From the IMG/VR virus record IMGVR_UViG_3300045988_014135: 44,178 bases of DNA; one strand, given 5' to 3'. The notes under the pieces are model-generated. The model was not told where the DNA came from. It did not search any database and worked only from the letters and a program-made list of their open reading frames with translations. Of the stretch, positions 1 through 44,178 are shown piece after piece. Origin of the DNA: a virus (Duplodnaviria > Heunggongvirae > Uroviricota > Caudoviricetes). How positions within the stretch are numbered: position 1 is the stretch's first letter; the number at the start of each line of letters is the position of its first letter. The position numbers and the translations under genes are program-made.

Positions 1-143
1 GTAACCGCCGCAGGTGCGGCTACAGTAGCTGACTTTTTAACGCCACCAACTACGCTGGTAGTAGCAGGCGTGACTGGGATATCAAAGTCGCCGAAATCGA
101 CATTCTGAAGGCTGCGCGGCAAGCCTTTTCCGGTCTTGGCCAT
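1..143 (-). CDS. structural protein, N-terminal fragment (gene runs off the window start)
   Basis: Minus-strand ATG at 143-141 (MAKTGKGLPRSLQNVDFGDF...) open to position 1; directly downstream of the capsid gene in the leftward operon; partial. Confidence 0.4.
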   Translation of the reverse strand, partial: MAKTGKGLPRSLQNVDFGDFDIPVTPATTSVVGGVKKSATVAAPAAV

Positions 144-202
144 AATTTACCTCTTAGTAAATGAAAAGAGGGACCGAAGTCCCTCTCGATTATATCTTAA
201 CC

Positions 203-1252
203 TTAAGCACCGACGCCAGTTACCAGGAAGGCAATAGGTACATGCTTACGGTCAACAACACGGTTCCAGTTGGAGGCGTTCGCCAGGTCCTGCCAGGAAG
301 CAGAGCGGGCGATAGTCTCGGTCCCGTTGCCAGTGATTACCGCGCTGGTGAAGCTGTAACCAAACGGATGCAGCAACCAGGTCTTACGGGTCCACAGGGT
401 TTCAACGCCACCACCGTTACCACGAGACGCTTCGCGTTCGTATTCCAGCGGGTTAGACGGGTTGCCCTCGCCGTAACCGATAGCACCGTTACCGAAGATG
501 ATGGAGATGAACTTACGGCTCGGGCTGGGGCCGACTACGGTCATGCTGTCGTCAACAATCACGCGGTAGCCCTGGTAAGTAGCAAACATGGTGTTGTTAT
601 CGGCGTCGCGGATGAAGTCGATAAGCTGCTGTTTACGTGCCTGCGCATATACGAAGCTGTGCATCGCGATAGCGCCCAACACTTCACCGCCGTTGCCCAT
701 CAGCGCATCACCCATAGTCTGGGTAGCGTCGATGAACGCGCCTGCGTCGAAGCCCAGAGTAGCGGACACGTCGATTACCATGTCATTCTGCTCGTGGTAA
801 GCATCGGTGGCGGCTACGTTGTCGTTGTACAGACCGAGCGCGGTAGCAATCAGACGGCGTTGTGCCTGACGCTGCCAGAAGTTATCCAGACGGGACGCTA
901 CGGATTGCAGCGGGTTCTGGCTGGTCAGTTCAACAGTCAAATCCGCCTGGCCGAAACCTTCGTTCAGGTAAGCTACGCGAACGTCCATCTCACCGGTTTG
1001 CACGTTACGCGGGGTGGCGACGTCCTGATATACATCGTTCGAGTAGTTCGGCTCGATAGAGGTATCAATCGCTTTCCAGTACGGCAGAACAGCTTTGTTG
1101 GACGGGCCGTTTGCGATAGCGGCGGCGTACGGAGTCTGGGTCAGAATACCTGACTGGAAGAACGCGGTTTTCTCTACCGGGTCCTCTGTCATGTAAGACA
1201 GAATGACCGATTCTTTACCAGTTACGATATCGCCGATAGTAGTAATTGCCAT
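203..1252 (-). CDS. major capsid protein (candidate)
   Basis: 349 aa ORF directly downstream of the scaffold gene, stop/start overlap at 1252; position and size typical of a major capsid protein; no motif verified. Confidence 0.65.
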   Translation of the reverse strand: MAITTIGDIVTGKESVILSYMTEDPVEKTAFFQSGILTQTPYAAAIANGPSNKAVLPYWKAIDTSIEPNYSNDVYQDVATPRNVQTGEMDVRVAYLNEGFGQADLTVELTSQNPLQSVASRLDNFWQRQAQRRLIATALGLYNDNVAATDAYHEQNDMVIDVSATLGFDAGAFIDATQTMGDALMGNGGEVLGAIAMHSFVYAQARKQQLIDFIRDADNNTMFATYQGYRVIVDDSMTVVGPSPSRKFISIIFGNGAIGYGEGNPSNPLEYEREASRGNGGGVETLWTRKTWLLHPFGYSFTSAVITGNGTETIARSASWQDLANASNWNRVVDRKHVPIAFLVTGVGA

Positions 1253-1956
1253 TATTTTTTCCTCAGGGCTTTAAGTTGCCGTTCAAATTCGGCAGGGTTC
1301 GATTCGTACAGAGCGATACGCTCCGCTTCACTCATGTCTTTAAACGCTGGTGCGGCCCCGCCGCCTTTGCTACCGGAAGCCCCGCCGCCGGAAGCTGCAT
1401 TTGCTTTAATCAAATGCGAAAACGCTTTGTGTTCGCGCAGGTACTTGCGGAACTGTTCCGGGTCAGTTGTGATTACGTTGCCGTCTGCACCAACAAACTT
1501 AGTAACCACGTCATCGCCTTCAAACTCAGTCTTAACGAACGGAGCAAGAATGTCTACTGCTTCCGGTGTGATGAAATCACCTGCGAAAGAGCCTAACACC
1601 GCTTTACGTTCGCTGCCGAGGATGCGCTCTGCCATTTTGGAGATGCGACCATCTTTCTCGGCTAACACCGGGTCATACTGGCTACGAATCGTCTTTTCGA
1701 ACTCGTCCATCTTACCGGCGGCTTTTAGCGCCTCCTGGTGCGCGCGCTGACGTTCCTCTTCGGCCTCTCTTGCTTTACGAGCGGCTTCTTTCTTCTCGTT
1801 CAGCAATGCTTCCTGGTTAGCCTTAAGCCCGGCAACTTCTTTCTCAATCAGCGCCTGCACTTCTTCGGCTGTGTACATTTTAGGAGCGTCACCGCCACCT
1901 GATTTATCTTCTGCCCCAGCTTCTTCCTGGAGCGGATAACGTAAAAAACGATTCAT
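1252..1956 (-). CDS. head scaffolding protein
   Basis: Charged, Ala/Glu/Lys-rich coiled-coil-like protein upstream of the capsid gene; start set at internal ATG 1956 (MNRFLRYP...) with a purine-rich stretch upstream; ORF track extends to 2010. Confidence 0.55.
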   Translation of the reverse strand: MNRFLRYPLQEEAGAEDKSGGGDAPKMYTAEEVQALIEKEVAGLKANQEALLNEKKEAARKAREAEEERQRAHQEALKAAGKMDEFEKTIRSQYDPVLAEKDGRISKMAERILGSERKAVLGSFAGDFITPEAVDILAPFVKTEFEGDDVVTKFVGADGNVITTDPEQFRKYLREHKAFSHLIKANAASGGGASGSKGGGAAPAFKDMSEAERIALYESNPAEFERQLKALRKK

Positions 1957-2038
1957 AGTCAGTATGTCCCCTGGACGTTGGAACCCGGGCCACCCGGATT
2001 TACATGTCAAGAATAAATTATTCCAACATGCAAGGCAA

Positions 2039-2284
2039 CTATTCCAGAATATTCCTCACATAATCCTGCAACTCGTAAACCTGCTGCCGTAGTTTTCGCC
2101 CGCAGTCAATACTCATAACATCAGCAGACAGGTCTTCGTCAGCATCAGCTTTTGCGTCACTAAATTTACACGGTTCAACCATCAAAGACGCTTTCACGGG
2201 CGGCAATGTGTTCGGAGTGTATTCCGGTGCGCAGCCCGTTATCCCAATTATTACAGCCGACAGGAATAATTTATTCATGGTCAT
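2039..2284 (-). CDS. o-spanin (Rz1-like outer-membrane lipoprotein)
   Basis: N-terminal signal with lipobox LSAVIIGITGC, Pro-rich mature part with Cys residues; start overlaps the 3' end of the upstream i-spanin-like gene. Confidence 0.6.
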   Translation of the reverse strand: MTMNKLFLSAVIIGITGCAPEYTPNTLPPVKASLMVEPCKFSDAKADADEDLSADVMSIDCGRKLRQQVYELQDYVRNILE

Positions 2285-2627
2285 ATCCTGAGATGTGATT
2301 GGCGTTATCGATGGCGGCCTGTTTCAGCTTAACGCGTGCTTCATCGAAAGTGCAGACATTGCGGCCAGGCGTCCTGACGTACTTAACGACTTCCTGCGTA
2401 ATGGTTACGGTGCGGGCAGCACCCTGCTGTTCAGCGACGGCGGCACGGGTGTCGTTTTGTTGCTGCCGTTGTGTTTTCTTCGCTAGCTCCGCCTGTGCTT
2501 TCTGCTGTTGCTGCGAAACGAGATTCGCCCGGCCTTCGTTCCAGCCGCTGCGATACTGGTAGATTCCGTAGCCGTATGTCAGGAGGATGAAACATGCTCC
2601 AGCTACGACAGTTGCGTTAAGATTCAT
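2271..2627 (-). CDS. i-spanin (Rz-like)
   Basis: N-terminal TM helix (VVAGACFILLTYGYGIY) followed by a Gln/Ala-rich coiled-coil periplasmic domain; overlapped by the lipoprotein gene as in Rz/Rz1 pairs. Confidence 0.6.
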   Translation of the reverse strand: MNLNATVVAGACFILLTYGYGIYQYRSGWNEGRANLVSQQQQKAQAELAKKTQRQQQNDTRAAVAEQQGAARTVTITQEVVKYVRTPGRNVCTFDEARVKLKQAAIDNANHISGYDHE

Positions 2628-2878
2628 GTTTCCCCTTTCTCGATAAGTAAAGCCCCGCCTTAAAGCGGGGCGCTAGTCCTTATCATTTAAACATAGAAAC
2701 GGCGTAATCTCAGTAAACCAGTTACTTTTTACACAAGCAATAGAGTATGGCCCTTCCGAACGCGTCAGCGTAACTACACTCAGGACTTACGTCCCGCTCC
2801 GTTACCTGCCCGCGCCGCGGTCGCTTGCTCATACTTCACAAGCTCAGGTGGAGCTTATCATATTTTCAGTGAAAAGTC

Positions 2879-2894
2879 AACTATTCGAATAGTT
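2879..2894. repeat. perfect 16-bp palindrome AACTATTCGAATAGTT
   Basis: Read directly; lies in the 375-bp intergenic region upstream of promoter 2947..2975; half-sites match the AATAG/CTATT promoter dyad. Confidence 0.8.
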
Positions 2895-2946
2895 TATTCC
2901 AACGTTTACAATTGAGTGGAATAACTGGAATACGTAAATAAATAGT

Positions 2947-2975
2947 TTGCGCGCACCAACATAATAGGGTACTAT
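2947..2975 (+). promoter_or_regulatory. sigma70-type promoter TTGCGC-N17-TACTAT with dyad AATAGGGTACTATT
   Basis: -35 2947-2952, -10 2970-2975, 17-bp spacer; dyad 2963..2976; AGGAG RBS and ATG at 3003 follow. Confidence 0.6.
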
Positions 2976-3002
2976 TCAGTTAACTTAAACAGGAGATGAT
3001 AA

Positions 3003-3524
3003 ATGGTTACTACAGTAATTACTTTCCCTGCGTATGTAGGGGCGAAAATATGCAGGGCTAAAAATGATGTTCGCTACTATTTGAACGCTTTTTACATAGA
3101 CCCTGAAGGATTGATAGTGTCTACGGACGGTCATAGATTGTTCGGCGACAATGTGAAGACCAACGTTGAGAAAGGGACTCTCATAGACATCAAAGGGAGA
3201 GAGCCTTCTAAATTTAACTACGCGGAGGTAAACCACGACAACGGCAGTGTATCTTTCTATGACGATAATCGTGCGCTTATATGTACACTTCCGGTAGATG
3301 TTGTAGAAGGAAACTTTCCTGACTGGAGACGCGTGGCGCACATCACACCGGGTGTTGTCGATAGTATAGGGTTCACTCTGCGCTATTTGGCAGACGCGTA
3401 CAAGATTTCTAAGGCATACAAAAATGAAATTGCTCGTTTCGATTTCCAGGACCAAACCAGAGGATGCAAAATACAATTTTCAAACACGGCCTTTATGGTG
3501 TTAATGCCTGCGCGATTTAAATAA
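3003..3524 (+). CDS. truncated beta sliding clamp (DnaN) homolog, domain II plus partial domain III
   Basis: NDVRYYLNAFYIDPEGLIVSTDGHRLF matches the DnaN segment DVRYYLNG...ATDGHRLA as recalled; FPDWRRV ~ FPDYRRV; C-terminal FMVLMPARFK ~ YVVMPMRL; only 173 aa; own promoter, AGGAG RBS and terminator; opposite strand to flanking genes. Confidence 0.6.
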   Translation: MVTTVITFPAYVGAKICRAKNDVRYYLNAFYIDPEGLIVSTDGHRLFGDNVKTNVEKGTLIDIKGREPSKFNYAEVNHDNGSVSFYDDNRALICTLPVDVVEGNFPDWRRVAHITPGVVDSIGFTLRYLADAYKISKAYKNEIARFDFQDQTRGCKIQFSNTAFMVLMPARFK

Positions 3525-3528
3525 AACT

Positions 3529-3552
3529 AAGGCCCCTTACGGGGCCTTTTAT
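3529..3552. terminator. bidirectional intrinsic terminator (AAGGCCCC-TTAC-GGGGCCTT + T-run)
   Basis: 8-bp GC-rich stem, 4-nt loop, T-run on plus strand; between convergent genes 3003..3524 and 3552..4010. Confidence 0.7.
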
Positions 3553-4010
3553 CATTCTGGCTTAGTGACCTTCGCCGCTTTACTGACAGCCTCTACACCA
3601 TCGGCATCAGTAACTTTAACGAAGTATTCACCTGCTGCGTTAACCGTCAGAGACAAAGCCTCTTCCGGGACGTTTACCACTTCCTTCCCGTCTTTGTACC
3701 AGGTCAGCACATACGGCGCTTTGCCCGCCTTAACTTCGACGGTGATGGTGGCGCTACCGTCGACCAGCTCGGTGTCTTTCGGTTGCACAGAGAAATACAC
3801 ATCGCCAGCATCTGCCAGATACGGAATCTCATAAAGCATACCAGCAGCAGAGAGTGCGATACCGGTCTTGTCCGCATACGGCATCTCGTCTACAGGTGTA
3901 CCTAGTACACTTTCATCTTCAACGTAGGTTACGTTCTCACCAGAACCGGATACACGGGCGTACTGGACTACGCGACGCGACGGCACATCAGTTACTTTAA
4001 AAAAGCCCAT
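3552..4010 (-). CDS. Ig-like domain structural protein (possible head decoration)
   Basis: C-terminal pattern YVLTWYKDGKEV...EYFVKVTD resembles bacterial Ig-like domains; sits in the head module. Confidence 0.4.
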   Translation of the reverse strand: MGFFKVTDVPSRRVVQYARVSGSGENVTYVEDESVLGTPVDEMPYADKTGIALSAAGMLYEIPYLADAGDVYFSVQPKDTELVDGSATITVEVKAGKAPYVLTWYKDGKEVVNVPEEALSLTVNAAGEYFVKVTDADGVEAVSKAAKVTKPE

Positions 4011-4013
4011 AAA

Positions 4014-4637
4014 CTAAACCTCTTTCATTGAGTTAATCTTACGTAAGACGCCTTCGAAAAGGCGTGGGTCTATGCTATCGCAAAGGCCTTTGTATTCATA
4101 TGCTAATTCAATTTTTCTATGAAACCAGGCTACATGTGCCTCTTGAGCGGTTTCGTAAGCGCCTATTTGTTCAGATACACAATCCACGGATACTTGGGCG
4201 ATGAATCTTTTCTTTTGTTTATGAAAATGTACCCCAAGCGGGTGTTTGCCTCGAAGAGCGTCGTGGGCTGTGAGGAAAGTGTTAAGGGATTTGGGGATGA
4301 AAACACAGTTAGAAGCGTCATAAACCTTATTTCCTGGATTCAGTAAATCCTTATCTATCTGCCACCCAGGTACATAAAAATTATCAAACCAGACCTTGAA
4401 ATTACTGAACACCAACCAATCGTCCGACACGCGGCAGCCTATATAGGTTCTGTTTCTTTGCTGCCATTTCTTGTCGTAGCACCTCTTTAACATGTTCTTC
4501 CATCCGGCATAGGACGCTATATGCACCCCTCCGTGACTTATCGGTGAAACATCATTAATACCAACCCCAAAAACAATTCCCATATTAAATCCTATAAGAA
4601 AACCCCATGAAGATTGGTCGATGCCAGAGATAGGCAT
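4014..4637 (-). CDS. HNH homing endonuclease with AP2-like DNA-binding domain
   Basis: WKNMLKRCYD...YIGCRVSDDW...QIDKDLLNPGNKVYDASNCVFIPKSLN (HNH-type) and GVHFHKQKKRFIAQVSV...GAYETAQEAHVAW (AP2-like); free-standing between head genes; start uncertain. Confidence 0.55.
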   Translation of the reverse strand: MPISGIDQSSWGFLIGFNMGIVFGVGINDVSPISHGGVHIASYAGWKNMLKRCYDKKWQQRNRTYIGCRVSDDWLVFSNFKVWFDNFYVPGWQIDKDLLNPGNKVYDASNCVFIPKSLNTFLTAHDALRGKHPLGVHFHKQKKRFIAQVSVDCVSEQIGAYETAQEAHVAWFHRKIELAYEYKGLCDSIDPRLFEGVLRKINSMKEV

Positions 4638-4707
4638 ACCTTCATGGGGTTATATTCTTTCTCTATTTTTAGTAGTTCACCGACCAAAGCTAGCTACTAG
4701 GTATACT

Positions 4708-5751
4708 TTATACCGACCTAAGATACTCAGCAACCCTGTTGTCTAACTCCGCCATCTCCTTTAGGGTTAAAGGTCTACCAAAAGCGTCAACAGATATTAC
4801 CCGGAATTCCTCTGGTGATACCCCACTATTCCTGAATATCGCACCGCGGGTCGGCCCGAGTGCTTCGTCCACGAACCACGCCGGTTGTTGTTTCAGGAAC
4901 TCGTAGTAAGTGGTGTCTGCGCTTACCTGAGTACCTCCGTCCGCGCCCTTAGCCGCACGTTTTGCGCCTTTATCGAGGAAGTCGAACTCTGAACTGATTA
5001 CCGGGGCCGTGCACGACCGACAATTCGGATGGGCTGGGGGCATCGGCCCTTTACCAATTTCCCATGTCATTCCGTCTCTGGCTCTGCAAATCGTACTGGT
5101 ACGGCTATCCAGCGTTGATACCCATTCATATCTCTCAATGATGTCGTCGTTCTGTCGGTATGTCTCGTTACGGGCTTCGTTGGATACGTGGGACAGCGCA
5201 GTACGTATTACCGTAGCGGCGTTGCGTTCAGAGATGTCAGCCAGTCCACCTGCGCCTACGACATTCTTAACGATCTGCCGCGTGGTTTGGCCCTGAACAA
5301 AGCCCATCTTAACGCCTGTTACGAGACGTGCTACTTCCGTTTCACCCCAACCCGACATCAGCTTAGAGAAATCAACAGGCTTGTCGCTCAATGAGAGCGG
5401 TTGAAACTCGGCGGCGGCCCACACCTGTTCGGCGGTAGGCGTAACAAATTCAGCATTAACGTTGGTGGTAAGTGTCTTTACGTTCCACCCTGCTTCATAT
5501 GCCGCCAGCTCCTTAAGGTCTTCTGTCAGCTTTGTCTGCCAGTCACCTGTAAGCCCGGTCAGTGCTTCCTCAAGGTCGCGTAACAATTTATTCAGTCGCG
5601 CGGTGCTGCGACCGTCGTCGCCGAATAGCAACACCTGCCGTTTGATTTCGCCCCGCATTTCCTGAATGAACGGCGCGAGGTCTTTCACTTCACCGGATGC
5701 GGTGCGTTGCAGCCATATCTGGTGGCTGATTAGTGATGTAAGTAGTGGCAT
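4708..5751 (-). CDS. head morphogenesis protein (MuF / SPP1 gp7-like)
   Basis: 347 aa downstream of portal; conserved Cys-containing block YEWVSTLDSRTSTICRARDG typical of the family as recalled. Confidence 0.55.
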   Translation of the reverse strand: MPLLTSLISHQIWLQRTASGEVKDLAPFIQEMRGEIKRQVLLFGDDGRSTARLNKLLRDLEEALTGLTGDWQTKLTEDLKELAAYEAGWNVKTLTTNVNAEFVTPTAEQVWAAAEFQPLSLSDKPVDFSKLMSGWGETEVARLVTGVKMGFVQGQTTRQIVKNVVGAGGLADISERNAATVIRTALSHVSNEARNETYRQNDDIIERYEWVSTLDSRTSTICRARDGMTWEIGKGPMPPAHPNCRSCTAPVISSEFDFLDKGAKRAAKGADGGTQVSADTTYYEFLKQQPAWFVDEALGPTRGAIFRNSGVSPEEFRVISVDAFGRPLTLKEMAELDNRVAEYLRSV

Positions 5752-5838
5752 ATTTTATCGTCCCGATAAACAATTCGATTTAAAGGTGTCATGTATACGT
5801 ACGATACTACATTCGTTGATTAAACAGGAGGCTTAAAC

Positions 5839-6006
5839 ATGAACCACCATAAACTGATTACCGCTTTCATCAATAACGGTTGGACTGAGAAAGACGCTTT
5901 TGATGCAGCATACGCGTATAGAAACTGTGACTTGACGCTTGAAGGGGATTCTCAAGAGGATTATGACAAAGCAGTAAGAGAAGAAATGGGTTGCTGGGGG
6001 AGCTAA
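5839..6006 (+). CDS. small hypothetical protein (cassette gene)
   Basis: AGGAG RBS then ATG at 5839; 55 aa; own terminator at 6011; opposite orientation to flanking head genes. Confidence 0.4.
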   Translation: MNHHKLITAFINNGWTEKDAFDAAYAYRNCDLTLEGDSQEDYDKAVREEMGCWGS

Positions 6007-6010
6007 AACT

Positions 6011-6036
6011 AAGGCCCCATAACGGGGCCTTTTTAT
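6011..6036. terminator. bidirectional intrinsic terminator (AAGGCCCC-ATAAC-GGGGCCTT + T5)
   Basis: Hairpin plus T-run read directly; same hairpin family as 3529, 27414, 39844. Confidence 0.7.
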
Positions 6037-7506
6037 TTAATCCTGCTGCTGCGCCGCCTGCGGAATCTCTCCGGCTACCTGAGCAACAGCACCTAACGGC
6101 AGCGGCGCGTCCCCGATAGCATTCTTAATGTCCTCGTCTGTCCAGTCGGTTACACCCGCCTTGCGCAACGCAGCATAATAAGCAGTAGCGGGCAGCAAAC
6201 CTGCGTTAATATCAGCCATCCACTGAGCGCGGTCCTGGGCGGTCATCGGTTGCAGGAAGAACTCCATATTCAATTTAAACTCAACCTCTGTACCTTCACG
6301 CAACCCTAACATCGCAGCTACCCAGCGCAACGCATCTGTATACGCCATGCTTACATTACGTGCGATTGTCGCCATAACTGACGTATCCGCACCGCGTTGC
6401 AGTCTGGCCGATTCAGCGGTGATTTGCTGCGTCGGGGTGATAAGCTGCGCACCAATCTGGATGGCCTGATTCTCTTTATCCAGCATGTTCTGTTTGGCGA
6501 GGTTGTTCTCCCCCGCCTGAACCAGAAACGCATTGCCGCCGTGGCCGATGTTATGGCCCGAACGCGACCCCATACGCACGCCGTGGGGGTTGGCTTCTTT
6601 CCACTGTTCCATGCTCATATTCTCACCAGGGGCGATGAACAGAGTAGGCTGGCCAACAACGAAGCTGGACTCCTCATTGTCCGCGCTGTTGCGGAAATGC
6701 CCGATATTAAGCTCGGCCAACGGCAGCAAAGGGGCGTCGTCGATGGTCGCGTCATTGTTGCTTGCCCCAATAAAAGTGAACGGGATTTTGCCGCGTAACT
6801 GTTCGCCGAGTTCCGGGAATATTTCGATTACTTCATCCTGAGCGCCACCTTCGGCATCGAAGCGGTAAATGCGCTGGCGGTAGCGACCATCAATCAGGTC
6901 GAGAACGCGGTATTGTTCGCCGAACTTTGTTTCGAACTCTGCGCCCGGTTCTGAGTATTCCCATACCTCACGCAGCACGACCATTGTCACACGGTTAACT
7001 GAACCGACGCGGGTCAGTCGCCAGTTGATGATGTTCTCCGCGGTATAGAATGCGATGACCGGGTTTAGTAACCCTGCGTTCTGCTCGGCTGCCGTCGCTG
7101 CGGCTGTCTCCGGGGCGTCAACCAGCAACCCGCCACGTCCTACTGAGTCAATTTCCATCAGCGTGTCCTGGGCATGCTGCCACAGCCCGACACCAGAACC
7201 GTCGGCATTGCGTAACAGGTACTCCAGTTCACGAGGAATAATCTGCTCAGGGTCTTTTCTCATAACTGAGCCGACCATACCCGACAGGGTGCGCTTGGTG
7301 AAGTTGTAGCAGATAGCGCCGTTCTCGTATTCCTCCTGGCGTTGGGCGGCGTAAGTCGGGTCAGGCTCGTTCTTCCCGACGTTACGCAGGTAACGGATAA
7401 GGTCGCCTTCCAGCGCATGGCGCACCTTCTGCCATTTATCAAAGTGATGCAGCCATTCCCGGTGTTTTGTCTTAACACCTTGATTCTGACCGTTCATAGT
7501 TAACAT
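6037..7506 (-). CDS. portal protein (candidate)
   Basis: 489 aa ORF directly downstream of TerL; position and size. Confidence 0.6.
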   Translation of the reverse strand: MLTMNGQNQGVKTKHREWLHHFDKWQKVRHALEGDLIRYLRNVGKNEPDPTYAAQRQEEYENGAICYNFTKRTLSGMVGSVMRKDPEQIIPRELEYLLRNADGSGVGLWQHAQDTLMEIDSVGRGGLLVDAPETAAATAAEQNAGLLNPVIAFYTAENIINWRLTRVGSVNRVTMVVLREVWEYSEPGAEFETKFGEQYRVLDLIDGRYRQRIYRFDAEGGAQDEVIEIFPELGEQLRGKIPFTFIGASNNDATIDDAPLLPLAELNIGHFRNSADNEESSFVVGQPTLFIAPGENMSMEQWKEANPHGVRMGSRSGHNIGHGGNAFLVQAGENNLAKQNMLDKENQAIQIGAQLITPTQQITAESARLQRGADTSVMATIARNVSMAYTDALRWVAAMLGLREGTEVEFKLNMEFFLQPMTAQDRAQWMADINAGLLPATAYYAALRKAGVTDWTDEDIKNAIGDAPLPLGAVAQVAGEIPQAAQQQD

Positions 7507-7518
7507 TGAATAATCCTC

Positions 7519-8769
7519 TTAAAGTGCGAAAGTCACCGGGATGTTGATTACTGGTTTAACCACCGGCATCTCGTAAACTACAGGATAGCCCAGGGCATCT
7601 GCCATATGGTCGATGATGCCGTCTTTGGATGGCTCCCCGTTATCGTCATATGCCTGCTGCTCCAGCGTCTTCGCTATCTCAGGGCATAAGTGGTCGTTAA
7701 CCCACAGCTTACCTTTTTCCAGTGCGGTATTCACCGCTAAAACACGGTCTTTAACCGGCGGGTTGGCGGATTTAGCGCGAACATCGAACCCCGCCTGCTG
7801 TAGTAAGGCAATATCGGAGATTGACGCCGAGTTGGTTTTGCGGTTCTTGCCACTGGCGTCGGGGTAAACGACGATGCGGTGGCCTTGCGACTTCCACTTC
7901 TCGGTAATTACGCGCACGGTATCCGGCGTATCGAACAGGCCTTTCAGTTCTGCTACTGCATGCCAGCCGTCTTTACGTTGCACATACACGGCGCTGGCGT
8001 TCTTCGTAACGTTGAAGTCCTGCCCGATGTACAGCGTGTCGCCAGGTTGAATTGTCTCTTTGCTGCGGTGCTTACGGCGGTCGTATGCGTAATACACGCT
8101 GCCGGAGGTCAGGTTAACGAACTCACCGTTCAGATACGCGTTAATCAGTTGCGCGGGGTAAGTCTCTGTCAGCGAGCTGATGTAATCCGGCGGCAGGAAC
8201 CGCGCATTCTCGTGTGTGGAGGCCTGCACCATAGAGTAACTTGGCGTAGGATTCTCTTTGAACTTGGAGTAGACGAACTTGAACCCTTCCGGCGTTGTGG
8301 TGACGGAGATGTGGTTAATTACACCCGGGATAACCAGACGCATACGGGCTACGATTTTGTTCCACGCCAGTTCAGCTTTCTCGCGACTCAGTACGTCCAA
8401 CTCATCCACGACCGCCGCAGCGATTTTGAAACCAACTATCGAGCCGGGGTTATCCATCGAACGGCAGATAACCGTACCGAGCACCGTCTTACCGCGGGTA
8501 ACAACGACTTCTTTGTCGCCAGATTTAACCAGCACATCGAGGCCGAGAAGGTTAGCCGCTTCCTCGAATGTCGGGTAGAAGATGTCGCGGATGGCAGGAT
8601 ACGTCGGACCGAAGTAGCCAAGGCGCGTACCGGGGTGCTTGAGCATGAACGTAAGCAGGTCCAGACAGCCTACGAATGTCTTGCCGCTGCCGAAGCCCCC
8701 GACGTAGGCTTTGTATTTGTTATCGCAATTCAGGAACAGTGCCTGGGGCGCGGATAGCTGGATACTCAT
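7519..8769 (-). CDS. terminase large subunit
   Basis: Walker A YVGGFGSGKTF near N-terminus, acidic Walker B-like VVDELD; start overlaps TerS stop. Confidence 0.8.
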   Translation of the reverse strand: MSIQLSAPQALFLNCDNKYKAYVGGFGSGKTFVGCLDLLTFMLKHPGTRLGYFGPTYPAIRDIFYPTFEEAANLLGLDVLVKSGDKEVVVTRGKTVLGTVICRSMDNPGSIVGFKIAAAVVDELDVLSREKAELAWNKIVARMRLVIPGVINHISVTTTPEGFKFVYSKFKENPTPSYSMVQASTHENARFLPPDYISSLTETYPAQLINAYLNGEFVNLTSGSVYYAYDRRKHRSKETIQPGDTLYIGQDFNVTKNASAVYVQRKDGWHAVAELKGLFDTPDTVRVITEKWKSQGHRIVVYPDASGKNRKTNSASISDIALLQQAGFDVRAKSANPPVKDRVLAVNTALEKGKLWVNDHLCPEIAKTLEQQAYDDNGEPSKDGIIDHMADALGYPVVYEMPVVKPVINIPVTFAL

Positions 8770-9311
8770 TCCTCTACCTCGCCCATATTCGTTGTCACGA
8801 TTTTACCTACAGGCTCCGCGACACTGAAAATAATCTCAGTCGGTGCTGTTTCTTCGGTGGACTCAACAGGTTTCTCTTTGCTTAAGCCCAGCTTAGCCGC
8901 AGCAAACGTAGCGGAGATACCGGCGGCGCCTGTCTCAGTGAAATACGCCTCTTCCAGCGCCTGAGCGGTTTCATAGGCTTCTGCAAACGCCGGAATCTCA
9001 CGCAACCACAGCTTAATAATAGGGATAGTTACGCCGATGTGTAAGGCGAAGCGGGCCAGTGACGGGGGTTTATCCTGAATCAGCGGGCGTTCGTCACCCT
9101 TGGACGTAGGTACGAGTTCCCATGAGTTGCGGTCAAAGAACCGGATTAACTCGTCGCAATAGTCCGGGTCCCACAATGCCGCAGAATTACGGGATGACTG
9201 GTAAAGGCTCTGTTTACCCCGCGGTCGTTTACGGCGACGGTTGGCACTAACAGCCTCTTCATGTGCAGCTTGCACCACCTCAGGTGATGGTTGCTTAAGT
9301 GTAAGTTTCAT
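8766..9311 (-). CDS. terminase small subunit (candidate)
   Basis: Directly upstream of and overlapping TerL; basic N-terminal region; start set at ATG 9311 (MKLTLKQ...) preceded by a G-rich run; ORF track extends to 9350. Confidence 0.5.
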   Translation of the reverse strand: MKLTLKQPSPEVVQAAHEEAVSANRRRKRPRGKQSLYQSSRNSAALWDPDYCDELIRFFDRNSWELVPTSKGDERPLIQDKPPSLARFALHIGVTIPIIKLWLREIPAFAEAYETAQALEEAYFTETGAAGISATFAAAKLGLSKEKPVESTEETAPTEIIFSVAEPVGKIVTTNMGEVEE

Positions 9312-9328
9312 ATAACCCCCTGACATAT

Positions 9329-9370
9329 GCGTCTGACCATCAGAGCGCATCAGACGCGCCCTACGCGTCT
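9329..9370 (-). promoter_or_regulatory. structured leader: two mutually exclusive hairpins upstream of TerS
   Basis: Arms GCGTCTGA (9329-9336) / TCAGACGC (9350-9357); second palindrome AGACGCG-N5-CGCGTCT (9352-9370) shares an arm. Confidence 0.45.
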
Positions 9371-9376
9371 AAAGGG

Positions 9377-9405
9377 ATTATATAAGGGGATTGGGCTGGA
9401 TGTAC
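9377..9405 (-). promoter_or_regulatory. candidate late promoter (perfect TATAAT -10, weak -35)
   Basis: Minus-strand TATAAT at 9382-9377; -35 region GTACAT is poor, suggesting activator dependence. Confidence 0.3.
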
Positions 9406-9428
9406 AGAAAAGCCCTCCGTAGAGGGCT
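9403..9428 (-). terminator. intrinsic terminator ending the early operon
   Basis: Stem AGCCCTC/GAGGGCT, loop CGTA, followed on minus strand by UUUUCUGU. Confidence 0.55.
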
Positions 9429-9439
9429 TGATGGTTGGT

Positions 9440-9596
9440 TACCCGGTGATATCTCTGCCGTCTACCAGTGCTAACGGGATTCTCACTTCACCGTTGAATG
9501 TTTCGGCGTACCAGAACTTCTCACACTGCGTTACACTGAAAACATCGAGTTCTGACGTAGCGCCGGTTTTCCAGTAGACAGTTAACTTTTTCACTC
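9440..9596 (-). CDS. small hypothetical protein
   Basis: GTG start preceded by GGAGAGTGAGGA; 51 aa; last gene before terminator 9403..9428. Confidence 0.3.
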
Positions 9597-9827
9597 CTCA
9601 CTCTCCTCTTTAGCAATGCGTTGCTCAGTTTTAGTGATACCGCGGCGAGTGAATAACACCGGGCTTGTCTTAACATGCGTCATAAGACGGTTGTTATAAA
9701 TTACGTGACGCTCGCAGTTAACGTCTTTGCTGTACTTCGCAATCGTCATTTCGTTGATGCCAGTTTGTCGGCATGTCTCAGCCATCGTGCCATATTCTTT
9801 AATCAGGTTCGGAATGCTGGTAATCAT
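9591..9827 (-). CDS. small HTH-like protein (candidate regulator)
   Basis: MAETCRQTGINEMTIAKY has helix-turn-helix character; start at ATG 9827 overlapping upstream stop (ATGA). Confidence 0.35.
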   Translation of the reverse strand: MITSIPNLIKEYGTMAETCRQTGINEMTIAKYSKDVNCERHVIYNNRLMTHVKTSPVLFTRRGITKTEQRIAKEESEE

Positions 9828-9994
9828 CCTAAGAAATTCCTCGTTGTCCACATCGCATTCGGATATTTATTATCGCGGTCCTGCACTACGGTAATCATGT
9901 TACCGCGTTGCACGAGGCAAAAGTGCCGCTGTTGCTCGCCGTTATAGCGCCGCCATATTGCTTCTTCGATTGCTGCGTTGATGTCACTGAACAT
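9824..9994 (-). CDS. small hypothetical protein
   Basis: 56-aa ORF, stop overlaps next start; hand translated. Confidence 0.3.
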   Translation of the reverse strand: MFSDINAAIEEAIWRRYNGEQQRHFCLVQRGNMITVVQDRDNKYPNAMWTTRNFLG

Positions 9995-10081
9995 TAATAT
10001 CTACCCCGCAGAAATCCAACCAATAACCCAATGAAGTAACTAAGACCGACCAGACCAATAACCACCTCAAGACTCATACTC

Positions 10082-10273
10082 TCACCCCACTATCTCATCA
10101 CCAAGCCACGCCGTTTCTCGTATATCGTCGACCACACAGGCGGCGTGCTCCCGGCTTATTGCAAAAATGTAGAAGCTGAACTTCTTCCCGTCGGCGTCGA
10201 TGTGGTTAACCGAGTAGGGTTTCCATAGGACGCCATCAATAACTACCGGTTCAGGCGCTTTCATACCCATCAC
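10082..10273 (-). CDS. small hypothetical protein
   Basis: 63-aa ORF in coupled early array. Confidence 0.4.
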   Translation of the reverse strand: MMGMKAPEPVVIDGVLWKPYSVNHIDADGKKFSFYIFAISREHAACVVDDIRETAWLGDEIVG

Positions 10274-10448
10274 CAGAGACTTTGTTCAGGTTGAATCGGT
10301 TAATCAGTTCACGGCGTGTCTCATAGAGCGACTCAACCATTTGCTCAGCTACCGCGATTTTAGTATTAAGGACGTGCATCACGTGACCGATGTCTACGCC
10401 GCCGTTAACAGCCTCTACCATCATCTTTTCGTATTCGCGGTCAGTCAT
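10251..10448 (-). CDS. small hypothetical protein
   Basis: 65-aa ORF; start overlaps upstream stop. Confidence 0.4.
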   Translation of the reverse strand: MTDREYEKMMVEAVNGGVDIGHVMHVLNTKIAVAEQMVESLYETRRELINRFNLNKVSGDGYESA

Positions 10449-10603
10449 ACTTTACGCTCTCCCCACATGCGATTGAGATACCTGTTCTTGTCCGGCCCCT
10501 GGAAACTGTTACGTTTCATCAGTTCCTCGCGTGTCGGGAACGGTGTGTGACTGACTTTACGGCCTACTCGTAATAGTTGGCTTACTTGACCTTGTTCGCT
10601 CAT
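10445..10603 (-). CDS. small hypothetical protein
   Basis: 52-aa ORF MSEQGQVSQLL..., overlapping start/stop with neighbours. Confidence 0.3.
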   Translation of the reverse strand: MSEQGQVSQLLRVGRKVSHTPFPTREELMKRNSFQGPDKNRYLNRMWGERKV

Positions 10604-10767
10604 CACTTAACCTCAACATAATCGGTAGTAAGGAATACAATTTCGCCGTTAACAATCAAAAGCGGCGTATCTTCTAGGACACTTTTAACCTCTACAAAAT
10701 ACCCGCCGTAACTGTTATCTATAAACAGAACGTCTCCAGGTACTAAATCTGCGGCTAACTTGCTCAT
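10603..10767 (-). CDS. small hypothetical protein (PGD-motif family)
   Basis: 54 aa MSKLAADLVPGDVLF...; resembles 25472..25666 (DIVPGDMIF). Confidence 0.35.
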   Translation of the reverse strand: MSKLAADLVPGDVLFIDNSYGGYFVEVKSVLEDTPLLIVNGEIVFLTTDYVEVK

Positions 10768-11012
10768 TTCTTCTCTCCTGCATAAGCTGCTTTCAGTGTC
10801 TGCATCGCGGCGAACCAGAACGCGTCCGCTGGAATGCTGTTGCTCAGGTTACTAACGGCGATACGTGCCATCAGTTGCGCGTCTTTGAATGCCTCGGTAT
10901 CCGTGATTTTCATTGGAAATTTACGCATAGCAACCGGGTCGTTATCCATAGTCCATGCGATGCATTTAGCTTCAAGTTCCTCGGTTATTTCTACCGTTGA
11001 TACGTTACTCAT
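10764..11012 (-). CDS. hypothetical protein
   Basis: 82-aa ORF; first gene after terminator 11098..11128. Confidence 0.45.
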   Translation of the reverse strand: MSNVSTVEITEELEAKCIAWTMDNDPVAMRKFPMKITDTEAFKDAQLMARIAVSNLSNSIPADAFWFAAMQTLKAAYAGEKK

Positions 11013-11097
11013 TTCTCTCTACTCCGTTCTCGTTGTCGATGGAGTAAATATAATAGGGTCGAAGGTAATAGTCAACTAGTCATTGCGGAAAATAGAT

Positions 11098-11128
11098 AAA
11101 AAAAATCCCGGCTGGGTCAGGGCCGGGA
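11098..11128 (-). terminator. intrinsic terminator
   Basis: Stem TCCCGGC/GCCGGGA followed on minus strand by U8. Confidence 0.7.
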
Positions 11129-11324
11129 TAAAACTGGAGAGTAGAGGGATGAAGCAGGAGGTGATTTAAGTATCGTCGGATTAGTCTTAGGTGTCAACAG
11201 AGATTCTCCGGCACGCGTTACCGCACTTTGGCCCGACCTTGTTACGGGTCCGCGGGGGTGATGGTACCCGGGATGCCCTCAATGTTGTTTAATCTTCTGT
11301 TGCCGTTAGTCTATCAAACTACGG

Positions 11325-11356
11325 ACAAAATAAAACCCGGATTCGCGGTCCGGGTT
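11325..11356 (-). terminator. intrinsic terminator downstream of lysis genes
   Basis: Stem AACCCGGA/TCCGGGTT, 7-nt loop, U-rich tail on minus strand. Confidence 0.45.
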
Positions 11357-11533
11357 TCGGGTGGTGCAAGCACAAACAGCGTAGGGCTATTATTCCCCGT
11401 AACCCGCTTGCTCGTCAATATCGTCACGGGATTTAACCGGGTTGGTGAACTCTTGCAGTGCCATAACGGCCTCCATTAGCAAATACGAAAAACTTGGCCT
11501 AACCAGAATACTACACGTCCCAGTTCTCTTCCA

Positions 11534-12037
11534 TCATTTAACAGCCCTCCCAATAGCCTCCGCCTCCTGCCACGGTTTACCGTCGAACAGCGCCAGACGA
11601 CCAGCTACGCGACGGCGTAGGCCGAGCACAGGCTCGAGTTTACCGGTTTTCGGGTTGCGTTGGTTAATGAACTGACTCATCTTATGCCGTAAGGTTGTGA
11701 TGTCCCCCTGCCGTAGCGCCTTACCAGTTCCAGTAGTAGCCGCAATCACGCCAGTCCCTGCGTTGAACACCAGGTCGACAACGGCATCAAACTGAGCCTG
11801 GGTCAGTGAGGGGTGCGCGACTTCATCGACTGCTTTCACCGCCCACTGCATATCACGGTTCAGTAACAGCAACCCCTGGCCTTCGGTAATCTTCTGGCCT
11901 TCGTACACATCCGGTCCGGTATGGCCCCAGCCTATAGTCCAGTATTTCTCGTTCTTTGTTGCTTTGTATGCAGTTCCGCGAAACTTCTCCCACGCCTTTT
12001 TGAACTGCAGCCCATTATCTGAAATATTTCGAGACAC
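11534..12037 (-). CDS. endolysin, T4-lysozyme / GH24 family
   Basis: YWTIGWGHTG lysozyme signature; ISDNGLQFKKAWEKFRGTAY parallels the P22 gp19 N-terminus; start set at GTG 12037 after GGAGGA. Confidence 0.8.
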   Translation of the reverse strand: MSRNISDNGLQFKKAWEKFRGTAYKATKNEKYWTIGWGHTGPDVYEGQKITEGQGLLLLNRDMQWAVKAVDEVAHPSLTQAQFDAVVDLVFNAGTGVIAATTGTGKALRQGDITTLRHKMSQFINQRNPKTGKLEPVLGLRRRVAGRLALFDGKPWQEAEAIGRAVK

Positions 12038-12287
12038 GCTTATATCCTCCGTACGACAACCACGCCTGACGAATCTGACGCAGCGCAACTAATGTGATTA
12101 ACGTCTCAGGCAACGTTGGTGACACGCTGCCCTGTAACAGGTGGATACATCCGGCGGCGCAGACAATCACAGTCAGGATATAGAGCACACGCCCGAATAA
12201 CCCGTCGTCCACGTGCCCATTATACACACTGAACAGGGACGAAGCGCCCATTGCCAGCATTACGACAAACCAGAATAGCTCAGTCAT
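12015..12287 (-). CDS. holin/antiholin-like 2-TM membrane protein
   Basis: Two hydrophobic helices (LFWFVVMLAMGASSLFSV; VLYILTVIVCAAGCIHLL); between holin and endolysin; start at ATG 12287. Confidence 0.5.
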   Translation of the reverse strand: MTELFWFVVMLAMGASSLFSVYNGHVDDGLFGRVLYILTVIVCAAGCIHLLQGSVSPTLPETLITLVALRQIRQAWLSYGGYKRVSKYFR

Positions 12288-12588
12288 GAGGTCCTCCCGG
12301 GCGGGAAATATCGCCACCCGATACGATGCCAGAAAGGCGGGAATAGATAGGCATCCAGAGAATGGCAATGATGAATCCGAGGCCAGCTATCTCGCGCTCA
12401 CCGGTAATACCGAACCATTGAGCGGCAAGAGGTGCACCGAAAATGGCACACGCGAAGCCGGTGAGAAGAAATACCAGTCCGTCGACTGGACCGGATATAG
12501 ACTTTTTATGTTGTCTTAGTCCGACCAATCCACCGACCAGTGCGGCGGTGAGAAGCCACCCCGTCACTGTTTCAGTAAATTTATCCAA
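12280..12588 (-). CDS. holin (multi-TM)
   Basis: 102 aa with about three TM segments; TTG start 6 nt after GGAGGA; first gene of lysis cassette. Confidence 0.55.
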   Translation of the reverse strand: MDKFTETVTGWLLTAALVGGLVGLRQHKKSISGPVDGLVFLLTGFACAIFGAPLAAQWFGITGEREIAGLGFIIAILWMPIYSRLSGIVSGGDISRPGGPHD

Positions 12589-12594
12589 GATGAA

Positions 12595-12632
12595 TCCTCC
12601 AGGTGCGTATTAAGTATGCAGTAACTGGAGGA
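12595..12632 (-). promoter_or_regulatory. hairpin sequestering the holin Shine-Dalgarno
   Basis: 8-bp inverted repeat TCCTCCAG/CTGGAGGA with 22-nt loop; downstream arm contains the GGAGGA RBS. Confidence 0.4.
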
Positions 12633-12663
12633 TAGCACGGTTAGGAATTATCTTAATAACGGT

Positions 12664-12957
12664 TTATTTATGTCTCCAGATGTATGGCCGTCTCTGCGGT
12701 TTCGTCGGAATATCATCATATCCCAGCGATTTCCAGTAATTAAATAACCGATTAGCGATAGCCGCGCGTTCCTTTGTTTTAAACTCACCGAGATTCACGG
12801 CCTTCCCGTTCTGGAATCCACAGGCTCGGATAGCTTTACGTCTGGCCTGAATCTCTGGGTACGGCACGTTACGGCGGCGCTTGTATATCTGAGTGTTTGC
12901 TCTCGGCGACAGCGGCGCAAGGCCGCTGCGTTTCAGGATGTCAGTTGCAAGGCTCAT
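12664..12957 (-). CDS. small AP2-like DNA-binding protein (candidate)
   Basis: ACGFQNGKAVNLGEFKTKERAAIANRLFNYW resembles the AP2-type domain of HNH endonucleases; start at ATG 12957. Confidence 0.35.
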   Translation of the reverse strand: MSLATDILKRSGLAPLSPRANTQIYKRRRNVPYPEIQARRKAIRACGFQNGKAVNLGEFKTKERAAIANRLFNYWKSLGYDDIPTKPQRRPYIWRHK

Positions 12958-13148
12958 ATTCTGAGAATCTCGCGGGCCATTTCTTCTGTAACTTTCGAAC
13001 AAGGTTCGTACATTACCTGTTCAGCGAATTCACGTAACTTTGCTTCAAGTTTCAGATAAGCATCATACTCTACATAATCGCCGTATGCATACTCAGCCAT
13101 CTCGGGCTCTGGCAGACCCCACGCTTTTACCTCATATCTCTGCGCCAT
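12954..13148 (-). CDS. small hypothetical protein, paralog A
   Basis: 64 aa; YVEYDAYLKLEAKLREFAEQ matches neighbour YVSYEDYAKLEAELQKYKDQ. Confidence 0.4.
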   Translation of the reverse strand: MAQRYEVKAWGLPEPEMAEYAYGDYVEYDAYLKLEAKLREFAEQVMYEPCSKVTEEMAREILRI

Positions 13149-13330
13149 CAATCCACCCCTTCCACACGTGTAACTGACCCGCAGTTCGCGCACTCGACGT
13201 AATCAGGGAACTGGTCTTTGTATTTCTGTAACTCGGCTTCGAGTTTCGCGTAGTCTTCATAACTTACGTACTCCCCGTTTACTTTGCTATCGAAGTGGCC
13301 ATCTTCATAAAAGCCTTTGCGAACAGCCAT
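13148..13330 (-). CDS. small hypothetical protein, paralog B (CxxC)
   Basis: 60 aa; tandem paralog of 12954..13148; C-terminal CANCGS. Confidence 0.45.
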   Translation of the reverse strand: MAVRKGFYEDGHFDSKVNGEYVSYEDYAKLEAELQKYKDQFPDYVECANCGSVTRVEGVD

Positions 13331-13332
13331 AA

Positions 13333-13536
13333 TTATCTCTCCTGTTTACCAAGTCGCTTAGGTGAGCAGATAGCGCGTACCTCTGAATCGTTGGGCTTGT
13401 CGCCCTGAAACAGAAAGTGCGCGTTCTCTGCGGCGCGTGCCGCTGACTGGCACGCCTCCATCGAGTAAAACGTTTCTGATGCCGCCAGTTGCATCTGGCC
13501 TGCGGTAAGTGTCCAGATAAATAAGATGCTGGTCAC
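13333..13536 (-). CDS. small hypothetical protein
   Basis: 67-aa ORF with hydrophobic N-terminus. Confidence 0.4.
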   Translation of the reverse strand: MTSILFIWTLTAGQMQLAASETFYSMEACQSAARAAENAHFLFQGDKPNDSEVRAICSPKRLGKQER

Positions 13537-14012
13537 TACTTACGCGCCCCACAATTAAAGCAAACGAATCCACTTTTGCGTTTACTATATAACCAATTGT
13601 GCTCGCATTCCTGTGTGTCAATCTTGTATTCCACTATGTCTGCGTATGTTCCATCCCAAATCCACGACCGCTTTTCTGCTGCTACACTGTGTTTCGGCTC
13701 CTCCCCGTTGCGATACCGGATAAATACCATAGTCCCATCCGGCACAGGTTGTCGTGCGCCATAATGCGGCCTCCAGGCGTTGTACTGAGTATCTTCCTTA
13801 CGGCAACCAGATTGCTCTGCTGCTATATAAGCGCCTACGTCACCCGTAGCTGTAGCCAACGCCTTATGCAACTCCTTAATATGTTCTGACGCATCACGTA
13901 ACTGATTCTTAAGTGACTGCACCTCATGCGCCAGGCCTTCGCACTGGTTGTTATTTACCTGCTGCCGTAACTGGTCAATCAGGTACTCGAATACTTCGTT
14001 TTTATTGTTCAT
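13536..14012 (-). CDS. hypothetical protein (coiled-coil N-terminus, Cys-rich C-terminus)
   Basis: 158 aa; C-terminal CEHNW...CFNCG cluster. Confidence 0.5.
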   Translation of the reverse strand: MNNKNEVFEYLIDQLRQQVNNNQCEGLAHEVQSLKNQLRDASEHIKELHKALATATGDVGAYIAAEQSGCRKEDTQYNAWRPHYGARQPVPDGTMVFIRYRNGEEPKHSVAAEKRSWIWDGTYADIVEYKIDTQECEHNWLYSKRKSGFVCFNCGARK

Positions 14013-14169
14013 TTTTCTGTTGCTCCCGGTCTCTTTTTAACATTTCGTTGGCTTCCGCCGGTGCCTCTTTCCAGGTATCGAACTGGCGCCCGTTGCACAC
14101 CCACGGAGCACCATTATAATTTCCTCTACGTCTTAAGTACCCGTACGATACTGCTTCTTTAAACGTCAT
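14002..14169 (-). CDS. small hypothetical protein
   Basis: 55-aa ORF MTFKEAVSYG..., overlaps neighbours; hand translated. Confidence 0.3.
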   Translation of the reverse strand: MTFKEAVSYGYLRRRGNYNGAPWVCNGRQFDTWKEAPAEANEMLKRDREQQKNEQ

Positions 14170-14299
14170 ATTCTTCACCCCTTTTCTCGTCCACCCTGAC
14201 TAGAAGCGATTTAGTGTCGCCGTCGCACACCGAAGTGCTGCCCATCATTTCGTAAGCATCTACCAGTTCGCCTAAAGTCCAGCTACCGTACCAACCCAT
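14159..14299 (-). CDS. small hypothetical protein
   Basis: 46-aa ORF preceded by GAGGAGAGACAGGAT; first gene after promoter 14331..14359. Confidence 0.35.
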   Translation of the reverse strand: MGWYGSWTLGELVDAYEMMGSTSVCDGDTKSLLVRVDEKRGEEYDV

Positions 14300-14330
14300 A
14301 TCCTGTCTCTCCTCTCGTTTGTGTAAATGA

Positions 14331-14359
14331 ATAGTAGCCTATTCTATCTTAGTGTGCAA
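14331..14359 (-). promoter_or_regulatory. promoter TTGCAC-N17-TACTAT with dyad GAATAG-N4-CTATTC
   Basis: Minus-strand -35 at 14359-14354, -10 at 14336-14331; 16-bp perfect palindrome 14329..14344. Confidence 0.6.
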
Positions 14360-14363
14360 GTAA

Positions 14364-14537
14364 ATTTTATTGGTGTTTTAAAGATAATCGTTCACTGCGA
14401 ATCCAGTAGTACCTCGGGCGTCGTACCCACTGACGCCATCGCATAACACGGTACTTGTTGCCGTCTGACGCAACAATAAGCCCGAATCGCTTTTCTCCGT
14501 TTCTACCGGTCCAGGTTACGATGTCATTCAGTTTCAT
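14364..14537 (-). CDS. small hypothetical protein
   Basis: 57-aa ORF MKLNDIVTWTG... with AGGAG RBS. Confidence 0.35.
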
Positions 14538-14589
14538 TGTTGCATCTCCTGCAATAGTCGCTTCGATTGTTGCGTTTGGTGAAATAGAA

Positions 14590-14628
14590 CAAAAATGAGA
14601 AAAATGATACGCTGCTGTGTAGCAGCGT
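14590..14628 (-). terminator. intrinsic terminator
   Basis: Stem ACGCTGCT/AGCAGCGT, loop GTGT, followed on minus strand by a U-rich tract. Confidence 0.6.
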
Positions 14629-14651
14629 AAGTCACTCAGTAAAATCCCAAA

Positions 14652-14849
14652 CTATTGACCTGTTACACCACCTGTTACACCACCTGTTACACCACCTGTT
14701 ACACCACCTGTTACACCAGCACGGTATTGCACACCAGCTTTCCACGCCCGCCACGCGAGACGCGTCTTAACGTTCAGGTACCCTTTCTTTGAACCTTTGT
14801 TAACCGGCAGACCCTCGACTACAGCCCACCGTTCAAATGCTTCTCTCAT
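14652..14849 (-). CDS. small protein with C-terminal (GVTG)5 repeat
   Basis: 65 aa; C-terminus encoded by five perfect 12-bp tandem repeats. Confidence 0.45.
   Translation of the reverse strand: MREAFERWAVVEGLPVNKGSKKGYLNVKTRLAWRAWKAGVQYRAGVTGGVTGGVTGGVTGGVTGQ
14659..14718. repeat. tandem repeat, 12 bp x 5 perfect copies (CCTGTTACACCA)
   Basis: Counted directly; in-frame within ORF 14652..14849. Confidence 0.95.
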
Positions 14850-14852
14850 AAC

Positions 14853-15044
14853 TTAGTCCTCATCATCTTCTAAGTCAGGGTACACTATGAAATCTCCAGG
14901 CCTTTGCAACTCAGCGCCAGCCATAAAATAACCAAGTGCTTCGGCCCTTTCGGAATCTGTTTTAAACTCAGACAAAGGGTATCTTTCATAGAACTTGTTA
15001 ATTAATAACGCCTGGTCAAACTTAGTCGCATCGTAACCGCTCAT
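14853..15044 (-). CDS. small hypothetical protein
   Basis: 63-aa ORF in coupled array. Confidence 0.45.
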   Translation of the reverse strand: MSGYDATKFDQALLINKFYERYPLSEFKTDSERAEALGYFMAGAELQRPGDFIVYPDLEDDED

Positions 15045-15235
15045 AACTCTACCCCATGGTGCTTAAGGAAACTGTTTAACTTGTACTCACGGTACTGTAC
15101 GGACGCTTTAGCGCGAGCGACAAACCATGCCTTTGAGGAAAAATATGGCGTACTCTCCCATGTATCGAGAGCTAATTTAGCGTTACTTAATCCGCGACGT
15201 AGACGCTCAAGGCGTAATTGGTTATACGGACTCAT
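15041..15235 (-). CDS. small hypothetical protein
   Basis: 64-aa ORF, start/stop overlap. Confidence 0.45.
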   Translation of the reverse strand: MSPYNQLRLERLRRGLSNAKLALDTWESTPYFSSKAWFVARAKASVQYREYKLNSFLKHHGVEL

Positions 15236-15504
15236 ACCAACCCCATCTTCTCTTTAACGTGCACCCAAAACTCACCACAATACCAGCACCACATAAGATT
15301 AGGTGTCTCGCGCACCCAACCATAATCCTTTCGGGCACGAATCGGAATAATGCCTTTAGTGAAATAATAACCCGTGCGCAGAAAATCAGGGTCGCGCGTC
15401 GCAGTGCGCCACATGTTATAAAACTGCTCCAGCCCGGCACCCCGGCGCATGACCCGTATTTTATGGTTATATTCCGCTACTGTTTTCAGTTCAGTGTTAT
15501 TCAT
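15232..15504 (-). CDS. hypothetical protein
   Basis: 90-aa ORF, start/stop overlap. Confidence 0.5.
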   Translation of the reverse strand: MNNTELKTVAEYNHKIRVMRRGAGLEQFYNMWRTATRDPDFLRTGYYFTKGIIPIRARKDYGWVRETPNLMWCWYCGEFWVHVKEKMGLV

Positions 15505-15692
15505 TTACGGCAACCTCCCTCAGAGTCGTCGGCACGAGCATCACGATTCGATGCCGTTCTCTCCCGCACTTCGACCATCCTTCCTACCTCTGCGGCGTAA
15601 TACACATACAGCTTTATTGCGTAATCTTTATTACTCGTGGTCTCTGTTATGGCTCCGTCTACGTATACGTCGTAAATTAATTCTTCCATCAC
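15501..15692 (-). CDS. small hypothetical protein
   Basis: 63-aa ORF, start/stop overlap. Confidence 0.45.
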   Translation of the reverse strand: MMEELIYDVYVDGAITETTSNKDYAIKLYVYYAAEVGRMVEVRERTASNRDARADDSEGGCRK

Positions 15693-15880
15693 TTCGCCCC
15701 TTTGAATTTAAAATTGTTGCCGATGAGTTCCATATCCTGCGCGTATAAAACGGTGAGATACGACCCCGTTAAAGATTCAGCAAAATAGATATTATTTTCT
15801 TTGTGAAATGCGAATATGACCGCAAATTCTCCGGTCTCAGTAACCCGAACCAACTGACCCTTCTTAAACATAACCCTCAC
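15689..15880 (-). CDS. small hypothetical protein (first early gene)
   Basis: 63-aa ORF just downstream of promoter 15906..15934. Confidence 0.5.
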   Translation of the reverse strand: MRVMFKKGQLVRVTETGEFAVIFAFHKENNIYFAESLTGSYLTVLYAQDMELIGNNFKFKGAK

Positions 15881-15905
15881 TCCTCTGTCTCGTTTCGATA
15901 AGTGA

Positions 15906-15934
15906 ATAGTATCCTATTATGTTGGGGTGTGCAA
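15906..15934 (-). promoter_or_regulatory. early promoter TTGCAC-N17-TACTAT with dyad AATAGTATCCTATT
   Basis: About 30 bp near-identical, in inverted orientation, to the promoter at 37186..37214; dyad 15905..15918. Confidence 0.65.
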
Positions 15935-16167
15935 GAGATTAGTTACGTTGCCGTTGTGATTCTTTAGGGAAGGTTGTGCCTTTATTCTTATTACTTGGTA
16001 ACTAAAGGGCAGGCCTTAAGCCTGCCCAATAATCGTTACATTTTTACGGTTGCGAATCTACGGCACATTAAGAAACAGTAGATATTTCAGCGGGTTACTT
16101 CTTTAAATGAGATTTAGATACACTTATCCTTAAACCCCAAGGCAAGCATCTCAGTTGTCTGGGAGGG

Positions 16168-16199
16168 GTTGACGAATCCCTCGGGGAGGGTTCGTCAAC
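16168..16199. repeat. long inverted repeat (14-bp stem, 3-nt loop, one bulge)
   Basis: GTTGACGAATCCCTC-GGG-GAGGGTTCGTCAAC; no flanking T-run on either strand; in divergent intergenic hub 15881..16353. Confidence 0.8.
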
Positions 16200-16292
16200 T
16201 CCGTAATATATACAAGTCCCAAAACCATTATACAAACATGTGTCAAGAACTTTCAATAACTTTTTTGTAAAGATTAAATATAGCAGGGATTG

Positions 16293-16321
16293 GTTGCTTT
16301 TACATCCCCGCTATCCTATAC
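16293..16321 (+). promoter_or_regulatory. promoter TTGCTT-N17-TATACT for the rightward operon
   Basis: -35 16293-16298, -10 16316-16321, then AGGAG RBS and ATG 16354. Confidence 0.5.
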
Positions 16322-16353
16322 TCAGCTCCACCAAACAAACAGGAGATATAAAA

Positions 16354-16536
16354 ATGCAACATTACATGACCCAGAATGAAGTAGCTGAGCGTATTGGGGT
16401 GACACGCCAGACAATTAATAACTGGTTGCGCAGTGGTAAATTCCCTGACTGCTGTATTAAAGTTATGGGTCGCCGTTTACCAGGAACATTTGACCGTAAT
16501 AAAGTTGAAGCGTGGATTAAGGAGAATGTGAAATGA
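16354..16536 (+). CDS. AlpA/Xis-like HTH DNA-binding protein
   Basis: MTQNEVAERIGVTRQTINNWLRSGKFP...RNKVEAWI pattern; start at ATG 16354 after AGGAG. Confidence 0.6.
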   Translation: MQHYMTQNEVAERIGVTRQTINNWLRSGKFPDCCIKVMGRRLPGTFDRNKVEAWIKENVK

Positions 16537-16823
16537 AAGGTGTAATTTTCCACAATAAAGCAGAAAACGAAGTGTATATGGTTCACTCCGTGGTTGGAGA
16601 GTTCGCCCTATGCTTCAACATCTCTTGCCACCTTGATACCTACCGGCCTTTCTGCGTAGAAACAGAAATGAAGCTAATTAGCTTACGCCAGCTAAGCACC
16701 ATGTCGGCGTCGCTTAACGTAAGAGATAATCTCGGGTATATCGACTTCTATTTCGGCGATGATTTGGTCGAGGAATATTTTGAAGAGTATAAAAATTTGC
16801 TGGAAGAGTTGGCTAAACGGTAA
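16533..16823 (+). CDS. hypothetical protein
   Basis: 96-aa ORF, start overlaps upstream stop. Confidence 0.5.
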   Translation: MKGVIFHNKAENEVYMVHSVVGEFALCFNISCHLDTYRPFCVETEMKLISLRQLSTMSASLNVRDNLGYIDFYFGDDLVEEYFEEYKNLLEELAKR

Positions 16824-16892
16824 AAAGAAACCCCAATGCTAGAACGTCGGGGCCGAAGCACAAATCATCAAAGTAAGCACAAGGATTATACA

Positions 16893-17021
16893 ATGACGAA
16901 GTTAATAGTTCCACAGTTGCGCCGCCAGAAACACGGCGCTGATTTCTTCGCACCGGTAAAGATGAACCGCGCAATGCGTCGTATGCAGGAAGCCTTAGAA
17001 CGCGCGGAGAAAAAGAAATGA
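16893..17021 (+). CDS. small hypothetical protein
   Basis: 42 aa from internal ATG 16893; stop overlaps primase start. Confidence 0.35.
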   Translation: MTKLIVPQLRRQKHGADFFAPVKMNRAMRRMQEALERAEKKK

Positions 17022-19225
17022 ATATTGTTTTTGCAACGCTGCGTAACACTTTCGATAAAAACCCGGTAGCCCGTGAAATGCCACTGGAGCAGTTTGTAGA
17101 GTATGTCTGCGATACATCGAAGCGCCTGTCCGTAGACCCGTCATGGACTAAGGAAGAGTACGACGCGGCCAAGATTAAGCAGAAAGCTATTGCGCCGGTT
17201 GGCGGTCGCCGTAAGAACGCGATTCTGGAAGACAGTGTGGTTAAGTTCGATTTCGACCATCTAAACCGTACCCAGTACCGCGACCTCACCCGCAAATTCA
17301 AGAACGCGCCGTTCTTCAATATTCTGCACACAACGGCGTCGCACCAGCACGCGTGTAAAAACGGTGACTACGCTTTCCGCGTTCTTGTACCGGCCCGCAC
17401 GCCGTTTAACTCTAACGACGCGTGGATGGTGCAACGTGCTATTTGTGCTGAGTTAGAAATAGACGAAGCATTGCGCGACCACTGCACAGAAGATGGCAAC
17501 CGCCTTATCTACCTGCCGCATAAAGAGTCGAAGATAACGGTTACAGAAGGGCGTGTTATCCGTGCCGAGCGGTACATCAAGAAAGCCGAAGAAATGGGGT
17601 TGCGTAAGCGTGAAGCTAAGACCCTTGCTGCCGATGAGCATGGGCTTAACGCGGATATAGCGCATTTCTGCGAAGCGGAGCTTGGCCTTGACGCTTTATC
17701 TTCCGGTCGCGGGTACGAAGTGCCTTGCCCTAACGAACACCTGCACACCGGCAAAGGCTCCACCAGCATCATGCTCGACGGTAAAGAAGTGCGCTTCGTG
17801 TGCCAGCACACAAACAACGGTGCTTGCACTGAGCTTAACCGCCGACAACATTTGGCCCTGCGTATGTGCGGCCTTCCGGACGAGCTTAACGTAGACAAGC
17901 AACCTATCAGTATTAACAGCATTCGTGCGGCTCTGCCTGATTTACCGGATGAAGAGATTGAAGAACTGCACCGCACAGAGAACGAGGAGCCTGTAACTTG
18001 TACACTGGAAGACCTTGAAGACGATGACGAGTTACCTGAACCGGTAAAGGCTGATTTCGTCGTTGAAGGGTACATGCCGTCGGATTGCATCTGGGACATC
18101 GTCGGGGAATCCGGCACATATAAATCATTCTATACGCTGGGTATGATGTACCTGAGCGCCGCAGGGTACCGGTTTGCAGGCGCTGATACACAGCGTTGCC
18201 ACCATTTCTATATTGACGGTGAGGGCGGTGCTGCCACACGCACCCGTATTGATGCACTCGCGGCTAAATACGGCGAGGAAGGTAAAGATTATGTACATGT
18301 CATCGATATGGGCGAAGTTGGCAAACTGAAAAGCCTGATTAAGCTAATGCGAGAAACTGCGGGTGGCGAACCCATCGGCATGGTCGCGTTCGATACTCTC
18401 AACCAGACACTGGCCCTGACGATTGATAAGTTCGACGAGAACAGTTCATCAACGGCAATCGGCATGGGTAAAGTTATCGCCATCCTTAAAGAAGTACGTG
18501 ACGCAACTAAAGCCGCGGTGGGCGTCGTCCACCATACACCGAAGGGCGGAAAGAAAGCCCGTGGCAGCGGGGCGCTGTATGCGGGTGTCGATGTGGAACT
18601 GACAATAGAACGTGCAACCGACCGTCAGATAAACGTATACCACTCGAAATTTAAGCACGGGCCTCAACAGAAAACGGTTGGCATGGTGCTGGAGTCCGTA
18701 CAGTTCCGTGAAGCGCCGCCGCCGAAAGAGTACCGCGCGGTTGAGTTCCTGGGCAGCACAGAGGAATACGGCACAATCGTAAACCTCGACCTGCCGGAAC
18801 CACACAAGGCGCTTGTTCTGATGCCGTGGGGCTTCGAGCCGTTCAAAACTGACGAGGAGAAAGAGCGGGAAGAAGGGTTAACTAACGAAGGTAAACAAAA
18901 AGTAAAGGAAGAAGTTAAACGCGGCAGGGATGAAGTAAGGAAGGAGTCGATACTTTCGGCACTGGAAGACCTGCAACAGTCAGATGACACAGGTCGCGGT
19001 TTTACTCAGCAGCAGATAGTGGCCCGTTCCGGTGACTTTTCTGTGACTAACACCCATCTTGATAAAATGCTGAAAGATGGTGAACTAATGCTAGGCTGTG
19101 ATGCTAATGGCGAAGTAGTACCGAGAACGTATCGTATACCTGAAAGAATAGGGGATAGATTAAGGCCGAAGACAATATACGAACCGAATGAAATGCTAGT
19201 GGTTACTGAGGAAGATTTGGAATAG
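17018..19225 (+). CDS. replication primase/helicase (N-terminal primase-like region, C-terminal P-loop/RecA-like NTPase)
   Basis: 735 aa; NTPase block VGESGTYKSF...FYIDGEGG...MVAFDTLNQ...VVHHTPKGG resembles RepA/AAA_25-type helicases; first large gene of the replication module. Confidence 0.55.
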   Translation: MNIVFATLRNTFDKNPVAREMPLEQFVEYVCDTSKRLSVDPSWTKEEYDAAKIKQKAIAPVGGRRKNAILEDSVVKFDFDHLNRTQYRDLTRKFKNAPFFNILHTTASHQHACKNGDYAFRVLVPARTPFNSNDAWMVQRAICAELEIDEALRDHCTEDGNRLIYLPHKESKITVTEGRVIRAERYIKKAEEMGLRKREAKTLAADEHGLNADIAHFCEAELGLDALSSGRGYEVPCPNEHLHTGKGSTSIMLDGKEVRFVCQHTNNGACTELNRRQHLALRMCGLPDELNVDKQPISINSIRAALPDLPDEEIEELHRTENEEPVTCTLEDLEDDDELPEPVKADFVVEGYMPSDCIWDIVGESGTYKSFYTLGMMYLSAAGYRFAGADTQRCHHFYIDGEGGAATRTRIDALAAKYGEEGKDYVHVIDMGEVGKLKSLIKLMRETAGGEPIGMVAFDTLNQTLALTIDKFDENSSSTAIGMGKVIAILKEVRDATKAAVGVVHHTPKGGKKARGSGALYAGVDVELTIERATDRQINVYHSKFKHGPQQKTVGMVLESVQFREAPPPKEYRAVEFLGSTEEYGTIVNLDLPEPHKALVLMPWGFEPFKTDEEKEREEGLTNEGKQKVKEEVKRGRDEVRKESILSALEDLQQSDDTGRGFTQQQIVARSGDFSVTNTHLDKMLKDGELMLGCDANGEVVPRTYRIPERIGDRLRPKTIYEPNEMLVVTEEDLE

Positions 19226-19253
19226 GTAAAAAGAAAGGGGCGTTAAGCCCCTT
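19226..19253 (-). terminator. intrinsic terminator after the XRE gene
   Basis: GGGG/CCCC stem with 7-nt loop, U-rich tail on minus strand. Confidence 0.55.
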
Positions 19254-19458
19254 CACCGAACGCCAGCCACTTGGCGTCTACTTCCAGCACTTCCGCCAGT
19301 TTAAACAGCGTCGCCGGGCGGACGTCCTGAGTCACCCCAAGCGCAAGCTGGTTAATAGCGCCCTGGGAAACGCCCGCCAGAACAGCCAGACGGCGCTGGG
19401 AGATGCCGAGTTCTTTACGGCGTTGTTCTACACGGATACCTAGTTCAGATGGTTGCAT
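19243..19458 (-). CDS. XRE-family (Cro/CI-type) HTH transcriptional regulator
   Basis: 71 aa; LGISQRRLAVLAGVSQGAINQLALG helix-turn-helix; AAGGAG RBS; divergent from 19583 gene. Confidence 0.7.
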   Translation of the reverse strand: MQPSELGIRVEQRRKELGISQRRLAVLAGVSQGAINQLALGVTQDVRPATLFKLAEVLEVDAKWLAFGEGA

Positions 19459-19489
19459 GTCAATTACTCCTTAGTCAGTTGATATGTGA

Positions 19490-19518
19490 ATAGTACCATA
19501 TTAATTATTTTAGAAAAG
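19490..19518 (-). promoter_or_regulatory. promoter of the XRE regulator gene with degenerate dyad
   Basis: Minus-strand -10 TACTAT at 19495-19490; dyad 19489..19502 has one half-site mismatch (AATAT); weak -35. Confidence 0.5.
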
Positions 19519-19522
19519 CCCA

Positions 19523-19551
19523 TTGACAAGTGAATAGTTCGCTATTATAGT
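19523..19551 (+). promoter_or_regulatory. promoter TTGACA-N17-TATAGT with dyad AATAGTTCGCTATT
   Basis: -35 19523-19528, -10 19546-19551; dyad 19533..19546 inside the spacer. Confidence 0.65.
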
Positions 19552-19582
19552 TAGCCTATACCAAACGAGAGGAGAGAAACAA

Positions 19583-20083
19583 ATGTTAGAACAGTTCTTA
19601 AAATTACTGGAGCGTTTCGTAGTTGCCCATGAACTGATTGCGGCGAACAGTGCGAAACAAGTTGTTCATGCCGCCGCGCCGCTGGAAGTAGAGACGGTAG
19701 TGTATACCGAAGAATCAGCTTCCGAGTGCGAAGAAGAAACAACAAAAGAAATCACGGTTGAAGGTGAAGACGTCGTTGACACTAAACCTGCGGAGGAAGA
19801 GAAGCCGAAACGCAAGCCGCGTAAAGCTAAAGTAGAGGAACCAACGCCAGAGCCGGAAGAAGAGAAGGAAGAAGTCGATTACCAGTCTCTGCGTGACCAG
19901 ATTCAGGCTATCGACGATGCAATTAACGAAGGCCCGAGCAATGCCGCGTGTGACGATTCGGATGAACTGCTAGAAGAGTTCACCGGCAAGAAGATGAAGA
20001 TTGCCGCGATTAAAGACGAAGACCTGGCCGAGTACCTGGAACGCCTGACGGCAATCAAGAACAAGTATTTCAAAGAAGAATAA
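19583..20083 (+). CDS. highly acidic protein (function unknown)
   Basis: 166 aa, long Glu/Asp runs (EPTPEPEEEKEE), one basic patch KPKRKPRKAK. Confidence 0.5.
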   Translation: MLEQFLKLLERFVVAHELIAANSAKQVVHAAAPLEVETVVYTEESASECEEETTKEITVEGEDVVDTKPAEEEKPKRKPRKAKVEEPTPEPEEEKEEVDYQSLRDQIQAIDDAINEGPSNAACDDSDELLEEFTGKKMKIAAIKDEDLAEYLERLTAIKNKYFKEE

Positions 20084-20088
20084 CTATC

Positions 20089-20110
20089 TCGCGGCCTTCG
20101 GGCCGCTTTA
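20089..20110 (+). terminator. weak intrinsic terminator / attenuator
   Basis: Stem GCGGCC/GGCCGC, loop TTCG, short T-run. Confidence 0.4.
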
Positions 20111-20126
20111 ACTGAGGGTCGGAATT

Positions 20127-20399
20127 ATGATTTACCAACTCTACCGCGCCGTTGACAGGCGGGATAACATAGAGGCGTTATGGCTGTTGCGTGCGCCGTC
20201 CGGTGCACACCAGATGGAAGAGATGGCGTACTTAGGAAAAGTACCACGGCCTAAAGATATAGGCCGTCACGTGTCGCAGATTAAGCGCACGACTTTTGCC
20301 AAGCCTGACTTTTATGTCTTCGAGTCGATGTATGGGTGGGCTATGCACTGCGACCATAAGACACGACATTTAATTGACCAGTGGGAGAGCAGGGTATGA
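20127..20399 (+). CDS. hypothetical protein
   Basis: 90-aa ORF; stop overlaps next start. Confidence 0.45.
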   Translation: MIYQLYRAVDRRDNIEALWLLRAPSGAHQMEEMAYLGKVPRPKDIGRHVSQIKRTTFAKPDFYVFESMYGWAMHCDHKTRHLIDQWESRV

Positions 20400-21637
20400 T
20401 TCTAAAAGAACGCGGTGGCAATAACGACGTACACGCATTACTGTCGCCATCCGGTGCTAAAAAGTGGCTTACCTGCGCCGCATCGCTGGCCTGTGAAAAA
20501 GACATTCCAAATACGTCAGGTAAAGCCGCCGTATTGGGTACCGCCATGCACACCATAGCTGAGATGCACTTAAACCAGTACATCAAAGGCACTGCGCTGC
20601 CGTTAGAGCGTGAAGTCGGCGCTTACGTGCTGGATGAAGGTAAAGGCCAGATTAAGGCGCTAATCAGCCCGATGAAAGGCGCGGTACTGATTACGGCGGA
20701 TATGATTGAGCAAGTGCGCAAGTATACCGACTACTGCAAAGCGATTATCGATGTAGCGACTTACGCCAAGCTGGAAATGCGGGTAAATCTTACCGAGGTA
20801 TTGCATCCGGGCTACGAAGGCGTTGAGACATTCGGAACCGCTGACCTTGTTGCCGTTCAGGAACTGGCGAACACCGAAGAGCACATGCTCATTATTGGCG
20901 ACCTGAAAACAGGACGGCATCGTGTCGAAGCGAAAGAAAACAAGCAGCTTATGCTTTACGCGCTGGGTGTTTATCGCCGACTAAAGCGACGTTATAGCAT
21001 AACAACCGTTCGTCTGGTCATCTTCCAGCCTTACGCTGGGGGCGCGTCAGAGTGGGACATCTCGGTTGAGGGCCTTGAACTGTTCGCTAAGTTTGCGCAG
21101 AAACGCGCGCTGTTGGCCCTTGATGCTTATTCCCGCGGCAAGAAGAACCTGAAAGCGTCGGACTTCAAGCCGTCTGTCGATGGTTGTCAGTGGTGTCGGT
21201 TCTCTGAACAATGCGCTGCGCGTACAAAAACCGTTAACTCGGTACTGGCGGAAGAACTGGAAGACGATTTTGCGCTGGAACTTACGCCGGAGCAACTCGT
21301 AGCTGAGTATGAGAAGTTGCCGTTGTTGCGCCAGCACATCGACAAGGTTGAGAAAGCTATGGCCGCCGCGTTGCATTCCGGTAAGAAAGTGCCAGGGTAC
21401 AAACTGGTTGAAGGTCGTCCTGGTAATCGTGCGTGGAAAGATGCGGAGAAAGTAGCAGAACTCTACGGCGACAAGCTGACTAAAGAAGTGCTCATGTCAC
21501 CTACCGAAGCTGTTAAAGTCATACCGGAAGAAGAACTGAAAGACTTCATTACCCGTAAGCCCGGCGCGCCATGCGTCACAACGGCGGATGACAAACGTCC
21601 TGAGTGGAATCAGGTTAGTGAAGAAGATTTGGAATAA
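20396..21637 (+). CDS. Cas4-like PD-(D/E)XK exonuclease (DUF2800-type)
   Basis: Nuclease core ...FGTADLVAV...IIGDLKTGR...QLMLYALG and C-terminal Cys cluster CQWCRFSEQC; start at ATG 20396 after GGGAGAG. Confidence 0.65.
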   Translation: MILKERGGNNDVHALLSPSGAKKWLTCAASLACEKDIPNTSGKAAVLGTAMHTIAEMHLNQYIKGTALPLEREVGAYVLDEGKGQIKALISPMKGAVLITADMIEQVRKYTDYCKAIIDVATYAKLEMRVNLTEVLHPGYEGVETFGTADLVAVQELANTEEHMLIIGDLKTGRHRVEAKENKQLMLYALGVYRRLKRRYSITTVRLVIFQPYAGGASEWDISVEGLELFAKFAQKRALLALDAYSRGKKNLKASDFKPSVDGCQWCRFSEQCAARTKTVNSVLAEELEDDFALELTPEQLVAEYEKLPLLRQHIDKVEKAMAAALHSGKKVPGYKLVEGRPGNRAWKDAEKVAELYGDKLTKEVLMSPTEAVKVIPEEELKDFITRKPGAPCVTTADDKRPEWNQVSEEDLE

Positions 21638-21641
21638 AGTG

Positions 21642-21670
21642 TTGACACCTGAATAGTTAGCTATTATATT
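21642..21670 (+). promoter_or_regulatory. promoter TTGACA-N17-TATATT with dyad AATAGTTAGCTATT
   Basis: -35 21642-21647, -10 21665-21670; dyad 21652..21665. Confidence 0.65.
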
Positions 21671-21726
21671 TCTAATCACTGGCCGGGCAGCTTCCCGGAG
21701 TAAACTGAAAACTGAGGAATCGAGAT

Positions 21727-22353
21727 ATGGGTATTAAACTGAATCTGCGTAAAGTAAACACTGCATGGGTTAACGTATTTGAACGCGAAAAAGACCGTGA
21801 AAACGATGACGGCTCAATCACTAAAGGCCAGTACAGCGCAACGATTATCATGCCGCCGGACCATGCTCAAATCGACGCGCTCTACGACACTGTTTACGCT
21901 GTAGTCGAAGAAGCATTGGGTGCCGCCGCTGCCGAAAAATGGATGAAGTCTAACTACGGCGAAGGTAAGCACATGGATAAATGTGCGATTAAAGATATTG
22001 CTGAGCGCGACAATCCGTTTGAAGACTTCCCGGAAGGCTTCTACTTCAAAGCGAAGGCTCAGAAACAGCCACTGATTGTAACCTCTAAAAAAGGTGAGAC
22101 TCAGGTAGAACAGGACTTCAACGTAGACGGCGAACAGATTGAAGGGGAACAGGTTTACAGCGGCTGCGTTGCTAACGTAAGCGTCGAAATCTGGTTCAGC
22201 CAGAAATACAAAGTCCTCGGCGTCAATCTGCTGGCGATTAAATACGTTGGTGAAGGTAAAGCGTTTGGTGGTTCTAAAGTTGCTGCGAGCGTCGATGACC
22301 TGGAAGACGACGAAGAAGACGAAGCACCGCGCCGCGAACGTCGCCGCCGCTAA
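21727..22353 (+). CDS. ssDNA-binding protein candidate (DUF2815-like)
   Basis: 208 aa between Cas4-like nuclease and PolA, a position where DUF2815 SSB-like genes commonly sit; acidic C-terminal region DDLEDDEEDE. Confidence 0.45.
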   Translation: MGIKLNLRKVNTAWVNVFEREKDRENDDGSITKGQYSATIIMPPDHAQIDALYDTVYAVVEEALGAAAAEKWMKSNYGEGKHMDKCAIKDIAERDNPFEDFPEGFYFKAKAQKQPLIVTSKKGETQVEQDFNVDGEQIEGEQVYSGCVANVSVEIWFSQKYKVLGVNLLAIKYVGEGKAFGGSKVAASVDDLEDDEEDEAPRRERRRR

Positions 22354-22372
22354 TATCTGAATCAATTTAACT

Positions 22373-22397
22373 AGGGCCCTTCATTGGGCCTTTTTAC
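22373..22397 (+). terminator. intrinsic terminator
   Basis: Stem AGGGCCC/GGGCCT, loop TTCATT, T5 run. Confidence 0.65.
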
Positions 22398-22414
22398 TAA
22401 GGGTCGAAAATAAT

Positions 22415-24613
22415 ATGCCTAATCTATTGTATCTGGATACTGAGACATTCTCTGAAGCGGACTTAAAGAAAGTCGGATCGTATGCGTACGCGGAGCATCC
22501 GACAACCGAGATTATAATTTGTACATATGCCATTGATGATGGGCCCGTAGAAGTATGGGATTGCACTTCCGAACCGGTAATGCCAATAAGCCTCCGCATT
22601 GCGCTGCGCAATGTTATGCGCGGACGTATGAGAATTGTAGGTCATAACTTTTTAATGTTCGACAGGCTTGTTATGAAGCACTGCTGGGGCGTTGATATCA
22701 AGCCAAGAAACACCATTGACACGATGATTAGAGCGTTTCGTCACGCGTTGCCGGGTTCACTTGACGCATTGTGCGAAGTGCTGGGCGTATCTGCGGACAA
22801 CGCGAAAGACAAACGCGGTAAAGCACTGATTCAGCGTTTTTCTAAACCGACGCCGAAGAACTACAAAATCCGCCGTTACACCGCCGAAACTCACCCAGAT
22901 GAGTGGGCGCTGTTCATCAAGTACGCCGTGAGCGACATCACTGCGATGCGTGAAGTCTTCCATAAGCTGCCGCGTTGGGGTAACTCCGAGTTCGAAGACC
23001 GTGTACTGGAACTTGACCAGTTAATCAACGACCGCGGGTTTAAGGTTGATGTGGCGCTGGCGGAAGCTGCGATTGAGGCCGTAGAGAAACACAAGGCGCA
23101 GTTGCAGGAAGAAGCCCAACGCAAATACGGCGGCTCGCTAACTGGCAAAGACTTTCTACCTATTCTGCGGGAACTGGCCCCCGCGCACCGTATTCATAAC
23201 GCGCAGAAGTCGACACTCAATGACCTGCTGGCGGATGATGATTTGCCAGATGACGCCCGCACGATTATCGAAATGCGCCTCGGGGCCGCGTCTACAGCAT
23301 CGACGAAATATAACCCGCTGCTGCTGGGTCGCTCGTCGGACGACCGTCGTCGCGGTTGCTTGCAGTACGGCGGGGCAAAACGCACTTTGCGATGGGCGGG
23401 TAAAGGCTTCCAGCCGCAGAACCTGGCGCGCGGGTACTATCACGATGATGAACTGGATAAAGGCATTTCAGCGTTACTTAAGGGCCGTGCGCATCGCCGT
23501 TTTGATGTGGCCAAGCTAACGGCATCTACGGTTCGTAGCTGCATTATCCCGGAAGCCGGGCATAAGTTTGTCGTCGCCGATTACTCTAACGTTGAGGGTC
23601 GTGGGCTTGCGTGGCTGGCGGGCGAAGAAACCGCGCTCGATACGTTCCGCGCCGGACTGGATATTTACTGCGTAACCGCGGGCAAGATGTTTGGTATGGA
23701 CCCTGATGACATTAAGAAAAACTTCAAGGAAATCAGACAGATAGGCAAAGCATGCGAACTGGGTCTCGGCTACGAGGGCGGCGTCGGAGCGTTCGTTACG
23801 TTCGCCAAAAACTTAGGCCTCGACCTTATTGAGATGGCAAAAACAATGGACGGGACTTTCCCCGACCACATCTGGGCTGCTACCGCACGTGGGTATGAGT
23901 GGGCGCGTATTCAGGAAGCCAAGCGACCACCGCATCCCGGTGAAAAGGATGACCGACCATCATATATTCTGGACAAGAAAGTGTGGCGCACATGTGATGC
24001 AATCAAGCGTATGTGGCGCGAGTCACACCCGGAAACAGTAGCGTTCTGGCGCGACCTTAAAGATGGAATTTTAGCCGCTGTTCGTAATCCTGGTCGTGAA
24101 TTTTGGGCCGGGGCACACTTGCGCCGGAATGGTGAAAGGGCTATCCGCATATGGCGTACCGTAGAATTTGATTCGTCGGGCAGGAAGGTTCCTGGCTGGT
24201 GGTTGTGTATGGAGTTGCCGTCAGGCCGTATCCTCTCGTATCCGGGAATCGGCGTTAGTGTGACAAAGGAAACAGACGAAGACGGACGGGTAAACACGAA
24301 TGTGCGAATCAAGTATCAGGGTGAAAACCAGTTAACCCGCCAATGGACTACCCTGTACACCCACGGCGGCAAAGCCTGCGAAAACATTGTTCAGGCGCTG
24401 TGCCGTGATTTACTCGCATATGCGATGATTAATGTTGAGGGTGGCGGGTATCCCATCGTGCTTTCGGTACACGATGAACTGGTGTGTGAAACTCCGGATA
24501 CCCCAGAGTACACGGTGGCCGAACTGGAAAAATTAATGTGTTCTCTGCCTGAGTGGGCAGAAGGCTTCCCTCTTGTCGCGGAAGGTGCGGAGATGAAGCG
24601 CTATGCTAAGTAA
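22415..24613 (+). CDS. DNA polymerase I (family A) with 3'-5' exonuclease domain
   Basis: Exo motif LYLDTETFSE; polymerase motif A DYSNVEGRGLAWLAGE, motif B RQIGKACELGLGYEGG, motif C VHDELV. Confidence 0.85.
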   Translation: MPNLLYLDTETFSEADLKKVGSYAYAEHPTTEIIICTYAIDDGPVEVWDCTSEPVMPISLRIALRNVMRGRMRIVGHNFLMFDRLVMKHCWGVDIKPRNTIDTMIRAFRHALPGSLDALCEVLGVSADNAKDKRGKALIQRFSKPTPKNYKIRRYTAETHPDEWALFIKYAVSDITAMREVFHKLPRWGNSEFEDRVLELDQLINDRGFKVDVALAEAAIEAVEKHKAQLQEEAQRKYGGSLTGKDFLPILRELAPAHRIHNAQKSTLNDLLADDDLPDDARTIIEMRLGAASTASTKYNPLLLGRSSDDRRRGCLQYGGAKRTLRWAGKGFQPQNLARGYYHDDELDKGISALLKGRAHRRFDVAKLTASTVRSCIIPEAGHKFVVADYSNVEGRGLAWLAGEETALDTFRAGLDIYCVTAGKMFGMDPDDIKKNFKEIRQIGKACELGLGYEGGVGAFVTFAKNLGLDLIEMAKTMDGTFPDHIWAATARGYEWARIQEAKRPPHPGEKDDRPSYILDKKVWRTCDAIKRMWRESHPETVAFWRDLKDGILAAVRNPGREFWAGAHLRRNGERAIRIWRTVEFDSSGRKVPGWWLCMELPSGRILSYPGIGVSVTKETDEDGRVNTNVRIKYQGENQLTRQWTTLYTHGGKACENIVQALCRDLLAYAMINVEGGGYPIVLSVHDELVCETPDTPEYTVAELEKLMCSLPEWAEGFPLVAEGAEMKRYAK

Positions 24614-24734
24614 ACTGATTATCGCGGTACTGGCGGGATTTGCCGCCGGTGTCTACTGTCACGAGGGCCAATACGGCATGATTGTCGCCGTATTATGCAT
24701 GTTTATCGCAATTTATCTGTGGGTGCTGGAATGA
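24603..24734 (+). CDS. small membrane protein
   Basis: 43 aa, two hydrophobic segments; hand translated, overlaps PolA stop. Confidence 0.3.
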   Translation: MLSKLIIAVLAGFAAGVYCHEGQYGMIVAVLCMFIAIYLWVLE

Positions 24735-24820
24735 AAATTTACTGGTTATACGAAGAAGACTGTCGAATCTGTCCGCGTTGCGGGATTGAGCATACGAAAC
24801 GTGAGGGGTGTGTATTATGA
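24731..24820 (+). CDS. micro-ORF with Cys motif (zinc-ribbon-like)
   Basis: 29 aa with CRICPRCG...EGC; overlapping starts/stops. Confidence 0.25.
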   Translation: MKIYWLYEEDCRICPRCGIEHTKREGCVL

Positions 24821-25011
24821 GTAACAAACCATTTAGTAAGAAACTAGCCGCGTTAGTGGATATGCCGGAATGGGAATTTATCATGGTAATGGGAGATGGG
24901 TTCTTTAGTGACGTTTGTGCCGGGTGTACGCACAAAGGCGTTTACTATTCGGAACACGACATCTATCAAGCGTACTTCCTGCGTAACCCAGATGCGGAGC
25001 CGTTGTTATGA
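24817..25011 (+). CDS. small hypothetical protein
   Basis: 64 aa from ATG 24817. Confidence 0.4.
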   Translation: MSNKPFSKKLAALVDMPEWEFIMVMGDGFFSDVCAGCTHKGVYYSEHDIYQAYFLRNPDAEPLL

Positions 25012-25160
25012 CGATGTTTGTATTTTGGTCGATAGTAACCATGCTCGCGCTGTTACTCAGTGCGGGAATAGCTTCGATGTTCTATTATGGCCTGTTCTTT
25101 AAGTTTGTTGGTGTTGCCGTTCTCGGCGGGGCTTTCATCACCTGGATTCTGCGCTCATGA
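25008..25160 (+). CDS. small membrane protein
   Basis: 50 aa with two hydrophobic helices; overlaps neighbours. Confidence 0.35.
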   Translation: MTMFVFWSIVTMLALLLSAGIASMFYYGLFFKFVGVAVLGGAFITWILRS

Positions 25161-25441
25161 CCCCGGAGGGCAAGATTCAGAAATACGCAAAAGAGCGATT
25201 CGAGGCCCTGGGGGGCCTCGTACGCAAATTGTCGTACGAAAATAGAGTGGGCGCTCCTGACCTGCTGGTAATTCTCCCCGGCGGCATCGTATGGTTCGTC
25301 GAGGTTAAGAAAGACGAAAATACGAAGCCTGACCTGCACCAGTTACGAGAGCACGAGCGGATGCGTAAACGTGGTGCAAATATTTTTGTCGTCGGGTCGT
25401 TCAAACAGGTTGACGACCTAATAGCGAACTATTATAGTTAG
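25157..25441 (+). CDS. VRR-NUC domain nuclease
   Basis: 94 aa with PD-(D/E)XK-like core DLLVILPGGIVWFVEVKKD. Confidence 0.6.
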   Translation: MTPEGKIQKYAKERFEALGGLVRKLSYENRVGAPDLLVILPGGIVWFVEVKKDENTKPDLHQLREHERMRKRGANIFVVGSFKQVDDLIANYYS

Positions 25442-25471
25442 TCCTACACCAACAATATAAGGAATTTAGAA

Positions 25472-25666
25472 ATGAAACATGAATACGACCGCAAACCAGC
25501 ACGTGACATCGTACCGGGCGACATGATTTTCAACGTTAAGACCCGTCGTCCTGTTGCCGTTGATACAGTGTTCGTCGAGTCGAACGGTAAACTGGTCATC
25601 GAAGATGTAACCGGTAACGTTACGGCGTTTGGGCGGAAGGAATTGGTACTCTACGTTAAGGGTTGA
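25472..25666 (+). CDS. small hypothetical protein (PGD-motif family)
   Basis: 64 aa; DIVPGDMIF motif shared with 10603..10767. Confidence 0.45.
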   Translation: MKHEYDRKPARDIVPGDMIFNVKTRRPVAVDTVFVESNGKLVIEDVTGNVTAFGRKELVLYVKG

Positions 25667-27093
25667 TTATGTCTAAATTTATCCGTCGAGAGTACCAGAA
25701 GCTCATGACTTCGTTCATGCTGCAACACCCGCGCTGTAATATTTGGGCCTCGATGGGCGCGGGCAAAAGTTCCGCAACGATGTGGGTTCTAAACCGCCTG
25801 TTCCGCAACGGGCAGCTTACGGAAGAGGACCGCGTGTTAATCCTCGCCCCGTTACGTGTTGCATCCGGTACGTGGCCCGCAGAACAAACTAAGTGGGGTT
25901 TCCCTTGTCTGAGTGTCGTCGATGCGACCGGTAGCGAGAGGCGCCGCATCGCGGCGCTGGAGTCGGACGCTAACGTGGTATGCACCAACTACGAAGTTAT
26001 CGAGTGGCTGATTGACTACTACGGCAAAGACGACTGGCCTTTTACGGTTATCGTTGCCGATGAGAGCACGAAACTGAAATCATTCCGCAGTCGTTCAGGC
26101 GGCAGCAAGCGGGCAAAGGCGCTTAGCAAGGTTGCGTTCGGTAAGGTCAAGCGTTTTATAAACCTGACGGGAACGCCATCACCTAACGGCCTCAAAGACT
26201 TGTGGGGCCAGAACTGGTTTATCGACGCTGGCGAGCGCCTCGGCTCATCGTACACGGCATTCACCGACCGCTGGTTCAACTCGGTACAGAAAGGCAAATC
26301 GGCTATGGCGCGCGAATACCACGCTCGCCCTGGTGCGGATAATGAAATTCACCAGAAGATGAAAGACATCAGCCTGACGATTGACGCCGCCGAGTGGTTT
26401 GGTTGCGAAGCGCCGATTATTGTACCGGTTGAAATTGACCTGCCGAAGAAAGCACGTCAGGCGTACATCGATATGGAGGAAAAGTTATTCGCGGAACTGG
26501 AGAGCGGAGAAGTTGAAGCGGCTAACGCGGCTGCGAAGACATCTAAGTGTTTGCAGATTGCGTCCGGTGCCGTGTATGTATCAGGGCCAGATGGCGAAGC
26601 AACGAAAGACTGGGAGAAAGTGCATGACACGAAGCTGGACGCGCTGGAGTCCATTGTTGAAGAGTTGCAGGGTGCGCCGTTACTGGTGGCCTATCAGTTC
26701 AAGCATGAACTGGAGCGCATCCTTAAGAGATTCCCACAAGCCCAGGCGTTTGCCAAAGGGGCCAAGGGTAATAAGCAGATGGAAGCGTGGAACCGCGGTG
26801 AAATCGAGATTTTGTGCGTGCATCCCGCATCAGCCGGCCATGGTTTGAATTTACAGGACGGCGGCCATCATCTGGCGTTCATCTCGCAAGGCTGGAACCT
26901 TGAGCACTATTTGCAGGTCGTGGAGCGTATAGGTCCGGTCCGCCAGAAACAGGCAGGCCACGAACGACCGGTGTTCCTTTATCACATCGTTGCTAAAGAC
27001 ACGCTGGACGAGGTTGTTGCCGCGCGTACCGACGAGAAGAAAACGGTGCAGGAAGAGTTGCTTAATTACATGAAGAGACGAGGTAAGAAATGA
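25663..27093 (+). CDS. SNF2/DEAD-like ATP-dependent helicase
   Basis: Walker A SMGAGKSSATM, DExx box VIVADESTKL, C-terminal helicase-type block. Confidence 0.7.
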   Translation: MIMSKFIRREYQKLMTSFMLQHPRCNIWASMGAGKSSATMWVLNRLFRNGQLTEEDRVLILAPLRVASGTWPAEQTKWGFPCLSVVDATGSERRRIAALESDANVVCTNYEVIEWLIDYYGKDDWPFTVIVADESTKLKSFRSRSGGSKRAKALSKVAFGKVKRFINLTGTPSPNGLKDLWGQNWFIDAGERLGSSYTAFTDRWFNSVQKGKSAMAREYHARPGADNEIHQKMKDISLTIDAAEWFGCEAPIIVPVEIDLPKKARQAYIDMEEKLFAELESGEVEAANAAAKTSKCLQIASGAVYVSGPDGEATKDWEKVHDTKLDALESIVEELQGAPLLVAYQFKHELERILKRFPQAQAFAKGAKGNKQMEAWNRGEIEILCVHPASAGHGLNLQDGGHHLAFISQGWNLEHYLQVVERIGPVRQKQAGHERPVFLYHIVAKDTLDEVVAARTDEKKTVQEELLNYMKRRGKK

Positions 27094-27275
27094 AGCTTAA
27101 TGTTGGAGACGAAATATACAGCGTACATTCATTCAATACTTTCACAATCGAGTACATATCAAAAGACGGCAACAGCTTTGTTTTGGTAAGCTCAGACGGT
27201 AAGTACGAAAATTCACGATGCTACACACTGCCGGATATAAAGCGCAGTTTCAAGAAAAGCGAAGGTAAGAAATGA
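27090..27275 (+). CDS. small hypothetical protein
   Basis: 61-aa ORF overlapping helicase stop. Confidence 0.4.
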   Translation: MKLNVGDEIYSVHSFNTFTIEYISKDGNSFVLVSSDGKYENSRCYTLPDIKRSFKKSEGKK

Positions 27276-27409
27276 ACGTCATAGCCCCGATCCCCGCATT
27301 GCAAAAACGTATCAAGGAACTCGAAGAAGAGGTTCTACGACTACGACAGCAAAGAGACGCCGCTAATGCGCAACTGGCGTTTGTACTGGAGAAGTTATCC
27401 GAAGATTAG
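27272..27409 (+). CDS. small coiled-coil protein
   Basis: 45 aa (LQKRIKELEEEVLRLRQQRD); last gene before terminator. Confidence 0.35.
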   Translation: MNVIAPIPALQKRIKELEEEVLRLRQQRDAANAQLAFVLEKLSED

Positions 27410-27440
27410 AGAAAAGGCCCCGATTGGGGCCTTAGTTTTA
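27409..27440. terminator. bidirectional intrinsic terminator (AAGGCCCC-GATT-GGGGCCTT)
   Basis: Between convergent replication and tail operons; T-rich on both sides. Confidence 0.7.
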
Positions 27441-29432
27441 TCCTAGTTTTGTATACGTCCAGTTAAATGTCGTCGTGCCCTGACTTGTTATCGCTACATC
27501 CCTTCCTGATGCAGAAAACGTTATGAATGCCCCCACTTTTAATGGCGTTAGAGTTAACGCACCATCATACATCGCTAGTTGGGTAGAAGAGTAGTTGGTT
27601 CCGCTATCCGAAGCCCATACACTAATGAGATACATCCCCTGCATATTTGGCAATGTAAACAATGTTGTTTGCGTACTGGCATTTACTAATTGCGTTCCTT
27701 TTGCGGTGTAGAAACCGGGGGTCTGTAGACCAGCGGATGATACTTGTTGGGTGTACCCACCAGATACAAGACCAGATATCGGGGTGCAGAACCAGTTAAC
27801 ATTACCCTGACTAACTACTGATATAACGGGGGTGCCACCTGCAGGCGCGCGCCAGCGTCCGCTGTACACGTCAATTCGGGATGTTGCGTCCTTAGCGTAT
27901 AACGTAACAGGGTATCCAGTTCCGATGTAAGTGATTGCGTTCTCCGACAAGTCATCCTCAGAAGAGTCGATTATAACCTGACTTGTTCCGGATGCCTTTA
28001 TGAAAGAAACGACACCACTTGCCGCGGGGGCTACAGTTTTCATCTGGTTTTGATGAGCTGTTAAGCCAGATATTTTGCCATTAGTGTTCTCAAAATGGAT
28101 AAGAGAACAATCGGAGCCGCCGTCTGTAGAAATGATATTTCCTTCAGCATCAAATCCCATGATGTTAACCGAGTGCGAGTTAACGAAATGCAAACCGGCA
28201 CTCCCGTAAGACCCTCCGGATACGCCTATCGCTGATTGGTCCATAGCGCAGTTGAGCATAGTTACAGACATGACGGCACCAAATTGATAAGGCGAGACGC
28301 ATCCGGATGCGTAGCAAGTCTCCATCAAAATTGTTGTTCCTAGTGTTTTAATAAAGCCATCATGACAATTTCGCGCCCATACGTTTTGTAACTTAGTAAG
28401 GTAAGTTCCGGTGGTGTCGGAGAAACAGCGCCATGCACCATGTACTGTGCAGTTTTTAATCTCAGACATTTCAAGACCAGTAGTACCGGCTTCAGTGGAG
28501 TAGAAATTAAATGCTATCTTCCCACTATTTCCGGTCGTGACGGTTGGCGTATCCCCCGGATTGTAGAATATATACAGTCCGTCGATGAACAGTTGAATCA
28601 TTTTCGTCCCACCGGAAGAGCTGCCCTGAGCGAGCGCGAAAAGGGATATATCTCCGTCAACGGATATAAACGACTGGGCACGGTTGATGCCGTCGGTGTT
28701 CTCGCCGACGATTCTGACGCTATTATTGAAATAGATGGTGGAGTTAACGAAGCCCGTTCCTTTTGGGATTAGCACTGTCTTTTTGGAGTTGCATGCGGCC
28801 TGTATGGCAGCGTAATCAGTCGACTGGGTAAGACTCGTAACAAAGGGGTATACCATCTGGGCTGCTGTAAGAGTAGAGAATTTCTCGCTTAGTGGGTGGA
28901 TGTCACCATCCCATGTAGCGCCGAAGTCATAAATACTTACAGCATCACTTACCTTGCTATGTAGGGTTCTCCCAACGGCTCCGGCCAGTACAGATTTAAC
29001 CCCGACCATGGCGTCGCCTAGTTGCACATCGTCCGTGTTTGCTAAATCATCGCGTAGATATGGGTCGGTCTGCGGCTTCCAGTTAGCGTTACCGACCGGG
29101 TTAAACGATGCAGGGACAACAACCGGAAGCGTACCCGCGTATGAGTACCACGTTTTACTCACCGGGTCATAAACAATTTTGTCACGGTCATTAACAGTTA
29201 GCGTGCCGCCGGTAGAAAAGTCCCACGATACGGGAGAAAAACCAGCGTCACGCAGTACCGCCGGGAGGGTCTTCTGCGTCTGGCCTGTAACAGCATTGGT
29301 CGCGTAATCAATATCTGCACCACCAGCAACCCCGCCTGCTTTACCGGTGATAACCTCGATTTCGAAAATCTGGTGTTTACGTGCGATTTGCATCGACTCC
29401 AGACTTACAACATCACCACATCCGCTTGACAT
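27438..29432 (-). CDS. tail fibre / tailspike (receptor-binding protein candidate)
   Basis: 664 aa, last gene of tail operon; Gly/Ser/Thr/Asn-rich with repeated short beta-strand-like segments. Confidence 0.5.
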   Translation of the reverse strand: MSSGCGDVVSLESMQIARKHQIFEIEVITGKAGGVAGGADIDYATNAVTGQTQKTLPAVLRDAGFSPVSWDFSTGGTLTVNDRDKIVYDPVSKTWYSYAGTLPVVVPASFNPVGNANWKPQTDPYLRDDLANTDDVQLGDAMVGVKSVLAGAVGRTLHSKVSDAVSIYDFGATWDGDIHPLSEKFSTLTAAQMVYPFVTSLTQSTDYAAIQAACNSKKTVLIPKGTGFVNSTIYFNNSVRIVGENTDGINRAQSFISVDGDISLFALAQGSSSGGTKMIQLFIDGLYIFYNPGDTPTVTTGNSGKIAFNFYSTEAGTTGLEMSEIKNCTVHGAWRCFSDTTGTYLTKLQNVWARNCHDGFIKTLGTTILMETCYASGCVSPYQFGAVMSVTMLNCAMDQSAIGVSGGSYGSAGLHFVNSHSVNIMGFDAEGNIISTDGGSDCSLIHFENTNGKISGLTAHQNQMKTVAPAASGVVSFIKASGTSQVIIDSSEDDLSENAITYIGTGYPVTLYAKDATSRIDVYSGRWRAPAGGTPVISVVSQGNVNWFCTPISGLVSGGYTQQVSSAGLQTPGFYTAKGTQLVNASTQTTLFTLPNMQGMYLISVWASDSGTNYSSTQLAMYDGALTLTPLKVGAFITFSASGRDVAITSQGTTTFNWTYTKLG

Positions 29433-29444
29433 ATAGAGTCCTCT

Positions 29445-32075
29445 TTAACTAAAACCGTTGCTGAATCCGTCGGAGAAACCGCGACCGAAAGGCGCGACGC
29501 CGTCGTATTTATAGAAATCTGCTTCATAGTTAATCCCGGTAATCTTAACCGTTCTGTCGTCTCCGGGGTCAACTGTAGAAACAAGAATCATCTGAGCATT
29601 ATGCCTTGCTTCGTTACCGAATGAAAACTCAGTTTTTAGTGCGCTATTCCCTGTGTATATCGCCTCTTGAGGCGCAGAGAGCATAACCACTTCACGGTCG
29701 TGGCTTCCAGGCACAACAGCAACACTTTGAACTCCGCCGTCTCTCTTCTTAAGAATCAGTGAGTGGTCATCCCCCGGAGTAAACGTAACCGGCTGAGAAA
29801 GAGTAAGGGTAAGCCCATTAACGGCAACGACATAACCATCTTGAGGTGCTACTCGCGAGCCTTTAACTACGCTTATTGCCCGTCCTGGAAGCACAAAAAC
29901 CCCTTCTTCTGTCGCCGTGAATGATACCGTCACCTTCTTCAACAGGTTCTTCTGGTACCGACGGTACGCCGCCCAGTACGCCTGACGATAATTACGTATA
30001 CCTTTAGAGTCATACGTTTCTGTGTTAACACCGCCCTCGGCGGGAATGCTGATGGTCTCTTTTACGTTAGTATCTGGGTCGATGTAGGAGAACTTAAGAC
30101 TATCGTATACCTGAGCGTCGTTGAATGTGCGCGTCCACTTTTCCGAAGCTGTTGTCTTACTTCGATGTGTGAATACCATTTCCGGCCCCATACGCGGGCG
30201 CTCGAAATCCAGTAATATGTCTTGCCCTTTACGATATGGAGTGCAGAAAATAGCATCGGCTATTGTGCTGATGATATCCTGCATGGTCATTTTATAGTCG
30301 TCAAAAGTGTAGCAGAATTGACCCGCCTCCACGTTACCGAAATAATTCTCAATCTCGGTCTGAGTCGCTAACAACTTGTCCATATTGGATGTTGTTAGGT
30401 TGAGATTACCTACTACCGGGTCACGGGCGAGACGTATTAATGATTGAATGGCCTGAGTATTCGGTGTCATTACGGTGTCGAATACACCATTACCGAGGTA
30501 TTTGTACACCATCTCTGTGGCGACCATACGTAACTGTGGTTGCTTAATCTCTGCGGCCCGCGGCGTCTGCTTACGTGCCGAGTGTACGGTAGTACGATTG
30601 CCGTAATGTGGCGTAGTGTCACGGACCTGACCGTAAAGGTTGATATAGGAAACCTCGTCTACCACGGTGCCCTCGAAATCAAGGTCCAGGTTGGTAACAC
30701 GACGGGCACGTACCCTAACTTTCGACCTCATGGGCAAGTCGGCGTAAATAGTAACTCCGGTGTAGTCGGCGGACCGACCAGATATAACGGCCTGTTTTGA
30801 ATAGATACTCCCGTATGGGGCACCGGTTTCATCGAGTAGTTGGTATTGGAGTTCAATAGTTACCGACGTACGCAATTTACTGCCGTTGTCTTTATACATA
30901 CCGTTAGCGGCAGCGATGTTGACTACTACGCGTTCAACTTCCAGGCGGTTTAAGGTGGTCCAGTCGGTTAATGTTCTTTCATACGTATCCACGGGGCCTA
31001 CCCACGTGTCACTTCTCTGGGAAAGTGAATAGGTGGTTGAGCCTAAAGCAGCCCAATTAGACGCGCCGCCGGTGTCGACCCGCAGCTCGAAGTTATCGAC
31101 ATAAAGAACACGAAAGTTGCCGTTGGTATTTGTTACGTCCGGAACGTCAAAGTTATTGAACGACGCGGTGTCACCAACAGATAATATTTCCGCGAAGCCA
31201 GAATCCCCCGTGTCGTCATACAGGTATCCAATTTTTGTAGCAGAGTCATATCTCACGCGGCCCGTGTCGCTTGGGTTGACCCGAATATCGTTCTGGGCTT
31301 TAAGAACGGCTCCATCTACTTCATTAGACGCGATAGTTATATAAAGATTCTGATTGATAGGTTCCCCCACCAGAAGCTGCGGGGTATTTGTATTGTTGGG
31401 GGATGTAAACGGCGCGTACACCGCGACAGAGGTCCCCGTAATCTCCTGTACCTTAGTATCGCCGTCGGTAATATCTTCGGCCCTGATGTCCAGATACCCA
31501 CGACCGGCATCGTAGTATCCGTATTCAATAATGCGACCAGATTCATCGAATATTTTATAGGTAGTCATGAGGTCATTAGGGATAGTCTGGACTCTGCCGC
31601 AAATATCATACGACCGTTCATATGGACGGGGTTTATTGTTTCGGTCCGTCAGGCTGTTGTTGGGGGACTCAGCCTGCTGGTTCGCTAAACTCGTTTTAGG
31701 CGTTTTCTGCGACGGAGAAATCAACTTGGTAACAAATTTAAGCACACCCAAAGGGTCCAGGAGTTTACCCAGAAAACCGCCACCGCCACCAGCGCCTTCG
31801 ATAATATGGAAAACATCGTCTTCTTTCAGCGCTTCGAAATCTTCAGTTACTTCCGTGTCCTCGCCGATCTCGCCACGGTAAATACGTACAGGCACCCCGT
31901 CGGGGATGTTAGCGACGACGTATTCCATCGGCGGTACGTTGTGCCGTTCGCGGTCGAAAGTACCGTCTTCGTTACGGGTGTAATGTAATGTCAGCGCCAA
32001 AATTCTATCTCCGCATAAGTTTCGCGCAAGTCTTCCAGACGGTCTAACCGTACCTGGCGACTCGCCAGCTCGCAA
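29445..32075 (-). CDS. tail tip / central fibre protein (lambda J-like candidate)
   Basis: Largest tail ORF (876 aa as drawn); true start probably internal (MEYVVANIPDG, about 31928) because the ORF overlaps the upstream gene by 85 nt. Confidence 0.5.
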   Translation of the reverse strand: MRAGESPGTVRPSGRLARNLCGDRILALTLHYTRNEDGTFDRERHNVPPMEYVVANIPDGVPVRIYRGEIGEDTEVTEDFEALKEDDVFHIIEGAGGGGGFLGKLLDPLGVLKFVTKLISPSQKTPKTSLANQQAESPNNSLTDRNNKPRPYERSYDICGRVQTIPNDLMTTYKIFDESGRIIEYGYYDAGRGYLDIRAEDITDGDTKVQEITGTSVAVYAPFTSPNNTNTPQLLVGEPINQNLYITIASNEVDGAVLKAQNDIRVNPSDTGRVRYDSATKIGYLYDDTGDSGFAEILSVGDTASFNNFDVPDVTNTNGNFRVLYVDNFELRVDTGGASNWAALGSTTYSLSQRSDTWVGPVDTYERTLTDWTTLNRLEVERVVVNIAAANGMYKDNGSKLRTSVTIELQYQLLDETGAPYGSIYSKQAVISGRSADYTGVTIYADLPMRSKVRVRARRVTNLDLDFEGTVVDEVSYINLYGQVRDTTPHYGNRTTVHSARKQTPRAAEIKQPQLRMVATEMVYKYLGNGVFDTVMTPNTQAIQSLIRLARDPVVGNLNLTTSNMDKLLATQTEIENYFGNVEAGQFCYTFDDYKMTMQDIISTIADAIFCTPYRKGQDILLDFERPRMGPEMVFTHRSKTTASEKWTRTFNDAQVYDSLKFSYIDPDTNVKETISIPAEGGVNTETYDSKGIRNYRQAYWAAYRRYQKNLLKKVTVSFTATEEGVFVLPGRAISVVKGSRVAPQDGYVVAVNGLTLTLSQPVTFTPGDDHSLILKKRDGGVQSVAVVPGSHDREVVMLSAPQEAIYTGNSALKTEFSFGNEARHNAQMILVSTVDPGDDRTVKITGINYEADFYKYDGVAPFGRGFSDGFSNGFS

Positions 32076-32356
32076 TGACTAACCATACCGTCATAGTATA
32101 CTCCGGCGTGCCAGATTACACGGTTTCTGTGCCGTGTTGCCATCAGCACGGCATCGAAGTTTTGCGGAGTTTCTACGCGTACAAGGCCTTTAGTATCTTT
32201 ATGGCCTTCTTCGAAGGCGTCGTTAATCTGTGTTGGCGAAGCGACGTTAAACTCAGGCGTAAAGAGGCCTACATCCGCACGAACGTTACGGACATGGTGC
32301 CAGCAATTACGACGGCGAAAGTCGTACGGCAACCCTGTATAAGAATTAATATTCAT
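31991..32356 (-). CDS. tail assembly protein, NlpC/P60-like (lambda K-like candidate)
   Basis: Cys...His...His spacing (RRNCWHHV...HAGVYYDG...SHC) as in papain-like NlpC/P60 folds. Confidence 0.4.
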   Translation of the reverse strand: MNINSYTGLPYDFRRRNCWHHVRNVRADVGLFTPEFNVASPTQINDAFEEGHKDTKGLVRVETPQNFDAVLMATRHRNRVIWHAGVYYDGMVSHCELASRQVRLDRLEDLRETYAEIEFWR

Positions 32357-32868
32357 GTGGACAAAACGCCCCGTAACAATGGGATTACTGAAGGGGTCAT
32401 TAGTTCACCAGTGGCCCTTTGGTTCAACATAGGAACGCCAACGTCGGCGGTAAATAGCCCCTTTTCCTGGTTTATCGACTGTAACTCGTACACAACAGGC
32501 CCATCAGCCGGGTAAGACAAATCAGTACCAACAAAACGGCGGAATATGAATTTAGGTAGCACGGTATTATCAGGCGGTATCCTGTCCATCTCATCATCTA
32601 ACTGGTTACCAATATCAGGTAATGCGAACGACGCCCGCTGGTCCATGTCGTTATTGTTGGCGGCCCCTTTAGCCTCCATAGGGGTAGCCTCAAACGTTAC
32701 GACTTCTCCGGTCTCTAACGTCGCCGTCAGGTCGGAAGTTCCGCGCACAAGCAAATACCGCTTTGAAAGAAGCGGGTGTACTATCTCCAGCGTCGTGTAG
32801 TCAATTTCGCCGTCGGGATTTGAGGCCAGCTTACGGCGGTAGGCTGCTTCTACAGATTCCTGGCTCAT
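32353..32868 (-). CDS. minor tail protein
   Basis: 171 aa between distal tail genes; by position. Confidence 0.4.
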   Translation of the reverse strand: MSQESVEAAYRRKLASNPDGEIDYTTLEIVHPLLSKRYLLVRGTSDLTATLETGEVVTFEATPMEAKGAANNNDMDQRASFALPDIGNQLDDEMDRIPPDNTVLPKFIFRRFVGTDLSYPADGPVVYELQSINQEKGLFTADVGVPMLNQRATGELMTPSVIPLLRGVLST

Positions 32869-32871
32869 AAA

Positions 32872-33963
32872 TTAACCGTCCACATTAAAATCAATACGAG
32901 TGATATATTTACTGCCCCACGCAGAATCCGCTTGGGGGATAGTCGCGTAACCGTCAACAGCCTGAACGTTTACCACAGAGCTGTCGGAGTATGTAATGTC
33001 GATGCTTGTTGCGCCGTTCATTGCTACTTTTGCCGATGCCGCTTGGCGGCCCACAGCAGACGAATCTGTGATTATTGGCGACGTGGCAAATGGTTTTTTT
33101 TCAACCTGAGCGGACGCAACTGAAAAAGAAGATGCTCCATCCGATGCGTAAGACGTGAGTCTGGTAGACGTCATAGACGGTATGCTTGCTACCGCTATGG
33201 AGGATAGTGCAGAACCGTCCCCTGTCGCGATTGTGGTAGTTGAGCATAGAACCCGCCCAGTGCCTAACCCGCCTATCTGGTAGTTAATAGAACCGCCTTC
33301 TGGCGGAACACGCCCAACGGCAACACCATCAATAAATGTTAGAGGCCATTCATTAGTGGCTGATTGCACAAGATTGCCGTTGCGGTTGATGTAATAAACC
33401 TGCGGCCCGTCGTACACAATGCGGCTATCCAGGGCGGACGCCAGAAGGTTAATCGGCGGGTATCCTGCGGGCCCTTCATCGCTCCAGATGCGCGGGAACG
33501 TAGTCTCATAGTTCGCGTATATTTTCAGGAAACTACCCAGACAATCCCCGTAGCAACCATACAAATCTGGCAGATTCTTAGTAAGACATGTGTCTTCCTG
33601 AATTGCTGTGCGCTCTGCTGTAGCCGTAAACGTAATGACCCAGTTCTTGCCGTCGTCTGTGCTATCGCTAATATCAGACGTAATAAGAACCTGGTGGTCT
33701 TCGATACCTAAACCCGTATCGTGCGGCATGATAAATGAAGACGCACCGCCGTCTATGTTGTTCAGGAAGCTATAGAACGCCTGGCGACCGAGCGATGATA
33801 CGACCAGGGTAACGCTAATCGGCACCGGTTCGAAGTATGTATCACGCCCCTGACGAGGCACACCGCCCTGAACTTCTGTACGCCAGATATTACTCCCTCG
33901 CGTTTGGGAGTACCCCTTCGACACTATTGGTCGAAGGGACATAGGGAATCTCAAATCACTCAT
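32872..33963 (-). CDS. minor tail protein (distal tail candidate)
   Basis: 363 aa immediately downstream of tape measure; by position. Confidence 0.4.
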   Translation of the reverse strand: MSDLRFPMSLRPIVSKGYSQTRGSNIWRTEVQGGVPRQGRDTYFEPVPISVTLVVSSLGRQAFYSFLNNIDGGASSFIMPHDTGLGIEDHQVLITSDISDSTDDGKNWVITFTATAERTAIQEDTCLTKNLPDLYGCYGDCLGSFLKIYANYETTFPRIWSDEGPAGYPPINLLASALDSRIVYDGPQVYYINRNGNLVQSATNEWPLTFIDGVAVGRVPPEGGSINYQIGGLGTGRVLCSTTTIATGDGSALSSIAVASIPSMTSTRLTSYASDGASSFSVASAQVEKKPFATSPIITDSSAVGRQAASAKVAMNGATSIDITYSDSSVVNVQAVDGYATIPQADSAWGSKYITRIDFNVDG

Positions 33964-33966
33964 TGG

Positions 33967-36303
33967 TTAATACCCCGGCTGGTTTCGTGTAGCCCGGCGG
34001 GACTTGGAGATTGCACTGTTGCTGTCTTGTAACGCCGCCGATACTGTTTCACTGATGATAACACGTAACCGCCCTTCGTCGTCACGCTCTGTAACGGCGG
34101 AATCAACTCGTCCGGTGGTGTTGTTGACGATTGTCACGCTGTCACCGCCTGACTTGTTGCCGTTCTCGCCCATAATCTGGCGCATCTGTTCTGCGGTACG
34201 GACGCGTGACGCACCTGCCGGCATAATAACTTCGGGCTTGTTACGTTCTGCAATGGTGGATAGCTGCCCGGCAGCTAAGTTACCACCCTGTTCACGGGCC
34301 GAACGAATCTTGCTGATGTTAGCGAGACCTGCCGCTACCGCTGTAGCTGCTGCTATCGGCCCAAGTATCCAACCAACAAAAGGAATCGCGGACGCAGATT
34401 TATAAGCCTCGATGGCGGATGTGTATGTGGCGATGGTGGCCTGGGCGATAGCAAACGCTTTATAAGCGGTAGACGCTTCGCCAAGCGACGATTTAATATT
34501 ATCCGCCATCATTCCGAAAGCGTTACCGGTAGCGTTGGCACGTTTCAAAGCATACTGGTCGTTTATAGCATTAACCGCAGCCTGGTACTGCTCCTCGTTA
34601 ATAAGGTTCTGTTCGCGATATCGGTCTGCAACGTCAAGTTTTTGTTGTTCCTGAATCTCCAAAAGCTCAAGCTCTGCGGCATTCTGACCCATAATCTGAG
34701 CCATGAAGTCTTCACCTTTCTGGTTCTTCTTCTGTCGTTCTTTCTTCCGCTTGGCGAGTTCTTCCTGGCGAGCGGTGTCCGCCTCCAACATAATCTGAGT
34801 TTTAGCGTTCTCGTATTGCTGGTCGCTAAGAAGCTGATTGCCGTAAAACTCCTGTAGCTTGGTTAGCTGCTGTTCCTGGTTGGCTTCTATTTTCTGGAAT
34901 ACGTCATCATTGAGATGAATCGACTGGTAGTAGAAATCCTCAGCGGCTTTCTTCTGGCGCTTGAACGCATCTGCGGCTTTCTTAGCGGCTTTTGCACCTG
35001 CGCTATCATCTTCGGATCCGCCACCAGTACCGGTTACCTTAAATTTACTAAGACCTTCTTCCTTAGCGGCTTCTTTGTCGATGTCATATGCCGCGCGTTT
35101 AAGCGCGACGATATTTTGCTGAGCCTCCACCTGTTCGCGGAAACTTTTACGGGTCAGGTCCGCAACATCGCGCTGAGTATCCAGTGCCATCCCTAGCTGG
35201 AAGTTAATGTTTTTTGCTACGTCTACAGATTCCCCTGGTGTGAAGGCAGCTTTCACCAACCGGCCAGCGTCCTGTGCCCCTTTAACCATATCTTCAAAGA
35301 AGCGCTCCATCGCGGTAAATTCTTCTGCGATGAAATCGAGCGCATCGGCAGCTGATTCCGCGATGGTTGTCGCCGTTTGTTCGCCGCTGTCGGTGATACT
35401 TTTACTGCTAAAATCCCAAAGTTCATTCAGCCCGTTTATTGCGTCGCCTACGAAACCAAATGCCGCGTCGAACGACATCTCTATCGCGCTGCCCACTTCT
35501 GACGCGATGTCACCCCACATACGCATCTCAGCGGTGAGTTCGCCGGATGCTACCTGTGCGTTAAGTTCCTGGATTAAATCATCGATGTACCGGATAGGTT
35601 CCGCAAGAGCACCAACATCAAGGCTGGTGGCCAGTGTCATTTTTAACTGCGACCATGAGTCGCTGGCACTGGCGATGGCCCCGTTAAGTGTGTTGGCCTG
35701 GTCCGCCATAGCCCCCGCGAAGTTTACGTTACCAATGTTGAGCAGGTATTGCTCGATGTCGGCAGCGCTCTTCTTAACTACCGTAGTGGTGCCCTGGAAT
35801 GTAAATTCAACATCGTTTTTGTTCTGCTTGGCCTTGATACCAAATTCTTTAAGGCGCTCAAATTCAAATGTACTAGCGTCCGCAACGGCCTCAATCATCT
35901 GATTAAGGTCTTTACCCATAGCAGCGGCAGTGTTGCCATAGGAGCGCAACGCTTCTTCTGAGGGGGTAAGGCCGAGAGCCACCAGTTTACGGAATCCCTC
36001 TACCGCCTGTTCAAGGCCATACGGAGTGTCGCGCGCGAAGTCTTGCAGGATGCTTAACGCCTGTCTTGCCCCCTGCGTGCTTCCGGTTAGCGTTTTCAGG
36101 CTGGCGGACATCTTGTCCAGTTGCCGTTGGGAGTCTACCAGTTCCTGTGCGGCCTTGTACGCGGTCGCGGCGACAATTGAAGCGAGTCCAGCTACGGCTG
36201 CCCCCGCTACTTTTGCCGACTTGGAGAGATTATCAAGACGGTCCGATGTAGCTTTCGCGCCTTGCTCTGATACCTTTACAACTAAACTAGCTACATCAGC
36301 CAT
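33967..36303 (-). CDS. tail tape measure protein
   Basis: 778 aa, Ala/Gln/Glu-rich helical protein following the chaperone genes. Confidence 0.8.
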   Translation of the reverse strand: MADVASLVVKVSEQGAKATSDRLDNLSKSAKVAGAAVAGLASIVAATAYKAAQELVDSQRQLDKMSASLKTLTGSTQGARQALSILQDFARDTPYGLEQAVEGFRKLVALGLTPSEEALRSYGNTAAAMGKDLNQMIEAVADASTFEFERLKEFGIKAKQNKNDVEFTFQGTTTVVKKSAADIEQYLLNIGNVNFAGAMADQANTLNGAIASASDSWSQLKMTLATSLDVGALAEPIRYIDDLIQELNAQVASGELTAEMRMWGDIASEVGSAIEMSFDAAFGFVGDAINGLNELWDFSSKSITDSGEQTATTIAESAADALDFIAEEFTAMERFFEDMVKGAQDAGRLVKAAFTPGESVDVAKNINFQLGMALDTQRDVADLTRKSFREQVEAQQNIVALKRAAYDIDKEAAKEEGLSKFKVTGTGGGSEDDSAGAKAAKKAADAFKRQKKAAEDFYYQSIHLNDDVFQKIEANQEQQLTKLQEFYGNQLLSDQQYENAKTQIMLEADTARQEELAKRKKERQKKNQKGEDFMAQIMGQNAAELELLEIQEQQKLDVADRYREQNLINEEQYQAAVNAINDQYALKRANATGNAFGMMADNIKSSLGEASTAYKAFAIAQATIATYTSAIEAYKSASAIPFVGWILGPIAAATAVAAGLANISKIRSAREQGGNLAAGQLSTIAERNKPEVIMPAGASRVRTAEQMRQIMGENGNKSGGDSVTIVNNTTGRVDSAVTERDDEGRLRVIISETVSAALQDSNSAISKSRRATRNQPGY

Positions 36304-36655
36304 CGTTTCTACCCTCGAAAATAGCGTCTAAGCTCATGATGATGTCAGATTCGAACATGCCTATATTCTGGCCTGAAACGGTGCTGTATGCCACTAAATC
36401 CGACCATCTTAACTGTTCGCGCGGGTACATCTTGATGCCATCATCGTCCACTCGGCGGGTGAATTTGATTTCCCTGTACTTCTCGAAGGTGGTTAATAGC
36501 TCAGGGGGGCATTCCGGCCCTGTGTCCGGCGTTGCTTCCGGCGCGTCTTGCATAACCCCCATAGCAATTAGCGCGGCTTTATGCCCGTCGGCGATACTGT
36601 CAAACTCCCGCCGTTTGTGGCGGGTTATGAAGTTCCAACGGGCAAACTGGAGCAA
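36296..36655 (-). CDS. tail assembly chaperone, T-like frame
   Basis: -1 frame relative to the G-like gene, open across the G stop; TTG-initiated as drawn, more likely a frameshift extension. Confidence 0.4.
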   Translation of the reverse strand: MLQFARWNFITRHKRREFDSIADGHKAALIAMGVMQDAPEATPDTGPECPPELLTTFEKYREIKFTRRVDDDGIKMYPREQLRWSDLVAYSTVSGQNIGMFESDIIMSLDAIFEGRNDG

Positions 36656-36660
36656 CGCGT

Positions 36661-37077
36661 CTACTTTTCCTGCAATTGGTGAAGCTGTTCATTGTGGAAA
36701 ACAACAACGTGTTCAGCGAGTCGTTTATATTGTGAGAAAAGAGTATTCAGGTTCTCTTTATTAAATTCATCGTCGAGACTCCAACCGTTAACCAGTTCAA
36801 GCGCTAACTGGCGGTTAAGGTCCGTTGCGGCGTCTTCCATCTTGATGTTGTATTCCGAGAAATCTTTCAGTTCCTCGCATTTATCGCGAAGCGGTTTCAA
36901 TTTACCTAATGCCGCGCGGTACGCAAGTGTAAACGCCCTCATAGCTTTAACAGCAACGTCTGCCTCCGGTGAAACAACGTTCAGCCACTCCCCTGAATCG
37001 GTGCCGTCTTTCAGTGGTATCGGCATACGGGCGCCTTTTTCTGCCTCAGCTTCGTAATAAAAATCAGAAAGTTTCAT
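36661..37077 (-). CDS. tail assembly chaperone (G-like)
   Basis: 138-aa acidic protein between major tail and tape measure genes. Confidence 0.55.
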   Translation of the reverse strand: MKLSDFYYEAEAEKGARMPIPLKDGTDSGEWLNVVSPEADVAVKAMRAFTLAYRAALGKLKPLRDKCEELKDFSEYNIKMEDAATDLNRQLALELVNGWSLDDEFNKENLNTLFSQYKRLAEHVVVFHNEQLHQLQEK

Positions 37078-37185
37078 TCTTTAATCCTTTGGTTAAGAGG
37101 TTACAGGTTAATGGTAAATGCGCCAGACGGGAACCACCCGCTTTTCGTGTGCGACACTAGGCGCAAAATTATTCTATCACATTAC

Positions 37186-37214
37186 TTGCGCACCCCAACA
37201 TAATAGGATACTAT
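37186..37214 (+). promoter_or_regulatory. promoter TTGCGC-N17-TACTAT with dyad AATAGGATACTATT
   Basis: -35 37186-37191, -10 37209-37214; dyad 37202..37215; near-identical to early promoter 15906..15934. Confidence 0.65.
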
Positions 37215-37255
37215 TCACTTACACCAACAATGTTAACTCAAACAGGAGCTACACC

Positions 37256-37447
37256 ATGACAGGTATTACTATGTTCTTCTTAATCATTATCGTTTTAGTT
37301 TATTTTATCCCGTTTTTAGTGGCCCATATGCGCGGACATAAAGCGAAACTGGCGATATTCATGGCTAATCTGTTTCTCGGCTGGGTTCTGCTGCCGTGGG
37401 TATTTATTTTAATCTGGGCTTGCAACTCGAATGTCAAAGAGAAGTGA
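37256..37447 (+). CDS. superinfection-immunity-like small membrane protein
   Basis: 63 aa, two TM helices; YFIPFLVAHMRGHKAK...NLFLGWVLLPWVFILIWA resembles the Imm_superinfect family pattern as recalled; start at ATG 37256 after AGGAG. Confidence 0.5.
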   Translation: MTGITMFFLIIIVLVYFIPFLVAHMRGHKAKLAIFMANLFLGWVLLPWVFILIWACNSNVKEK

Positions 37448-37485
37448 GCTAGTATAGGACAAATCCTAAACACGAGGAAGTAAGC

Positions 37486-38616
37486 ATGGCCCGGAAGAAA
37501 ATAACCGACGAACAGTTACAGGAAGAATTGAACGCCGGAACAAAGATTATCGACATATCCCGTAAATACGGCATCTCAGACCGAGTTATTCGTATCCGTA
37601 AAGCGAAGCTGGCGAAGAAAGGCGTAGGTCACGGTCGTGACGTTAGCCATCTTGTCCCGGACGGCTACAAAATTAAAGGAACGTCGTCACTGGTGGACGA
37701 GTTCGGCAACACTAAGTTGCAATGGGTTAAGACAGACACCGACGCCGAACGTCAGGTCGAGTTAATGAAAGCCGTGATCGAAGGAATGAAGTCGGAGATT
37801 ACGCCAGTTGCGCCGGTTAAAGCGACTCGAGCCAAACGCGACGATAAACTACTCAATCTGTACACGGTATCTGATTTCCATCTTGGTATGCTGGCCTGGG
37901 CTGACGAGAGCGGCGACGACTGGGATATGAAGATTGCGGAAGACCTGTTCTCCCGATGGTTCGATGCGGCGTTTCAGAAAGCACCAGATGCAGGAACTGG
38001 GGTTATTAACCTGCTGGGTGACTTCGCGCACTTCGATAGTCTGGATGCGGTTACGCCAGCGAGTGGTCATGTTCTTGATGCGGACACTCGTTATCAGAAA
38101 CTGGTCCGCTACATGATTCGTATGGTACGCCGTGTTGTTGACATGGCGCTGGTTAAGCATAAATCTGTTCGCTTGCTTATCGTGCAAGGGAACCACGACG
38201 AAAGCGGAATGATTTGGTTAGCTGAGATGTTTAGTACGCTGTACGACAATGAGCCGCGTGTGTTCGTCGATACGTCGCCGGATGTTTACAAGATGGTCCA
38301 ACACGGCAAAACTACGCTGTTCTTTCACCACGGGCATAAGGCGCGATTCGACGCTATCGAACCGGTAATGATTGCCAAGTTCCGTAAAGCGTTCGGCGAG
38401 AGTGTTTACAGCTACGCCCACGTAGGCCATCTGCACCACCAGAAGATTGTAGAAAGCCGTAACATGATTGTTGAGCAACACCGCACCTTAGCGGCTAAAG
38501 ACGCCTACGCCTCGCGCGGCGGATGGATGTCGGGCCGTAGTGCAAATGTAATTACTTATAGCGCCGAATATGGCGAGGTCGCACGTTTAACTATTTCACC
38601 GGAGATGCTGGGATGA
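37486..38616 (+). CDS. calcineurin-like metallophosphoesterase with N-terminal HTH-like domain
   Basis: Motifs DFHLG, GDFAHFD, GNHDE, HHGH, GHLHH; basic N-terminal segment ISRKYGISDRVIRIRKAKL looks HTH-like. Confidence 0.6.
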   Translation: MARKKITDEQLQEELNAGTKIIDISRKYGISDRVIRIRKAKLAKKGVGHGRDVSHLVPDGYKIKGTSSLVDEFGNTKLQWVKTDTDAERQVELMKAVIEGMKSEITPVAPVKATRAKRDDKLLNLYTVSDFHLGMLAWADESGDDWDMKIAEDLFSRWFDAAFQKAPDAGTGVINLLGDFAHFDSLDAVTPASGHVLDADTRYQKLVRYMIRMVRRVVDMALVKHKSVRLLIVQGNHDESGMIWLAEMFSTLYDNEPRVFVDTSPDVYKMVQHGKTTLFFHHGHKARFDAIEPVMIAKFRKAFGESVYSYAHVGHLHHQKIVESRNMIVEQHRTLAAKDAYASRGGWMSGRSANVITYSAEYGEVARLTISPEMLG

Positions 38617-39101
38617 AAGATATTGTGATTTTCGATTTAGACGGGACATTGGCGGATGGTACTCATCGTTTACACCTGCTGCCGAAAGATAACTACGGCG
38701 AAACCTGGGCGTGGAAGCCTTTTAACATGGCCTGCAAAGATGACGCGCCCATTAAAGATAACATCCACTTGTGCAACACGCTGTGGCATACCGGGATGAC
38801 CATAATCATCCTTACCGGGCGAAGCGACGACGCCGAGGAAGAAACTCGTGAGTGGTTACGTAAAAACAATGTCAAGTTCGACGTTCTGTTAATGCGCAGC
38901 AAGCACGACAACAGAAAAGACATCGTAATTAAAGAAGAGGTGTTACGTGCTATCGGGCTGGAGAGAATATTGTGTGCGTTCGACGACTCTCCAGCGGTAA
39001 TAAAGCATTTCCGCGGACTCGGTATAACCACTCACGCGGTTACTGAATACGACTGTAACGGGAACTCTACACACTTAAAATCACACGGGAGCGATAAATA
39101 A
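38613..39101 (+). CDS. HAD-family phosphatase resembling the T4 Pnk 3'-phosphatase domain
   Basis: VIFDLDGTLA nucleophile motif; IIILTGRSDD and RKDIVIKEEV parallel T4 Pnk VIFDVDGTLA / VVVSGRESG / RKDDVVKEEI as recalled. Confidence 0.55.
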   Translation: MKDIVIFDLDGTLADGTHRLHLLPKDNYGETWAWKPFNMACKDDAPIKDNIHLCNTLWHTGMTIIILTGRSDDAEEETREWLRKNNVKFDVLLMRSKHDNRKDIVIKEEVLRAIGLERILCAFDDSPAVIKHFRGLGITTHAVTEYDCNGNSTHLKSHGSDK

Positions 39102-39670
39102 TGGCTAAGGTAATTATTCTTAATGGCCCTGCGGGCTGCGGGAAAGACACACTTGCTATGGCGCTGGTAGAAATGGGCTTTGCGAAAGGAACTACCAGTT
39201 TCAAGAATCCAATGTTCAATATTGCTCGGGCAGCGTTAGGCCCGGATGCTTACCACGAATTTCTCGACGGCTACGACGACCGGGCACGGAAAGAAAAGCC
39301 AGAATGTTTCCTTAATGGGTTGTCGCGACGTCAGTTCATGATTGCTATCTCGGAGCAATTCATTAAGCCTGTACTTGGCAATGATTATTTCGGTAAGTAT
39401 CTCGCTGAAAACTTGCCTGACGGCGACGAAGTTTTTGTAGTGTCCGACGGTGGGTTTGCCAGTGAAGTTGCCCCTATCGTCGCCGCTGGGCATGACGTGC
39501 GAATCGTCCGCTTGCACCGAGACGGCTACACGTTTGACGGGGATAGCCGTGGCTACCTGTACGATATTGATGGGGTAGTATGCCATGACGTCGCCATCAT
39601 TCCTGGTGAGATTACATTAACCGCGGCCACGGTTGCCAATAGAATCCTGGGGATTTACCCAAATGCGTGA
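39101..39670 (+). CDS. P-loop kinase (dNMP-kinase-like; could be a polynucleotide 5'-kinase)
   Basis: Walker A LNGPAGCGKDT (GKDT as in T4 gp1 dNMP kinase as recalled); further blocks align loosely with T4 gp1. Confidence 0.5.
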   Translation: MAKVIILNGPAGCGKDTLAMALVEMGFAKGTTSFKNPMFNIARAALGPDAYHEFLDGYDDRARKEKPECFLNGLSRRQFMIAISEQFIKPVLGNDYFGKYLAENLPDGDEVFVVSDGGFASEVAPIVAAGHDVRIVRLHRDGYTFDGDSRGYLYDIDGVVCHDVAIIPGEITLTAATVANRILGIYPNA

Positions 39671-39839
39671 AGGCACAATGGGGACAATATACGTTATCCG
39701 CGTATATGACGAAGAATGGGATGAGTGGGTTGATATTTACGCCGTAGGTAGCAAGGAAGAGGCGACAAAAGAGATGACAGAACGGAGTGACAGAGGTCAG
39801 TTAACTAACTTCTACGAAATGCCATTCAAAAGTGAGTGA
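39663..39839 (+). CDS. small hypothetical protein
   Basis: 58 aa from ATG 39663 overlapping kinase stop; last cassette gene. Confidence 0.35.
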   Translation: MREGTMGTIYVIRVYDEEWDEWVDIYAVGSKEEATKEMTERSDRGQLTNFYEMPFKSE

Positions 39840-39870
39840 GAAAAAGGCCCCGAAAGGGGCCTTAGTTTTA
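39840..39870. terminator. bidirectional intrinsic terminator (AAGGCCCC-GAAA-GGGGCCTT)
   Basis: Between the plus-strand cassette and the convergent major tail gene. Confidence 0.7.
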
Positions 39871-41040
39871 TGCGTAGGTGATACGCTGGATAACAATAGA
39901 CGACTGGTACTGATTGCCGGTAGCCTGGCCTTCGATGGACTGAGTGATTGACTCTGGTCCGCCAATCTCAGGCGTAACCGCCGTAAGCTCTGCGCGTTTC
40001 AGGCTGAAAGACATAGCCCCGTTTACCCCCGCCAGAATAGAGTTAATCTCTACCTGCTGTTCGTTGATAAACTTCTGAATCATCGCCATGTCGTACAGCT
40101 TACCAGAGATGGAGAATGTGTTAGCTGCGCGGCCACGTTCCACGAACGCAACACTACTGTTGCCGAGTTCGAACTGCGCGGAAGCACCGTTGTCGTTGGT
40201 GATGGTCAGAGTATCGCAACGCAACGGCGTAGAACCGTCGAACACAGACACATCTACGGATGAGAACGGCTCATCGGTAAACGTCACCCGGGAGAAATCA
40301 GAACCTGCTGGCGGTGCAGAAAGAATTTCCTGACTCAGACCGATGAACGGGAAGCTGCCTGTCACCATCGCGTTTACGGCCTGTTCAATGGTGAAACCGG
40401 AGATTTCCACGCCTTTGGTCAGCATGTACGCGTCAAGGTTCCCGCACTGTCCTTTGAACCATGTCAGGATGGAGAACGTCTTACATTCGTTACCGGTTTC
40501 CAATTTATCGCCTGTTTTAGCGTCGGTGGTTACAGTCTCTGCTGTCAGCGTGTGCTGGATACCCGCACCCGTAACTACAAGAGCAGAAACCGCGGTCACG
40601 ATAAACGGTTTTGCGTTGTCGCCGGTTAAGTCGGTGAATGCAATCAGGTCGCCAACCTCTACACCGTCAGTAATGAAGCTACCGGCAGCGCGGGTGAATG
40701 TTTTACCTGCTGGAGCGACCGTAATTTCAGCACCCGTAATCTCTACCCCGTCCTGCCACGTAGAAGTCATAGCACCCGCAAGGAAATCATCCTGGCTACG
40801 TGAGCTAAGTTCGATGGCGTACTCCCCGCTAACCTGTTTGTTACCGGTGCGGATGGATGTGGTTTCTCTGCTGCCGTCGAGTTCGTTGGAAGTCAGCGCA
40901 TCGCGGGTTACCGCAGGAACACCGCCAGTGTTACGCAACGGCGACCAGACCGGGCTAGTCGGTGTTACGCCAGGGGTCACTTCCGCCACATAGAATTGCG
41001 CGGTATTCGCGCCCTTAAAAGGAGTTGTAGCCATATTCAC
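39868..41040 (-). CDS. major tail protein (candidate)
   Basis: 390 aa, last gene before the chaperone/TMP block in the leftward operon; by position. Confidence 0.5.
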   Translation of the reverse strand: MNMATTPFKGANTAQFYVAEVTPGVTPTSPVWSPLRNTGGVPAVTRDALTSNELDGSRETTSIRTGNKQVSGEYAIELSSRSQDDFLAGAMTSTWQDGVEITGAEITVAPAGKTFTRAAGSFITDGVEVGDLIAFTDLTGDNAKPFIVTAVSALVVTGAGIQHTLTAETVTTDAKTGDKLETGNECKTFSILTWFKGQCGNLDAYMLTKGVEISGFTIEQAVNAMVTGSFPFIGLSQEILSAPPAGSDFSRVTFTDEPFSSVDVSVFDGSTPLRCDTLTITNDNGASAQFELGNSSVAFVERGRAANTFSISGKLYDMAMIQKFINEQQVEINSILAGVNGAMSFSLKRAELTAVTPEIGGPESITQSIEGQATGNQYQSSIVIQRITYA

Positions 41041-41453
41041 AGCCTCTTGGTGAATGCAATAAAGTTAATTGACAATGGTCGTTTGGCCCATCCGTTTTCT
41101 ACAATCAGCGGCCCCAGGCTAACCGATTGAACCTCGGCGCAGATGTCGTTACGCGAAAATGACTTACCTGCTTTAAACGCCGTGTTAAGTAAGTCTGCCA
41201 TTTTATTGATTGGCGCGCTACCTTTCACCGATGCGTAGTTAATGTCGACCTGATAAACACCTGAGCGTTGTTCTGTGAAGAACAAATCTGCCTGTTCTGT
41301 ATCCGCAAGTAACATGTAACTTGCCAGATACGGCGTATCGGTTGGCGTCGGCGCGTCGATGTTTTCAAGCGAGACCTTGATGCCGTTGGTTGTTCCGAAG
41401 GCTACCAGCGGCACATCAAATGCTTTGGTTAAGTCCTCAAAGTAGCCCATCAT
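41037..41453 (-). CDS. tail completion / neck protein (candidate)
   Basis: 138 aa, overlapping start/stop in the head-tail joining block. Confidence 0.4.
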   Translation of the reverse strand: MMGYFEDLTKAFDVPLVAFGTTNGIKVSLENIDAPTPTDTPYLASYMLLADTEQADLFFTEQRSGVYQVDINYASVKGSAPINKMADLLNTAFKAGKSFSRNDICAEVQSVSLGPLIVENGWAKRPLSINFIAFTKRL

Positions 41454-41845
41454 TTCACCTTGTTGGCTTCTTCGTTAATGAGTTGCTGGAAGCGGGACAC
41501 ATTCACCCGGACAAATCCTTGTGGCGCTTGCTGCGACCAGCCATACTCCAGCCGTTGTGCATACGGCAGATTATTTGTCAGCGTGAACTCGTGCCAGTCT
41601 GCGGCTTTCAGTACGAAACTTGTAGCGTTTCCGGTTGCCGTGTTTCCTGATTTATCGGTGGCGTCCGTAATCCCGGAAGCGGGGGTACTGCCAGAGGCCA
41701 TCCAGTTCATTCGGAACCGGCCTGTATCTACCGGACTCGCCTTTATAATAGCGGAAAACAGCTTGATAGACACCTGGCGCATCACCTTCTCGGGGTTCTT
41801 CTTCGCCTTTTCCACGAACTTAGAGACATCGAGCGCGAAACTCAT
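41450..41845 (-). CDS. head-tail joining protein (candidate)
   Basis: 131 aa, coupled to neighbours. Confidence 0.4.
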   Translation of the reverse strand: MSFALDVSKFVEKAKKNPEKVMRQVSIKLFSAIIKASPVDTGRFRMNWMASGSTPASGITDATDKSGNTATGNATSFVLKAADWHEFTLTNNLPYAQRLEYGWSQQAPQGFVRVNVSRFQQLINEEANKVK

Positions 41846-42201
41846 TTTCTCACCTGAATAAAGTATGCCACAACGTCATCGTTAACCATCTTCTTCTCGA
41901 TGGCTACTACCGACCACTGCTCACCGCCGAATTGCACCTTGTCTTCCATCTTCGGTACGACACTGCAATCCGCTTTAACAATCATGTCGCCCGCCTGAAT
42001 CGTTGTACCGTTCACCAGTCCCGCGTTTACCGGAACCGGAACAGCTTTCAATGGCAACACTTCATCCGCAGACCAGACGTATTCACCGAGAACTTCATCC
42101 CACACTTTCGTACCAGCGCGAACCAGAGATACCGTGCTACCGAATTTGGTTAACAGGCGTGTACCCACGCCTTGCATACGTTTACTGAAAGCGGTGCTCA
42201 T
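41842..42201 (-). CDS. head-tail joining protein (candidate)
   Basis: Start set at internal ATG 42201 after AGAGGTG; ORF track extends to 42282. Confidence 0.4.
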   Translation of the reverse strand: MSTAFSKRMQGVGTRLLTKFGSTVSLVRAGTKVWDEVLGEYVWSADEVLPLKAVPVPVNAGLVNGTTIQAGDMIVKADCSVVPKMEDKVQFGGEQWSVVAIEKKMVNDDVVAYFIQVRK

Positions 42202-42295
42202 TTTAGCACCTCTTGCAGCGTCAAAAGAACACCGTAACTGTGCAAGGCTACCGCGGTAAGAAAACCAAAAACTACACCACATGTGAACTTATTCA

Positions 42296-42910
42296 TCAGG
42301 CGGCCTCCAGTCTCGAAATAACCAATAGCGCGGACGGCGCTGTACCCCATGCAGTTACGGTAGCGGCTTGTGGGTATACGCCGCCGAAGTTACTCCCGGC
42401 GCTATCCCGCATAATCTGAACGGCAAACGTCTGGCCTGCGGTCGGGTTAATAGCAACACGAGACTCAATAGGAATTGTAGTATCCGCGCTTACCAGTTTC
42501 GTAGCGGCTGGCGAGCCGTATTGTGCGCCATTAACCAGAATGCGCGATAGCAAGATAGAGGTTCCGCTAGCACCAGTGCGGCCTGCCTGTAACTTGATGC
42601 GAACGGCGTAGTTACCCGCGGTGTTGAACGTAACCGGCCCCGCAGCATTAATCATTACCGGGTCAGATGCACTACCCTGAGCAGAGCCGAACGATACCTG
42701 CAACGCCGTATCTACTGCGGTAGGCGCTTGTATCACGATTGACGCGGCACGGAGAACTTCAACCTCTTTCACGCCTGACGCAGCGTAAAGCATGGAGTCC
42801 GCTAACTGTGTGTTTACCTCACGCAACAACTCAGGCGTTATAGCGCCAGTTGTATTATCTGCGAGATTTTTCCCGATAAGGGTGAACATCTCTGTTTTAG
42901 TCTTCGCCAT
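42296..42910 (-). CDS. structural protein
   Basis: 204 aa, Ala/Thr/Gly-rich; by position. Confidence 0.4.
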   Translation of the reverse strand: MAKTKTEMFTLIGKNLADNTTGAITPELLREVNTQLADSMLYAASGVKEVEVLRAASIVIQAPTAVDTALQVSFGSAQGSASDPVMINAAGPVTFNTAGNYAVRIKLQAGRTGASGTSILLSRILVNGAQYGSPAATKLVSADTTIPIESRVAINPTAGQTFAVQIMRDSAGSNFGGVYPQAATVTAWGTAPSALLVISRLEAA

Positions 42911-42912
42911 TT

Positions 42913-43425
42913 TTAACCCCGGTACACGTTAAACGAGAAGCCATTGTTAAGACCACCACACAGTAACGGGCGTAAAGCGTCATCGGCTGCGGTGATTGAT
43001 GTAGTAGCGCCAGAGCTGCCGTTGTTGAAGTAGGTGACGGTTACTGCGCCCTCTACGCGCTCGGTCTGTACCGAACGTCCGTCAGAGTTAGCCCGCACCT
43101 CAGTACCTGCGCCATATGTAGCAGCGGCAATTACCTGCGCAAGAATTACCTGTTTCGGAATGGCGTTGTTGGCCACCGGGAACCCGTTTAACGTAACGCC
43201 GGTGCGGGGGTATGCAAGAGACTGTTCGGCGGATACTCGACGACCGCACATCTGCGGTTCTGCAAGCCCTACATAAGCAGCACCGTTGCGTAAGGCCACC
43301 TCTGCTGCGGTATCGTCTTCCGGCAGCTCAAGGCCATAATTAGCCGCTAACGCGCGGGCGTCAGCCAGACTAATGTAACTGTCGGCATTCGGGACGATCA
43401 CCCCAGTTTCCACGATTAGCGGCAT
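42913..43425 (-). CDS. head-tail connector protein (candidate)
   Basis: 170 aa, AGAGGAA RBS; by position. Confidence 0.4.
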   Translation of the reverse strand: MPLIVETGVIVPNADSYISLADARALAANYGLELPEDDTAAEVALRNGAAYVGLAEPQMCGRRVSAEQSLAYPRTGVTLNGFPVANNAIPKQVILAQVIAAATYGAGTEVRANSDGRSVQTERVEGAVTVTYFNNGSSGATTSITAADDALRPLLCGGLNNGFSFNVYRG

Positions 43426-43434
43426 AAATTATTC

Positions 43435-43608
43435 CTCTGACTTACGGCGACGACGCTTAGTACCACCGCCGTTGTTGTGCGCTTCTTCGTTGTCCGGTTG
43501 AGTCGCAACCAGTTCATCCGCTTCTACAACACCGCGAACCGGCATTACCTGACCGTCAACAATATCAACGTGGGTGTACTTTTCGCGGATTACGTAATTA
43601 TCTGCCAT
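43435..43608 (-). CDS. small basic-tailed protein
   Basis: 57 aa (MADNYVIREKY...GTKRRRRKSEE), AAGGAAAGG RBS. Confidence 0.35.
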
Positions 43609-43644
43609 GACCTTTCCTTATTACGGCCCCGAAGGGCCGTTGTA

Positions 43645-43995
43645 TTAAGACACAGTTGCTACGGTGCTGCGGGAGATAATATTACCATACACATCGTGAA
43701 CAACCACTTTATACGTGCCTGAATCTGCGGTAGTAGTGGACGCCTTCGCATAGGTAGCTGCGGTGGCTCCGTCGATGGCGTTGTTATCTTTGTACCACTG
43801 GTAGGAATACGGCTCCAGACCGCCAGTTACCACTACGGTAAGAGTCATAGTCTGCCCCGCCGTAACTGCGGTGGTAGCCGCAAGCGCGGTAGAAAAAGAC
43901 GCTGGCGAGATATTCGCCATATCGATTTCAACCTGACCATCGGTAGGAGAATCATCAGAAACACCGGTAATACGACGTTTGATTACATCAACCAT
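43645..43995 (-). CDS. Ig-like domain protein (decoration/structural)
   Basis: 116 aa; PYSYQWYKDNNAIDG...GTYKVVVHD resembles Ig-like domains; followed by a GC hairpin. Confidence 0.45.
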   Translation of the reverse strand: MVDVIKRRITGVSDDSPTDGQVEIDMANISPASFSTALAATTAVTAGQTMTLTVVVTGGLEPYSYQWYKDNNAIDGATAATYAKASTTTADSGTYKVVVHDVYGNIISRSTVATVS

Positions 43996-44009
43996 TTTTA
44001 AGCTCCTTT

Positions 44010-44178
44010 AGCTTACGGTTCCTGCGTTTTTAAGCGCAGTCAACAGATCTGCTACGGTAGTGCGCAGCGCGGTAACATCAGTTCGGAGTTTGTTGTACTC
44101 AGCTACAAGGGCACCGAACTCGGTCTTAGTCGGGGCGTCAGCAGACTGCGCTCCTTCACCAGCGGTAACCGCCGGCGG
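44010..44178 (-). CDS. structural protein, C-terminal fragment (gene enters from beyond window end)
   Basis: Minus-strand frame open from 44178 to stop near 44010 (...EFGALVAEYNKLRTDVTALRTTVADLLTALKNAGTVS); partial. Confidence 0.4.

Follow-up and report, generated by a model that had tools for sequence, protein, structure and literature searches.

A conserved structured RNA, predicted to be a leader or small RNA, ahead of the spanin, scaffold and capsid genes of Kagunavirus phages

The window analyzed here is the whole stretch of 44,178 nucleotides, a complete genome of a Kagunavirus (Guernseyvirinae) infecting E. coli. A 375-bp gap (2628–3002) holds a predicted folded RNA of ~200 nt on the minus strand, with its own promoter and terminator hairpin, directly ahead of the lysis and capsid genes. 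The putative transcription unit spans 2645–2880, and the end of its terminator tail is separated from the i-spanin start codon (ATG at 2627) by 17 nt, within which the ribosome-binding site lies. At the opposite border of the gap, a clamp-like gene encoding 173 aa starts on the plus strand (ATG at 3003; ribosome-binding site AGGAG, 2991–2995) behind a promoter at 2947–2978 (TTGCGC at 2947–2952, N17, TACTAT at 2970–2975) that is overlapped by a repeated dyad, ATAATAGGGTACTATTCA (2961–2978). The name “clamp” comes from GenBank annotators alone, and a Pfam search with the 173-aa protein returned no match at E < 0.01. These flanks are mosaic among relatives, the clamp-like gene being present or absent and the spanins swapped. 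A sequence-only reading had proposed that the gap may contain a small RNA; conservation and covariation strongly support this, but on the minus strand, pointing to the spanin genes, and positions 2645–2880 very likely constitute a self-contained RNA unit.

The predicted sigma-70 promoter of the RNA, P_A (2852–2880, minus strand), was read from the sequence as a −35 element TTGACT (2880–2875), a 17-nt spacer and an extended −10 element TGaTAAGCT (2860–2852), which would place the transcription start at G2845 ± 2 on the minus strand. This arrangement has the hallmarks of extended −10 sigma-70 promoters (a TTGACA-like −35, a spacer of 17 ± 1 and TGn before TAnnnT), and the footprint TnGACT-N17-TGnTAnnCT is kept in Kagunavirus at this locus (copy A) and at a paralogous one (copy B), in Jerseyvirus, and in phage phiEap-2. 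Conservation falls on the positions critical for sigma-70 (GAC of the −35; TG at −15/−14; T at −12, A at −11 and T at −7; the 17-nt spacer), and they hold across four lineages and both paralogues. A simple promoter scan missed P_A, with only 3/6 of its −10 positions matching; GenBank record OM272052.1 (phage fBC-Eco01) carries an independent prediction of exactly this site, ‘Host promoter1’.

The GC-rich stretch of the gap is the structured core of the RNA (2738–2847, minus strand; ~105–110 nt), as delimited by a covariance model, covariation and single-sequence folds. Beginning ~3 nt after the predicted start, a 5′ hairpin, P0 (2843–2838/2828–2823), is joined by a 2-nt linker to a long hairpin consisting of an outer segment P1 (2820–2811/2764–2756), a middle segment P2 (2808–2801/2774–2766) and an inner segment P3 (2796–2791/2786–2781), interrupted by a bulged C and the conserved internal loops GGAG and AGUGUA. 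An invariant 12-mer, UUCGGAAGGGCC (2760–2749), closes P1 with one half and opens a conserved single-stranded tail with the other, and AAGGGCCAUAnUCUAUUG is conserved alongside GGAG and AGUGUA as an unpaired motif. The covariance model scores the core at 139.5 bits (E 5e-33), the sole copy in the window. Among 32 distinct sequences, in an alignment fitted to the model’s own structure and built from a gap-free seed in which single-base edits were made in 2/7 sequences, 97.5% of cells pair and compensatory (double-sided) changes occur in 19/29 pairs, a count reached in 0/500 shuffles, with slid controls giving 2–5 such pairs and 28–37% pairing. Eight diverged variants, each folded singly, give P0 plus P1-P2-P3, and one P1 pair is C-G, U-A or A-U among the sequences even in a structure-blind MAFFT alignment. 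RNAalifold on the plain MAFFT alignment recovered P1 alone, the inner helices being misaligned between lineages, and was replaced by the single-sequence folds and the covariance-model alignment. Because the compensatory changes include G-U pairs, the fold is read as the product of selection at the RNA level. P1 also holds two invariant G-U pairs, which would be C-A on the plus strand; together with the weaker plus-strand fold (−51.2 kcal/mol, z −1.6, vs −70.9 kcal/mol, z −2.1, for the minus strand) and the orientation of promoter and terminator, this led to the rejection of a plus-strand RNA. Several familiar elements considered by eye in the region (an E. coli type I-E CRISPR repeat, a boxA/boxC antiterminator, a K-turn, an ARG box, a DnaA box and an SRP GGAA hairpin) were set aside because their spacing was wrong or they were not conserved.

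Downstream of the core, an A+U-rich linker of ~65 nt (2672–2737, minus strand) carries in minimum free energy (MFE) folds a small hairpin, AGUAA-CUGGU-UUACU (about 2726–2712), in which variation among relatives falls mostly in the loop or yields G-U wobbles. The linker is ~99% identical among Kagunavirus loci and is not kept in Jerseyvirus or copy B. It is followed by a GC hairpin and tail (2645–2671, minus strand), with a stem of 8 pairs, 7 of them G-C, and a 4-nt loop (2671–2652, GCCCCGCU-UUAA-GGCGGGGC; tail UUUACUU, 2651–2645). Such a hairpin had been proposed at about 2653–2674; it lies at 2652–2671 and is the putative terminator of the RNA. As a GC-rich stem-loop followed by a U-run, it has the form of an intrinsic (Rho-independent) terminator, scored as terminator-like on the minus strand in a terminator scan, and is annotated as a terminator in the fBC-Eco01 record. 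Its stem varies in a compensatory manner among relatives (GCCCUGC/GCAGGGC, GCCCGGC/GCCGGGC and GCCCGAC/GUCGGGC). The hairpin probably marks the 3′ end of the RNA and terminates only in part, since the U-tract is short. By eye, the core offers no convincing antiterminator complement to GCGCCCCGC, and the linker differs among lineages. A riboswitch-type attenuator may be somewhat less likely on the same inspection, with no alternative antiterminator pairing evident, which leaves a cis-acting RNA without a visible switch.

The RNA unit is the most conserved local DNA, with 97.9% identity (core, 98.7%) across 16 loci at which the capsid, scaffold and decoration genes have 89.0%, 94.0% and 87.1%, respectively. 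Some of this excess over the flanking genes could be due to recent spread by recombination. In GenBank, 179 phages cover at least 80% of the region at 90–99% identity; the unit is found throughout Kagunavirus and Jerseyvirus, the latter at ~71% identity although lacking the clamp-like gene. In phiEap-2 the covariance model gives E 0.0075 and the MFE fold is not the family fold; the element is treated as a diverged homologue on the basis of the common GUAAC...GUUAC, a GUAA loop and CGGAAGGGCC. Copy A belongs to the core of the subfamily and directly borders the spanin ribosome-binding site in every case. Copy B, consisting of promoter and core at ~80% identity to copy A, occurs in the early region of ~30% of relatives, so that the same core stands in two unrelated genomic contexts. 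It has its own downstream hairpin, both paralogues lie upstream of same-strand genes, and in copy B a separate dyad promoter precedes the first ORF. The U-tracts after the hairpins are weak, and in the B2 and B3 types of copy B they are absent, for which reason these RNAs likely continue into the downstream genes. The window itself lacks copy B according to a covariance-model scan; its early slot, which is variable among relatives and elsewhere holds other promoter-hairpin units, is occupied by an unrelated unit of this kind.

A covariance search, suggested earlier as a check, assigned the RNA to no Rfam family. The whole window gave 0 matches to Rfam 15 at gathering thresholds, and 2400–3200 searched at E up to 10 gave wcaG as the best match (16 bits, vs a gathering score of 42). 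ARAGORN found 0 tRNA or tmRNA genes in the window; a tRNA-Ser annotation in phage templet falls on the terminator of the decoration gene and not within the RNA. For host origin or mimicry, 5,426 complete E. coli genomes gave no match. Pattern scans used a pattern too loose for the bacterial-genome and metagenome collections: among the 120 matches listed for bacterial genomes the model confirms one, on a 6-kb contig from a Bacillota bin, probably a phage binned in error, and among the first 80 of 120 metagenome matches it confirms Kagunavirus-like contigs only. In the literature searched, no paper describes a matching RNA, and one Kagunavirus RNA-seq paper makes no mention of non-coding or intergenic transcripts. 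The best reading is of a new structured RNA outside the described families, serving as leader or small RNA of the spanin-scaffold-capsid operon.

As a whole, the locus is best explained, at just under an even chance, by a structured non-coding unit of ~200 nt that acts as a cis leader. Host sigma-70 RNA polymerase would start near 2845 at the extended −10 promoter, and the first ~105 nt would fold into P0, the 2-nt linker and P1-P2-P3. Between the hairpin and the spanin ATG no promoter fits in any of three clades, and since none fits in the 17 nt here, read-through transcripts would carry the RNA as the 5′ leader of the spanin message, and probably also of the scaffold and capsid message, with transcripts stopping at the GC hairpin giving a free ~200-nt RNA. 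The folded 5′ domain could act in cis on its own polymerase or transcript, setting read-through of its own hairpin and of later terminators in the manner of the put RNAs of phage HK022, and could also protect the 5′ end of the message; this pair of actions is possible and, on balance, somewhat doubtful. Duplexes with the conserved tail and exact complementarity were at chance among phage transcripts (longest, 12 nt; 1.0 expected), which, along with the place of both paralogues before same-strand genes, the weak or absent U-tracts and the put-like two-stem-loop architecture, counts in favor of a cis mechanism. Against it, constitutive antitermination from a host promoter this close to consensus would have late genes expressed early, and the separate dyad promoter of copy B makes a leader role there not compulsory. 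The more specific proposal of an antiterminator that needs no factor, modifies the polymerase and has a fold not related to that of put, duplicated with its promoter into early and late operons, appears distinctly unlikely.

A stand-alone RNA acting in trans would be made early from the host-type promoter, end at the hairpin, and bind or sequester a host or phage protein or pair with host mRNAs, its position before the spanin genes being incidental. Both paralogues have their own promoter and hairpin, the core recurs in unrelated contexts, the unpaired GGAG, AGUGUA and AAGGGCCAUAnUCUAUUG are conserved as a binding surface would be, and the variable early slot with its other promoter-hairpin units resembles accessory or anti-host loci. 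Nonetheless, the chance-level complementarity (a result for phage transcripts only), the weak or, in B2 and B3, absent U-tracts, unlike the ends of Hfq-type small RNAs, and the constant placement of copy A against the spanin ribosome-binding site throughout the subfamily make such a role rather unlikely.

Upstream of P_A, the sequence-only reading had drawn attention to a perfect 16-bp palindrome, AACTATTCGAATAGTT, which is indeed present at 2879–2894 and unique in the window even at 3 mismatches. At this window size and composition ~0.77 perfect 16-bp palindromes are expected, 52% of simulations contain at least one, and a second one occurs in the window at 28297; the palindrome alone is not significant, whereas the region as a whole clearly is, by conservation and covariation. 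It overlaps the −35 element of P_A by 2 bp, with its center about −41.5 from the predicted start, and lies 53 bp from the promoter of the clamp-like gene, between two divergent promoters. A decamer, TTATTCCAAC, had also been reported to recur, and does so, at 2894–2903 and again further on, the second site being 2018–2027 and not 2022–2031. The bare decamer is at chance (3 matches at ≤1 mismatch vs 2.7 expected), and is part of a 17-mer repeat (GAATAGTTTATTCCAAC vs GAATAAATTATTCCAAC) containing a GAATA-N3-TATTC dyad, with 3 copies within 900 bp (2011, 2264 and 2887). At ≤1 mismatch, this dyad has 6 matches vs 1.3 expected, and 0/100 shuffles reach 6. The resulting GGAATA/TATTC(C) cluster upstream of P_A (2887–2932) comprises GAATAGTTTATTC (2887–2899), TTATTCC (2894–2900), GGAATAA (2918–2924) and GGAATA (2927–2932), with the arms TTATTCCA and TGGAATAA forming an inverted repeat; Kagunavirus and Jerseyvirus share TATTCCAGTTATTCC and GGAATA-N3-TATTC without any change, and phiEap-2 has them too. 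A related cluster upstream of the scaffold gene (1985–2055, minus strand; GGAATATTCTGGAATAG...GTTGGAATAATTTATTC-TTGACA with a hairpin CCGGGTGGCCCGG at 1997–1985) contains the second decamer copy and is kept in Jerseyvirus with compensatory hairpin changes; no RNA is found there. The cluster at P_A, at −35 to −90, is probably where a regulator of this promoter, from phage or host, binds. Within it the palindrome would be the promoter-proximal element and, centered at about −41.5, may itself be a protein-binding site.

A narrower reading, in line with the sequence-only one, takes the palindrome and TATTC sites as an auxiliary operator, compatible with the RNA, of the XRE/Cro-like repressor encoded at 19243–19458, which would also act at the promoter dyads. 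These dyads are real, ATAATAGGGTACTATTCA having 7 occurrences at ≤3 mismatches vs 0.02 expected, and both halves of the palindrome do carry the dyad 7-mer GAATAGT, in the everted arrangement of half-sites that had been pointed out. GAATAGT, the −10-side arm of the dyad, occurs 12 times vs 4.9 expected (9/12 in dyads or the palindrome), the repressor, an HTH_3 protein, is encoded between two dyads, and the palindrome stands between divergent promoters. The auxiliary-operator claim is nevertheless not supported, on several counts. The dyads present AATAG-N4-CTATT over a −10, whereas the palindrome presents CTATT-N2-AATAG over a −35, that of the RNA promoter; with half-sites everted and a 2-bp spacer against the N4 of all seven dyads, the geometry implies that one symmetric dimer could not read both alike. 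The palindrome is Kagunavirus-specific, Jerseyvirus and phiEap-2 having AAAAAG for GAATAG while keeping the rest of the cluster; four Kagunavirus relatives show single, uncompensated changes in it; and chance alone would give about one perfect 16-mer per genome. Such an operator is therefore quite improbable. The dyad motif has been published for Kagunavirus fBC-Eco01 as the PHIRE consensus tgAATAGTa-ccTATTat-T and assigned to a phage RNA polymerase (PMC9825357). No RNA polymerase gene is present in the annotated relative. This PHIRE motif and the promoter dyad are one and the same, with one copy (2961–2978) at the clamp-like gene; the palindrome, which takes up its half-site in everted form, is not itself such a promoter.

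A role of the DNA itself, either as an origin with an R-loop primer beside an A+T-rich stretch and GGAATA iterons or as a recombination linker between mosaic modules, would accord with the order of promoter, G-rich structured RNA and A+T-rich segment, the 6-mers repeated in both orientations, the T7-like replication module of the phage, the mosaic flanks and the position of copy B at the cumulative GC-skew minimum. This is very improbable: compensatory changes including G-U pairs favor a selected RNA fold, copy B lacks GGAATA sites, the second GGAATA cluster lacks an RNA, and there is no skew inflection at 2.8 kb, where GC skew is uninformative. Hardly credible, finally, is a small protein gene or dual-function RNA giving a 36–44-aa peptide with a conserved terminal AFGRAxxYC. 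As the sequence-only reading had held, the GC-rich stretch has no convincing ORF (the longest in 2628–3002, 36 aa, is not conserved). In favor of the peptide, related records annotate the core as a hypothetical protein of 36–38 aa, GCN-TTC-GGA-AGG-GCC...TAY-TGY is in frame in copy A, the L009 type, B1, B3, Jerseyvirus and one B2 copy, and several of the differences between lineages there are synonymous changes. Against it, the apparently synonymous GCN position is a covarying P1 pair, phages 97% identical to one another differ in frame and start codon over the N-terminal half, Golestan (L013), L053 and 6/7 B2 copies have lost the frame, no convincing Shine-Dalgarno sequence is present, the start codons lie inside P0, and the distinct substitutions in indel-free copies of A show no synonymous excess (0 synonymous vs 8 non-synonymous; 22% synonymous expected at random).

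Among the phages of E. coli and Salmonella, the Guernseyvirinae (Jersey- and K1G-like) rank with those most frequently isolated for use in therapy and biocontrol, and hundreds of their genomes are deposited. The non-coding element best conserved among them carries either no annotation or that of a hypothetical 36-aa protein, an ORF that annotation pipelines should drop; for those engineering payloads, the intergenic site is not empty. With its own host-type promoter and a place just before the lysis, scaffold and capsid genes, the structured RNA is a strong candidate for controlling late expression, and its strong covariation and natural paralogous variants make it ready for mutational testing. 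Were it to act in trans, it would be a core small RNA of a virulent phage.

Among known systems, the CI RNA of P4 and the c4 RNAs of P1 and P7 are leader-derived small RNAs of temperate elements that pair with complementary seq sites flanking them. The RNA described here resembles them as a small structured RNA from the 5′ leader of the operon it would control, with termination as the regulated step; unlike in those systems, no such complementarity was found, and their Rfam models do not match. In the late leader of lambda, PR′ is followed by the 6S RNA (194 nt) and tR′; read-through needs protein Q, and 6S RNA has no conserved functional fold. Shared features are a strong host-type promoter upstream of lysis and morphogenesis genes, a ~200-nt transcript (predicted here) up to a terminator through which late expression has to pass, and protein-binding sites (putative here) overlapping the promoter; in contrast, no Q-like gene is annotated in relatives and the RNA fold itself appears to be selected. 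A further parallel would be putL and putR of HK022, which form two stem-loops in the RNA from the transcription start and are present in up to two copies per genome (PMC9378689). Because the region of HK022 searched (24000–34000) shows no sequence or structure similarity (RNA model R1: no match; best 4.6 bits, E 8.7), the comparison is an analogy only. The put RNAs suppress termination in cis by way of the zinc-binding domain of the RNA polymerase beta′ subunit. The core described here is ~105 nt vs ~70 nt for put (two stems, with a triplex in stem I), and the phage is a virulent siphovirus, with one copy heading a late operon, rather than a lambdoid temperate phage. Common to both are a promoter-proximal nascent sigma-70 RNA with two bulged stem-loops from the start, no evident dedicated protein partner, and a copy number of at most two per genome, each copy preceding terminators and operons on the same strand. 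As judged from sequence, the position is also that of put, with the first helix ~3 nt after the predicted start, the terminator ~175 nt downstream and same-strand genes following. If the RNA acts in cis on RNA polymerase, phages would have two classes of protein-independent antiterminator RNA, this being only the second, and, if the antiterminator reading is true, RNA-only processive antitermination would be a recurrent phage strategy and not a peculiarity of HK022.

The window is an essentially complete ~44-kb Kagunavirus genome (Guernseyvirinae, the K1G/Jersey-like siphoviruses of E. coli and Salmonella), and 298 phage records of this group were matched by positions 2000–3600 (megablast). 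The intergenic region under study (2628–3002) lies between a 173-aa plus-strand gene (3003–3524) and the start of the i-spanin gene (2271–2627, minus strand), which is followed on its strand by the o-spanin, scaffold, and major capsid genes. The minus strand of this region is laid out like a gene, with a −35 element (TTGACT, 2880–2875), a 17-nt spacer, an extended −10 element (TGaTAAGCT, 2860–2852), ~200 nt of predicted transcript, and a terminator-like GC hairpin (GCCCCGCU-UUAA-GGCGGGGC, then UUUACUU). The hairpin, noted previously and located at 2652–2671, has a tail separated from the i-spanin ATG by 17 nt that contain the ribosome-binding site. The promoter positions conserved across lineages (GAC of the −35, TG at −15/−14, T−12, A−11, T−7, and the 17-nt spacing) are exactly those critical for sigma-70, with TTGACT...TGnTAAGCT in Kagunavirus, TAGACT...TGtTACGCT in Jerseyvirus, and TGGACT...TGaTAACCT in phage phiEap-2. 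In the GenBank record of Kagunavirus fBC-Eco01, a host promoter was predicted independently at precisely this position, a terminator is marked immediately ahead of the spanin gene, and the intervening sequence is listed as a 38-aa hypothetical protein. Overall, the unit represents a so far unannotated family of RNAs in Guernseyvirinae phages, strongly conserved and supported by covariation, that heads the spanin-scaffold-capsid genes and is probably a phage promoter-proximal leader or small RNA in kind.

A 305-bp block opening the region (2628–2932) is 90–99% identical in ~180 GenBank phages and recognizable at ~71% in the Jerseyviruses, where the block lies between the decoration and i-spanin genes. 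The Jerseyviruses lack the 173-aa gene altogether, so the block belongs with the minus-strand genes and not with that gene. For a fixed set of 16 relatives, identity was 97.9% over the block and 98.7% over the RNA core (2847–2738), compared to 89.0%, 94.0%, and 87.1% for the capsid, scaffold, and decoration genes, respectively.

The Kagunavirus copies and the Jerseyvirus version form at least six diverged variants, each of which, folded singly, yielded the same architecture: a 5′-terminal hairpin (P0), a 1–2-nt linker, a long hairpin, and a single-stranded AAGGGCC... tail. In the long hairpin, P1 (CCG-(bulged C)-GGNGCG ... CGNNUU-CGG) encloses P2 and a variable apical P3. Using a covariance model with a small, hand-structured seed of seven rows (two with a single base altered so that no gaps arose), 59 matches (32 distinct) were aligned, with 97.5% of cells paired and both-sided changes in 19 of 29 pairs, values reached by none of 500 shuffles. 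When the 3′ partners were slid by 1–3 columns as a control, pairing fell to 28–37% and compensatory pairs to 2–5. One P1 pair occurs as C-G, U-A, and A-U, and is visible even in a structure-blind MAFFT alignment. The covariance search suggested by the sequence-only reading supports the small RNA it had proposed, but the RNA is on the minus strand, as indicated by two invariant G-U pairs, and belongs to the spanin-side genes.

Searched with gathering thresholds, the whole window gave zero Rfam 15 matches, and the region gave noise alone even at an E limit of 10; ARAGORN identified no tRNA in the window, and 5,426 complete E. coli genomes contained no match to the RNA. Among 200 listed pattern matches from bacterial genomes and metagenomes, the model confirmed Kagunavirus-like contigs and one 6-kb contig, and nothing else. 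The sole true model match (77 bits) among the 120 bacterial-genome matches listed was a 6.2-kb contig of a ‘Bacillota bacterium’ MAG (JAEWLW010000073.1), most likely a piece of Kagunavirus DNA wrongly assigned to the MAG. No description of the RNA was found in the literature searched, and the one Kagunavirus RNA-seq study found there is silent on transcripts that are non-coding or intergenic.

Members of the family occur once or twice per genome. Scanning IMG/VR with conserved strings identified many Kagunavirus contigs with two copies: copy A, the orthologue of 2847–2738, and copy B, located in the early region with a divergent HTH gene on one side and small early genes near the primase-helicase on the other. 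In copy B, the promoter (TTGACTTTT...AAATRTGNTAAGCT) and ~110-nt core recur at ~80% identity, whereas the 3′ extension and hairpin are its own. In GenBank, 235 places were found in 181 records, corresponding to a second copy in roughly 30%. The window carries exactly one copy (139.5 bits). Its copy-B slot (15990–16240, minus) instead holds a different non-coding unit, with a promoter-like TTGAAA-N18-TATAAT, a long hairpin (GUUGACGAA...UUCGUCAAC), and a terminator (GGGCAGGCUUAAGGCCUGCCC-UUUAGUU). This unit is 100% identical to fBC-Eco01, its first half is present in only ~21 GenBank records and its distal half is widespread; it may be a further small RNA occupying a variable sRNA slot.

The perfect palindrome AACTATTCGAATAGTT that had drawn attention to the region is present at 2879–2894 and, as proposed, reuses the promoter dyad half-site, carrying the GAATAGT arm twice in everted arrangement. 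By itself it is not significant, as one or two per genome are expected by chance (0.77 perfect 16-mer palindromes expected per genome; at least one in 52% of runs, first-order Markov simulations). A second perfect 16-bp palindrome occurs at 28297–28312, within a large minus-strand ORF (27438–29432). The dyad is real, with ATAATAGGGTACTATTCA found at seven promoter-like sites where 0.02 would be expected, and is the PHIRE motif published for fBC-Eco01, where it is assigned to a ‘phage RNA polymerase’ (PMC9825357); this assignment seems unfounded because the relative Schulenburg has no annotated RNA polymerase gene. The seven copies (AtAATAGgnTACTATTCA) overlap −10 elements (2961, 14328, 15903, 19487, 19531, 21650, and 37200) and resemble operators of early promoters; the HTH_3 (Cro-like) gene (19243–19458) lies between two of them. 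There is no support for the palindrome as an auxiliary operator of this XRE/Cro-like regulator, its half-site orientation and spacing being wrong and its occurrence lineage-specific.

Upstream of the RNA promoter is a cluster of GGAATA/TATTC(C) sites (2887–2932; on the minus strand, TATTCC-AGT-TATTCC-N17-GGAATA-AAC-TATTC) that does not vary between Kagunavirus and Jerseyvirus and also occurs in phiEap-2. The conserved ancestral layout is GAATA-N3-TATTC, six bases, then the −35. These six bases are GAATAG in Kagunavirus, AAAAAG in Jerseyvirus, and CAAAAG in phiEap-2, and GAATAG happens to complete the perfect 16-mer palindrome, nearly universal within Kagunavirus with single uncompensated changes in four relatives. 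The palindrome shares 2 bp with the −35 and is centered at ~−41.5 from the inferred start, a typical position of class II activators or of repressors at bacterial promoters, and is concluded to be part of the RNA promoter's control region. The decamer TTATTCCAAC is indeed repeated, at 2894–2903 and at 2018–2027 (slightly off the 2022–2031 first given); taken singly it is at chance level, and it belongs to a longer repeat holding the over-represented GAATA-N3-TATTC dyad. Its recurrence falls within a sister cluster upstream of the scaffold gene (1985–2055, minus) of GGAATA/TATTC sites (~2008–2055), then TTGACA, then a GC hairpin without a U-tract that is conserved in Jerseyvirus through compensatory changes. 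No usable −10 is visible in the sister cluster, which may act as a late promoter that depends on an activator or as a site for RNA processing or stability. The sequence-only reading was correct in observation and half right in interpretation, and the object of interest is the RNA, not the palindrome.

The 173-aa product is labelled a sliding-clamp/beta-clamp-domain protein by GenBank annotators, a label resting on their BLAST or HHpred as Pfam gave no match at E < 0.01. The gene is accessory, missing at this position in Jerseyviruses and most Kagunavirus loci, and placed after the portal gene in fBC-Eco01. It has its own promoter (TTGCGC-N17-TACTAT, 2947–2975, plus) carrying one of the seven dyads, so that in 2628–3002 two divergent promoters stand back to back. 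Between the convergent clamp-like and decoration genes, a bidirectional terminator hairpin (AAGGCCCCTTACGGGGCCTT, 3529–3548) isolates the RNA promoter from the late genes upstream. In phage templet (MT074462.1, 1768–1845), a tRNA-Ser annotated over this terminator and the decoration-gene 3′ end looks like a false positive, with no tRNA identified by ARAGORN in the homologous window sequence. The spanin genes (2039–2627) are poorly or not alignable to most close relatives (BLAST, zero coverage over 2101–2300, ~70% identity over 2301–2500), while DNA on both sides is 94–99% identical, a mosaic module swap with the conserved RNA unit at one edge and the scaffold-upstream cluster at the other.

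As no promoter fits in the 17 nt before the i-spanin start, any transcript passing the hairpin carries the RNA as a leader, and one stopping there would be a free ~200-nt RNA. The Jerseyvirus and phiEap-2 hairpins likewise lie just before the spanin ribosome-binding site, with no room for a promoter. A cis-acting role in transcription is tentatively favored, in which the folded 5′ domain would affect read-through of its own hairpin and later terminators and the 5′-terminal hairpin could stabilize the message. Both paralogues precede same-strand operons; the terminal hairpins are unlikely to be clean ends because their U-tracts are weak, or absent in copy types B2 and B3; and complementarity to antisense targets within the phage was no better than chance, all of which count towards a cis role. 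The main rival, a trans-acting or protein-binding small RNA, is somewhat less probable, and the sequence data do not separate the two. An origin or primer role is improbable, weakened by the G-U-containing covariation and the absence of GGAATA sites at copy B.

A coding role is improbable, the GC-rich stretch having, as claimed, no convincing ORF: several lineages have an ORF in which the invariant 12-mer would encode ...AFGRA..YC, but the 36-aa ORF (2832–2722, minus) differs in frame and start codon over its N-terminal half between 97%-identical phages, its frame is lost in phage Golestan, record L053, and six of seven B2 copies, all eight distinct substitutions in indel-free copy-A sequences are non-synonymous, and the apparently synonymous Ala-codon third position is the covarying P1 pair. 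The ‘hypothetical protein’ CDSs overlaying both RNA copies in GenBank (Schulenburg, MK931438.1, 37911–38021; record L001, 2130–2240), even on the opposite strand for Schulenburg copy B, are probably mis-annotations.

The cis-acting role is further favored by a layout that is that of HK022 putL/putR, a two-stem-loop RNA from the transcription start with up to two copies per genome (PMC9378689). The Guernseyvirinae RNA shares the two stem-loops, the beginning at the (inferred) transcription start, and at most two copies per genome; unlike HK022 put its core is larger, and the covariance model found nothing in the HK022 immunity region, such that the kinship would be one of analogy, not membership.

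Follow-up and report, generated by a model that had tools for sequence, protein, structure and literature searches.

A 14-bp dyad, AATAG-N4-CTATT, is embedded in ten promoters of the window, by which we mean the whole analysed stretch of 44,178 nucleotides. The dyad is probably the operator of a phage-encoded protein resembling phage 434 Cro, here called HTH1, and the promoters that carry it are probably ordinary sigma-70-type promoters read by the host RNA polymerase. The AATAG motif itself has already been published, and its reading as a Cro-type operator differs from the published one.

Abundance and location of the dyad

The window is a virulent Kagunavirus (Guernseyvirinae) with approximately 92% identity to phage fBC-Eco01, and the host of this lytic phage is E. 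coli. Perfect matches to AATAGNNNNCTATT were found at seven positions (2963, 14330, 15905, 19533, 21652, 25420 and 37202), while the mean in dinucleotide shuffles was 0.03 and none of 100 shuffles reached seven. An earlier sequence-only reading of this DNA had expected such a dyad well under once by chance, and the shuffles agree. The one-mismatch pattern search that it had proposed was run on the window and gave 10 matches against 1.14 expected, which added 2872, 11067 and 19489 to the perfect set. The earlier count of six perfect copies and one imperfect copy thus described a real dyad but has to be revised to seven perfect and three one-mismatch copies, the copy at 25420 having been missed; likewise, the positions then listed (2947, 14331, 15906, 19490, 19523, 21642 and 37186) match our hexamer assignments but are starts of -35 or -10 hexamers, not of dyads. 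Because the dyads at 2872 and 11067 are kept at orthologous places in relatives, they were counted in the set. The regulon of ten sites is wider than the one first described and includes the promoters of structural-gene operons. By de novo counting, AATAG-N4-CTATT was the top 5-mer dyad in the window and in phages fBC-Eco01, K1G and Ent1; when one mismatch was allowed and the count run on whole genomes, GC-rich, codon-driven palindromes dominated it and it was uninformative.

Sigma-70-type core promoters hold all ten dyads (seven perfect and three one-mismatch), where at least seven had been claimed. Non-coding sequence makes up 8.4% of the window by a crude ORF cover, and 8 of the 10 dyads lie entirely inside it. 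The dyad at 37202 counts as coding solely because an ORF was called too long, the start of the imm gene being at 37253, and the dyad at 25420 lies in the final 22 nt of one ORF, immediately 5' of the next. Many copies within coding regions had been named in advance as evidence against a regulon; since few are coding, this objection does not apply. Rfam and tRNA scans of the window returned no matches. The putative operators, their promoters and the two candidate reader genes are as follows.

2872..2885, minus strand: one-mismatch operator AATAG-TTGA-CTTTT, across the -35 of TTGACT(2880-2875)-17-TGaTAAGCT(2857-2852); promoter of spanin, scaffold and capsid genes
2963..2976, plus strand: perfect operator, across the -10 of TTGCGC(2947-2952)-17-TACTAT(2970-2975); promoter of accessory gene 3003..3524 (matches phrog_3007)
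11067..11080, minus strand: one-mismatch operator ACTAG-TTGA-CTATT, across the -35 of TTGACT(11075-11070)-17-TATATT(11052-11047); promoter of small genes, terminase and portal
14330..14343, minus strand: perfect operator, across the -10 of leftward TTGCAC(14359-14354)-17-TACTAT(14336-14331); promoter of 14299..14159 and onward toward the lysis genes
15905..15918, minus strand: perfect operator, across the -10 of leftward TTGCAC(15934-15929)-17-TACTAT(15911-15906); promoter of the small-gene block 15880..14367
16354..16536, plus strand: HTH2, a 60-aa HTH_17 protein (excisionase/AlpA-like) at the head of the primase operon; rival candidate reader
19243..19458, minus strand: HTH1, a 71-aa Cro-like XRE/HTH_3 protein; proposed reader of the dyad
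19489..19502, minus strand: degenerate operator, AATATGGTACTATT, across the -10 of HTH1's own promoter (-10 TACTAT 19490-19495; TGn extension 19497-19498; no clear -35)
19533..19546, plus strand: perfect operator, in the spacer of the rightward early promoter TTGACA(19523-19528)-17-TATAGT(19546-19551), which has 11 of 12 promoter matches; promoter of 19583..20083, 20127..20399 and the exonuclease gene
21652..21665, plus strand: perfect operator, in the spacer of TTGACA(21642-21647)-17-TATATT(21665-21670); promoter of the ssDNA-binding protein gene 21727..22353 and the DNA polymerase gene
25420..25433, plus strand: perfect operator, in the spacer of TTGACG(25410-25415)-17-TATAGT(25433-25438); promoter of 25472..25666 and the helicase gene
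37202..37215, plus strand: perfect operator, across the -10 of TTGCGC(37186-37191)-17-TACTAT(37209-37214); promoter of the cassette of imm gene 37253..37447, exonuclease, PNK-phosphatase and ATPase
37198..37171, minus strand: candidate leftward tail-operon promoter TTGGGG(37198-37193)-16-TGaTAGAAT(37176-37171), recognised from sequence alone and kept in fBC-Eco01 and K1G

Early, replication and accessory-cassette promoters share the motif, as had been stated, and the degenerate copy does sit on the promoter of the XRE gene (HTH1) itself. The two promoters said to flank this gene are, in fact, back to back within one intergenic region upstream of it (19459-19582).

Position of the dyad relative to promoter hexamers

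The dyad occupies three positions, namely in the spacer up to the -10 (centre at -18.5), across the -10 (-12.5) and across the -35 (-33.5), and all of these are repressor positions. It begins 4 or 10 nt past the -35 hexamer or contains this hexamer, while the hexamers stay 17 nt apart. Because the dyad shifts at constant hexamer spacing, it is a module separate from the hexamers, yet it always lies inside the core promoter. The spacer is 17 nt in 9 of the 10 promoters, the exception being the extended -10 promoter of HTH1, and in some Kagunavirus relatives that of the early promoter is 18 nt. MerR-type activation from the spacer was considered and rejected, as it needs an over-long spacer of 19-20 bp.

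In the promoters where the dyad crosses the -10, both hexamers are weak (4 of 6 matches each), and the automatic search for the best -35 and -10 was noisy there, offering alternatives such as CATAAT. The assignment TTGCRC-17-TACTAT was kept because its -35 is conserved at all four of these sites and in relatives. Opposite-strand promoters were sought at 2963, 14330 and 15905, and none was convincing. At 37202, a leftward TTAACA-17-TAGTAT was rejected because it is not conserved in K1G, and was replaced by TTGGGG-16-TGaTAGAAT; the dyad sits at about -44.5 relative to this candidate tail-operon promoter.

Conservation of the dyad in related phages

Comparison of orthologous sites in 24 Kagunavirus and 11 Jerseyvirus loci showed fixed arms and an N4 that drifts except where it doubles as a promoter hexamer, with up to seven variants at one site. 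Thus, across Kagunavirus loci, the 19533 operator has invariant arms and a variable N4, the 25420 operator has fixed arms and seven N4 variants, and at 11067 N4 is always TTGA. The 15905 and 14330 operators have 24 and 20 orthologous copies, respectively. The degenerate copy at 19489 is invariant in all Kagunavirus copies collected (27 sites; 24 loci aligned), and its lone mismatch, as read from the sequence, creates the TG of the extended -10. The 2872 operator is kept in fBC-Eco01 (6154) and K1G (4404), and the 11067 operator in fBC-Eco01, K1G and the Jerseyvirus Ent1, with the variant arm switched in Ent1 to the opposite side. The sub-optimal operators keep exactly one mismatch in both genera, on opposite arms.

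More distant relatives also carry dyads, and some of these differ in their arms. Locus L042 has four copies of AATAC-N4-GTATT (0.23 expected; 0 of 200 shuffles reach four) and locus L050 five copies of ATTAG-N4-CTAAA (0.34 expected; 0 of 200 shuffles reach five). Both variants are 14 bp long and have the same promoter position as the AATAG dyad, and both phages encode HTH1 homologues with two dyad copies just upstream of the HTH1 gene. Promoters of Tsm2 carry perfect AATAG dyads. The Cornellvirus dyad ATTAG-N4-CTAAT, taken alone, is weakly above chance (4 vs. 1.03 expected; 2 of 100 shuffles reach four). The dyads of Cornellvirus, Tsm2, SE1 and Scapp were found with the degenerate pattern A[AT]TA[GCT]-N4-[GCA]TA[AT]T; a PHIRE-like all-against-all comparison of 18-mers, which succeeds for Kaguna- and Jerseyviruses, returned no repeats in these four. 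In four clades the operators of the pair upstream of HTH1 are 44-45, 45, 55 and 65 bp apart, which corresponds to steps of about one helical turn.

HTH1 as the proposed reader

HTH1 matches Pfam HTH_3 with 47.2 bits (cut-off 23, E = 2.3e-12), and its best PDB sequence match is phage 434 Cro over the full length (E = 5.6e-7). The AF2 model has five helices with a pLDDT of 84 (single-sequence input, two of five models confident), and the top PDB match in Foldseek is 2cro (434 Cro; 40% identity, TM 0.73-0.79), with the 434 repressor also among the top matches. HTH1 therefore shares with the 434 Cro subgroup the HTH_3 match, the compact five-helix fold with the HTH in helices 2 and 3, and the Gln that opens the recognition helix. 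This Gln (Q28 in 434 numbering) is kept in 6 of 7 HTH1 clades, the seventh, Scapp, having SRQAVNA, and the first half-site base is A in most HTH1 clades. The operators of 434 are 14 bp long. Members of this subgroup bind as dimers to two-fold symmetric operators of about 14-18 bp, and a dyad of suitable length (14 bp) lies beside the HTH1 gene and in the ten promoters.

HTH1 is the sole apparent factor common to all dyad-bearing clades, and about 560 phage records encode a homologue of it. Two operators lie upstream of its gene, the degenerate one on its own promoter, and geometry and homology together suggest that HTH1 would bind the dyad and in which direction it would regulate. Against this reading, Kagunavirus and Jerseyvirus have different recognition helices (SQGAINQ and SQSLITH, respectively) although the core dyad is the same. 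Changes of the half-site between clades show no clean mapping to single residue changes. A simple code between recognition-helix residues and half-site bases was tried and rejected as too unclean, since only Gln with the first A, and perhaps Ser 32 with T at base 2, align. The proposal of a single-repressor regulon thus gains from the homology of the XRE gene to 434 Cro and from the comparative data, but a second HTH gene (16354..16536) is present, so that a single repressor is not established.

Alternative readings of the dyad

The motif has been published as a promoter of another kind. Seven PHIRE "phage promoters" with the consensus tgAATAGTa-ccTATTat-T were reported for fBC-Eco01 and assigned to a phage-encoded RNA polymerase, with no mention of the palindrome, position classes, imperfect copies or a link to the HTH gene (PMC9825357). 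Five of these seven sites have a perfect dyad, one a one-mismatch copy, and one is a terminator hairpin. For VB_EcoS-Golestan, too, seven PHIRE promoters were reported, with no further specification (PMC7203180), and we assume these to be the same dyad. If the motif were the promoter consensus itself, read by a phage-encoded or phage-modified RNA polymerase or acting without a separate binding protein, it would be natural that PHIRE picked out the same sites, that the right arm feeds the -10 hexamer (TACTAT, or the first T of TATAGT) and that flanks past the dyad are shared as well (TGAATAG-N4-CTATTAT). However, the dyad sites have ordinary -35 and -10 hexamers with 17 nt between them, relative to which the dyad shifts by 6 bp, inverts, and at two sites lies on the -35, which a fixed promoter element would not do. 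Three positions and both orientations were thus found, not the fixed position and orientation of a phage-polymerase promoter. The left arm has no promoter role, yet it is as conserved as the right one. Moreover, the annotations of fBC-Eco01, K1G and Ent1 list neither an RNA polymerase nor a sigma gene, and neither turned up when 36 ORFs of the window, mostly small, were scanned with Pfam, the large ORFs being taken, from collinearity with annotated relatives, as known replication or structural genes outside these scans. We regard a promoter consensus of this kind as scarcely credible, and the published phage-polymerase label is almost certainly wrong. A literature search with thin coverage of subscription journals found no mechanistic study of Jersey-like or MB78 promoters or of Cro-like operators of virulent phages, and no paper analysing transcription control in Kaguna- or Jerseyviruses, although absence is not thereby proven.

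HTH2 could also read the dyad, instead of HTH1 or alongside it, as an early repressor or as a factor that RNA polymerase takes up at the promoter. It is a DNA-binding protein by family (matches to Pfam HTH_17 and phrog_66), and RNA-seq of phage K1B4 classed only four genes as early, HTH2 among them. What reads as its promoter (TTGCTT-17-TATACT) is free of the dyad, and several promoter-like sites are followed by nearby terminator-like hairpins. HTH2 was found in Kaguna- and Jerseyviruses only, the genera in which the AATAG dyad is strict, and shows 80-84% identity from one genus to the other, so that its conservation tracks the dyad better there than that of HTH1. Nevertheless, phages in which HTH2 could not be detected have dyads of this architecture too, namely Tsm2 (perfect AATAG), L042, L050 and Cornellvirus (variants); a tblastn search at E <= 1 gave no match in the whole VSiA, SE1, Tsm2 and Scapp genomes or in loci L042-L055. 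In K1G and locus L017, HTH2 is 70% identical with a changed putative recognition helix, while the dyad is unchanged. Members of this family generally bind as monomers, or else to direct repeats, and 14-bp palindromes such as this one are not their usual targets; a PDB sequence search with HTH2 returned no antiterminator such as AlpA. A role for HTH2 as reader is therefore considered very unlikely. The window also contains about 30 small ORFs with no Pfam match, and another small phage protein (an ORF below 100 aa with no family assignment) might bind the dyad; this is highly improbable, since none of these ORFs is known to be conserved across all dyad clades, whereas HTH1 is so conserved, has the right fold and adjoins the paired operators. 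Finally, in phages of Escherichia, Salmonella and Serratia the dyads are closely similar despite an HTH1 identity of 41-51%, as might be expected if a DNA-binding protein of the Enterobacterales host bound them. We give this very little credence: the arms of other clades clearly differ (AATAC, ATTAG) at the same promoter position, we know of no E. coli regulator with the consensus AATAG-N4-CTATT, and in every clade paired operators adjoin the phage HTH gene, as is typical of a self-encoded repressor under autoregulation.

Proposed regulation by HTH1 and its significance

With HTH1 as the repressor, no repressor would be present at the start of infection and the promoters would fire. As HTH1 accumulated, a dimer would bind each 14-bp dyad and RNA polymerase would be blocked, because every dyad overlaps a -10 or -35 hexamer; we infer the dimerisation, the sign of regulation and the timing of HTH1 action. 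The quality of the operators appears to be graded. Perfect operators lie on early, replication and accessory-cassette promoters, and conserved one-mismatch operators lie on the repressor's own promoter and on the two structural-operon promoters, which we propose would therefore be shut off last or least. The one-mismatch operator on the HTH1 promoter would provide negative autoregulation. The sole RNA-seq time course, from the close relative K1B4, samples coarsely (5-120 min, for a latent period of 30 min) and consists of gene classes alone, with no per-gene time series, transcription starts or promoter analysis; HTH1 is classed as middle, DNA polymerase and imm as late, and no early shut-off is evident.

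A far-reaching extension, which we consider unlikely, is that HTH1 and the host sigma-70 polymerase would run the whole temporal programme of this strictly virulent subfamily, unaided by any activator, antiterminator, sigma factor or phage polymerase. Operator quality and position alone would then set the timing, promoters with perfect operators being shut first; a dimer bound at about -44.5 might also activate the divergent tail-operon promoter, for which activation at PRM by lambda CI is the model, and the clade variants would amount to a natural series of compact and orthogonal repressor-operator pairs.

For therapy and food biocontrol directed at E. coli and Salmonella, few siphophages are isolated more often than Kaguna- and Jerseyviruses, and the phage collection searched holds more than 500 genomes of these genera. 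If the dyad is a Cro-type operator, ten promoters and one regulator form a testable map from which the genes to be shut off, and the order of their shut-off, can be predicted, and loss or overexpression of the 71-aa gene should alter the infection programme. The naturally diverged repressor-operator pairs (AATAG, AATAC and ATTAG) could serve as genetic parts.

Comparison with known repressor systems

The closest likeness is to 434 Cro. HTH1 is a 71-aa five-helix HTH protein with about 37-40% identity to it over the full length; the site is 14 bp and two-fold symmetric with conserved outer bases and a variable centre; the operators overlap promoter hexamers; and the HTH1 gene is divergent from the early operon, with operators on both promoters. 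However, the phage of the window is virulent and has no CI partner, integrase or lysogeny module, and single operators are scattered over ten promoters, whereas 434 has two tripartite clusters. Here AATAG half-sites flank a 4-bp centre, where 434 has ACAA-N6-TTGT, and binding to the dyad is predicted here. A bistable lambdoid switch of CI and Cro was considered and rejected, given that the gene divergent from HTH1 matches phrog_3127 and not CI, that no CI is annotated in relatives, and that tripartite clusters are lacking, the HTH1 locus having two operators 44 bp apart and the other loci single ones. For fBC-Eco01, no integrase or lysogeny genes were reported (PMC9825357).

The proposed logic resembles that of lambda Cro, a small repressor from an early transcript that later lowers early transcription and its own synthesis. 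The fold of lambda Cro is unlike that of HTH1, and lambda Cro is confined to OR and OL. Lambda late genes need the Q antiterminator, whereas here two structural-operon promoters bear putative weak operators. The C proteins of restriction-modification systems, of which C.AhdI, C.BclI and C.Esp1396I are among the fold matches of HTH1, are also small XRE-type HTH dimers that bind core-promoter palindromes and set the timing of gene expression when a new cell is entered. Each regulates its own operon from two adjacent sites, both activating and repressing it, whereas HTH1 would act on ten dispersed promoters.

Distribution of the dyad in the window

The window comes from a virulent Kagunavirus (Guernseyvirinae) siphophage. 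Over positions 17000-25000 it shares about 92% identity with Escherichia phage fBC-Eco01, and 88-91% with K1B4, XY2 and the Bas7x phages. Integrase and lysogeny genes are absent from these relatives, and their annotations list neither an RNA polymerase nor a sigma gene. An HNH endonuclease ORF (4014..4637, minus strand; phrog_953) is flanked by head genes; the fBC-Eco01 annotation shows no equivalent at this place.

The perfect dyad AATAG-N4-CTATT was found seven times in the 44,178 bp (2963, 14330, 15905, 19533, 21652, 25420 and 37202), while dinucleotide-preserving shuffles gave 0.03 copies on average; with at most one mismatch there were 10 sites (additionally 2872, 11067 and 19489) against 1.14 expected. 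An unbiased tally of 5-mer dyads, covering every gap from 0 to 8, put it first in frequency, and an all-against-all comparison of 18-mers, similar to that of the promoter-annotation tool PHIRE, recovered 8 of the 10 sites (missing 2872 and 11067) together with terminators. The motif is genuine and far from random. A sequence-only reading had placed it in at least seven promoters and judged it rarer than once by chance; the seven copies are real and the rarity is borne out, the positions listed there being promoter-hexamer starts that match our hexamer assignments, but the perfect copy at 25420 and the imperfect copies at 2872 and 11067 had been missed. By a crude ORF cover, 8.4% of the window is non-coding, and 8 of the 10 sites fall wholly within this fraction; one of the others is coding solely through an over-long ORF call, and the last lies in the final 22 nt of a gene, with the next gene directly downstream.

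Position of the dyad within promoters

All 10 sites lie in sigma-70-type promoters, as read from the hexamers. The spacer is 17 nt in nine of them, and the tenth, the promoter of the XRE gene HTH1 itself, has an extended -10 without a clear -35. Relative to the hexamers, the dyad occupies three positions:

Class A: 2963 and 37202 (rightward), 14330, 15905 and 19489 (leftward); TTGC[AG]C-N10-dyad, dyad at -19 to -6
Class B: 19533, 21652 and 25420 (rightward); TTGAC[AG]-N4-dyad, dyad at -25 to -12
Class C: 11067 and 2872 (leftward); dyad across the -35, centre at -33.5

In class A, the -10 hexamer TACTAT draws on the right arm and the two central bases before it, and the promoters drive two accessory cassettes, two small-gene blocks and the HTH1 gene. 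In class B, the -10 hexamer, TATAGT or TATATT, begins with the final T of the dyad; these promoters are near consensus (10-11 of 12 matches) and serve the early operon, the ssDNA-binding protein with DNA polymerase, and the helicase. In class C, the central TTGA and the CT of the right arm make up the -35 hexamer TTGACT; these two promoters stand ahead of the terminase/portal and the spanin/scaffold/capsid blocks. The motif had been described as common to early, replication and both accessory-cassette promoters, as is seen at the class A and B sites. The common 18-bp element TGAATAG-N4-CTATTAT has opposite orientations relative to transcription in classes A and B. Because the dyad is shifted by 6 bp, inverted and placed on either hexamer, it is best read not as a promoter element itself but as a separate site where a bound protein would exclude RNA polymerase.

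The accessory gene at 3003..3524 (plus strand), which has a dyad-driven promoter, matches phrog_3007 (RusA-like resolvase/processivity-factor-like). For the tail operon, the best candidate promoter is TTGGGG-16-TGaTAGAAT (37198-37171, minus strand), a low-confidence assignment; the dyad at 37202 would lie at about -44.5 of it, an activator-like position.

Conservation of the dyad

The same dyad ranks top in the 5-mer count for fBC-Eco01 (seven copies), K1G (six) and Jerseyvirus Ent1 (four). It also ranks top in 24 of 24 Kagunavirus loci retrieved from IMG/VR, and in 11 of 11 Jerseyvirus loci it is first or ties for first, with at least 2 copies. Between orthologous sites the arms do not change, while the central four bases drift unless they are also promoter bases: there are five N4 variants at the early promoter and seven at the helicase promoter, class A sites vary in the first two bases only, and class C sites do not vary. 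The three imperfect copies (2872, 11067 and 19489) are kept imperfect in relatives. At the terminase-side promoter, Kagunavirus has ACTAG-TTGA-CTATT (window 11067) and Ent1 has AATAG-TTGA-CTAGT (40891), so that both genera carry exactly one mismatch, with the same variant half-site on opposite arms, suggesting that a sub-optimal, deliberately weaker site has been selected for.

More distant phages with an HTH1 homologue have other 14-bp dyads at the same promoter place:

L042: AATAC-N4-GTATT, four copies against 0.23 expected
L050 and L054: ATTAG-N4-CTAAA, five copies against 0.34 expected (L050)
L044 group and Cornellviruses: looser half-sites A[AT]TA[GC]
Serratia phage Tsm2: two perfect AATAG dyads, one in class A and one in class B context

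In L042 and L050, as in the window, two dyad copies lie directly upstream of the HTH1 homologue.

Proteins that could read the dyad

The motif has been published before: the fBC-Eco01 paper gives seven PHIRE "phage promoters" with the consensus tgAATAGTa-ccTATTat-T, attributed to a phage-encoded RNA polymerase (PMC9825357). Among the annotated sites (OM272052), five of seven contain the perfect dyad and one more has a one-mismatch copy, whereas the remaining site (3337-3382) is a terminator hairpin that lacks the motif; no RNA polymerase gene is listed in that annotation, and the phage-polymerase interpretation is almost certainly wrong. The Golestan paper also reports seven PHIRE promoters, whose identity with the dyad we assume, and the Golestan GenBank record names the HTH gene "CRO". 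No link between the motif and an HTH protein, and no description of the palindrome or its position classes, was found in the literature covered, which excluded most subscription journals.

Pfam scans of 36 mostly small ORFs returned only two clear DNA-binding proteins, besides a sub-threshold NinH-like ORF:

19243..19458, minus strand: HTH1, 71 aa, HTH_3
16354..16536, plus strand: HTH2, 60 aa, HTH_17, excisionase-like, first gene of the primase operon

Among proteins of solved structure, phage 434 Cro, which has the same length of 71 aa, is closest to HTH1 in sequence (E 5.6e-7), ahead of the 434 and P22 repressors, and the single-sequence AlphaFold model of HTH1 (five helices, pLDDT 84) again has 434 Cro as best PDB fold match. 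HTH1 homologues occur in all dyad clades compared (33-100% identity). HTH2 is present in Kaguna- and Jerseyviruses only; its promoter-like sequence has no dyad, and tblastn at E <= 1 found no match in the whole genomes of VSiA, SE1, Tsm2 and Scapp. Dyads in promoters, in Tsm2 even the identical dyad, are therefore also found in phages that lack HTH2, and the factor shared by all the clades is HTH1. On the other side, Kagunavirus and Jerseyvirus have different HTH1 recognition helices (SQGAINQ and SQSLITH) despite an identical dyad core, whereas HTH2 shows 80-84% identity between the two genera; in K1G, conversely, HTH2 is 70% identical, with its helix changed and the dyad unchanged. The earlier view of a repressor and its operators has gained comparative support: HTH1 binding, which we infer, remains the best explanation of the dyad and is moderately probable.

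In Cornellvirus, SE1, Tsm2 and Scapp, which lack HTH2, the HTH1 gene is co-oriented with the primase gene and heads its operon; Kaguna- and Jerseyviruses have the HTH1 gene in the opposite direction, with HTH2 first in that operon (window 16354-19458).

Other non-coding elements

A terminator-like hairpin (2671..2652, minus strand), about 25 nt before the spanin start codon, ends the approximately 218-nt leader of the promoter at 2880..2852, whose operator lies across the -35; the arrangement (2852-2627, minus strand) could be an attenuation or RNA-stability element. At 11197..11095 (minus strand), with the endolysin gene on one side and the terminase-side block on the other, there is a promoter-like TTGACA-17-GATACT and, about 70 nt on, a hairpin with an eight-U run (fold z-score -2.7); it could be a small non-coding RNA, with no match in Rfam. 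The non-coding 473 bp at 15881-16353 contain a promoter-like site (16256..16227, minus strand; TTGAAA-18-TATAAT, 11 of 12) that ties with the 19523 early promoter as the best sigma-70 match in the window, an imperfect 15-nt inverted repeat (16165-16179/16188-16202) and a terminator (16027..16007), and may serve as a replication origin or give rise to a leftward transcript that is not translated. Four near-identical terminator hairpins, AAGGCCCC-N4/5-GGGGCCTT, stand at gene-module boundaries (3529-3548, 6011-6031, 27414-27433 and 39844-39863), those at 3529 and 6011 being called on both strands; relatives have similar hairpins.

Proposed mechanism and comparison with known systems

We propose that host RNA polymerase would initiate at all the phage promoters, and that HTH1, as it builds up, would bind the dyads as a dimer and occlude the -10 or -35. 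The perfect operators, at early, replication and cassette promoters, would be occupied first, and the one-mismatch operators, at HTH1's own and the two structural-operon promoters, later or partly. In the operator of the HTH1 promoter, AATAT replaces AATAG, and this mismatch yields the TG of the extended -10 TGgTACTAT, which may compensate for the missing -35; the site is invariant in aligned loci. The distance separating the two operators upstream of HTH1 is 44-45 bp for Kagunaviruses, 45 for L050, 55 for Jerseyviruses and 65 for L042. Increments of about 10 bp, roughly one helical turn, would keep both operators on the same helix face and, across four clades only, hint that the two bound dimers interact. 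The sole transcriptome, from K1B4, puts HTH2 in the early class, HTH1 in the middle class and both DNA polymerase and imm in the late class; given these classes and its coarse sampling (5-120 min, latent period 30 min), it is neutral on early shut-off, speaking neither for nor against it.

The operators of phage 434 are 14 bp long, variable at the centre and conserved in the outer bases, and the dyad has this same form. A Cro-type repressor with its operators is a well-known kind of system; the setting is unusual, in that the phage is strictly virulent and the putative operators are spread over essentially every recognisable promoter.

Follow-up and report, generated by a model that had tools for sequence, protein, structure and literature searches.

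The gene at 3003..3524 of the window, by which we mean the whole stretch of 44,178 nucleotides analysed, codes for part of a beta clamp (DnaN) of the proteobacterial type, a stable fragment that is not a ring and corresponds to about one quarter of one. We propose, with a probability of about 45%, that this mini-clamp acts as a soluble monovalent receptor, i.e. a sponge or decoy, for the clamp-binding motifs of host proteins. The idea of partner titration, already raised in the initial annotation, fits the strongest pattern in our data, namely a conservation that is concentrated on the cleft.

A quarter of a beta clamp

3003..3524, + strand: coding sequence of the 173-aa truncated beta-clamp homologue (mini-clamp), with ATG start; open reading frame confirmed
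3003..3338, + strand: aa 1-112, beta domain II (beta ~125-248) without its second inner helix (beta ~197-210), from hhalign
3339..3521, + strand: aa 113-173, last beta-alpha-beta-beta-beta motif of domain III (beta 312-366), from phmmer, hhalign and a mafft alignment with E. coli DnaN

The initial annotation had taken the product for a truncated DnaN homologue, and this is borne out by the profile of the mini-clamp family, which in hhalign matches at 99.5% (E 2.6e-23) and covers beta 140-366 with gaps at beta ~254-311 and ~197-210. It is this family profile that we regard as decisive for the homology with DnaN; the single-sequence scores are weak. Against the single mini-clamp sequence, Pfam PF02767 gives E 0.018 and 15.7 bits, not reaching the gathering score of 27, and TIGR00663 gives 17.3 bits, not reaching the cut-off of 137.65, so that the mini-clamp, unlike DnaN, scores under the curated DnaN thresholds. 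The three motifs quoted earlier are all present and all align to E. coli beta (phmmer against PDB), with DVRYYLN..TDGHRL (aa 22-46) on beta 150-177, FPDWRRV (aa 105-111) on beta 241-247 and MPAR (aa 168-171) on beta 362-365. The monomer model is confident and compact (pTM 0.91), and BFVD models match the mini-clamp at TM 0.72-0.87. Profile searches and structure prediction, which had been named as checks, both agree with the clamp assignment: the DnaN similarity is significant, and beta clamps are the sole matches in the fold and profile comparisons. Homology and fold are thus shared with E. coli DnaN (P0A988; PF00712+PF02767+PF02768; TIGR00663). The coding sequence has a GC content of 43% against 50% for the window.

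The names given to such proteins in databases are contradictory. The best PHROG match is PHROG 3007 (E 3.7e-35, aa 13-172), labelled 'RusA-like Holliday junction resolvase', and this name is repeated in many GenBank records, while alleles 97-99% identical to the mini-clamp are annotated 'DNA polymerase III sliding clamp' or 'beta clamp domain-containing protein'. That the gene encodes a RusA-like resolvase, or is mis-called or decaying, has in our view practically no chance of being true and is refuted by several results: hhalign and the fold comparison return beta clamps and no RusA structure, the Pfam RusA models match none of 61 family members while PF02767 matches 50 of them, and decay is at odds with purifying selection (dN/dS 0.11-0.27 against Kagunavirus alleles) and with the size of the family, which comprises 255 clusters or more (50% identity, E<=1e-30). 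The lengths are 141-255 aa in the 150 best-scoring of these clusters. Neither Pfam nor NCBIfam holds a curated family for the short clamp form, and PADLOC matches the mini-clamp to no defence system. The RusA-like label of PHROG 3007 is therefore unsupported, yet it is spreading into new phage records.

As to what is missing, the represented regions of beta are only about 125-253, minus ~197-210, plus 312-366, while beta 1-124 (domain I) and ~254-311 (the first motif of domain III) are absent. In agreement with the loss of the second domain II helix, DSSP finds in the model no helix between strands 59-63 and 73-77. With 173 aa and 1.5 domains, the mini-clamp falls outside the three-domain ring clamps (~366 aa) and differs from DnaN (366 aa) by lacking domain I, the first half of domain III and this helix. 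By hmmsearch against PDB, one stretch can also be extended into the first motif of domain III (beta 248-290); we rejected this placement of the C-terminal third in favour of beta 312-366, because the last motif accounts for the helix motif IGF..Y..D, for the terminal MPxR and for the cleft position alike. The head-to-tail interface of the beta dimer, which we take to consist of a strand and helix of domain I and of domain III around I272/L273 and E298-E304, falls with both segments within the absent regions, and the mini-clamp therefore cannot make the head-to-tail dimer ring. The earlier statement that domain I and much of domain III are missing, and that a normal ring is impossible, holds in the hhalign and mafft alignments.

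A ring of another kind is conceivable. In a clamp domain, a radial pseudo-dyad relates two beta-alpha-beta-beta-beta motifs; a ring contains twelve of these motifs and the mini-clamp three, a quarter of that number. Two C-terminal half-domains could pair about a two-fold axis and so restore a complete clamp domain; from two of these dimers a tetrameric ring with D2 symmetry (4 x 90 degrees) could form round DNA, or else a single dimer could serve as an open three-domain arc with one cleft per face. In the model, residues 113-125, the equivalent of the swapped first strand, are indeed without a sheet partner. We nevertheless consider self-assembly, in either form, highly improbable, as the monomer model is already confident and compact, no loader gene is annotated in the closest relative, the missing inner helix would leave 8 lining helices instead of 12, and the putative interfaces are without conservation. 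If true, ring and arc alike would represent a new sliding-clamp architecture working without a loader.

Conservation of the cleft

3066..3140, + strand: cleft motifs DVRYYLN (aa 22-28), equivalent to beta D150-N156, and TDGHRL (aa 41-46), equivalent to T172-L177
3315..3335, + strand: FPDWRRV (aa 105-111), equivalent to beta F241-V247 (pocket definition from PMC3716654)
3498..3515, + strand: C-terminal strand VLMPAR (aa 166-171), equivalent to beta V360-R365, cleft floor and Gln-binding backbone

Based on an alignment of 204 family members, the cleft columns have a mean top-residue frequency of 0.85, compared with 0.36 elsewhere. The columns conserved at 70% or more correspond to beta D150, R152, Y153, Y154, L155, N156, G157, T172-R176, D238-V247, Y323, M362, P363 and R365, and the conserved columns of the family are almost exactly the clamp-binding-motif cleft. 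Among the residues of the first two motifs, R24 (98%), Y26 (97%), T41 (97%), D42 (98%), G43 (99%), H44 (95%) and R45 (93%) are conserved; in beta, R152, G174, H175 and L177 touch clamp-binding peptides (PMC3716654). In the third motif P106 reaches 100% and R110 95%, with V or I at position 111 in 91%, and in beta P242 and V247 line the hydrophobic pocket while R246 adjoins the bound peptide (PMC3716654). On the C-terminal strand M168, P169 and R171 each stand at 94-95%, and position 166 is V, I or L in 90%; the motif glutamine is bound by the carbonyls of M362 and P363 (PMC3716654). In crystal structures these cleft residues bind peptides of Pol II, III, IV and V (PMC3716654). The cleft is hydrophobic and is the site at which every partner of the clamp docks with its clamp-binding motif. 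All ten pocket residues (V247, L177, V360, P242, M362, G174, P363, R152, H175, R246) have identical or conservative counterparts in the mini-clamp, with a top residue at 57-100%, or 90-100% counting conservative variants, in the 204 members. Overall, the residues R152, Y154, L155, T172-L177, P242, R246, V247, Y323, V360, M362, P363 and R365 of E. coli DnaN are conserved in the mini-clamp, and at the level of the sequence the clamp-binding-motif cleft between domains II and III is present.

This distribution also bears on the suggestion, made in the initial annotation, that the fragment caps the host clamp. In such a reading, the domain II-like sheet would use its free edge strand to pair with a host beta monomer at the edge of domain III, imitating the A|B sheet junction found at the dimer interface, so that ring closure or loading would be blocked. 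The pseudo-sixfold symmetry of the clamp is established and gives the idea a geometric argument, and the long exposed strand at aa 92-101 of the monomer model is the equivalent of the strand pairing across domain boundaries; besides, delta binds monomerised beta more tightly. However, no column within aa 65-101 reaches 70% conservation, the canonical interface residues all lie in deleted segments, and the part that is conserved, the cleft, is not needed by a capping protein. With its exposed edge strands not conserved and both interface segments absent, capping receives no positive support and is very unlikely.

The family also has substitutions of its own, Trp replacing beta Y244 in 88% and Lys replacing N329 in 85% (Lys or Arg in 89%). 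The pI is 8.4 for the mini-clamp and 6.8 as the family median (a quarter of the family being below 6), unlike beta with 5.25, and the family conserves Lys/Arg at the places of beta E140 (68%) and N329 (89%), on the helices lining the channel, as well as at those of H148 and K332. These features fit DNA tethering equally and count against the decoy. In a tether or adaptor resembling herpesvirus UL42, the former channel face would bind DNA without a clamp loader, and the cleft would keep on the phage DNA a polymerase or repair enzyme bearing a clamp-binding motif, whether of the host (Pol III, Pol I or ligase) or of the phage itself (with a non-canonical motif). We regard this as rather unlikely, though as deserving more weight than capping or self-assembly. 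In loader-less viral clamp homologues a raised pI was linked to direct DNA binding by Kazlauskas and Venclovas (PMC3201878). Against the tether, the pI shift is modest here, and one channel-lining helix is lost in the mini-clamp subfamily.

The cassette and its exchangeable cargo

2271-2627, - strand: i-spanin gene, neighbour of the mini-clamp gene
2947..2975, + strand: sigma-70-type promoter read from the sequence, -35 TTGCGC (2947-2952), 17-nt spacer, -10 TACTAT (2970-2975)
2962..2977, no strand assigned: operator dyad TAATAGGGTACTATTC (AATAG-N4-CTATT), over spacer and -10
2991..2995, + strand: ribosome-binding site AGGAG, 7 nt before the ATG
3529..3548, both strands: bidirectional intrinsic terminator, GGCCCC-loop-GGGGCC with T-runs on both strands, common to the convergent Hoc-like gene
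3552-4010, - strand: Hoc-like decoration gene, neighbour of the mini-clamp gene
15899..15935, - strand: third promoter-operator copy, TTGCAC-N17-TACTAT with operator, 86-97%, driving a leftward operon of small early ORFs
37186..37221, + strand: second promoter-operator copy, 36 nt, 89%, driving an Imm-like/phosphoesterase cassette inside the tail module

The gene lies in an isolated cassette transcribed against its neighbours, as had been described, the i-spanin and Hoc-like genes both being on the - strand. The element at 2947..2975 probably acts as its promoter; a consensus scan missed it because the -35 matches at 3/6 only. The claim that this promoter has an early dyad motif is confirmed by the AATAG-N4-CTATT operator overlapping it. 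Allowing at most one mismatch, we find 16 strand matches to the pattern AATAGNNNNCTATTA, at ~9 sites of the window, where 0.61 are expected; 0/100 shuffles reach the observed count. Further sites are at 14329, 15904, 19489, 19532, 21651, 25419 and 37201, in promoters that serve the replication genes, the Imm-like cassette and the operon of small early genes. The second copy is followed by the leader AAACAGGAG and then an ATG at 37257, and the third faces a divergent TCGATA-N17-TATGTT promoter on the + strand. Judged from this promoter similarity, the mini-clamp is likely to be expressed early. A perfect palindrome further upstream, AACTATTCGAATAGTT (2879-2894), was rejected as the shared motif, being unique in the window even at 3 mismatches.

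The cassette is kept in sister phages with different contents. Between the same promoter-RBS-ATG and terminator, S100 carries a Dam-type methyltransferase, fEg-Eco06 a 67-aa ORF and BUCT825 nothing. In the alignment the 36-nt promoter element is kept with different cargo, the leader AAACAGGAG plus ATG is conserved in S100 and fEg-Eco06, and the terminator stands directly after each alternative cargo ORF. The capsid gene occurs in 463 related records and the mini-clamp cassette in only 24. Given this cargo swapping, the mini-clamp is an accessory moron and not a core part of the replisome. The alleles are also mosaic, with the mini-clamp 43% identical to the Cornellvirus allele while the neighbouring genes show 65-90%. 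That the cargo is swappable and absent from most sister phages was missed in the initial annotation and bears on the mechanism. The phage carrying the gene is a coliphage.

On the whole, homologues of the mini-clamp are matched in 237 phage records. No constant partner gene emerged for them; the neighbours vary between phages (ParB-HTH protein, Nmad5, DUF932, DUF6378, DUF5906 helicase, radical SAM). In several metagenomic phages the gene adjoins those of a DUF5906 helicase, PolA or a DnaA_C protein, and homologues are present in T1-like phages where no DNA polymerase gene was found. Both facts, together with the operator common to replication promoters, are in favour of the tether, as is the lack of an annotated clamp loader in phage Schulenburg, the closest relative (97% identical). 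On the other hand, most sister phages with the same PolA replisome are without the gene or have unrelated cargo in its place, which shows that it is not needed for replication here. For the decoy, the replication-gene neighbours in the metagenomic phages are a point against, and so are the T1-like phages, which presumably need host Pol III and the clamp, so that an indiscriminate decoy would be harmful there.

Candidate clients and known systems

If the mini-clamp is a decoy, it would be synthesised early from the sigma-70 promoter under the operator common to early and replication promoters, and its cleft, presumably in a monomeric protein, would take up the clamp-binding motifs (QL[S/D]LF-like) of host proteins. 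Some clamp clients would then be diverted from the host beta ring in infection, and the weak monovalent ones (TLS polymerases, Hda, MutS/MutL, RecB) would be hit most. The strict motif Q[LVIM][SDNGEAT][LM]F is absent from every phage ORF of at least 35 aa, and loose clamp-binding patterns occur in spurious antisense ORFs only and in no replication protein (PolA, helicases, SSB), which speaks against the tether; the absence of any clamp-binding-like motif encoded by the phage points to host ligands, motif scans being weak evidence. RecB is a candidate target, as its clamp-binding motif is required for normal degradation by RecBCD (bioRxiv 10.1101/2025.08.20.671105), and this motif would offer a candidate anti-RecBCD route. 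However, with the micromolar affinities typical of these motifs and a monovalent pocket, high expression would be needed to compete.

The mini-clamp as an object is not new. The initial annotation regarded it as uncharacterised, and this appears to stand for the function, for which we found nothing in the literature searched, and fails for the object, which is already annotated as a clamp and belongs to the short phage polIII-beta homologues (PHROG 3007; Kagunavirus, Dhillonvirus and other phages) described in 2011 by Kazlauskas and Venclovas (PMC3201878), a group of about 170-250 aa that matches DnaN in its central and C-terminal parts alone. There, the short homologues were said to cover the second and third domains and were set aside as probably horizontally acquired and dispensable (PMC3201878). 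Unlike in this description, the third domain is here reduced to its last half, and a domain II helix is also lost. The BASEL-completion paper does not mention the gene. The cleft-only conservation and the cargo-swap cassette are in none of the papers found.

The clamp fold is common to the mini-clamp and to the non-ring viral factors HSV-1 UL42, HCMV UL44, KSHV PF-8 and EBV BMRF1. Those, however, are essential polymerase subunits built of two full domains, with a DNA face that is strongly basic, whereas the mini-clamp has 1.5 domains, is mildly basic and accessory, and finds no partner motif in the phage polymerase; it is not the obligate partner of its own viral polymerase, as most sister phages with the same PolA do without the gene. 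By analogy, Twort Gp168 (PMC8565349) and Mu MuC (PMC12867686) may be compared, being phage proteins that likewise manipulate the host's beta clamp and clients. They have no homology to the mini-clamp, and their target is the host clamp itself, where they occupy the DNA channel or the cleft, whereas the mini-clamp would imitate the cleft and bind the clients.

If the decoy reading is true, a virus would have copied the docking site of a hub of host replication and repair and use it to soak up the clients, and we found no described example of a decoy made by imitating the clamp cleft in the literature searched. The same explanation would then cover at least 255 clusters across phages of enterobacteria, Vibrio, Burkholderia, Pantoea and others. 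The clamp cleft is targeted by antibiotics (griselimycin and related compounds), and the mini-clamp would present it on a natural monomeric scaffold of 20 kDa. In addition, the slot between promoter-operator-RBS and terminator, with its alternative cargo, illustrates the exchange of early accessory genes among these phages, and its variants, with the mini-clamp, with the methyltransferase or empty, are ready-made isogenic comparisons.

Identity and architecture of the mini-clamp

The window represents the genome of a Kagunavirus, an E. coli siphophage of the Guernseyvirinae, in full or almost so, and its stretch 2600-4100 has 97% identity to phage Schulenburg (MK931438). The Schulenburg record names the homologous gene "DNA polymerase III sliding clamp" and has it on the opposite strand, with the spanin genes on one side, a gene for Hoc-like capsid decoration on the other, and terminators on both flanks. 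Close relatives also call it "beta clamp domain-containing protein", "DNA polymerase III beta subunit", "hypothetical protein" or "RusA-like Holliday junction resolvase". The cassette that holds the gene is laid out as follows:

2947-2975, + strand: promoter TTGCGC-N17-TACTAT, from the sequence
2962-2977: dyad AATAG-GGTA-CTATT, overlapping the cassette promoter, from the sequence
2991-2995, + strand: RBS AGGAG, 5' of the ORF, read from the sequence
3003-3524, + strand: mini-clamp CDS, 173 aa, ORF call
3529-3548, both strands: bidirectional terminator hairpin

The initial annotation had taken the product for a truncated homologue of the beta sliding clamp DnaN (hence mini-clamp). The 173-aa ORF is present and the motif stretches quoted for it align to E. 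coli beta: phmmer against PDB sequences pairs aa 16-47 with beta 144-178, aa 99-117 with beta 235-253 and aa 117-171 with beta 312-365 (E. coli numbering). The single sequence stays under curated thresholds (PF02767, E 0.018; TIGR00663, 17 bits). A 61-sequence family alignment matches E. coli DnaN with probability 99.5% and E 2.6e-23 over beta 140-366, beta ~254-311 and ~197-210 being deleted. With that alignment, AlphaFold2 gives a model of pLDDT 95.7 and pTM 0.91, whose clamp-like fold retrieves only beta clamps from the PDB in Foldseek. Profile and fold evidence thus uphold the identification. The RusA-like label (PHROG 3007) was rejected, with 0 of 61 sequences matching RusA and 50 of 61 matching the DnaN central domain; it is repeated in many GenBank records (e.g. 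PQ423993, PQ850630, NC_054645), spread by automated annotation. Against other Kagunavirus alleles the gene has dN/dS of 0.11-0.27, indicating purifying selection on its strand and frame.

Secondary structure of the AlphaFold2 model, in aa, from the N-terminus to the C-terminus
3-7 strand, 8-17 helix, 25-28 short helix
30-33, 37-41 and 45-50 strands
59-63, 73-77, 82-86 and 92-101 strands
109-112 short helix, 126-138 helix
145-147, 155-158 and 164-167 strands

Placed on the beta topology by the alignments, the mini-clamp comprises domain II minus its second inner helix, the II-III linker FPDWRRV and, from domain III, just the final beta-alpha-beta-beta-beta motif, up to the native C-terminus MPAR. 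The truncation proposed earlier is therefore real: domain I is missing, and so is the first domain III motif. In beta these two segments carry the opposing sides of the head-to-tail contact between monomers (around F106/L108 and I272/L273/E298-E304), so a canonical ring cannot form. The three kept sheets are ring neighbours and would make a contiguous arc of about 90 degrees. Compared with a functional DnaN clamp, the mini-clamp has the same cleft, the pocket between domains II and III where partners insert their clamp-binding motif, but falls short of it in domain count, interfaces and the curated score thresholds. Assembly of mini-clamps with one another into a ring of a new kind finds no positive support here, and we consider it very improbable.

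The mini-clamp belongs to the short phage polIII-beta homologues, which were set aside as probably acquired and dispensable (PMC3201878); as an object it is already known and not new. The fBC-Eco01 paper handles its homologue as an ordinary clamp (PMC9825357). Full-text literature searching gave only annotation-level mentions and no functional study, in agreement with the earlier view that its function is uncharacterised. The present analysis contributes its precise architecture, a conservation pattern limited to the cleft, the operator regulon and the cargo-swap cassette.

Conservation of the binding cleft

An exhaustive profile search gives a family of at least 255 clusters (50% identity) at E<=1e-30; the best 150 of these all measure 141-255 aa, with no full-length DnaN among them. 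Conservation was computed on an alignment of 204 of these proteins and E. coli DnaN. In beta numbering, a conservation of at least 70% is reached at D150, R152, Y153, Y154, L155, N156, G157, V170, T172, D173, G174, H175, R176, I194 and R205; D238, G239, F241, P242, D243, Y244 (Trp here), R245, R246 and V247; and Y323, V324, D326, N329 (Lys here), M362, P363 and R365. In the crystal structure of a UmuC peptide with the clamp, the hydrophobic pocket consists of V247, L177, V360, P242 and M362, and the peptide hydrogen-bonds to G174, M362 and P363 and contacts R152, H175 and R246 (PMC3716654). At each of these positions the family keeps the same residue or a conservative substitute: P242 reaches 100%, G174 99%, R152 98%, M362 and P363 95%, and the sets L/M/I at L177, V/I at V247 and V/I/L at V360 reach 93%, 91% and 90%, respectively. 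The mean top-residue frequency is 0.85 in cleft columns and 0.36 in the remaining ones, which argues that selection is centred on the cleft. Judged from the alignment, the exposed edges and the surface bared by the deletion are not where family selection concentrates. Capping of host beta by the mini-clamp would be another mode of action; it has no positive support and appears improbable to us.

Two substitutions are family-specific, Trp for beta Y244 in 88% of the 204 members (aa 108, 3324-3326) and Lys for beta N329 in 85%, or 89% with Arg (aa 134, 3402-3404). Together they would offer an easy marker for telling mini-clamps and true DnaN apart.

The cargo slot and its control

The main addition to the earlier reading is a cargo slot. 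The capsid gene occurs in 463 related phage records (coverage >=80%) and the mini-clamp cassette in only 24, and many Kagunavirus and Jerseyvirus genomes keep ~90% nucleotide identity at both flanks with the ORF unmatched. The slot spans 2628-3551, with the spanin/36-aa ORF on one side and the Hoc-like gene on the other, and holds in sister phages:

Jerseyvirus S100: Dam-type adenine methyltransferase
Kagunavirus fEg-Eco06: 67-aa ORF
BUCT825: none (empty)

Promoter, operator, leader, RBS and ATG are conserved across slots; in the alignment homology ends immediately 3' of the ATG and restarts at the terminator, directly 3' of each cargo stop codon. The allele of a Cornellvirus is 43% identical, as against 65-90% for its neighbouring genes; that of the unrelated Dhillonvirus is equally distant at 42%, with head genes just 25-41% identical. 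The gene has 43% GC and the window 50%. The swaps, the allele mosaicism and the GC offset together mark the mini-clamp as a horizontally exchanged accessory gene (moron). The replisome common to these phages, with PolA, primase-helicase and SSB, can do without it. In Salmonella phage SE1 the mini-clamp cassette (67% identical; 3998-4513 of the SE1 locus) is flanked by the scaffold gene and the spanins, not by spanins and Hoc-like gene, so it has moved within the head module. An HNH endonuclease gene at 4014-4637 (- strand), with the Hoc-like gene on one side and the head-morphogenesis gene on the other, probably encodes a mobile homing enzyme; Schulenburg has it too, whereas the loci of Cornellvirus, SE1 and Dhillonvirus show no match.

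Homologues were found in 237-295 phage records. Dhillonvirus again has a counter-oriented head-module cassette, with an Nmad5 protein. In the T1-like group (Bas81, Seszw, 64795_sal3 and others) the homologue accompanies a ParB-HTH protein, and no DNA polymerase gene was found in these genomes. Others occur in phages of Vibrio, Pantoea, Serratia, Burkholderia and Acinetobacter, in the early region of metagenomic podophages, where they adjoin DUF932 in genomes carrying Prim-Pol and PolA, and on contigs beside a DUF5906 helicase, a DUF6378 or a DnaA_C protein. No constant partner gene appears among the neighbours across the contexts compared. Replication genes next to the homologue in some phages would suit a UL42-like tether or adaptor, the main rival reading, as would a pI above the 5.25 of beta (8.4 for this protein, with a family median of 6.8) and the basic residues conserved on the former channel helices; the gene's dispensability speaks against it in this phage, and we hold this role to be rather unlikely.

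The cassette promoter was said to share an early dyad, and this is confirmed. Its 36-nt promoter-operator element recurs at 37186-37221, ahead of an Imm-like/phosphoesterase cassette within the tail module, and inverted at 15899-15935, ahead of a leftward operon of small early ORFs. Promoters of a second class, TTGACA-N17-TATAGT, likewise have the dyad in their spacer; they are at 19523, 21652 and 25420, preceding replication genes (gp2.5-like SSB, PolA, VRR-NUC/helicase block). The window has 16 strand matches to the dyad pattern where 0.61 are expected, and 0 of 100 shuffles reach 16. With the operator recurring at early and replication promoters, the mini-clamp is probably in an early/replication regulon under a phage Cro-like or HTH protein.

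Several further elements were observed. The 16-bp palindromic operator TAATAG-N4-CTATTA marks both promoter classes, TTGACA-N17-TATAGT and TTGCRC-N17-TACTAT, at 2962, 14329, 15904, 19489, 19532, 21651, 25419 and 37201, with a weaker site at 11066. A perfect 16-bp palindrome at 2879-2894, AACTATTCGAATAGTT, has the operator half-sites in reversed arrangement; unique in the window and kept in sister phages, the empty-slot one included, it might have a role for the late transcript running leftward. Terminators with almost the same GC hairpin, AAAACTAAGGCCCC-loop-GGGGCCTTTT, several of them bidirectional, stand at module boundaries (3522-3550, 6004-6032, 22366-22394, 27412-27441, 39837-39871). The usual start of the Imm-like 'superinfection immunity' ORF (37118-37447), at 37118, puts the promoter-operator element inside its 5' part, and the ATG at 37257, behind AAACAGGAG, is the better start. 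Together with the phosphoesterase gene and small ORFs, the Imm-like gene makes up another unit of early type inside the tail module. At 14658-14718, in the early small-ORF region near the operator site 14329, a perfect 12-nt tandem repeat ACCTGTTACACC has five overlapping copies (listed as four 25-nt copies, 12 nt apart) and could be coding or iteron-like.

Candidate ligands of the mini-clamp

Since it is an accessory, non-ring fragment whose conservation centres on the cleft and whose regulation is likely early, we infer that the mini-clamp may bind clamp-binding motifs. Even in very diverged lineages the cleft keeps the same residues as host beta, and the motif is absent from all phage ORFs scanned in the window, so clients of the host clamp are the most likely ligands. 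Most simply, these clients would be competitively sequestered, a decoy role that is plausible from sequence and model. A monovalent decoy would be expected to hit weak, monovalent clients most and the bivalent Pol III core-clamp complex much less, and would thus be compatible with phages needing host Pol III. One candidate ligand is RecB, whose motif QVEMEF binds the canonical cleft and is required for full RecBCD DNA degradation (bioRxiv 10.1101/2025.08.20.671105). The methyltransferase as alternative cargo in a sister phage fits a host-interaction or counter-defence role.

Follow-up and report, generated by a model that had tools for sequence, protein, structure and literature searches.

A hairpin family with terminator-like features at four convergent gene junctions of a Kagunavirus genome, and its association with exchangeable accessory cassettes

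In lambdoid and other tailed phages, so-called morons are inserted between genes that are adjacent in relatives. Each has a promoter and a factor-independent terminator of its own, and the functions are often unknown or related to host interaction. Their description is reportedly owed to Juhala et al. and Hendrix et al., both in 2000. The attC sites of integrons are long imperfect palindromes with extrahelical bases and come with an associated integrase. Bidirectional intrinsic terminators at convergent gene pairs are known from genome-wide 3'-end mapping in E. coli, and the non-coding DNA of chloroplasts contains hairpin-associated small inversions, in which the loop flip-flops. In T4-type myoviruses, an early-type promoter and a GC stem-loop terminator form the PeSL (promoter-early stem-loop), one composite motif of about 50–60 nt that occurs in co-directional tandem arrays in hyperplastic regions and flanks variable ORFs of unknown function (PMC2839356, PMC4122927). 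Where close relatives differ by insertions, deletions, or replacements, PeSLs mark the boundaries, and they were proposed as sites at which sequences that are otherwise unrelated undergo homologous exchange (PMC2839356, PMC4122927). A search of the literature on Jerseyvirinae, Guernseyvirinae, and Kagunavirus for earlier accounts of cassette shuffling or of the hairpin family described here yielded only per-genome lists of terminators and PHIRE promoters.

The window analyzed here, a DNA stretch of 44,178 nt, is the complete genome of a Kagunavirus (Guernseyvirinae) siphophage; the closely related phage NTEC3 is 88–90% identical and has 72 annotated genes. A pattern scan for AAGGCCCC-N(3-7)-GGGGCCTT gave exactly four matches in the window and 0 occurrences in 100 dinucleotide-preserving shuffles of it, and the relaxed core GGCCCC..GGGGCC returned the identical four sites and nothing further. 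The scan confirms the near-identical stems with differing loops that an initial annotation had pointed out at four sites, and the stop-codon positions bear out its second claim, that plus- and minus-strand transcription converge at each of them. Hairpin T1 (3529–3548, loop TTAC) closes the J1 cassette at its 3' end, with the stop codon of ORF c173 on one side (3524, +) and that of a Hoc-like gene on the other (3552, −). T2 (6011–6031, loop ATAAC) forms the 3' end of the J2 cassette, between the stops of c55 at 6006 (+) and of the portal gene at 6037 (−). T3 (27414–27433, loop GATT) follows the plus-strand replication operon, which ends with the orf45 stop at 27409, and faces the tailspike stop at 27438 (−), and T4 (39844–39863, loop GAAA) separates the end of a plus-strand accessory cassette (o68 stop at 39839) from the stop of the major tail protein gene at 39868 (−). 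At all four sites, the 28–30 nt between the opposing stop codons are nearly filled by the hairpin, which leaves 3–5 nt on each side. The likeness exceeds the stem, as one side of every site reads TAA-AACT-AAGGCCCC, with the stop codon fused to the module.

Eight other terminator-like hairpins of the window (at 167, 2652, 9410, 11333, 14608, 16007, 19235, and 43623) have unrelated stems, including the one near 19235 at the fifth convergent junction. Because of these unrelated stems, the four hairpins can be regarded as a real family and not as generic GC hairpins, and the possibility that all terminators in the genome look alike was ruled out. Homogenization of the loops within the genome was not seen, the four loops of the window all being different. 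A Rfam search gave no match at the gathering threshold and a tRNA search of the window found none; a known RNA family or a tRNA-related element was dropped as a candidate on these grounds.

The stem comprises 8 bp with 6 GC pairs, and the hairpin alone reaches about −15.4 kcal/mol on either strand. For the eight folds (four sites, two strands), z values ranged from −2.8 to −5.0. T-rich tails flank the hairpins on both sides, and the record of phage fBC-Eco01 contains ARNold-predicted terminators on both strands at the homologous hairpins. A terminator scan flagged sites 1 and 2 on both strands, and sites 3 and 4 on the plus strand only. The minus-strand tails of the latter two, UUCUCUAA and UUUCUCAC beyond the terminal UU of the stem, contain only 4 T in 8, so bidirectionality may be asymmetric. 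Judged by sequence, the four hairpins look like bidirectional intrinsic (Rho-independent) terminators, as had been proposed initially, with a weaker minus-strand tail at sites 3 and 4.

We consider it probable that the hairpins are the standard bidirectional Rho-independent terminators of the Guernseyvirinae and that they form the 3' boundary of moron-type cassettes. On either strand, the RNA would form this GC-rich stem of 8 bp with a U-rich run after it. Plus-strand (early/accessory) transcription would then be kept from continuing in antisense into the structural genes on the minus strand, and vice versa. Stable GC stems directly after stop codons on both strands, and the frequent GNRA-type loops (e.g., GAAA and GTAA), would also suit hairpins acting mainly as RNA 3'-end stabilizers or processing signals that shield the short cassette mRNAs and the late mRNAs from exonucleases. 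As the main role, this appears extremely unlikely, since the U-rich tracts after the stems are unneeded for stabilization alone and the placement at every junction open to antisense read-through fits termination; the roles of stabilizer and terminator are not mutually exclusive.

Three of the four hairpins had been said to bound accessory cassettes, and this agrees with the gene arrangement: plus-strand cassettes, whose presence or absence is polymorphic in relatives, lie within minus-strand structural operons. At J1, the junction of the Hoc-like gene and the spanin, a putative promoter/operator/RBS module (2933–3002, +), common to cassettes with unrelated ORFs, contains the core ATAATAGGGTACTATTCA at 2961–2978 within TTGCGC-N17-TACTAT. 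It is followed by c173 (3003–3524, +), annotated as sliding-clamp-like or RusA-like in relatives, and the conserved flank of the site is the Hoc-like head decoration gene (3552–4010, −). At J2, the portal/head-morphogenesis junction, the cassette (5752–6006, +) has a different upstream region of its own (5752–5838) without the promoter core, then the 55-aa ORF c55 (5839–6006, phrog_35937), and its conserved flank is the portal gene (6037–7506, −). At site 4, a promoter-like module (37177–37217, +) with the core ATAATAGGATACTATTCA at 37200–37217 stands upstream of the accessory cassette (37256–39839, +), which encodes an Imm-like protein, a metallophosphoesterase (37486–38616), a PNKP phosphatase domain (38613–39101), a P-loop kinase (39101–39670), and o68; here, the major tail protein gene (39868–41040, −) is the conserved flank. 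The remaining member of the family, T3, bounds the hypervariable 3' end of the tailspike gene (27438–29432, −) rather than such a cassette, and here the module is joined directly to the tailspike stop codon (TAA-AACT-hairpin).

Most cassettes have a promoter-operator module of ~65 nt at the 5' end, TAA-AACT-hairpin at the 3' end, and unrelated ORFs in between, so that about 0.2–2.6 kb with one or more ORFs separate module and hairpin. The promoter module is common to 33 cassettes in relatives, and pairs of cassettes with unrelated ORFs are 97% identical in the promoter core, 75% upstream of it, and 31% in the ORF. Upstream of the J1 and site-4 cassettes, it consists of TTGC[A/G]C-N17-TACTAT plus the palindrome AATAG-N4-CTATT, and 7 copies of the core occur in the window. 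At first, TATAAT inside the core was read as the −10 element, which was replaced after comparing all seven copies. A candidate −35/−10 assignment as TTGC[A/G]C-N17-TACTAT (class A) or TTGACA-N17-TATAGT (class B) is more consistent with them. The module matches the sigma-70 consensus poorly and a promoter scan makes no call; from its position and from PHIRE-type repeat annotation, we infer promoter status and activity.

The placement of the same hairpin at four junctions is repeated across ~150 related genomes. For the hairpin counts, the loci at J1/J2, site 3, and site 4 were picked without reference to the motif. The J1 gap measures about 341 nt when empty versus 924 nt in the window; at J2, NTEC3 and about 25 IMG/VR relatives have a gap of 69 nt, versus 285 nt in the window. 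The c55 cassette was found at J2 in only 4 of 399 phage records and is absent from NTEC3 and most relatives. Comparing cassette boundaries with relatives that lack the cassette, a check suggested along with the initial annotation, showed the hairpin (exact or in a 7-bp version) to be present at 37 of 53 occupied J1/J2 junctions versus 0 of 52 empty ones (Fisher p = 6e-16, a value that overstates independence because the sampled loci are phylogenetically related). Empty junctions carry an alternative hairpin, AAAGCCCC-TTTC-GGGGCT. These counts indicate that, at J1 and J2, the hairpin is travelling with the inserted cassette. At sites 3 and 4, the exact hairpin was found in 11 of 11 Kagunavirus-like loci and in 18 of 19 loci, respectively; both hairpins belong to the fixed core of the entire subfamily and are not recent acquisitions. 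At every junction, one flank is conserved and the opposite one hypervariable. At site 3, 29 contexts of the 3' flank fall into 25 sequence clusters; at J2, more than 10 different contents occur among phages with portal proteins at least 95% identical, and the content of the site-4 cassette differs between relatives.

The four stems could alternatively be the result of convergent evolution only, with a palindromic GC stem close to the optimum and ending in AA/TT arising separately at each junction and no shared origin or mobility implied. The AAGG...CCTT ends lengthen the U-run on both strands, which provides a functional reason for such a stem, and the stem is used only at convergent junctions, while unidirectional terminators differ. 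However, the likeness includes the TAA-AACT spacer outside the stem, both at all four sites and in more than 100 relatives. The fifth convergent junction has another stem, and the presence of the hairpin goes hand in hand with that of the inserted cassette. Homology between slots is, moreover, unbroken from the promoter module through the hairpin. With regard to the extended motif (TAA-AACT-hairpin), 108 of 117 IMG/VR loci belong to relatives of the window phage, whereas a search of 185,579 bacterial and archaeal species genomes returned just 4 matches, of which 3 fell on contaminating phage-like scaffolds. The extended module thus appears essentially absent from bacterial genomes; a host-derived terminator was ruled out by the result of this genome search, and independent convergence at each junction is very unlikely.

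Five ORF families differ in position between phages, each being found at more than one junction bounded by the hairpin. Four families are shared between J1 and J2; their copies are homologous over the whole unit, beginning where the promoter module starts and ending with the final base of the hairpin. The ORF c173, located at J1 in the window, is found at J2 in Shashou, Sciku, fBC-Eco01, and L143, and the phosphoesterase of site 4 is at J1 in another lineage. The c55 cassette is also present in Skatevirus SeSz-2, a member of an unrelated genus, at a different junction beside the tape measure gene. That the cassettes were acquired or spread by a common mode, as supposed in the initial annotation, is therefore supported by three observations: the hairpin tracks cassette presence, unrelated ORFs share end modules, and the same ORFs occupy different junctions.

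As for the mechanism, the cassette unit would be ordered as promoter module, RBS, ORF(s), TAA-AACT, and hairpin. Since promoter module and hairpin are near-identical across cassettes with unrelated genes, they can provide short arms of homology. Through recombination, either of co-infecting phages or of different slots, the ORF could then be replaced or the whole unit moved, with the Hoc-like/spanin, portal/head-morphogenesis, and major-tail/tail-assembly junctions and the tailspike 3' end as permissive sites. Crossovers would fall within the promoter module and the hairpin. That homology ends at the hairpin is in part a constraint, as the next essential gene has its stop codon just 3–5 nt beyond, and does not prove crossovers inside the hairpin.

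Changes within the hairpin itself were observed as well. Stems are invariant at the nucleotide level and loops vary freely, and loops at one site occur as reverse-complement pairs (simulated P of about 0), which implies flipping at the DNA level. Hybrid hairpins combine the left arm AAAGCCCC with the right arm GGGGCCTT. These features, the hybrids implying crossovers within the hairpin, together with cassette homology that stops at the last base of the stem, would be expected if the hairpin were primarily a DNA-level recombination site, either a cruciform or hairpin recognized by a structure-specific phage or host enzyme or a place prone to template switching, with integron-attC-like cassette capture and termination as a secondary function. 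We regard this as unlikely. No integrase or recombinase is among the 72 annotated genes of NTEC3, and none is reported in the fBC-Eco01 paper (PMC9825357). The left cassette end is the promoter module and not a hairpin, the compensatory stem variants AAAGCCCC/GGGGCTTT fit selection on structure instead of on a recognition sequence, and the T-rich tails on both sides are a requirement of terminators. In contrast to attC, the palindrome of the stem is short and perfect; membership among integron attC cassettes was rejected given this perfect 8-bp stem with a 4–5 nt loop and the integrase results. A more speculative idea, to which we give a small chance, is that the palindrome may itself drive cassette capture, with a hairpin or cruciform or template switching during replication flipping the loop and joining foreign ORFs to the resident terminator. 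If true, virulent siphoviruses would possess a plug-in system of four standard slots that resembles integrons but needs no recombinase.

For better comparison with the systems introduced above, the preferred reading of the hairpins as terminators at the cassette 3' boundary is taken as the basis. Like morons, the cassettes comprise one or a few genes between neighbors that are adjacent in related phages and show presence/absence polymorphism. All sites have a terminator-like hairpin, while the promoter-like module is a weak sigma-70 match and is missing from the J2 cassette of the window. Unlike morons, the cassettes reside in a virulent phage, run antisense inside late structural operons, and end in a bidirectional terminator-like hairpin; moreover, a single standard promoter module and a single standard hairpin are common to unrelated ORFs at a few fixed slots. 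As with PeSLs, the repeats of the window (4 hairpins, 7 promoter cores) bound insertions, deletions, and replacements among close relatives, with homology confined to the unit from promoter module to hairpin. However, promoter module and hairpin lie at opposite cassette ends, the hairpin at a convergent junction would serve both strands, and the host genome is that of a 44-kb siphovirus. Membership in the PeSL class was rejected, as the ORF(s) between promoter module and hairpin preclude one composite motif. Bacterial bidirectional terminators share the palindromic GC stem between an A-tract and a T-tract, set between convergent stop codons, but here one nearly invariant sequence is present four times per genome and subfamily-wide, and it is mobile with cassettes. 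The loops resemble the chloroplast flip-flop in that the loop of a perfect inverted repeat occurs in both orientations among close relatives with the stem unchanged, although here in phage terminators, where a flip would be functionally neutral because both strands are transcribed.

Taken as a whole, the analysis offers a testable picture of how accessory genes and tailspikes may be swapped in the Guernseyvirinae, a large group of therapeutic-candidate phages of E. coli and Salmonella: a few fixed slots, each with one two-way terminator, and one promoter-operator module in most cassettes. It would aid annotation, as small plus-strand ORFs within structural operons would be real, independently transcribed units, and it predicts where mosaic breakpoints are located. 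The slots and parts (promoter module, hairpin) may also serve as natural landing pads and building blocks for phage engineering. Finally, the PeSL/moron concept would be extended from T4-type and lambdoid phages to a subfamily of virulent siphoviruses.

The window contains four, and only four, matches to the hairpin pattern AAGGCCCC-N(3-7)-GGGGCCTT, at 3529, 6011, 27414 and 39844 (sites 1 to 4), and 100 shuffled sequences contained none; a search with a relaxed hairpin core returned the same four sites. The four matching stems and their convergent placement, both described in the initial annotation, were thus reproduced. All four lie between the stop codons of converging genes and take up almost the whole gap, with 3-5 nt left on either side. 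At site 1, the plus-strand ORF of the local cassette (c173, 3003-3524) faces a minus-strand Hoc-like decoration gene, and at site 2 a 55-aa ORF (c55, +) faces the portal gene (-). Site 3 separates orf45 (+) from the tailspike gene (-), and site 4 the last ORF of its cassette (o68, +) from the major tail protein gene (-). The similarity is longer than first noted, as TAA-AACT-AAGGCCCC is found on one side of the hairpin at all four sites, i.e., a stop codon is fused to the module. It is the plus-strand ORF that ends with this codon at sites 1 and 2, and the minus-strand gene at sites 3 and 4. When the perfect hairpins of the window were surveyed, approximately nine others looked terminator-like, and since their stems are unrelated to the four, the latter form a genuine family. 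One of these others, AAGGGGC-GTTAA-GCCCCTT (19235-19253), occupies a fifth convergent junction, where the helicase-primase gene ends opposite a small minus-strand ORF.

By megablast, the whole 44,178-bp window was placed in the genus Kagunavirus (Guernseyvirinae), which comprises virulent E. coli siphophages. Phages such as vB_EcoS-K1_SXAU_B4, NTEC3 and fFiEco03 matched it as mosaic pieces with approximately 88-94% identity, and hundreds of Salmonella Jerseyvirus records were more distant relatives. Judged by the annotated NTEC3 genome, structural, lysis and early genes occupy a long block on the minus strand. Next come the plus-strand replication operon (approximately 16.2-27.4 kb), a block of tail genes on the minus strand, an accessory island on the plus strand (37.2-39.8 kb) and finally minus-strand tail and neck genes.

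Scanning IMG/VR for the extended motif (hairpin plus TAA-AACT side) gave at least 117 loci, and 108 of the 117 listed were relatives of the window by tblastx. Almost all contexts bearing the motif were of the same four junction types. Across 185,579 bacterial and archaeal species, with one genome each, only four matches were found, three of them on Guernseyvirinae-like scaffolds, which rules out a host terminator as the origin of the hairpin; it is an element of the phage family. The three scaffolds (L211 and L212, Taishania pollutisoli CZZ-1 scaffolds 23 and 22; L213, Micromonospora chalcea DSM 43026 Cont184) are short and 68-96% identical to the phage family, and most likely represent phage contamination rather than prophages. 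Every site showed a conserved flank on one side and a hypervariable one on the other. When 40-nt flanks were clustered, 12 variable and 2 conserved clusters were obtained for site 1, 6 and 4 for site 2, 25 (tailspike 3' ends) and 1 for site 3, and 13 and 4 for site 4.

Loci were also picked independently of the motif, using the portal (69 loci) and a large tail protein (23 loci) as anchors. The exact hairpin was present in 18 of 19 such loci at site 4 and in 11 of 11 Kagunavirus-like loci at site 3, where it was seen in Jerseyvirus-like loci as well. The Hoc-like/spanin junction of site 1 (J1) and the portal/head-morphogenesis junction of site 2 (J2) each exist in two states among the relatives. 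Empty junctions measure approximately 341 nt (J1) and 69 nt (J2) and carry a different hairpin, AAAGCCCC-TTTC-GGGGCT, whereas occupied ones contain a plus-sense insert with the 3' end TAAAACT-AAGGCCCC-loop-GGGGCCTT. Of 53 occupied junctions, 37 had the hairpin in its exact or a 7-bp form, and of 52 empty ones, none did (Fisher p=6e-16, with relatedness ignored). This comparison with relatives lacking the cassette bears out the cassette association seen in the initial annotation, and the hairpin therefore comes in together with the cassette at J1 and J2. A few hybrid hairpins combine the left arm AAAGCCCC with the right arm GGGGCCTT, and compensatory AAAGCCCC/GGGGCTTT variants also exist.

The contents of J1 and J2 comprise at least 20 plausible ORF families, with more than 10 different J2 contents for phages sharing at least 95% identity in the portal protein. 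Four families (c173, a 94-aa ORF, a 57-aa ORF and a methyltransferase-like ORF) reside at J1 or J2 depending on the phage. For each of them, J1 and J2 copies are homologous at the DNA level from a point approximately 25 nt before the promoter core through to the last hairpin base, and no further. The c173 cassette, for instance, is located at J1 in the window, Snoke, Schulenburg, fFiEco02 and others, and between portal and head-morphogenesis genes in Shashou, Sciku, fBC-Eco01 and phage 26. Annotations of c173 itself conflict (phrog_3007 "RusA-like resolvase", E 3.7e-35, versus "DNA polymerase III sliding clamp" in GenBank), and a Pfam search gave no match. The site-4 metallophosphoesterase is found at J1 in another lineage (85% amino-acid identity), again up to the hairpin. 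The J1 cassette was matched at less than 80% coverage in approximately 95 of 119 matching phage records; in the listed examples of partial matches, only the promoter module of approximately 77 nt (approximately 90% identity) was shared, located before methyltransferase genes of Salmonella phages. The c55 cassette is rare, as 4 of 399 records have it complete at J2. A copy that extends from the first intergenic base to the terminator also lies in Salmonella phage SeSz-2 (L216, 2500-2790), a member of the unrelated siphovirus genus Skatevirus, where its neighbours are a tail gene and the tape measure gene and its hairpin is the compensatory AAAGCCCC-TTTC-GGGGCTTT.

The site-4 island (37256-39839, +) encodes an Imm-like superinfection-immunity protein (PF14373), a metallophosphoesterase/DNA-repair-exonuclease-like protein, a stand-alone PNKP phosphatase domain (PF25109) and a separate P-loop kinase. 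The latter two look like a split polynucleotide kinase-phosphatase, and the island is possibly an RNA or tRNA repair counter-defence module. A separate type of mobile insertion with no bounding hairpin is the HNH homing-endonuclease gene (4014-4637, -; phrog_953, E 3e-77) between the head-morphogenesis and Hoc-like genes, which is absent from NTEC3 and present in some relatives only. A conserved stretch of approximately 300 nt (2628-2932) that separates the spanin gene from the J1 cassette is a small transcription unit with a 36-aa minus-strand ORF (2722-2832), differing by two amino acids in NTEC3, and a predicted minus-strand-only terminator GCCCCGC...GCGGGGC (2652-2671).

At their 5' ends, 33 J1/J2 cassettes share one module, ...AAATA(G/T)TTTGCA-N8-ATAATAGGGTACTATTCA-(G)TTAACTTAAACAGGAG-ATG, which spans approximately 65 nt around an 18-nt core. 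Over 487 cassette pairs with unrelated ORFs, the core was 97% identical, the 30 nt before it 75% and the 5' UTR 65%, and identity over the first 60 ORF nucleotides (31%) was that of random sequence. Seven copies of the core with up to three mismatches were found in the window, each heading a transcription unit, at 2961 (J1 cassette) and 37200 (site-4 cassette) on the plus strand and at 14328, 15903, 19487, 19531 and 21650 on the minus strand. Comparison of the copies suggests TTGC(A/G)C-N17-TACTAT elements overlapped by an operator-like palindrome, AATAG-N4-CTATT within ATAATAGGNTACTATTCA, which takes two arrangements relative to the -35/-10 elements among the seven copies. The palindrome is probably the binding site of a phage regulator. 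In the literature, this motif was found only as a PHIRE "phage promoter", given for fBC-Eco01 as the consensus tgAATAGTa-ccTATTat-T (PMC9825357). As the sigma-70 match of the module is weak, its promoter role is one that we infer.

With regard to the 3' end, transcripts of both strands fold into one and the same 8-bp stem, with -15.4 kcal/mol for the stem on its own and z of -2.8 to -5.0 versus shuffles. By a consensus scan, both strands are terminator-like at sites 1 and 2, but only the plus strand at sites 3 and 4, where the minus-strand tail after the terminal stem UU reads UUCUCUAA (site 3) or UUUCUCAC (site 4). The fBC-Eco01 GenBank record lists ARNold-predicted terminators for both strands at the homologous hairpins. 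Judged from sequence and folding, bidirectional termination would be expected at sites 1 and 2 and, perhaps less evenly between the strands, at sites 3 and 4. Among loci L002-L210, the stems are essentially invariant and the loops variable, with reverse-complement pairs at one and the same site. The six loop types of site 4 form exactly three pairs (GAAA/TTTC, GGAA/TTCC and AAAC/GTTT), which did not occur once among six random tetraloops in 200,000 simulations; AAAC/GTTT and GAAA/TTTC were found at site 3 and five pairs at site 1. The flips appear on several different cassette backgrounds and point to DNA-level loop inversion or conversion between inverted copies, either of which is expected to be neutral, given transcription of both strands.

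The hairpin-ended cassettes, with their putative promoters, would match the definition of morons and work like the PeSL (promoter-early stem-loop) cassettes of T4-type phages (PMC2839356, PMC4122927). However, strict PeSLs unite promoter and stem-loop in one composite motif, whereas the two are separate here, and the window cassettes are therefore not strict PeSLs. The principle of morons and of shuffling mediated by regulatory cassettes is already established, and single hairpins (as predicted terminators in some GenBank records) and the promoter repeat (as a PHIRE motif) were already known. Hairpin reuse across the family, its co-travel with cassettes, slot-to-slot movement and loop flipping were not found described in the literature. 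In the best-supported reading, the hairpin would serve as the standard bidirectional intrinsic terminator of the subfamily and would also form the constant 3' end of moron-type cassettes composed of promoter, ORF and terminator. Crossovers would fall within the promoter module and the hairpin, although the stop of homology at the latter is partly forced, because the stop codon of the neighbouring essential gene is 3-5 nt away. Such common ends could allow both the replacement of ORFs and the movement of whole units among a few permissive slots. In the tailspike gene, the variable receptor-binding part lies between a conserved N-terminal region and the terminator.

Follow-up and report, generated by a model that had tools for sequence, protein, structure and literature searches.

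A conserved two-hairpin leader behind a putative sigma-70 promoter at the start of the small terminase gene in Kagunavirus-like siphophages and their relatives

Introduction

Stabiliser hairpins at the 5' terminus are found in E. coli mRNAs, with the ompA 5' UTR as the type, and were reportedly characterised by Emory, Bouvet and Belasco in 1992. Other leaders in phages act by sequestering the Shine-Dalgarno sequence, as in the lambda N leader with RNase III and in Mu mom/Com, and the host regulator CsrA recognises a GGA motif. In phage HK022, the nascent put RNA binds the elongating host polymerase during early transcription and makes it resistant to intrinsic terminators. The pac or cos sites of SPP1, lambda and similar phages map to the start of terS, the gene for the small terminase subunit, and P22 pac is likewise located near terS. 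At the HK022 PL/putL locus, a sigma-70 promoter is followed by two stem-loops from about +1 to +3 (PMC9378689).

The leader described here precedes terS in a stretch of 44,178 nucleotides (IMG/VR record IMGVR_UViG_3300045988_014135, hereafter the window) that belongs to a Kagunavirus-like siphophage, and it shares individual traits with each of these systems. As in the ompA-type stabiliser, a stable hairpin stands 0-2 nt from the predicted 5' end and is followed by an open ribosome-binding site; the terS leader differs in carrying two hairpins with conserved triloops, and its 5' end is a predicted one. Like HK022 putL and putR, it would be a cis-acting phage RNA located directly after a sigma-70 promoter and built from two adjacent stem-loops, but it lacks a triplex or a bulged stem I, and put precedes the early genes of a lambdoid phage, whereas the terS leader precedes the presumably late packaging genes of virulent siphophages. 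As in the lambda N and Mu mom leaders, a pyrimidine-rich segment farther upstream forms pairs with both the Shine-Dalgarno sequence and the start codon; here, however, this segment overlaps the gene's own -10 hexamer, and the resulting stem is not universal where the motif occurs. SPP1 pacL, lambda cosB and P22 pac resemble the motif in lying at the 5' end of terS, and SPP1 pac overlaps the terS promoter as the motif does here.

Results

Layout of the locus and lineages compared

All sequence features named in the initial annotation are present and lie on the coding strand of the region, here the minus strand (Table 1). In minus-strand order, the intrinsic terminator hairpin (9429..9410) is followed by TGTACA-18 nt-TATAAT (9406..9377), the inverted repeats and terS. 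The interval first marked, 9329-9405, clips the -35-like hexamer by one base and leaves the terminator, the Shine-Dalgarno sequence and the start codon outside.

The locus was compared across about 12 diverged lineages, comprising Kagunavirus, Jerseyvirus, other Guernseyvirinae, Dhillonvirus, Eiauvirus, a Serratia phage and metagenomic relatives, which were drawn from Logan contigs, GenBank phages and a pattern scan (among the matches listed). Scans of IMG/VR and metagenome proteins for remoter relatives returned mostly lineages already in this set. The whole module is kept in all relatives examined, and the motif formed by hairpins H1 and H2 is carried by at least the Guernseyvirinae, Dhillonvirus, Eiauvirus, Serratia phage Smarc3 and the metagenomic lineage L192. 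Elsewhere in the window, no second copy of the promoter layout or of the hairpin was found.

Table 1. Positions of the features of the terS leader region in the window, in minus-strand order
Feature	Coordinates	Strand	Sequence, pairing or basis
Intrinsic terminator	9406..9429	-	AAGCCCTC-tacg-GAGGGCTT + TTTTCT; inverted repeat I3; GC-rich 8-bp stem
-35-like hexamer TGTACA	9401..9406	-	4/6 consensus match; overlaps the end of the terminator T-run
Anti-Shine-Dalgarno arm TTATATAATCCCTT	9372..9385	-	pairs with 9321..9308 in minimum-free-energy folds; read-through RNA only
-10 hexamer TATAAT, perfect	9377..9382	-	promoter scan
Predicted transcription start	9369..9371	-	about the seventh base past the -10, at the foot of H1; usual sigma-70 geometry
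Hairpin H1	9352..9370	-	AGACGCGT-agg-GCGCGTCT; 8 bp; AGG triloop 9362..9360; folds and RNAalifold
Inverted repeat I6, AGACGCG/CGCGTCT	9352-9358 and 9364-9370	-	repeat search
Inverted repeat I2, GCGTCTGA/TCAGACGC (alternative pairing of the initial annotation)	9357..9350 with 9336..9329	-	
Hairpin H2	9327..9350	-	ATGCG-c-TCTGA-tgg-TCAGA-CGCAT; 5+5 bp; bulged C 9345; UGG triloop 9339..9337
Shine-Dalgarno AGGGGG (9321..9316) and start ATG (9311..9309)	9308..9321	-	also the 3' arm of the closing stem
terS, small terminase subunit, 181 aa	8766..9311	-	phrog_3064 terminase, E = 2e-72

An intrinsic terminator separates a variable gene block from the conserved module

The terminator sits directly past the stop codon (9441..9439) of a 51-aa ORF, and its GC-rich hairpin with the TTTTCT tract confirms the earlier placement of a terminator directly ahead of the promoter. 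Its pairing is conserved through a compensatory T:A to G:C exchange (CCCTC/GAGGG to CCCGC/GCGGG) in Jerseyvirus and other lineages. A simple terminator scan missed the element because the T-run lies partly inside the stem. The upstream block, which holds lysis genes and nin-like small ORFs, differs in gene content among genomes, and the region from the terminator onward is conserved. Two further candidates in the vicinity were discarded: a match to the Rfam family isrB at 9407-9486, which is sub-threshold and covers the terminator alone, and extra copies of TGATGGT at 9285-9291 and 9429-9435, which are not conserved among relatives.

A promoter-like -10 element is invariant across the lineages

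The perfect TATAAT with a poor -35 that had been noted ahead of terS is borne out, with TGTACA-18 nt-TATAAT scoring 10/12 in the promoter scan. A perfect TATAAT by itself is unremarkable, as the window contains 15 against 19.8 expected. Across the roughly 12 lineages, a TAYAAT -10 is invariant despite a spacer of 16-19 nt whose sequence varies, and it is still conserved in lineages L051 and L138, where it stands outside every predicted pairing. The -35 hexamers of the other lineages (TTTACC, TTGCCA, TTGCCT and the like) are positioned 16-19 nt from the -10 with 3-5/6 matches, and in the Dhillonviruses an extended -10, TGtTATAAT, takes the place of the -35 and offsets its absence. A sigma-70-type promoter of the terS leader at the TATAAT site, as the initial annotation had proposed, is supported by this comparison. 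From the usual promoter geometry, transcription should start at about 9370, and H1 begins 6-8 nt past the -10 in 10 of 14 sequence variants. A candidate antisense promoter at the inverted TATAA lacks a usable -35, has no match in the promoter scan and was rejected.

H1 and H2 are adjacent hairpins with conserved triloops

Hairpin H2 begins 1 nt after H1, and both are marked by extensive covariation. Specifically, 93.6% of H1 cells are paired in a register-corrected alignment, with changes on both sides in 6 of 7 pairs, and 99% of H2 cells are paired, with compensatory changes in 7 of 10 pairs and 3-4 pair types per position in the apical helix; such cell counts overstate the number of independent events because the lineages are few. 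When the terminator, H1 and H2 are taken together, 97% of cells are paired compared with 30-60% for slid partners, 13 of the 25 pairs change on both sides, and the covariation is reached by none of 500 shuffles. Two of the alignments (A5 and A6) were fitted to or picked around the structure and lean towards it. The loops are retained alongside the changing stems: the AGG loop of H1 is kept in 9 of 12 lineages and the GA-UGG-UC apex of H2 in 10 of 12.

Folding analysis is consistent with this picture. The 74-nt leader folds with z = -5.3, none of 200 shuffles being equally stable, and the H1-H2 core folds with z = -3.5. Moreover, RNAalifold recovers the terminator, H1, H2 and a closing stem, and a three-way junction is predicted separately in each lineage. 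On this comparative evidence, H1 and H2 are adjacent hairpins, not alternatives, and are kept by compensating mutations.

Mutually exclusive hairpins had been proposed at this position from two overlapping inverted repeats with a common arm. The repeats are found exactly as claimed, I6 and I2 overlapping at 9352-9357, but the conserved second hairpin is H2, which stands in a different register and adjoins H1 without competing with it. The alternative helix formed by I2 is present only in Kagunavirus; it is broken at one position in 7 of 7 non-Kagunavirus sequences and at another in 5, and is impossible in lineages L052, L053 and L051. Taken alone it amounts to -11.8 kcal/mol, compared with -22.8 kcal/mol for H1 and H2, its equilibrium probability in the window is 0.0017, and it is not predicted by RNAalifold on the alignment. 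The segments downstream of H1 (GAUGCG) and of H2 (AUGUCAGG) are in neither case a U-run.

Within the stems, G.U cells far outnumber A.C cells (37 vs 9 and 55 vs 11), and a covariance model of the motif scores 41-93 bits on the sense strand and at most 19 bits on the antisense strand, with one match per genome. The structure is therefore one of sense-strand RNA, not of DNA. A search of the leader against Rfam 15 gave no match at E<=10 for the window or at E<=1 for seven other lineages. The motif can thus be described as a compact RNA element absent from Rfam, composed of AGG and UGG triloop hairpins with an optional anti-Shine-Dalgarno stem, whose covariation is unusually clean across at least five phage genera. 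This leader of terS is a real, apparently so far undescribed and modest regulatory element.

The ribosome-binding site is paired in predicted read-through RNA

Because the anti-Shine-Dalgarno arm overlaps the gene's own -10 hexamer, it would be absent from promoter-initiated mRNA and present in read-through RNA only. The Shine-Dalgarno sequence and AUG are single-stranded in the predicted fold of the promoter-initiated transcript and paired in that of the read-through RNA. On the alignment, 89% of cells in this stem are paired, compared with 41-60% for a slid partner, with two-sided changes in 6 of 14 pairs. The two partners change together between lineages, giving compensatory pairs such as AATCCC/GGGATT, AATCCT/AGGATT and AATCTCCT/AGGAGATT. 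In the Guernseyvirinae, the duplex energies range from -9 to -14 kcal/mol (p<=0.008 vs shuffles). The stem is strong only in this subfamily, Dhillonvirus having a weaker version and Eiauvirus and L192 none, and owing to this patchy distribution it cannot be the core function of the leader. A mid-stem mismatch is also observed in the closing stem of most Kagunavirus sequences (42 of 58).

Discussion

By a slight balance of probability, we read the region as the head of the packaging and structural transcription unit, consisting of a terminator, a sigma-70 promoter and a two-hairpin terS leader with the roles proposed here. The intrinsic terminator would close the mosaic gene block upstream, and the host sigma-70 promoter directly behind it would start the terS mRNA at about 9370, so placed that the message opens with H1 at its very 5' end, continues after one base with H2, and then runs unpaired for about 20 nt, in which the Shine-Dalgarno sequence and the genuine start codon (9311) are found. 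In transcripts initiated here, H1 and H2 would fold alone and leave the ribosome-binding site open. From this anatomy we infer both a stabilising and a translational role: the 5'-terminal H1 probably shields the message from 5'-end-dependent decay, and the conserved AGG and UGG loops probably bind a phage or host factor. Read-through RNA, by contrast, would include the -10-overlapping segment UUAUAUAAUCCCUU, which could pair with the Shine-Dalgarno sequence and AUG, close the three-way junction and hide the ribosome-binding site, so that production of TerS would rely on the gene's own promoter. A simple stabiliser leaves part of the function unaccounted for, because it needs no invariant AGG and UGG loops. 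No transcriptome, transcription-start, RNA half-life or translation data for this phage group were found in the literature.

The comparison puts a conserved putative promoter at the head of the packaging and structural operon in a group of phages that is much used in the biocontrol of Salmonella and E. coli. If mRNA stabilisation and insulation are all that the leader provides, it is a neat but ordinary case of a structured leader. Should a factor or the polymerase recognise the loops, the leader would offer a new handle on the timing and dosing of packaging genes in virulent siphophages that lack a polymerase of their own.

The loops could alternatively form a translational operator, to which a co-travelling phage protein, TerS being the obvious candidate, or a host protein would bind and set the amount of TerS in an autoregulatory manner. 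The conservation of loop sequences in covarying stems is consistent with such an operator, as is the distance of 15-25 nt from the motif down to the Shine-Dalgarno sequence. The motif still accompanies TerS of the family phrog_3064 where protein identity has fallen to about 30-35%, and it occurs nowhere else in the genome. This co-occurrence may, however, simply reflect the physical linkage of leader and gene, and this TerS has no known or predicted RNA-binding activity and no Pfam match. We rate the operator a rather doubtful proposition. Loops of the CsrA type were considered and rejected on general knowledge of the motif, since AGG-G and UGG-U are not GGA.

A second function that the hairpins might serve is antitermination of the put kind, in which nascent H1-H2 RNA would bind the elongating host polymerase and enable it to resist the intrinsic terminators of the structural operon, as HK022 put does. 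The geometry matches putL, with H1 placed 6-8 nt past the -10 and H2 one nucleotide later, and the loops are conserved among phages that infect hosts with a common, conserved RNA polymerase. In addition, terminator-type hairpins are located downstream on the minus strand at 6031..6011 (after the portal gene), 3548..3529 and 187..166, and the Kagunavirus H1 (TAGACG..GGCGCGTCT) is similar to the 5' hairpin that is essential in putL, AGACG..CGUCU. Against this, the leader element measures 44 nt compared with about 70, it has no equivalent of the conserved stem II block of put or of its critical residues U28, G35, G45 and A64, and terminators within operons are a common feature of phages that do not use antitermination. 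The similarity to putL is marginal (p~0.02, in Kagunavirus only), is not found for putR or in other lineages, and finds no support in shuffling tests; the covariance model of the motif matches neither putL nor putR, and membership in the HK022 put class was accordingly rejected. Rfam holds no put family. We regard put-like antitermination as unlikely.

A broader form of the same idea, in which H1 and H2 constitute a compact put-like or factor-recruiting RNA that reprograms host RNA polymerase at the start of the packaging and structural operon, is in our estimation distinctly unlikely as well. It would extend to the virulent enterobacterial siphophages of the Guernseyvirinae, Dhillonvirus, Eiauvirus and their relatives, and the modified polymerase would pass the repeated AAGGCCCC..GGGGCCTT terminators inside the operon. 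If true, polymerase reprogramming by this leader would give enterobacterial phages a second class of cis-acting antiterminator RNA, independent of the first.

The initial annotation had also raised a terminase recognition element, which would here be a pac site whose inverted repeats are recognised in DNA by TerS as headful packaging begins. The location at the start of terS fits the known placement of pac and cos sites, the motif is linked to the TerS family, and relatives package by a headful mechanism. The stems, however, vary freely provided that pairing is kept, and their tolerance of G.U far above A.C indicates a single-stranded, sense-specific element; pairing rather than sequence is thus what is conserved, in a strand-specific manner that sets the motif apart from pac and cos sites. 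The repeated protein-binding boxes of SPP1 pacL, lambda cosB and P22 pac are also absent, and the motif occurs once per genome. Published PhageTerm analyses report random ends for Jerseyvirus SeF1 and no termini for Kagunavirus fBC-Eco01, and a published digest of Jerseyvirus K47 shows no submolar pac fragment. The random or permuted ends of these relatives, in which no terminus is mapped at the motif, therefore give no support to a terminase recognition site here, and database record starts, being set at the annotated terS, are uninformative on the packaging site. A pac element is consequently judged very unlikely, and this part of the earlier proposal is abandoned.

It is more improbable still that the hairpin region is coding, whether as an N-terminal extension of TerS or as a short leader peptide translated from an ATG or GTG at the foot of H2. 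In Kagunavirus and Jerseyvirus, an open frame does run from ATG 9350 into terS and is annotated as such in GenBank, an SD-like AGGG stands 8 nt upstream of this ATG, and an 'xxDGxxH' peptide looks conserved by eye in several lineages. The frame is nevertheless shifted in L052, L053 and Dhillonvirus, with an in-frame TAA in L053, closes early in STP-1 and L139, and has no start codon in Smarc3, eiAU, L192 and L051. Furthermore, substitutions match the RNA stem partners and not conservative amino-acid changes, and the start at 9311, which all relatives have in common, is preceded by the better Shine-Dalgarno sequence.

An attenuator-type leader of the kind first suggested, in which H1 and the GCGTCTGA/TCAGACGC hairpin alternate and switch terS transcription or translation, is scarcely credible: both pairings are perfect in the window and share one arm, and the best fold with the alternative helix lies just 3.8 kcal/mol above the minimum, but the alternative pairing is unconserved and thermodynamically minor and no U-run follows either hairpin, and the leader is therefore not an attenuator. 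H2, which stands in a different register from that helix, is maintained by compensatory changes. The likeness to the trp and his attenuators consists of overlapping inverted repeats in the leader of this one genome; the terS leader differs from them in having no U-run terminator hairpin, no conserved alternative pairing and no conserved leader peptide, the frame and start codon of the upstream ORF being variable. The comparative data thus largely refute attenuation.

The comparison also bears on the annotation of terS itself. Judged by its relatives, ATG 9311 is the true terS start, and not the upstream ATG 9350 annotated in databases. Gene callers take the MKL/MAL start in diverged relatives, and many database records begin terS inside hairpin H2.

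Genomic setting and relatives

Every gene near the finding lies on the minus strand, so the initial annotation is to be read on that strand, where the leader lies in the gap ahead of the small-terminase gene (terS). The observations that it drew from the sequence are confirmed: a perfect TATAAT with a poor -35 stands behind the terminator, and the two inverted repeats (I2, I6) are both perfect and have six bases in common. A perfect TATAAT is unremarkable alone: the window has 15 where 19.8 would be expected. What stands out is the fold. At -34.5 kcal/mol (z = -5.3), the stretch of 74 nt running from the -10 to the ATG has a stability equalled by none of 200 shuffles. Additionally, Rfam gives a sub-threshold match to isrB at 9407-9486 (minus), scoring 22.9 bits where the gathering score is 35; it spans the terminator and the last part of the 51-aa ORF and is most likely a false positive caused by the terminator.

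Features around the terS leader, in transcription order
Feature	Position	Strand	Sequence or remark
Holins and endolysin	about 12588..11534	minus	first in transcription order
Run of small ORFs	after holins/endolysin	minus	includes NinH-like protein, 9851..9594
51-aa ORF	9594..9439	minus	one of the small-ORF run, before the gap
Intergenic gap	between 51-aa ORF and small terminase	minus	128 nt
Terminator	9429..9406	minus	GC-rich hairpin AAGCCCTC-tacg-GAGGGCTT, then TTTTCT
Predicted promoter	9406..9377	minus	TGTACA, 18-nt spacer, perfect TATAAT; 10/12 matches (promoter scan)
Anti-Shine-Dalgarno arm	9385..9372	minus	UUAUAUAAUCCCUU; complements 9321..9308
Leader segment	between TATAAT and AGGGGG	minus	TAGACGCGTAGGGCGCGTCTGATGCGCTCTGATGGTCAGACGCAT
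H1	9370..9352	minus	AGACGCGU-AGG-GCGCGUCU
H2	9350..9327	minus	AUGCG-c-UCUGA-UGG-UCAGA-CGCAU; starts one base after H1
Shine-Dalgarno and start codon	ATG at 9311	minus	AGGGGG, 4 bases, then ATG
Small terminase	after the 128-nt gap	minus	phrog_3064
Large terminase	8769..7519	minus	Terminase_6N/6C
Portal protein	7506..6037	minus	

A search with the 1.2 kb surrounding the finding gives 279 phage records of 80-95% identity, and almost all of these belong to Kagunavirus and Jerseyvirus siphophages that infect E. coli and Salmonella. Among the genomes of these two genera compared, gene content is mosaic upstream of the terminator and conserved from the terminator onward. Regions upstream of terS were gathered from 49 IMG/VR contigs and 36 metagenome contigs, together with five Logan contigs whose TerS proteins are only 58-62% identical and GenBank phages with TerS about 35% identical over the core (Salmonella phage STP-1, the Dhillonviruses Gluttony and rolling, Edwardsiella phage eiAU-183 and Serratia phage Smarc3). 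Further IMG/VR sequences, taken from among the matches listed by a pattern scan and screened with a covariance model, include the new lineage L192, bringing the sample to about 12 sequence lineages.

Two adjacent hairpins under RNA-level constraint

RNAfold, applied to each lineage separately, and RNAalifold, applied to 58 distinct sequences, agree on two adjacent hairpins, H1 and H2. The latter retains the 3' arm of the hairpin described initially, pairing it with 9350..9340 instead of 9357..9350. In the MAFFT alignment A2, 97% of cells in the terminator, H1 and H2 are paired, against 30-60% with the partner slid, and both sides change in 13 of 25 pairs, a level reached by none of 500 shuffles. 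H2 is 99% paired with compensatory changes at 7 of its 10 pairs, for example UCUGA/UCAGA, UAUGA/UCAUA, GCCGA/UCGGC, GCAGG/CCUGC and GGAGA/UCUCC, and across 22 representatives aligned to the covariance model each position of its apex has three to four pair types. When put in register on its triloop, H1 is 93.6% paired, and both sides change in 6/7 pairs. The loops vary little: that of H1 is AGG in 9/12 lineages (AGA, UGA or CGG in the others), while the H2 apex is GA-UGG-UC in 10/12 (otherwise CGG and G-UGG-C).

Alignments A5 and A6, fitted to or chosen around the structure, are biased towards it, and the unbiased A2 gives the same answer; among non-Watson-Crick helix cells, G.U outnumbers A.C by 37 to 9 in A5 and by 55 to 11 in A2. 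Since G.U and A.C would be equivalent on the opposite strand or in duplex DNA, this excess points to sense-strand RNA. Scanned with the covariance model, every lineage gives a sense-strand score of 41-93 bits, the antisense strand never exceeds 19 bits, and each genome has exactly one match. On this evidence the two-hairpin element is a sense-strand RNA structure.

Across Guernseyvirinae, Dhillonvirus, Eiauvirus and relatives, the motif accompanies a single small-terminase family. In L192 (IMG/VR 3300023280_000122, a 47.6-kb contig), it lies at 861-936 with AGG and UGG loops, preceding a much more diverged small-terminase homologue (MKIGKAKPKG...), and thus extends past the named genera.

Probable promoter, start codon and anti-Shine-Dalgarno pairing

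The -10 hexamer is TATAAT or TACAAT in all of the approximately 12 lineages; the 16-19-nt spacer sequences are unrelated, and the -35 position carries a weak TTGACA-like hexamer with 3-5 of six matches. Dhillonviruses, having no room for a -35 behind the terminator, possess an extended -10 (TGtTATAAT) instead. In lineages L051 and L138 the hexamer is kept though unpaired in every predicted fold, so its conservation is not a by-product of RNA pairing. A sigma-70 promoter combining a strong -10 with a weak -35 would be expected to show this pattern.

Database records begin terS at an upstream ATG/GTG (window 9350) at the foot of H2, and GenBank relatives such as phage Ivi carry a 585-nt CDS from the upstream ATG inside H2. 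L052, L053 and Dhillonvirus have this frame shifted, in STP-1 and L139 it ends early, and four lineages have no start codon for it; an MKL/MAL start with a good Shine-Dalgarno is common to all relatives. The comparison indicates that the real terS start is 9311, 39 nt downstream of the annotated ATG, and what looks like an 'xxDGxxH' peptide reflects the conserved GAUGGU loop. A coding reading of the hairpin region is rejected because neither the upstream frame nor its start codon is kept across lineages.

A third pairing, absent from the initial annotation, joins an arm that overlaps and follows the -10 to the Shine-Dalgarno and start codon (AGGGGGUUAUAUGA), closing a three-way junction with H1 and H2. 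The arm partners co-change, being AAUCCC/GGGAUU in Kagunavirus, ACAAUCCU/AGGAUUGU in Jerseyvirus and AAUCUCCU/AGGAGAUU in STP-1. Duplex energies in seven Guernseyvirinae lineages range from -9 to -14 kcal/mol, beating at least 99% of shuffled arms; in Dhillonvirus the duplex is weaker, and Eiauvirus and L192 lack it. The pairing is an accessory feature rather than part of the motif core. Should transcription begin about 7 nt past the -10, the arm would be missing from promoter-made mRNA, whose ribosome-binding site is thus predicted to be open. The arm would be present only in RNA reading through the terminator from upstream, and such RNA is presumably translationally silent for terS.

The spacer at 9386-9400 (minus), like the same place in relatives, is unusually C-rich (TCCAGCCCAATCCCC), and in most Kagunavirus sequences it contains AAUCCCCUU, which is perfectly complementary to the Shine-Dalgarno region AAGGGGAUU. 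Read-through RNA may therefore carry a second anti-Shine-Dalgarno element here.

Proposed working and alternatives

The analysis shows the anatomy, conservation and RNA-level constraint of the leader. It is a well-supported new RNA motif whose general type is familiar: a structured leader of an mRNA, with occlusion of the ribosome-binding site as an optional feature. Rfam 15 gives no family match to it in any lineage, and no paper describing the element was found in the literature. The promoter would fire at about 9370, placing H1 within 0-2 nt of the 5' end, since H1 begins 6-8 nt after the -10 in 10/14 variants. A hairpin near the 5' end is the arrangement that protects E. coli mRNAs from 5'-end-dependent decay. 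Local folding of H1 and H2 would leave the ribosome-binding site free. That the AGG and UGG triloops are invariant implies that some factor recognises them, which might be a phage protein, a host protein, the polymerase or the ribosome; the motif would matter much more should the loops prove to recruit or modify RNA polymerase.

A less likely alternative is that the leader works in the manner of HK022 put RNA, with which it has in common a promoter followed by two stem-loops (from +3 in put). Terminator-type hairpins also occur inside the operon, and Kagunavirus H1 has AGACG..CGUCU in common with the essential putL 5' hairpin. However, this resemblance is both lineage-specific and marginal, the leader lacks the conserved put stem II as well as the key residues, and its covariance model matches neither putL nor putR, so that by sequence it is not a put family member. 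Rfam 15 contains no HK022 put family, putL (HK022 sequence L266:4240-4320, minus) and putR giving no match. The RNA-type covariation makes a pac site, the terminase recognition element proposed initially, less likely, as do published analyses of relatives, where ends were reported as random, termini as absent and a submolar fragment as missing.

The attenuator reading, in which the hairpins would be mutually exclusive, is not supported. Its alternative helix (GCGUCUGA/UCAGACGC) exists because the Kagunavirus H1 3' arm happens to resemble the H2 5' arm; outside Kagunavirus one position is unpaired in 7/7 other sequences and a second in 5/7, and the pairing cannot be drawn in L052, L053 or L051. 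In the window, the helix alone reaches -11.8 kcal/mol against -22.8 for H1 and H2, its best containing fold is -19.0 kcal/mol, and its equilibrium probability is 0.0017. This low probability, the lack of conservation and the absence of a U-run after H1 or H2 in the window argue against attenuation.

Other repeats and hairpins in the window

A palindromic hairpin, AAGGCCCC-N4/5-GGGGCCTT, recurs in four intergenic copies (3529-3548, 6011-6031, 27414-27433 and 39844-39863) and, by its sequence, resembles a terminator module that works in both directions. In the case of the copy that follows the portal stop codon (minus, tail AGTTTTAG), CATAAT lies about 45 nt further on. At 166-194 (minus), in the interval separating the stop codon of a 349-aa ORF from the Shine-Dalgarno of the following gene, a perfect TATAAT (194..189) directly precedes the strong hairpin GAGAGGGAC-ttcg-GTCCCTCTT plus TTTCATTT, which is probably no more than a terminator behind a structural gene with high expression. 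Additionally, TGATGGT occurs three times within 160 bp (9285-9297, 9336-9342 and 9429-9441; repeats D1, I4 and I5), with two plus-strand copies as TGATGGTTG(C/G)TTA and one minus-strand copy in the H2 loop; as neither outer copy is conserved in relatives, the triple occurrence is probably due to chance.

Follow-up and report, generated by a model that had tools for sequence, protein, structure and literature searches.

A five-unit, in-frame 12-nt tandem repeat at the 3' end of a small Kagunavirus gene, probably grown by slippage in a copy-number-variable tract

The stretch of viral DNA analysed here (the window, 44,178 nt in its full length) is from a Kagunavirus, a K1G/K1ind-like Escherichia siphophage of the Guernseyvirinae. 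The gene carrying the repeat encodes a protein of 65 aa and lies within a leftward run of small ORFs without assigned function that diverges from the replication genes; the immediate features are collected in Table 1. In the replication block PHROG profiles identify a helicase-primase (17018-19225), an exonuclease, a DNA polymerase and a helicase, and the array sits about 2.3 kb away from the helicase-primase gene. The small-gene operon is headed by a sigma-70-like promoter at 16256..16227 (minus strand), which is near-consensus (TTGAAA-18-TATAAT, 11/12 positions), and from its position downstream of this promoter early expression of the 65-aa ORF is plausible. A strong terminator-like hairpin (16007-16027, minus strand, with a 9-bp stem containing 7 GC pairs) is found about 200 nt past the promoter, and the two together could be a leader or attenuator arrangement. 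Two further observations concern the replication genes themselves. The helicase-primase gene is mosaic: 23 of the 117 matching phage records align over the full length, and because the others match only from about nt 1002 onward, its N-terminal half comes in differing versions. The DNA polymerase ORF (22415-24613, 732 aa) has an additional match to a PHROG 'endonuclease' family at residues 444-537, which may represent an inserted nuclease-like segment.

Table 1. Features at and around the repeat-bearing gene (positions are those of the window).
Feature	Position	Strand	Basis
Downstream neighbour gene past the terminator, 56 aa, phrog_9384 (unknown-function family)	14367..14537	-	ORF list, PHROG
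Intrinsic-terminator-like hairpin, TACGCTGCT-ACAC-AGCAGCGTA, then TCATTTTTCT	14598..14629	-	terminator scan
65-aa ORF: ~40-aa two-helix core, QYRA linker, (GVTG)5, Q, stop	14652..14849	-	ORF list, translation
Tandem array, 5.1 perfect 12-nt copies, read as (GVTG)5	14658..14718	-	TRF, sequence, exact matches
74-nt segment in place of the 245-nt DUF551-containing segment of fPoEco01, both borders sharp	14658..14731	-	blastn
Upstream neighbour gene, 63 aa, phrog_27229 (unknown-function family)	14853..15044	-	ORF list, PHROG
Shine-Dalgarno-like GAGGA, 7 nt before ATG, within the end of the upstream gene	14857..14861	-	read from sequence

Tandem Repeats Finder (TRF) detects at the 3' end of this gene 5.1 head-to-tail copies of a 12-nt unit with 100% matches, no indels and a score of 122. 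This is the sole array of such quality in the window, as the other four TRF rows have 2.1-2.5 copies and scores of 30-37. In gene orientation the unit is GGTGTAACAGGT (ACCTGTTACACC on the plus strand), with GGT at both its start and its finish, and in the register CCTGTTACACCA x5 the array occupies 14659-14718, with exact matches starting at 14659, 14671, 14683, 14695 and 14707. Five identical tandem 12-mers cannot have arisen by chance. Outside the array, the 12-mer is matched nowhere in the window at 0 or 1 mismatch and three times at 2 mismatches, against 2.9 expected by chance. The sequence-only reading had described five perfect 12-bp repeats that encode a (GVTG)5 C-terminal tail just upstream of a terminator, and all of this is borne out: the register is exact, translation of the ORF gives the tail and the hairpin follows about 22 nt past the stop codon.

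The encoded protein can be written as MREAFERWAVVEGLPVNKGSKKGYLNVKTRLAWRAWKAGVQYRA-(GVTG)5-Q, with the C-terminal end ...YRAGVTGGVTGGVTGGVTGGVTGQ and a tail of A(GVTG)5Q. Residues 1-42, the core, align to positions 1-42 of the 47 in the profile of phrog_15836 (E=1.6e-31), a family of unknown function, and homologues of the core, which form 63 homologous protein clusters, bear a precomputed PF26207 tag. The local Pfam profiles, a set that does not include the PF26207 model, gave no match for the core protein, and a sequence search of the PDB with it returned nothing significant (best E=0.83). Variable sites in the core are distributed over the three codon positions as 10/11/28 and codon differences are mostly silent (248 synonymous vs 70 nonsynonymous), so that the ~40-aa core is under purifying selection. 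An AF2 model contains helices at residues 2-12 and 27-47 with pLDDT 65-80, a two-helix hairpin of moderate confidence, while the (GVTG)5 tail has pLDDT <50 and is predicted to be disordered. Genes of the phrog_15836 / PF26207 and DUF551 (PF04448) families occur together in Kagunavirus and related Guernseyvirinae, with gene order, RBS and terminator alike in about 140 phage records, and in both Snoke and Schulenburg an RBS is annotated at the place equivalent to the GAGGA of the window. The usual protein of this family is 47 aa long, with ...VMNTR or a similar C-terminus, and its gene precedes that of DUF551, whereas the window has no DUF551 and its core gene continues into the repeat tract. 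Other architectures exist among the homologous clusters: in P0001 and P0002 the whole ~40-aa core is present twice in tandem within one protein, and P0025, P0027, P0032 and P0038 are in-frame fusions of the core with DUF551, a hint that the two small genes are functionally linked.

The hairpin proper runs from 14629 to 14608 on the minus strand and consists of a 9-bp stem with 5 GC pairs, a 4-nt ACAC loop and a T-run. A GC-rich stem-loop followed by a T-run is the make-up of an intrinsic terminator, the stem forms with a probability of 0.92 in the folded RNA and termination is predicted; the annotations of Snoke and Schulenburg list the equivalent hairpin as a terminator. It is kept in 46/47 of the loci described below. 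In Schulenburg, Ec1-ASingh and one IMG/VR contig (L002, L003 and L048) the loop reads GTGT instead of ACAC on the same stem, a loop flip at a palindrome. Could the number of units, then, tune read-through into the downstream genes, with the repeat RNA acting on the terminator? The complement of the unit matches the 5' arm and loop of the terminator at 8/9 positions, a level reached by 2.3% of scrambled units, and in RNA folds with 0-8 units the terminator-stem probability dropped in some sequence contexts from 0.97 to 0.25-0.65 at three or more units. However, this apparent anti-terminator effect of at least three units is gone when the natural alleles are folded in a uniform 150-nt context, in which the window (0.92) and a 6-unit allele (0.97) have the stem probabilities seen with 0-2 units, and we reject it as an artefact of sequence boundaries. 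The overall RNA fold is also no more stable than that of shuffled sequences (z = +0.5), and in the window the array is translated by ribosomes. A role of the repeat RNA in read-through is, in our opinion, very unlikely.

Orthologous loci from phages in GenBank, from IMG/VR and from a single metagenome scan gave 47 distinct modules spanning from the core gene to the terminator, in which the unit is present 0, 1, 2, 3, 5 or 6 times. A search for the repeat itself brought in some of these loci, and high copy numbers are thus too frequent among the 47; among loci found through the protein only, fused alleles have 1-2 units and one locus has 6 units. Most modules (37/47) contain a core gene of ~47 aa with a short tail of its own (ending in ...VMNTR, ...VANPR, ...IERGVRYG or ...AFEKRGDL), then the DUF551 gene and then the terminator. 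These DUF551-bearing modules have no unit in 26 cases, where DUF551 ends in ...GAAGTGTGATGTTCAATAG, one unit in four, two in five, three in one and six in one. The three-unit case is Shigella phage phiSD1, with GGTGTAATAGGT as its third unit, and the six perfect units belong to IMGVR_UViG_3300010278_000001 (= Ga0129311_1000339). At all unit-bearing DUF551 loci the DUF551 frame ends in ...PPSLV or similar at a TAA inside unit 1, which is precisely where the annotated CDS of phiSD1 ends. Because the stop codon of DUF551 is this TAA within the first unit, the array behind DUF551 is 3' untranslated sequence.

The remaining 10/47 modules, including the window, lack DUF551, and the core continues via (Q/L)(Y/F/A)RA into the tract, which is read in the GVTG frame. 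Such fused alleles have one unit in ZCEC5 and L019, two in Snoke, Schulenburg, Ec1-ASingh, L010, L016 and L018, three in L054 (ERZ1034842 NODE-100) and five in the window only. They end in ...GVTGQ or, where TAG became AAG, in QKVTN, and their frame is kept at any copy number of the 12-nt unit. At the protein level, GVTG tails in the 63 homologous clusters and their listed members have 1-2 units, and only P0001 (...GVTGGVTGGATGQ) has three. Cluster members of 57 aa, which were candidates for 3-unit alleles, turned out to be 2-unit alleles extended by the TAG-to-AAG read-through, and the exact 65-aa protein has no record among 153 billion gene positions. Exact 24-mer matches in the giant-virus MAG contig L007 and in L006, L008, L009, L011 and L015 were rejected as homologues. 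Their ORFs are unrelated viral ones with long (GVTG)n/(GTTG)n stretches of up to dozens of units that use the same GGTGTAACAGGT codons, and the codon likeness of these sequences to the array is a coincidence.

How did the core come to be joined to the tract? In a blastn comparison with fPoEco01 the window is 100% identical over 14536-14657 and 98.4% identical over 14732-15036, with no alignment in between. The 74 nt enclosed are unrelated to the counterpart segment of fPoEco01 (L005 1559-1803, 245 nt with DUF551). Fused alleles read ...CAATAC/CGT-GCTGGTGTAACAGG and the DUF551 3' end reads ...CCACCGTCGCTGGTGTAACAGG, and the comparison suggests loss or exchange of the DUF551 cassette, after which the core would have run on into what had been the 3' end of DUF551, in a frame untranslated until then. 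The (GVTG)n peptide would in that case be a by-product of this event. Loss of DUF551, as opposed to its insertion, is the direction that we infer for the event. The putative deletion junction requires a ~210-nt loss plus a 1-nt difference and, because of this additional difference, the history may be one of cassette exchange instead of simple deletion.

We consider it very probable that the array is a slippage-generated, in-frame, length-variable repeat in a dispensable accessory gene and that it expanded recently; it is probably close to neutral. The repeat is polymorphic in copy number, stands in translated as well as untranslated contexts and is absent from close relatives; slippage as the mechanism and the neutrality of the tail we infer. 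The flanks of the window are 98-100% identical to those of a 0-unit phage while copy number differs. Slipped-strand mispairing and unequal recombination are the established dynamics of tandem repeats, and either of them, acting during phage DNA replication, could have produced a small variable-number tandem repeat here. The founding unit GGTGTAACAGGT would have lain, as in most unit-bearing Kagunaviruses, at the very end of the DUF551 gene before the conserved terminator, and the GGT at both unit ends may have been the seed for the first 12-nt duplication. In one lineage, which includes the window, the DUF551 segment would then have been lost or swapped, so that the core came to read the tract in another frame, in which the unit encodes Gly-Val-Thr-Gly. 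From there on the gain or loss of 12 nt would never break the frame and would do no more than lengthen or shorten a flexible C-terminal tail, which the protein, a dispensable accessory one, most likely tolerates as a near-neutral addition. Growth to five identical units in the window would be recent, with no time yet for substitutions.

Several properties of the alleles fit with this proposal. All copies are identical in the five- and six-unit arrays, whereas substitutions are found in 5/11 of the 2-unit arrays and 1/2 of the 3-unit arrays (substituted units GGTATGACAGGT, GGTATAACAGGT, GGCGTAACAGGT and GGTGTAATAGGT), as expected if the shorter arrays are older and the large ones recent. The spacers downstream of the array differ between the window (TCAATAGTTTGGG...) and the 6-unit allele (TCAAAAGGTTACT...), and because of this difference we read the expansions to five (translated) and six (untranslated) units as two independent events. 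A point on the other side is that alleles of one and two units are widespread, some with substitutions; because they are common and old, the tract is not hypermutable at low copy and is no more than mildly unstable until several copies are present. Since arrays of two, three and six units persist untranslated, the capacity to expand resides in the DNA tract, and the GVTG peptide is not required for it. The sequence-only reading had proposed recent slippage with a length-variable protein, to be checked by comparing copy number across related phages and to be given up if all relatives had the same copy number along with synonymous variation inside the repeats. The comparison supports the proposal, as orthologous loci carry 0, 1, 2, 3, 5 or 6 units between conserved flanks and copy number is not uniform.

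Other small in-frame duplications are found at the 3' end of the same gene. The core gene tail of L051 (IMGVR_UViG_3300045988_011391) contains GTGTTGTCTGTT x2, encoding VLSVVLSV, a duplication independent of the GVTG units, and P0013 and P0045 have WKAGVQYKS x2 and RAW x2, respectively. The 3' part of the core gene therefore seems to be generally tolerant of duplications. An assembly or sequencing artefact as the source of the five copies is an explanation that we can practically discount: the exact five-unit allele is unique to the window, but the array is 61 nt long, below ordinary read length, and the same sequence recurs in the same place in independent assemblies, with 2, 3 and 6 units.

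What is the role of the tail, if any? A longer (GVTG)n tail could be adaptive as a flexible linker or spacer that tunes the activity of the core or its binding to a partner, with five units selected in the host of this phage. The array is in frame and translated in the lineage of the window, tails of one to three units are retained across many relatives, and the existence of core-DUF551 fusion proteins indicates that the C-terminus of the core tolerates appendages and may use them. Two independent growths of the array, to 5 and 6 units, among a limited number of loci could hint that longer arrays bring some advantage. However, in an untranslated setting the same tract has grown to six perfect units, the five-unit state is confined to a single genome and AF2 predicts the tail to be disordered. 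The tails of the core are otherwise unrelated to each other (VMNTR, VANPR, IERGVRYG, AFEKRGDL and others), which points to little constraint. Selection on the peptide thus appears improbable to us, and near-neutral growth by slippage remains the preferred explanation.

It had also been suggested, from the sequence of the window alone, that DNA-level selection maintains the units as iteron-like sites, to which a replication or partition protein of the phage, or an HTH regulator, would bind. The array does consist of perfect direct repeats in the early region, not far from the helicase-primase gene, and it persists where untranslated, so it is not kept for its peptide. However, a search allowing up to 2 mismatches found no further copy of the unit in the genome beyond chance, 26/47 distinct loci are without a unit and 6/47 have one. 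LF7074P1 and fBC-Eco01, the closest relatives by the helicase-primase gene (98.8% and 95.7% identical, respectively), possess DUF551 and zero units, and fBC-Eco01 lacks units even though its HTH gene/promoter region is 97.4% identical to that of the window, where the HTH gene lies at about 16354-16536. With a GC content of 0.46-0.48 the site of the array is not AT-rich; GC is lowest (0.39-0.43), and GC skew turns, at 15.6-16.9 kb, 1-2 kb off. Typical iterons are ~17-22 bp long and spaced, unlike the contiguous 12-nt units found here. The lambda O gene, which holds four origin iteron repeats, offers a parallel, with direct repeats in a coding region in the early part of a siphophage genome. Still, origin iterons of this kind are longer, spaced, placed beside an AT-rich region and conserved with the initiator, whereas the window has contiguous 12-mers in a region that is not AT-rich, and relatives that share its replication genes lack the units. 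We therefore reject membership of the array in the iteron/origin class, as it is not conserved together with the helicase-primase and has no AT-rich region alongside; the suggestion of iteron-like selection is unsupported and, as an explanation of the array, highly improbable.

The array fits instead with coding VNTRs, the minisatellite-type repeats produced by slipped-strand mispairing in bacterial and phage genes. The array has the near-identical units, polymorphic copy number and unit length in multiples of three of a slippage-type coding VNTR, and it shares with this class perfect units, a kept frame, copy-number differences among close relatives with conserved flanks and homogeneity of the longest arrays. 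The difference is in the setting, as coding VNTRs are typically found in surface or host-range proteins, while the array of the window is in a 65-aa phage accessory protein and is non-coding in sister phages. Phase-variable contingency loci are alike in having a slippage-prone repeat inside a gene. These, however, switch frame, and because the 12-nt unit keeps the frame there can be no on/off switching in the window. We found no paper on tandem repeats in Kagunavirus, and a general search gave only SSR surveys of other phages. The array adds one more example to a familiar class of sequence: it is a variable repeat of an ordinary type rather than a site for replication or regulation.

The finding has little consequence for biology at large. 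Two more consequential roles can be imagined, namely that the unit number tunes terminator read-through or that the tract is a preferred recombination joint for swaps of DUF551 cassettes in Kagunavirus early operons, and we regard either as quite improbable. If the tract were such a joint, the independent 5- and 6-unit expansions would mark a recombination hotspot. For annotation, the GVTG tail and the array should not be taken for a functional motif or an origin. The array could be useful for typing strains of Kagunavirus, a group from which several phages are in use as therapeutic or K1-specific phages. The locus offers a clean, small example of how non-coding or out-of-frame 3' DNA would become a coding tail after the loss of a cassette and then grow by slippage.
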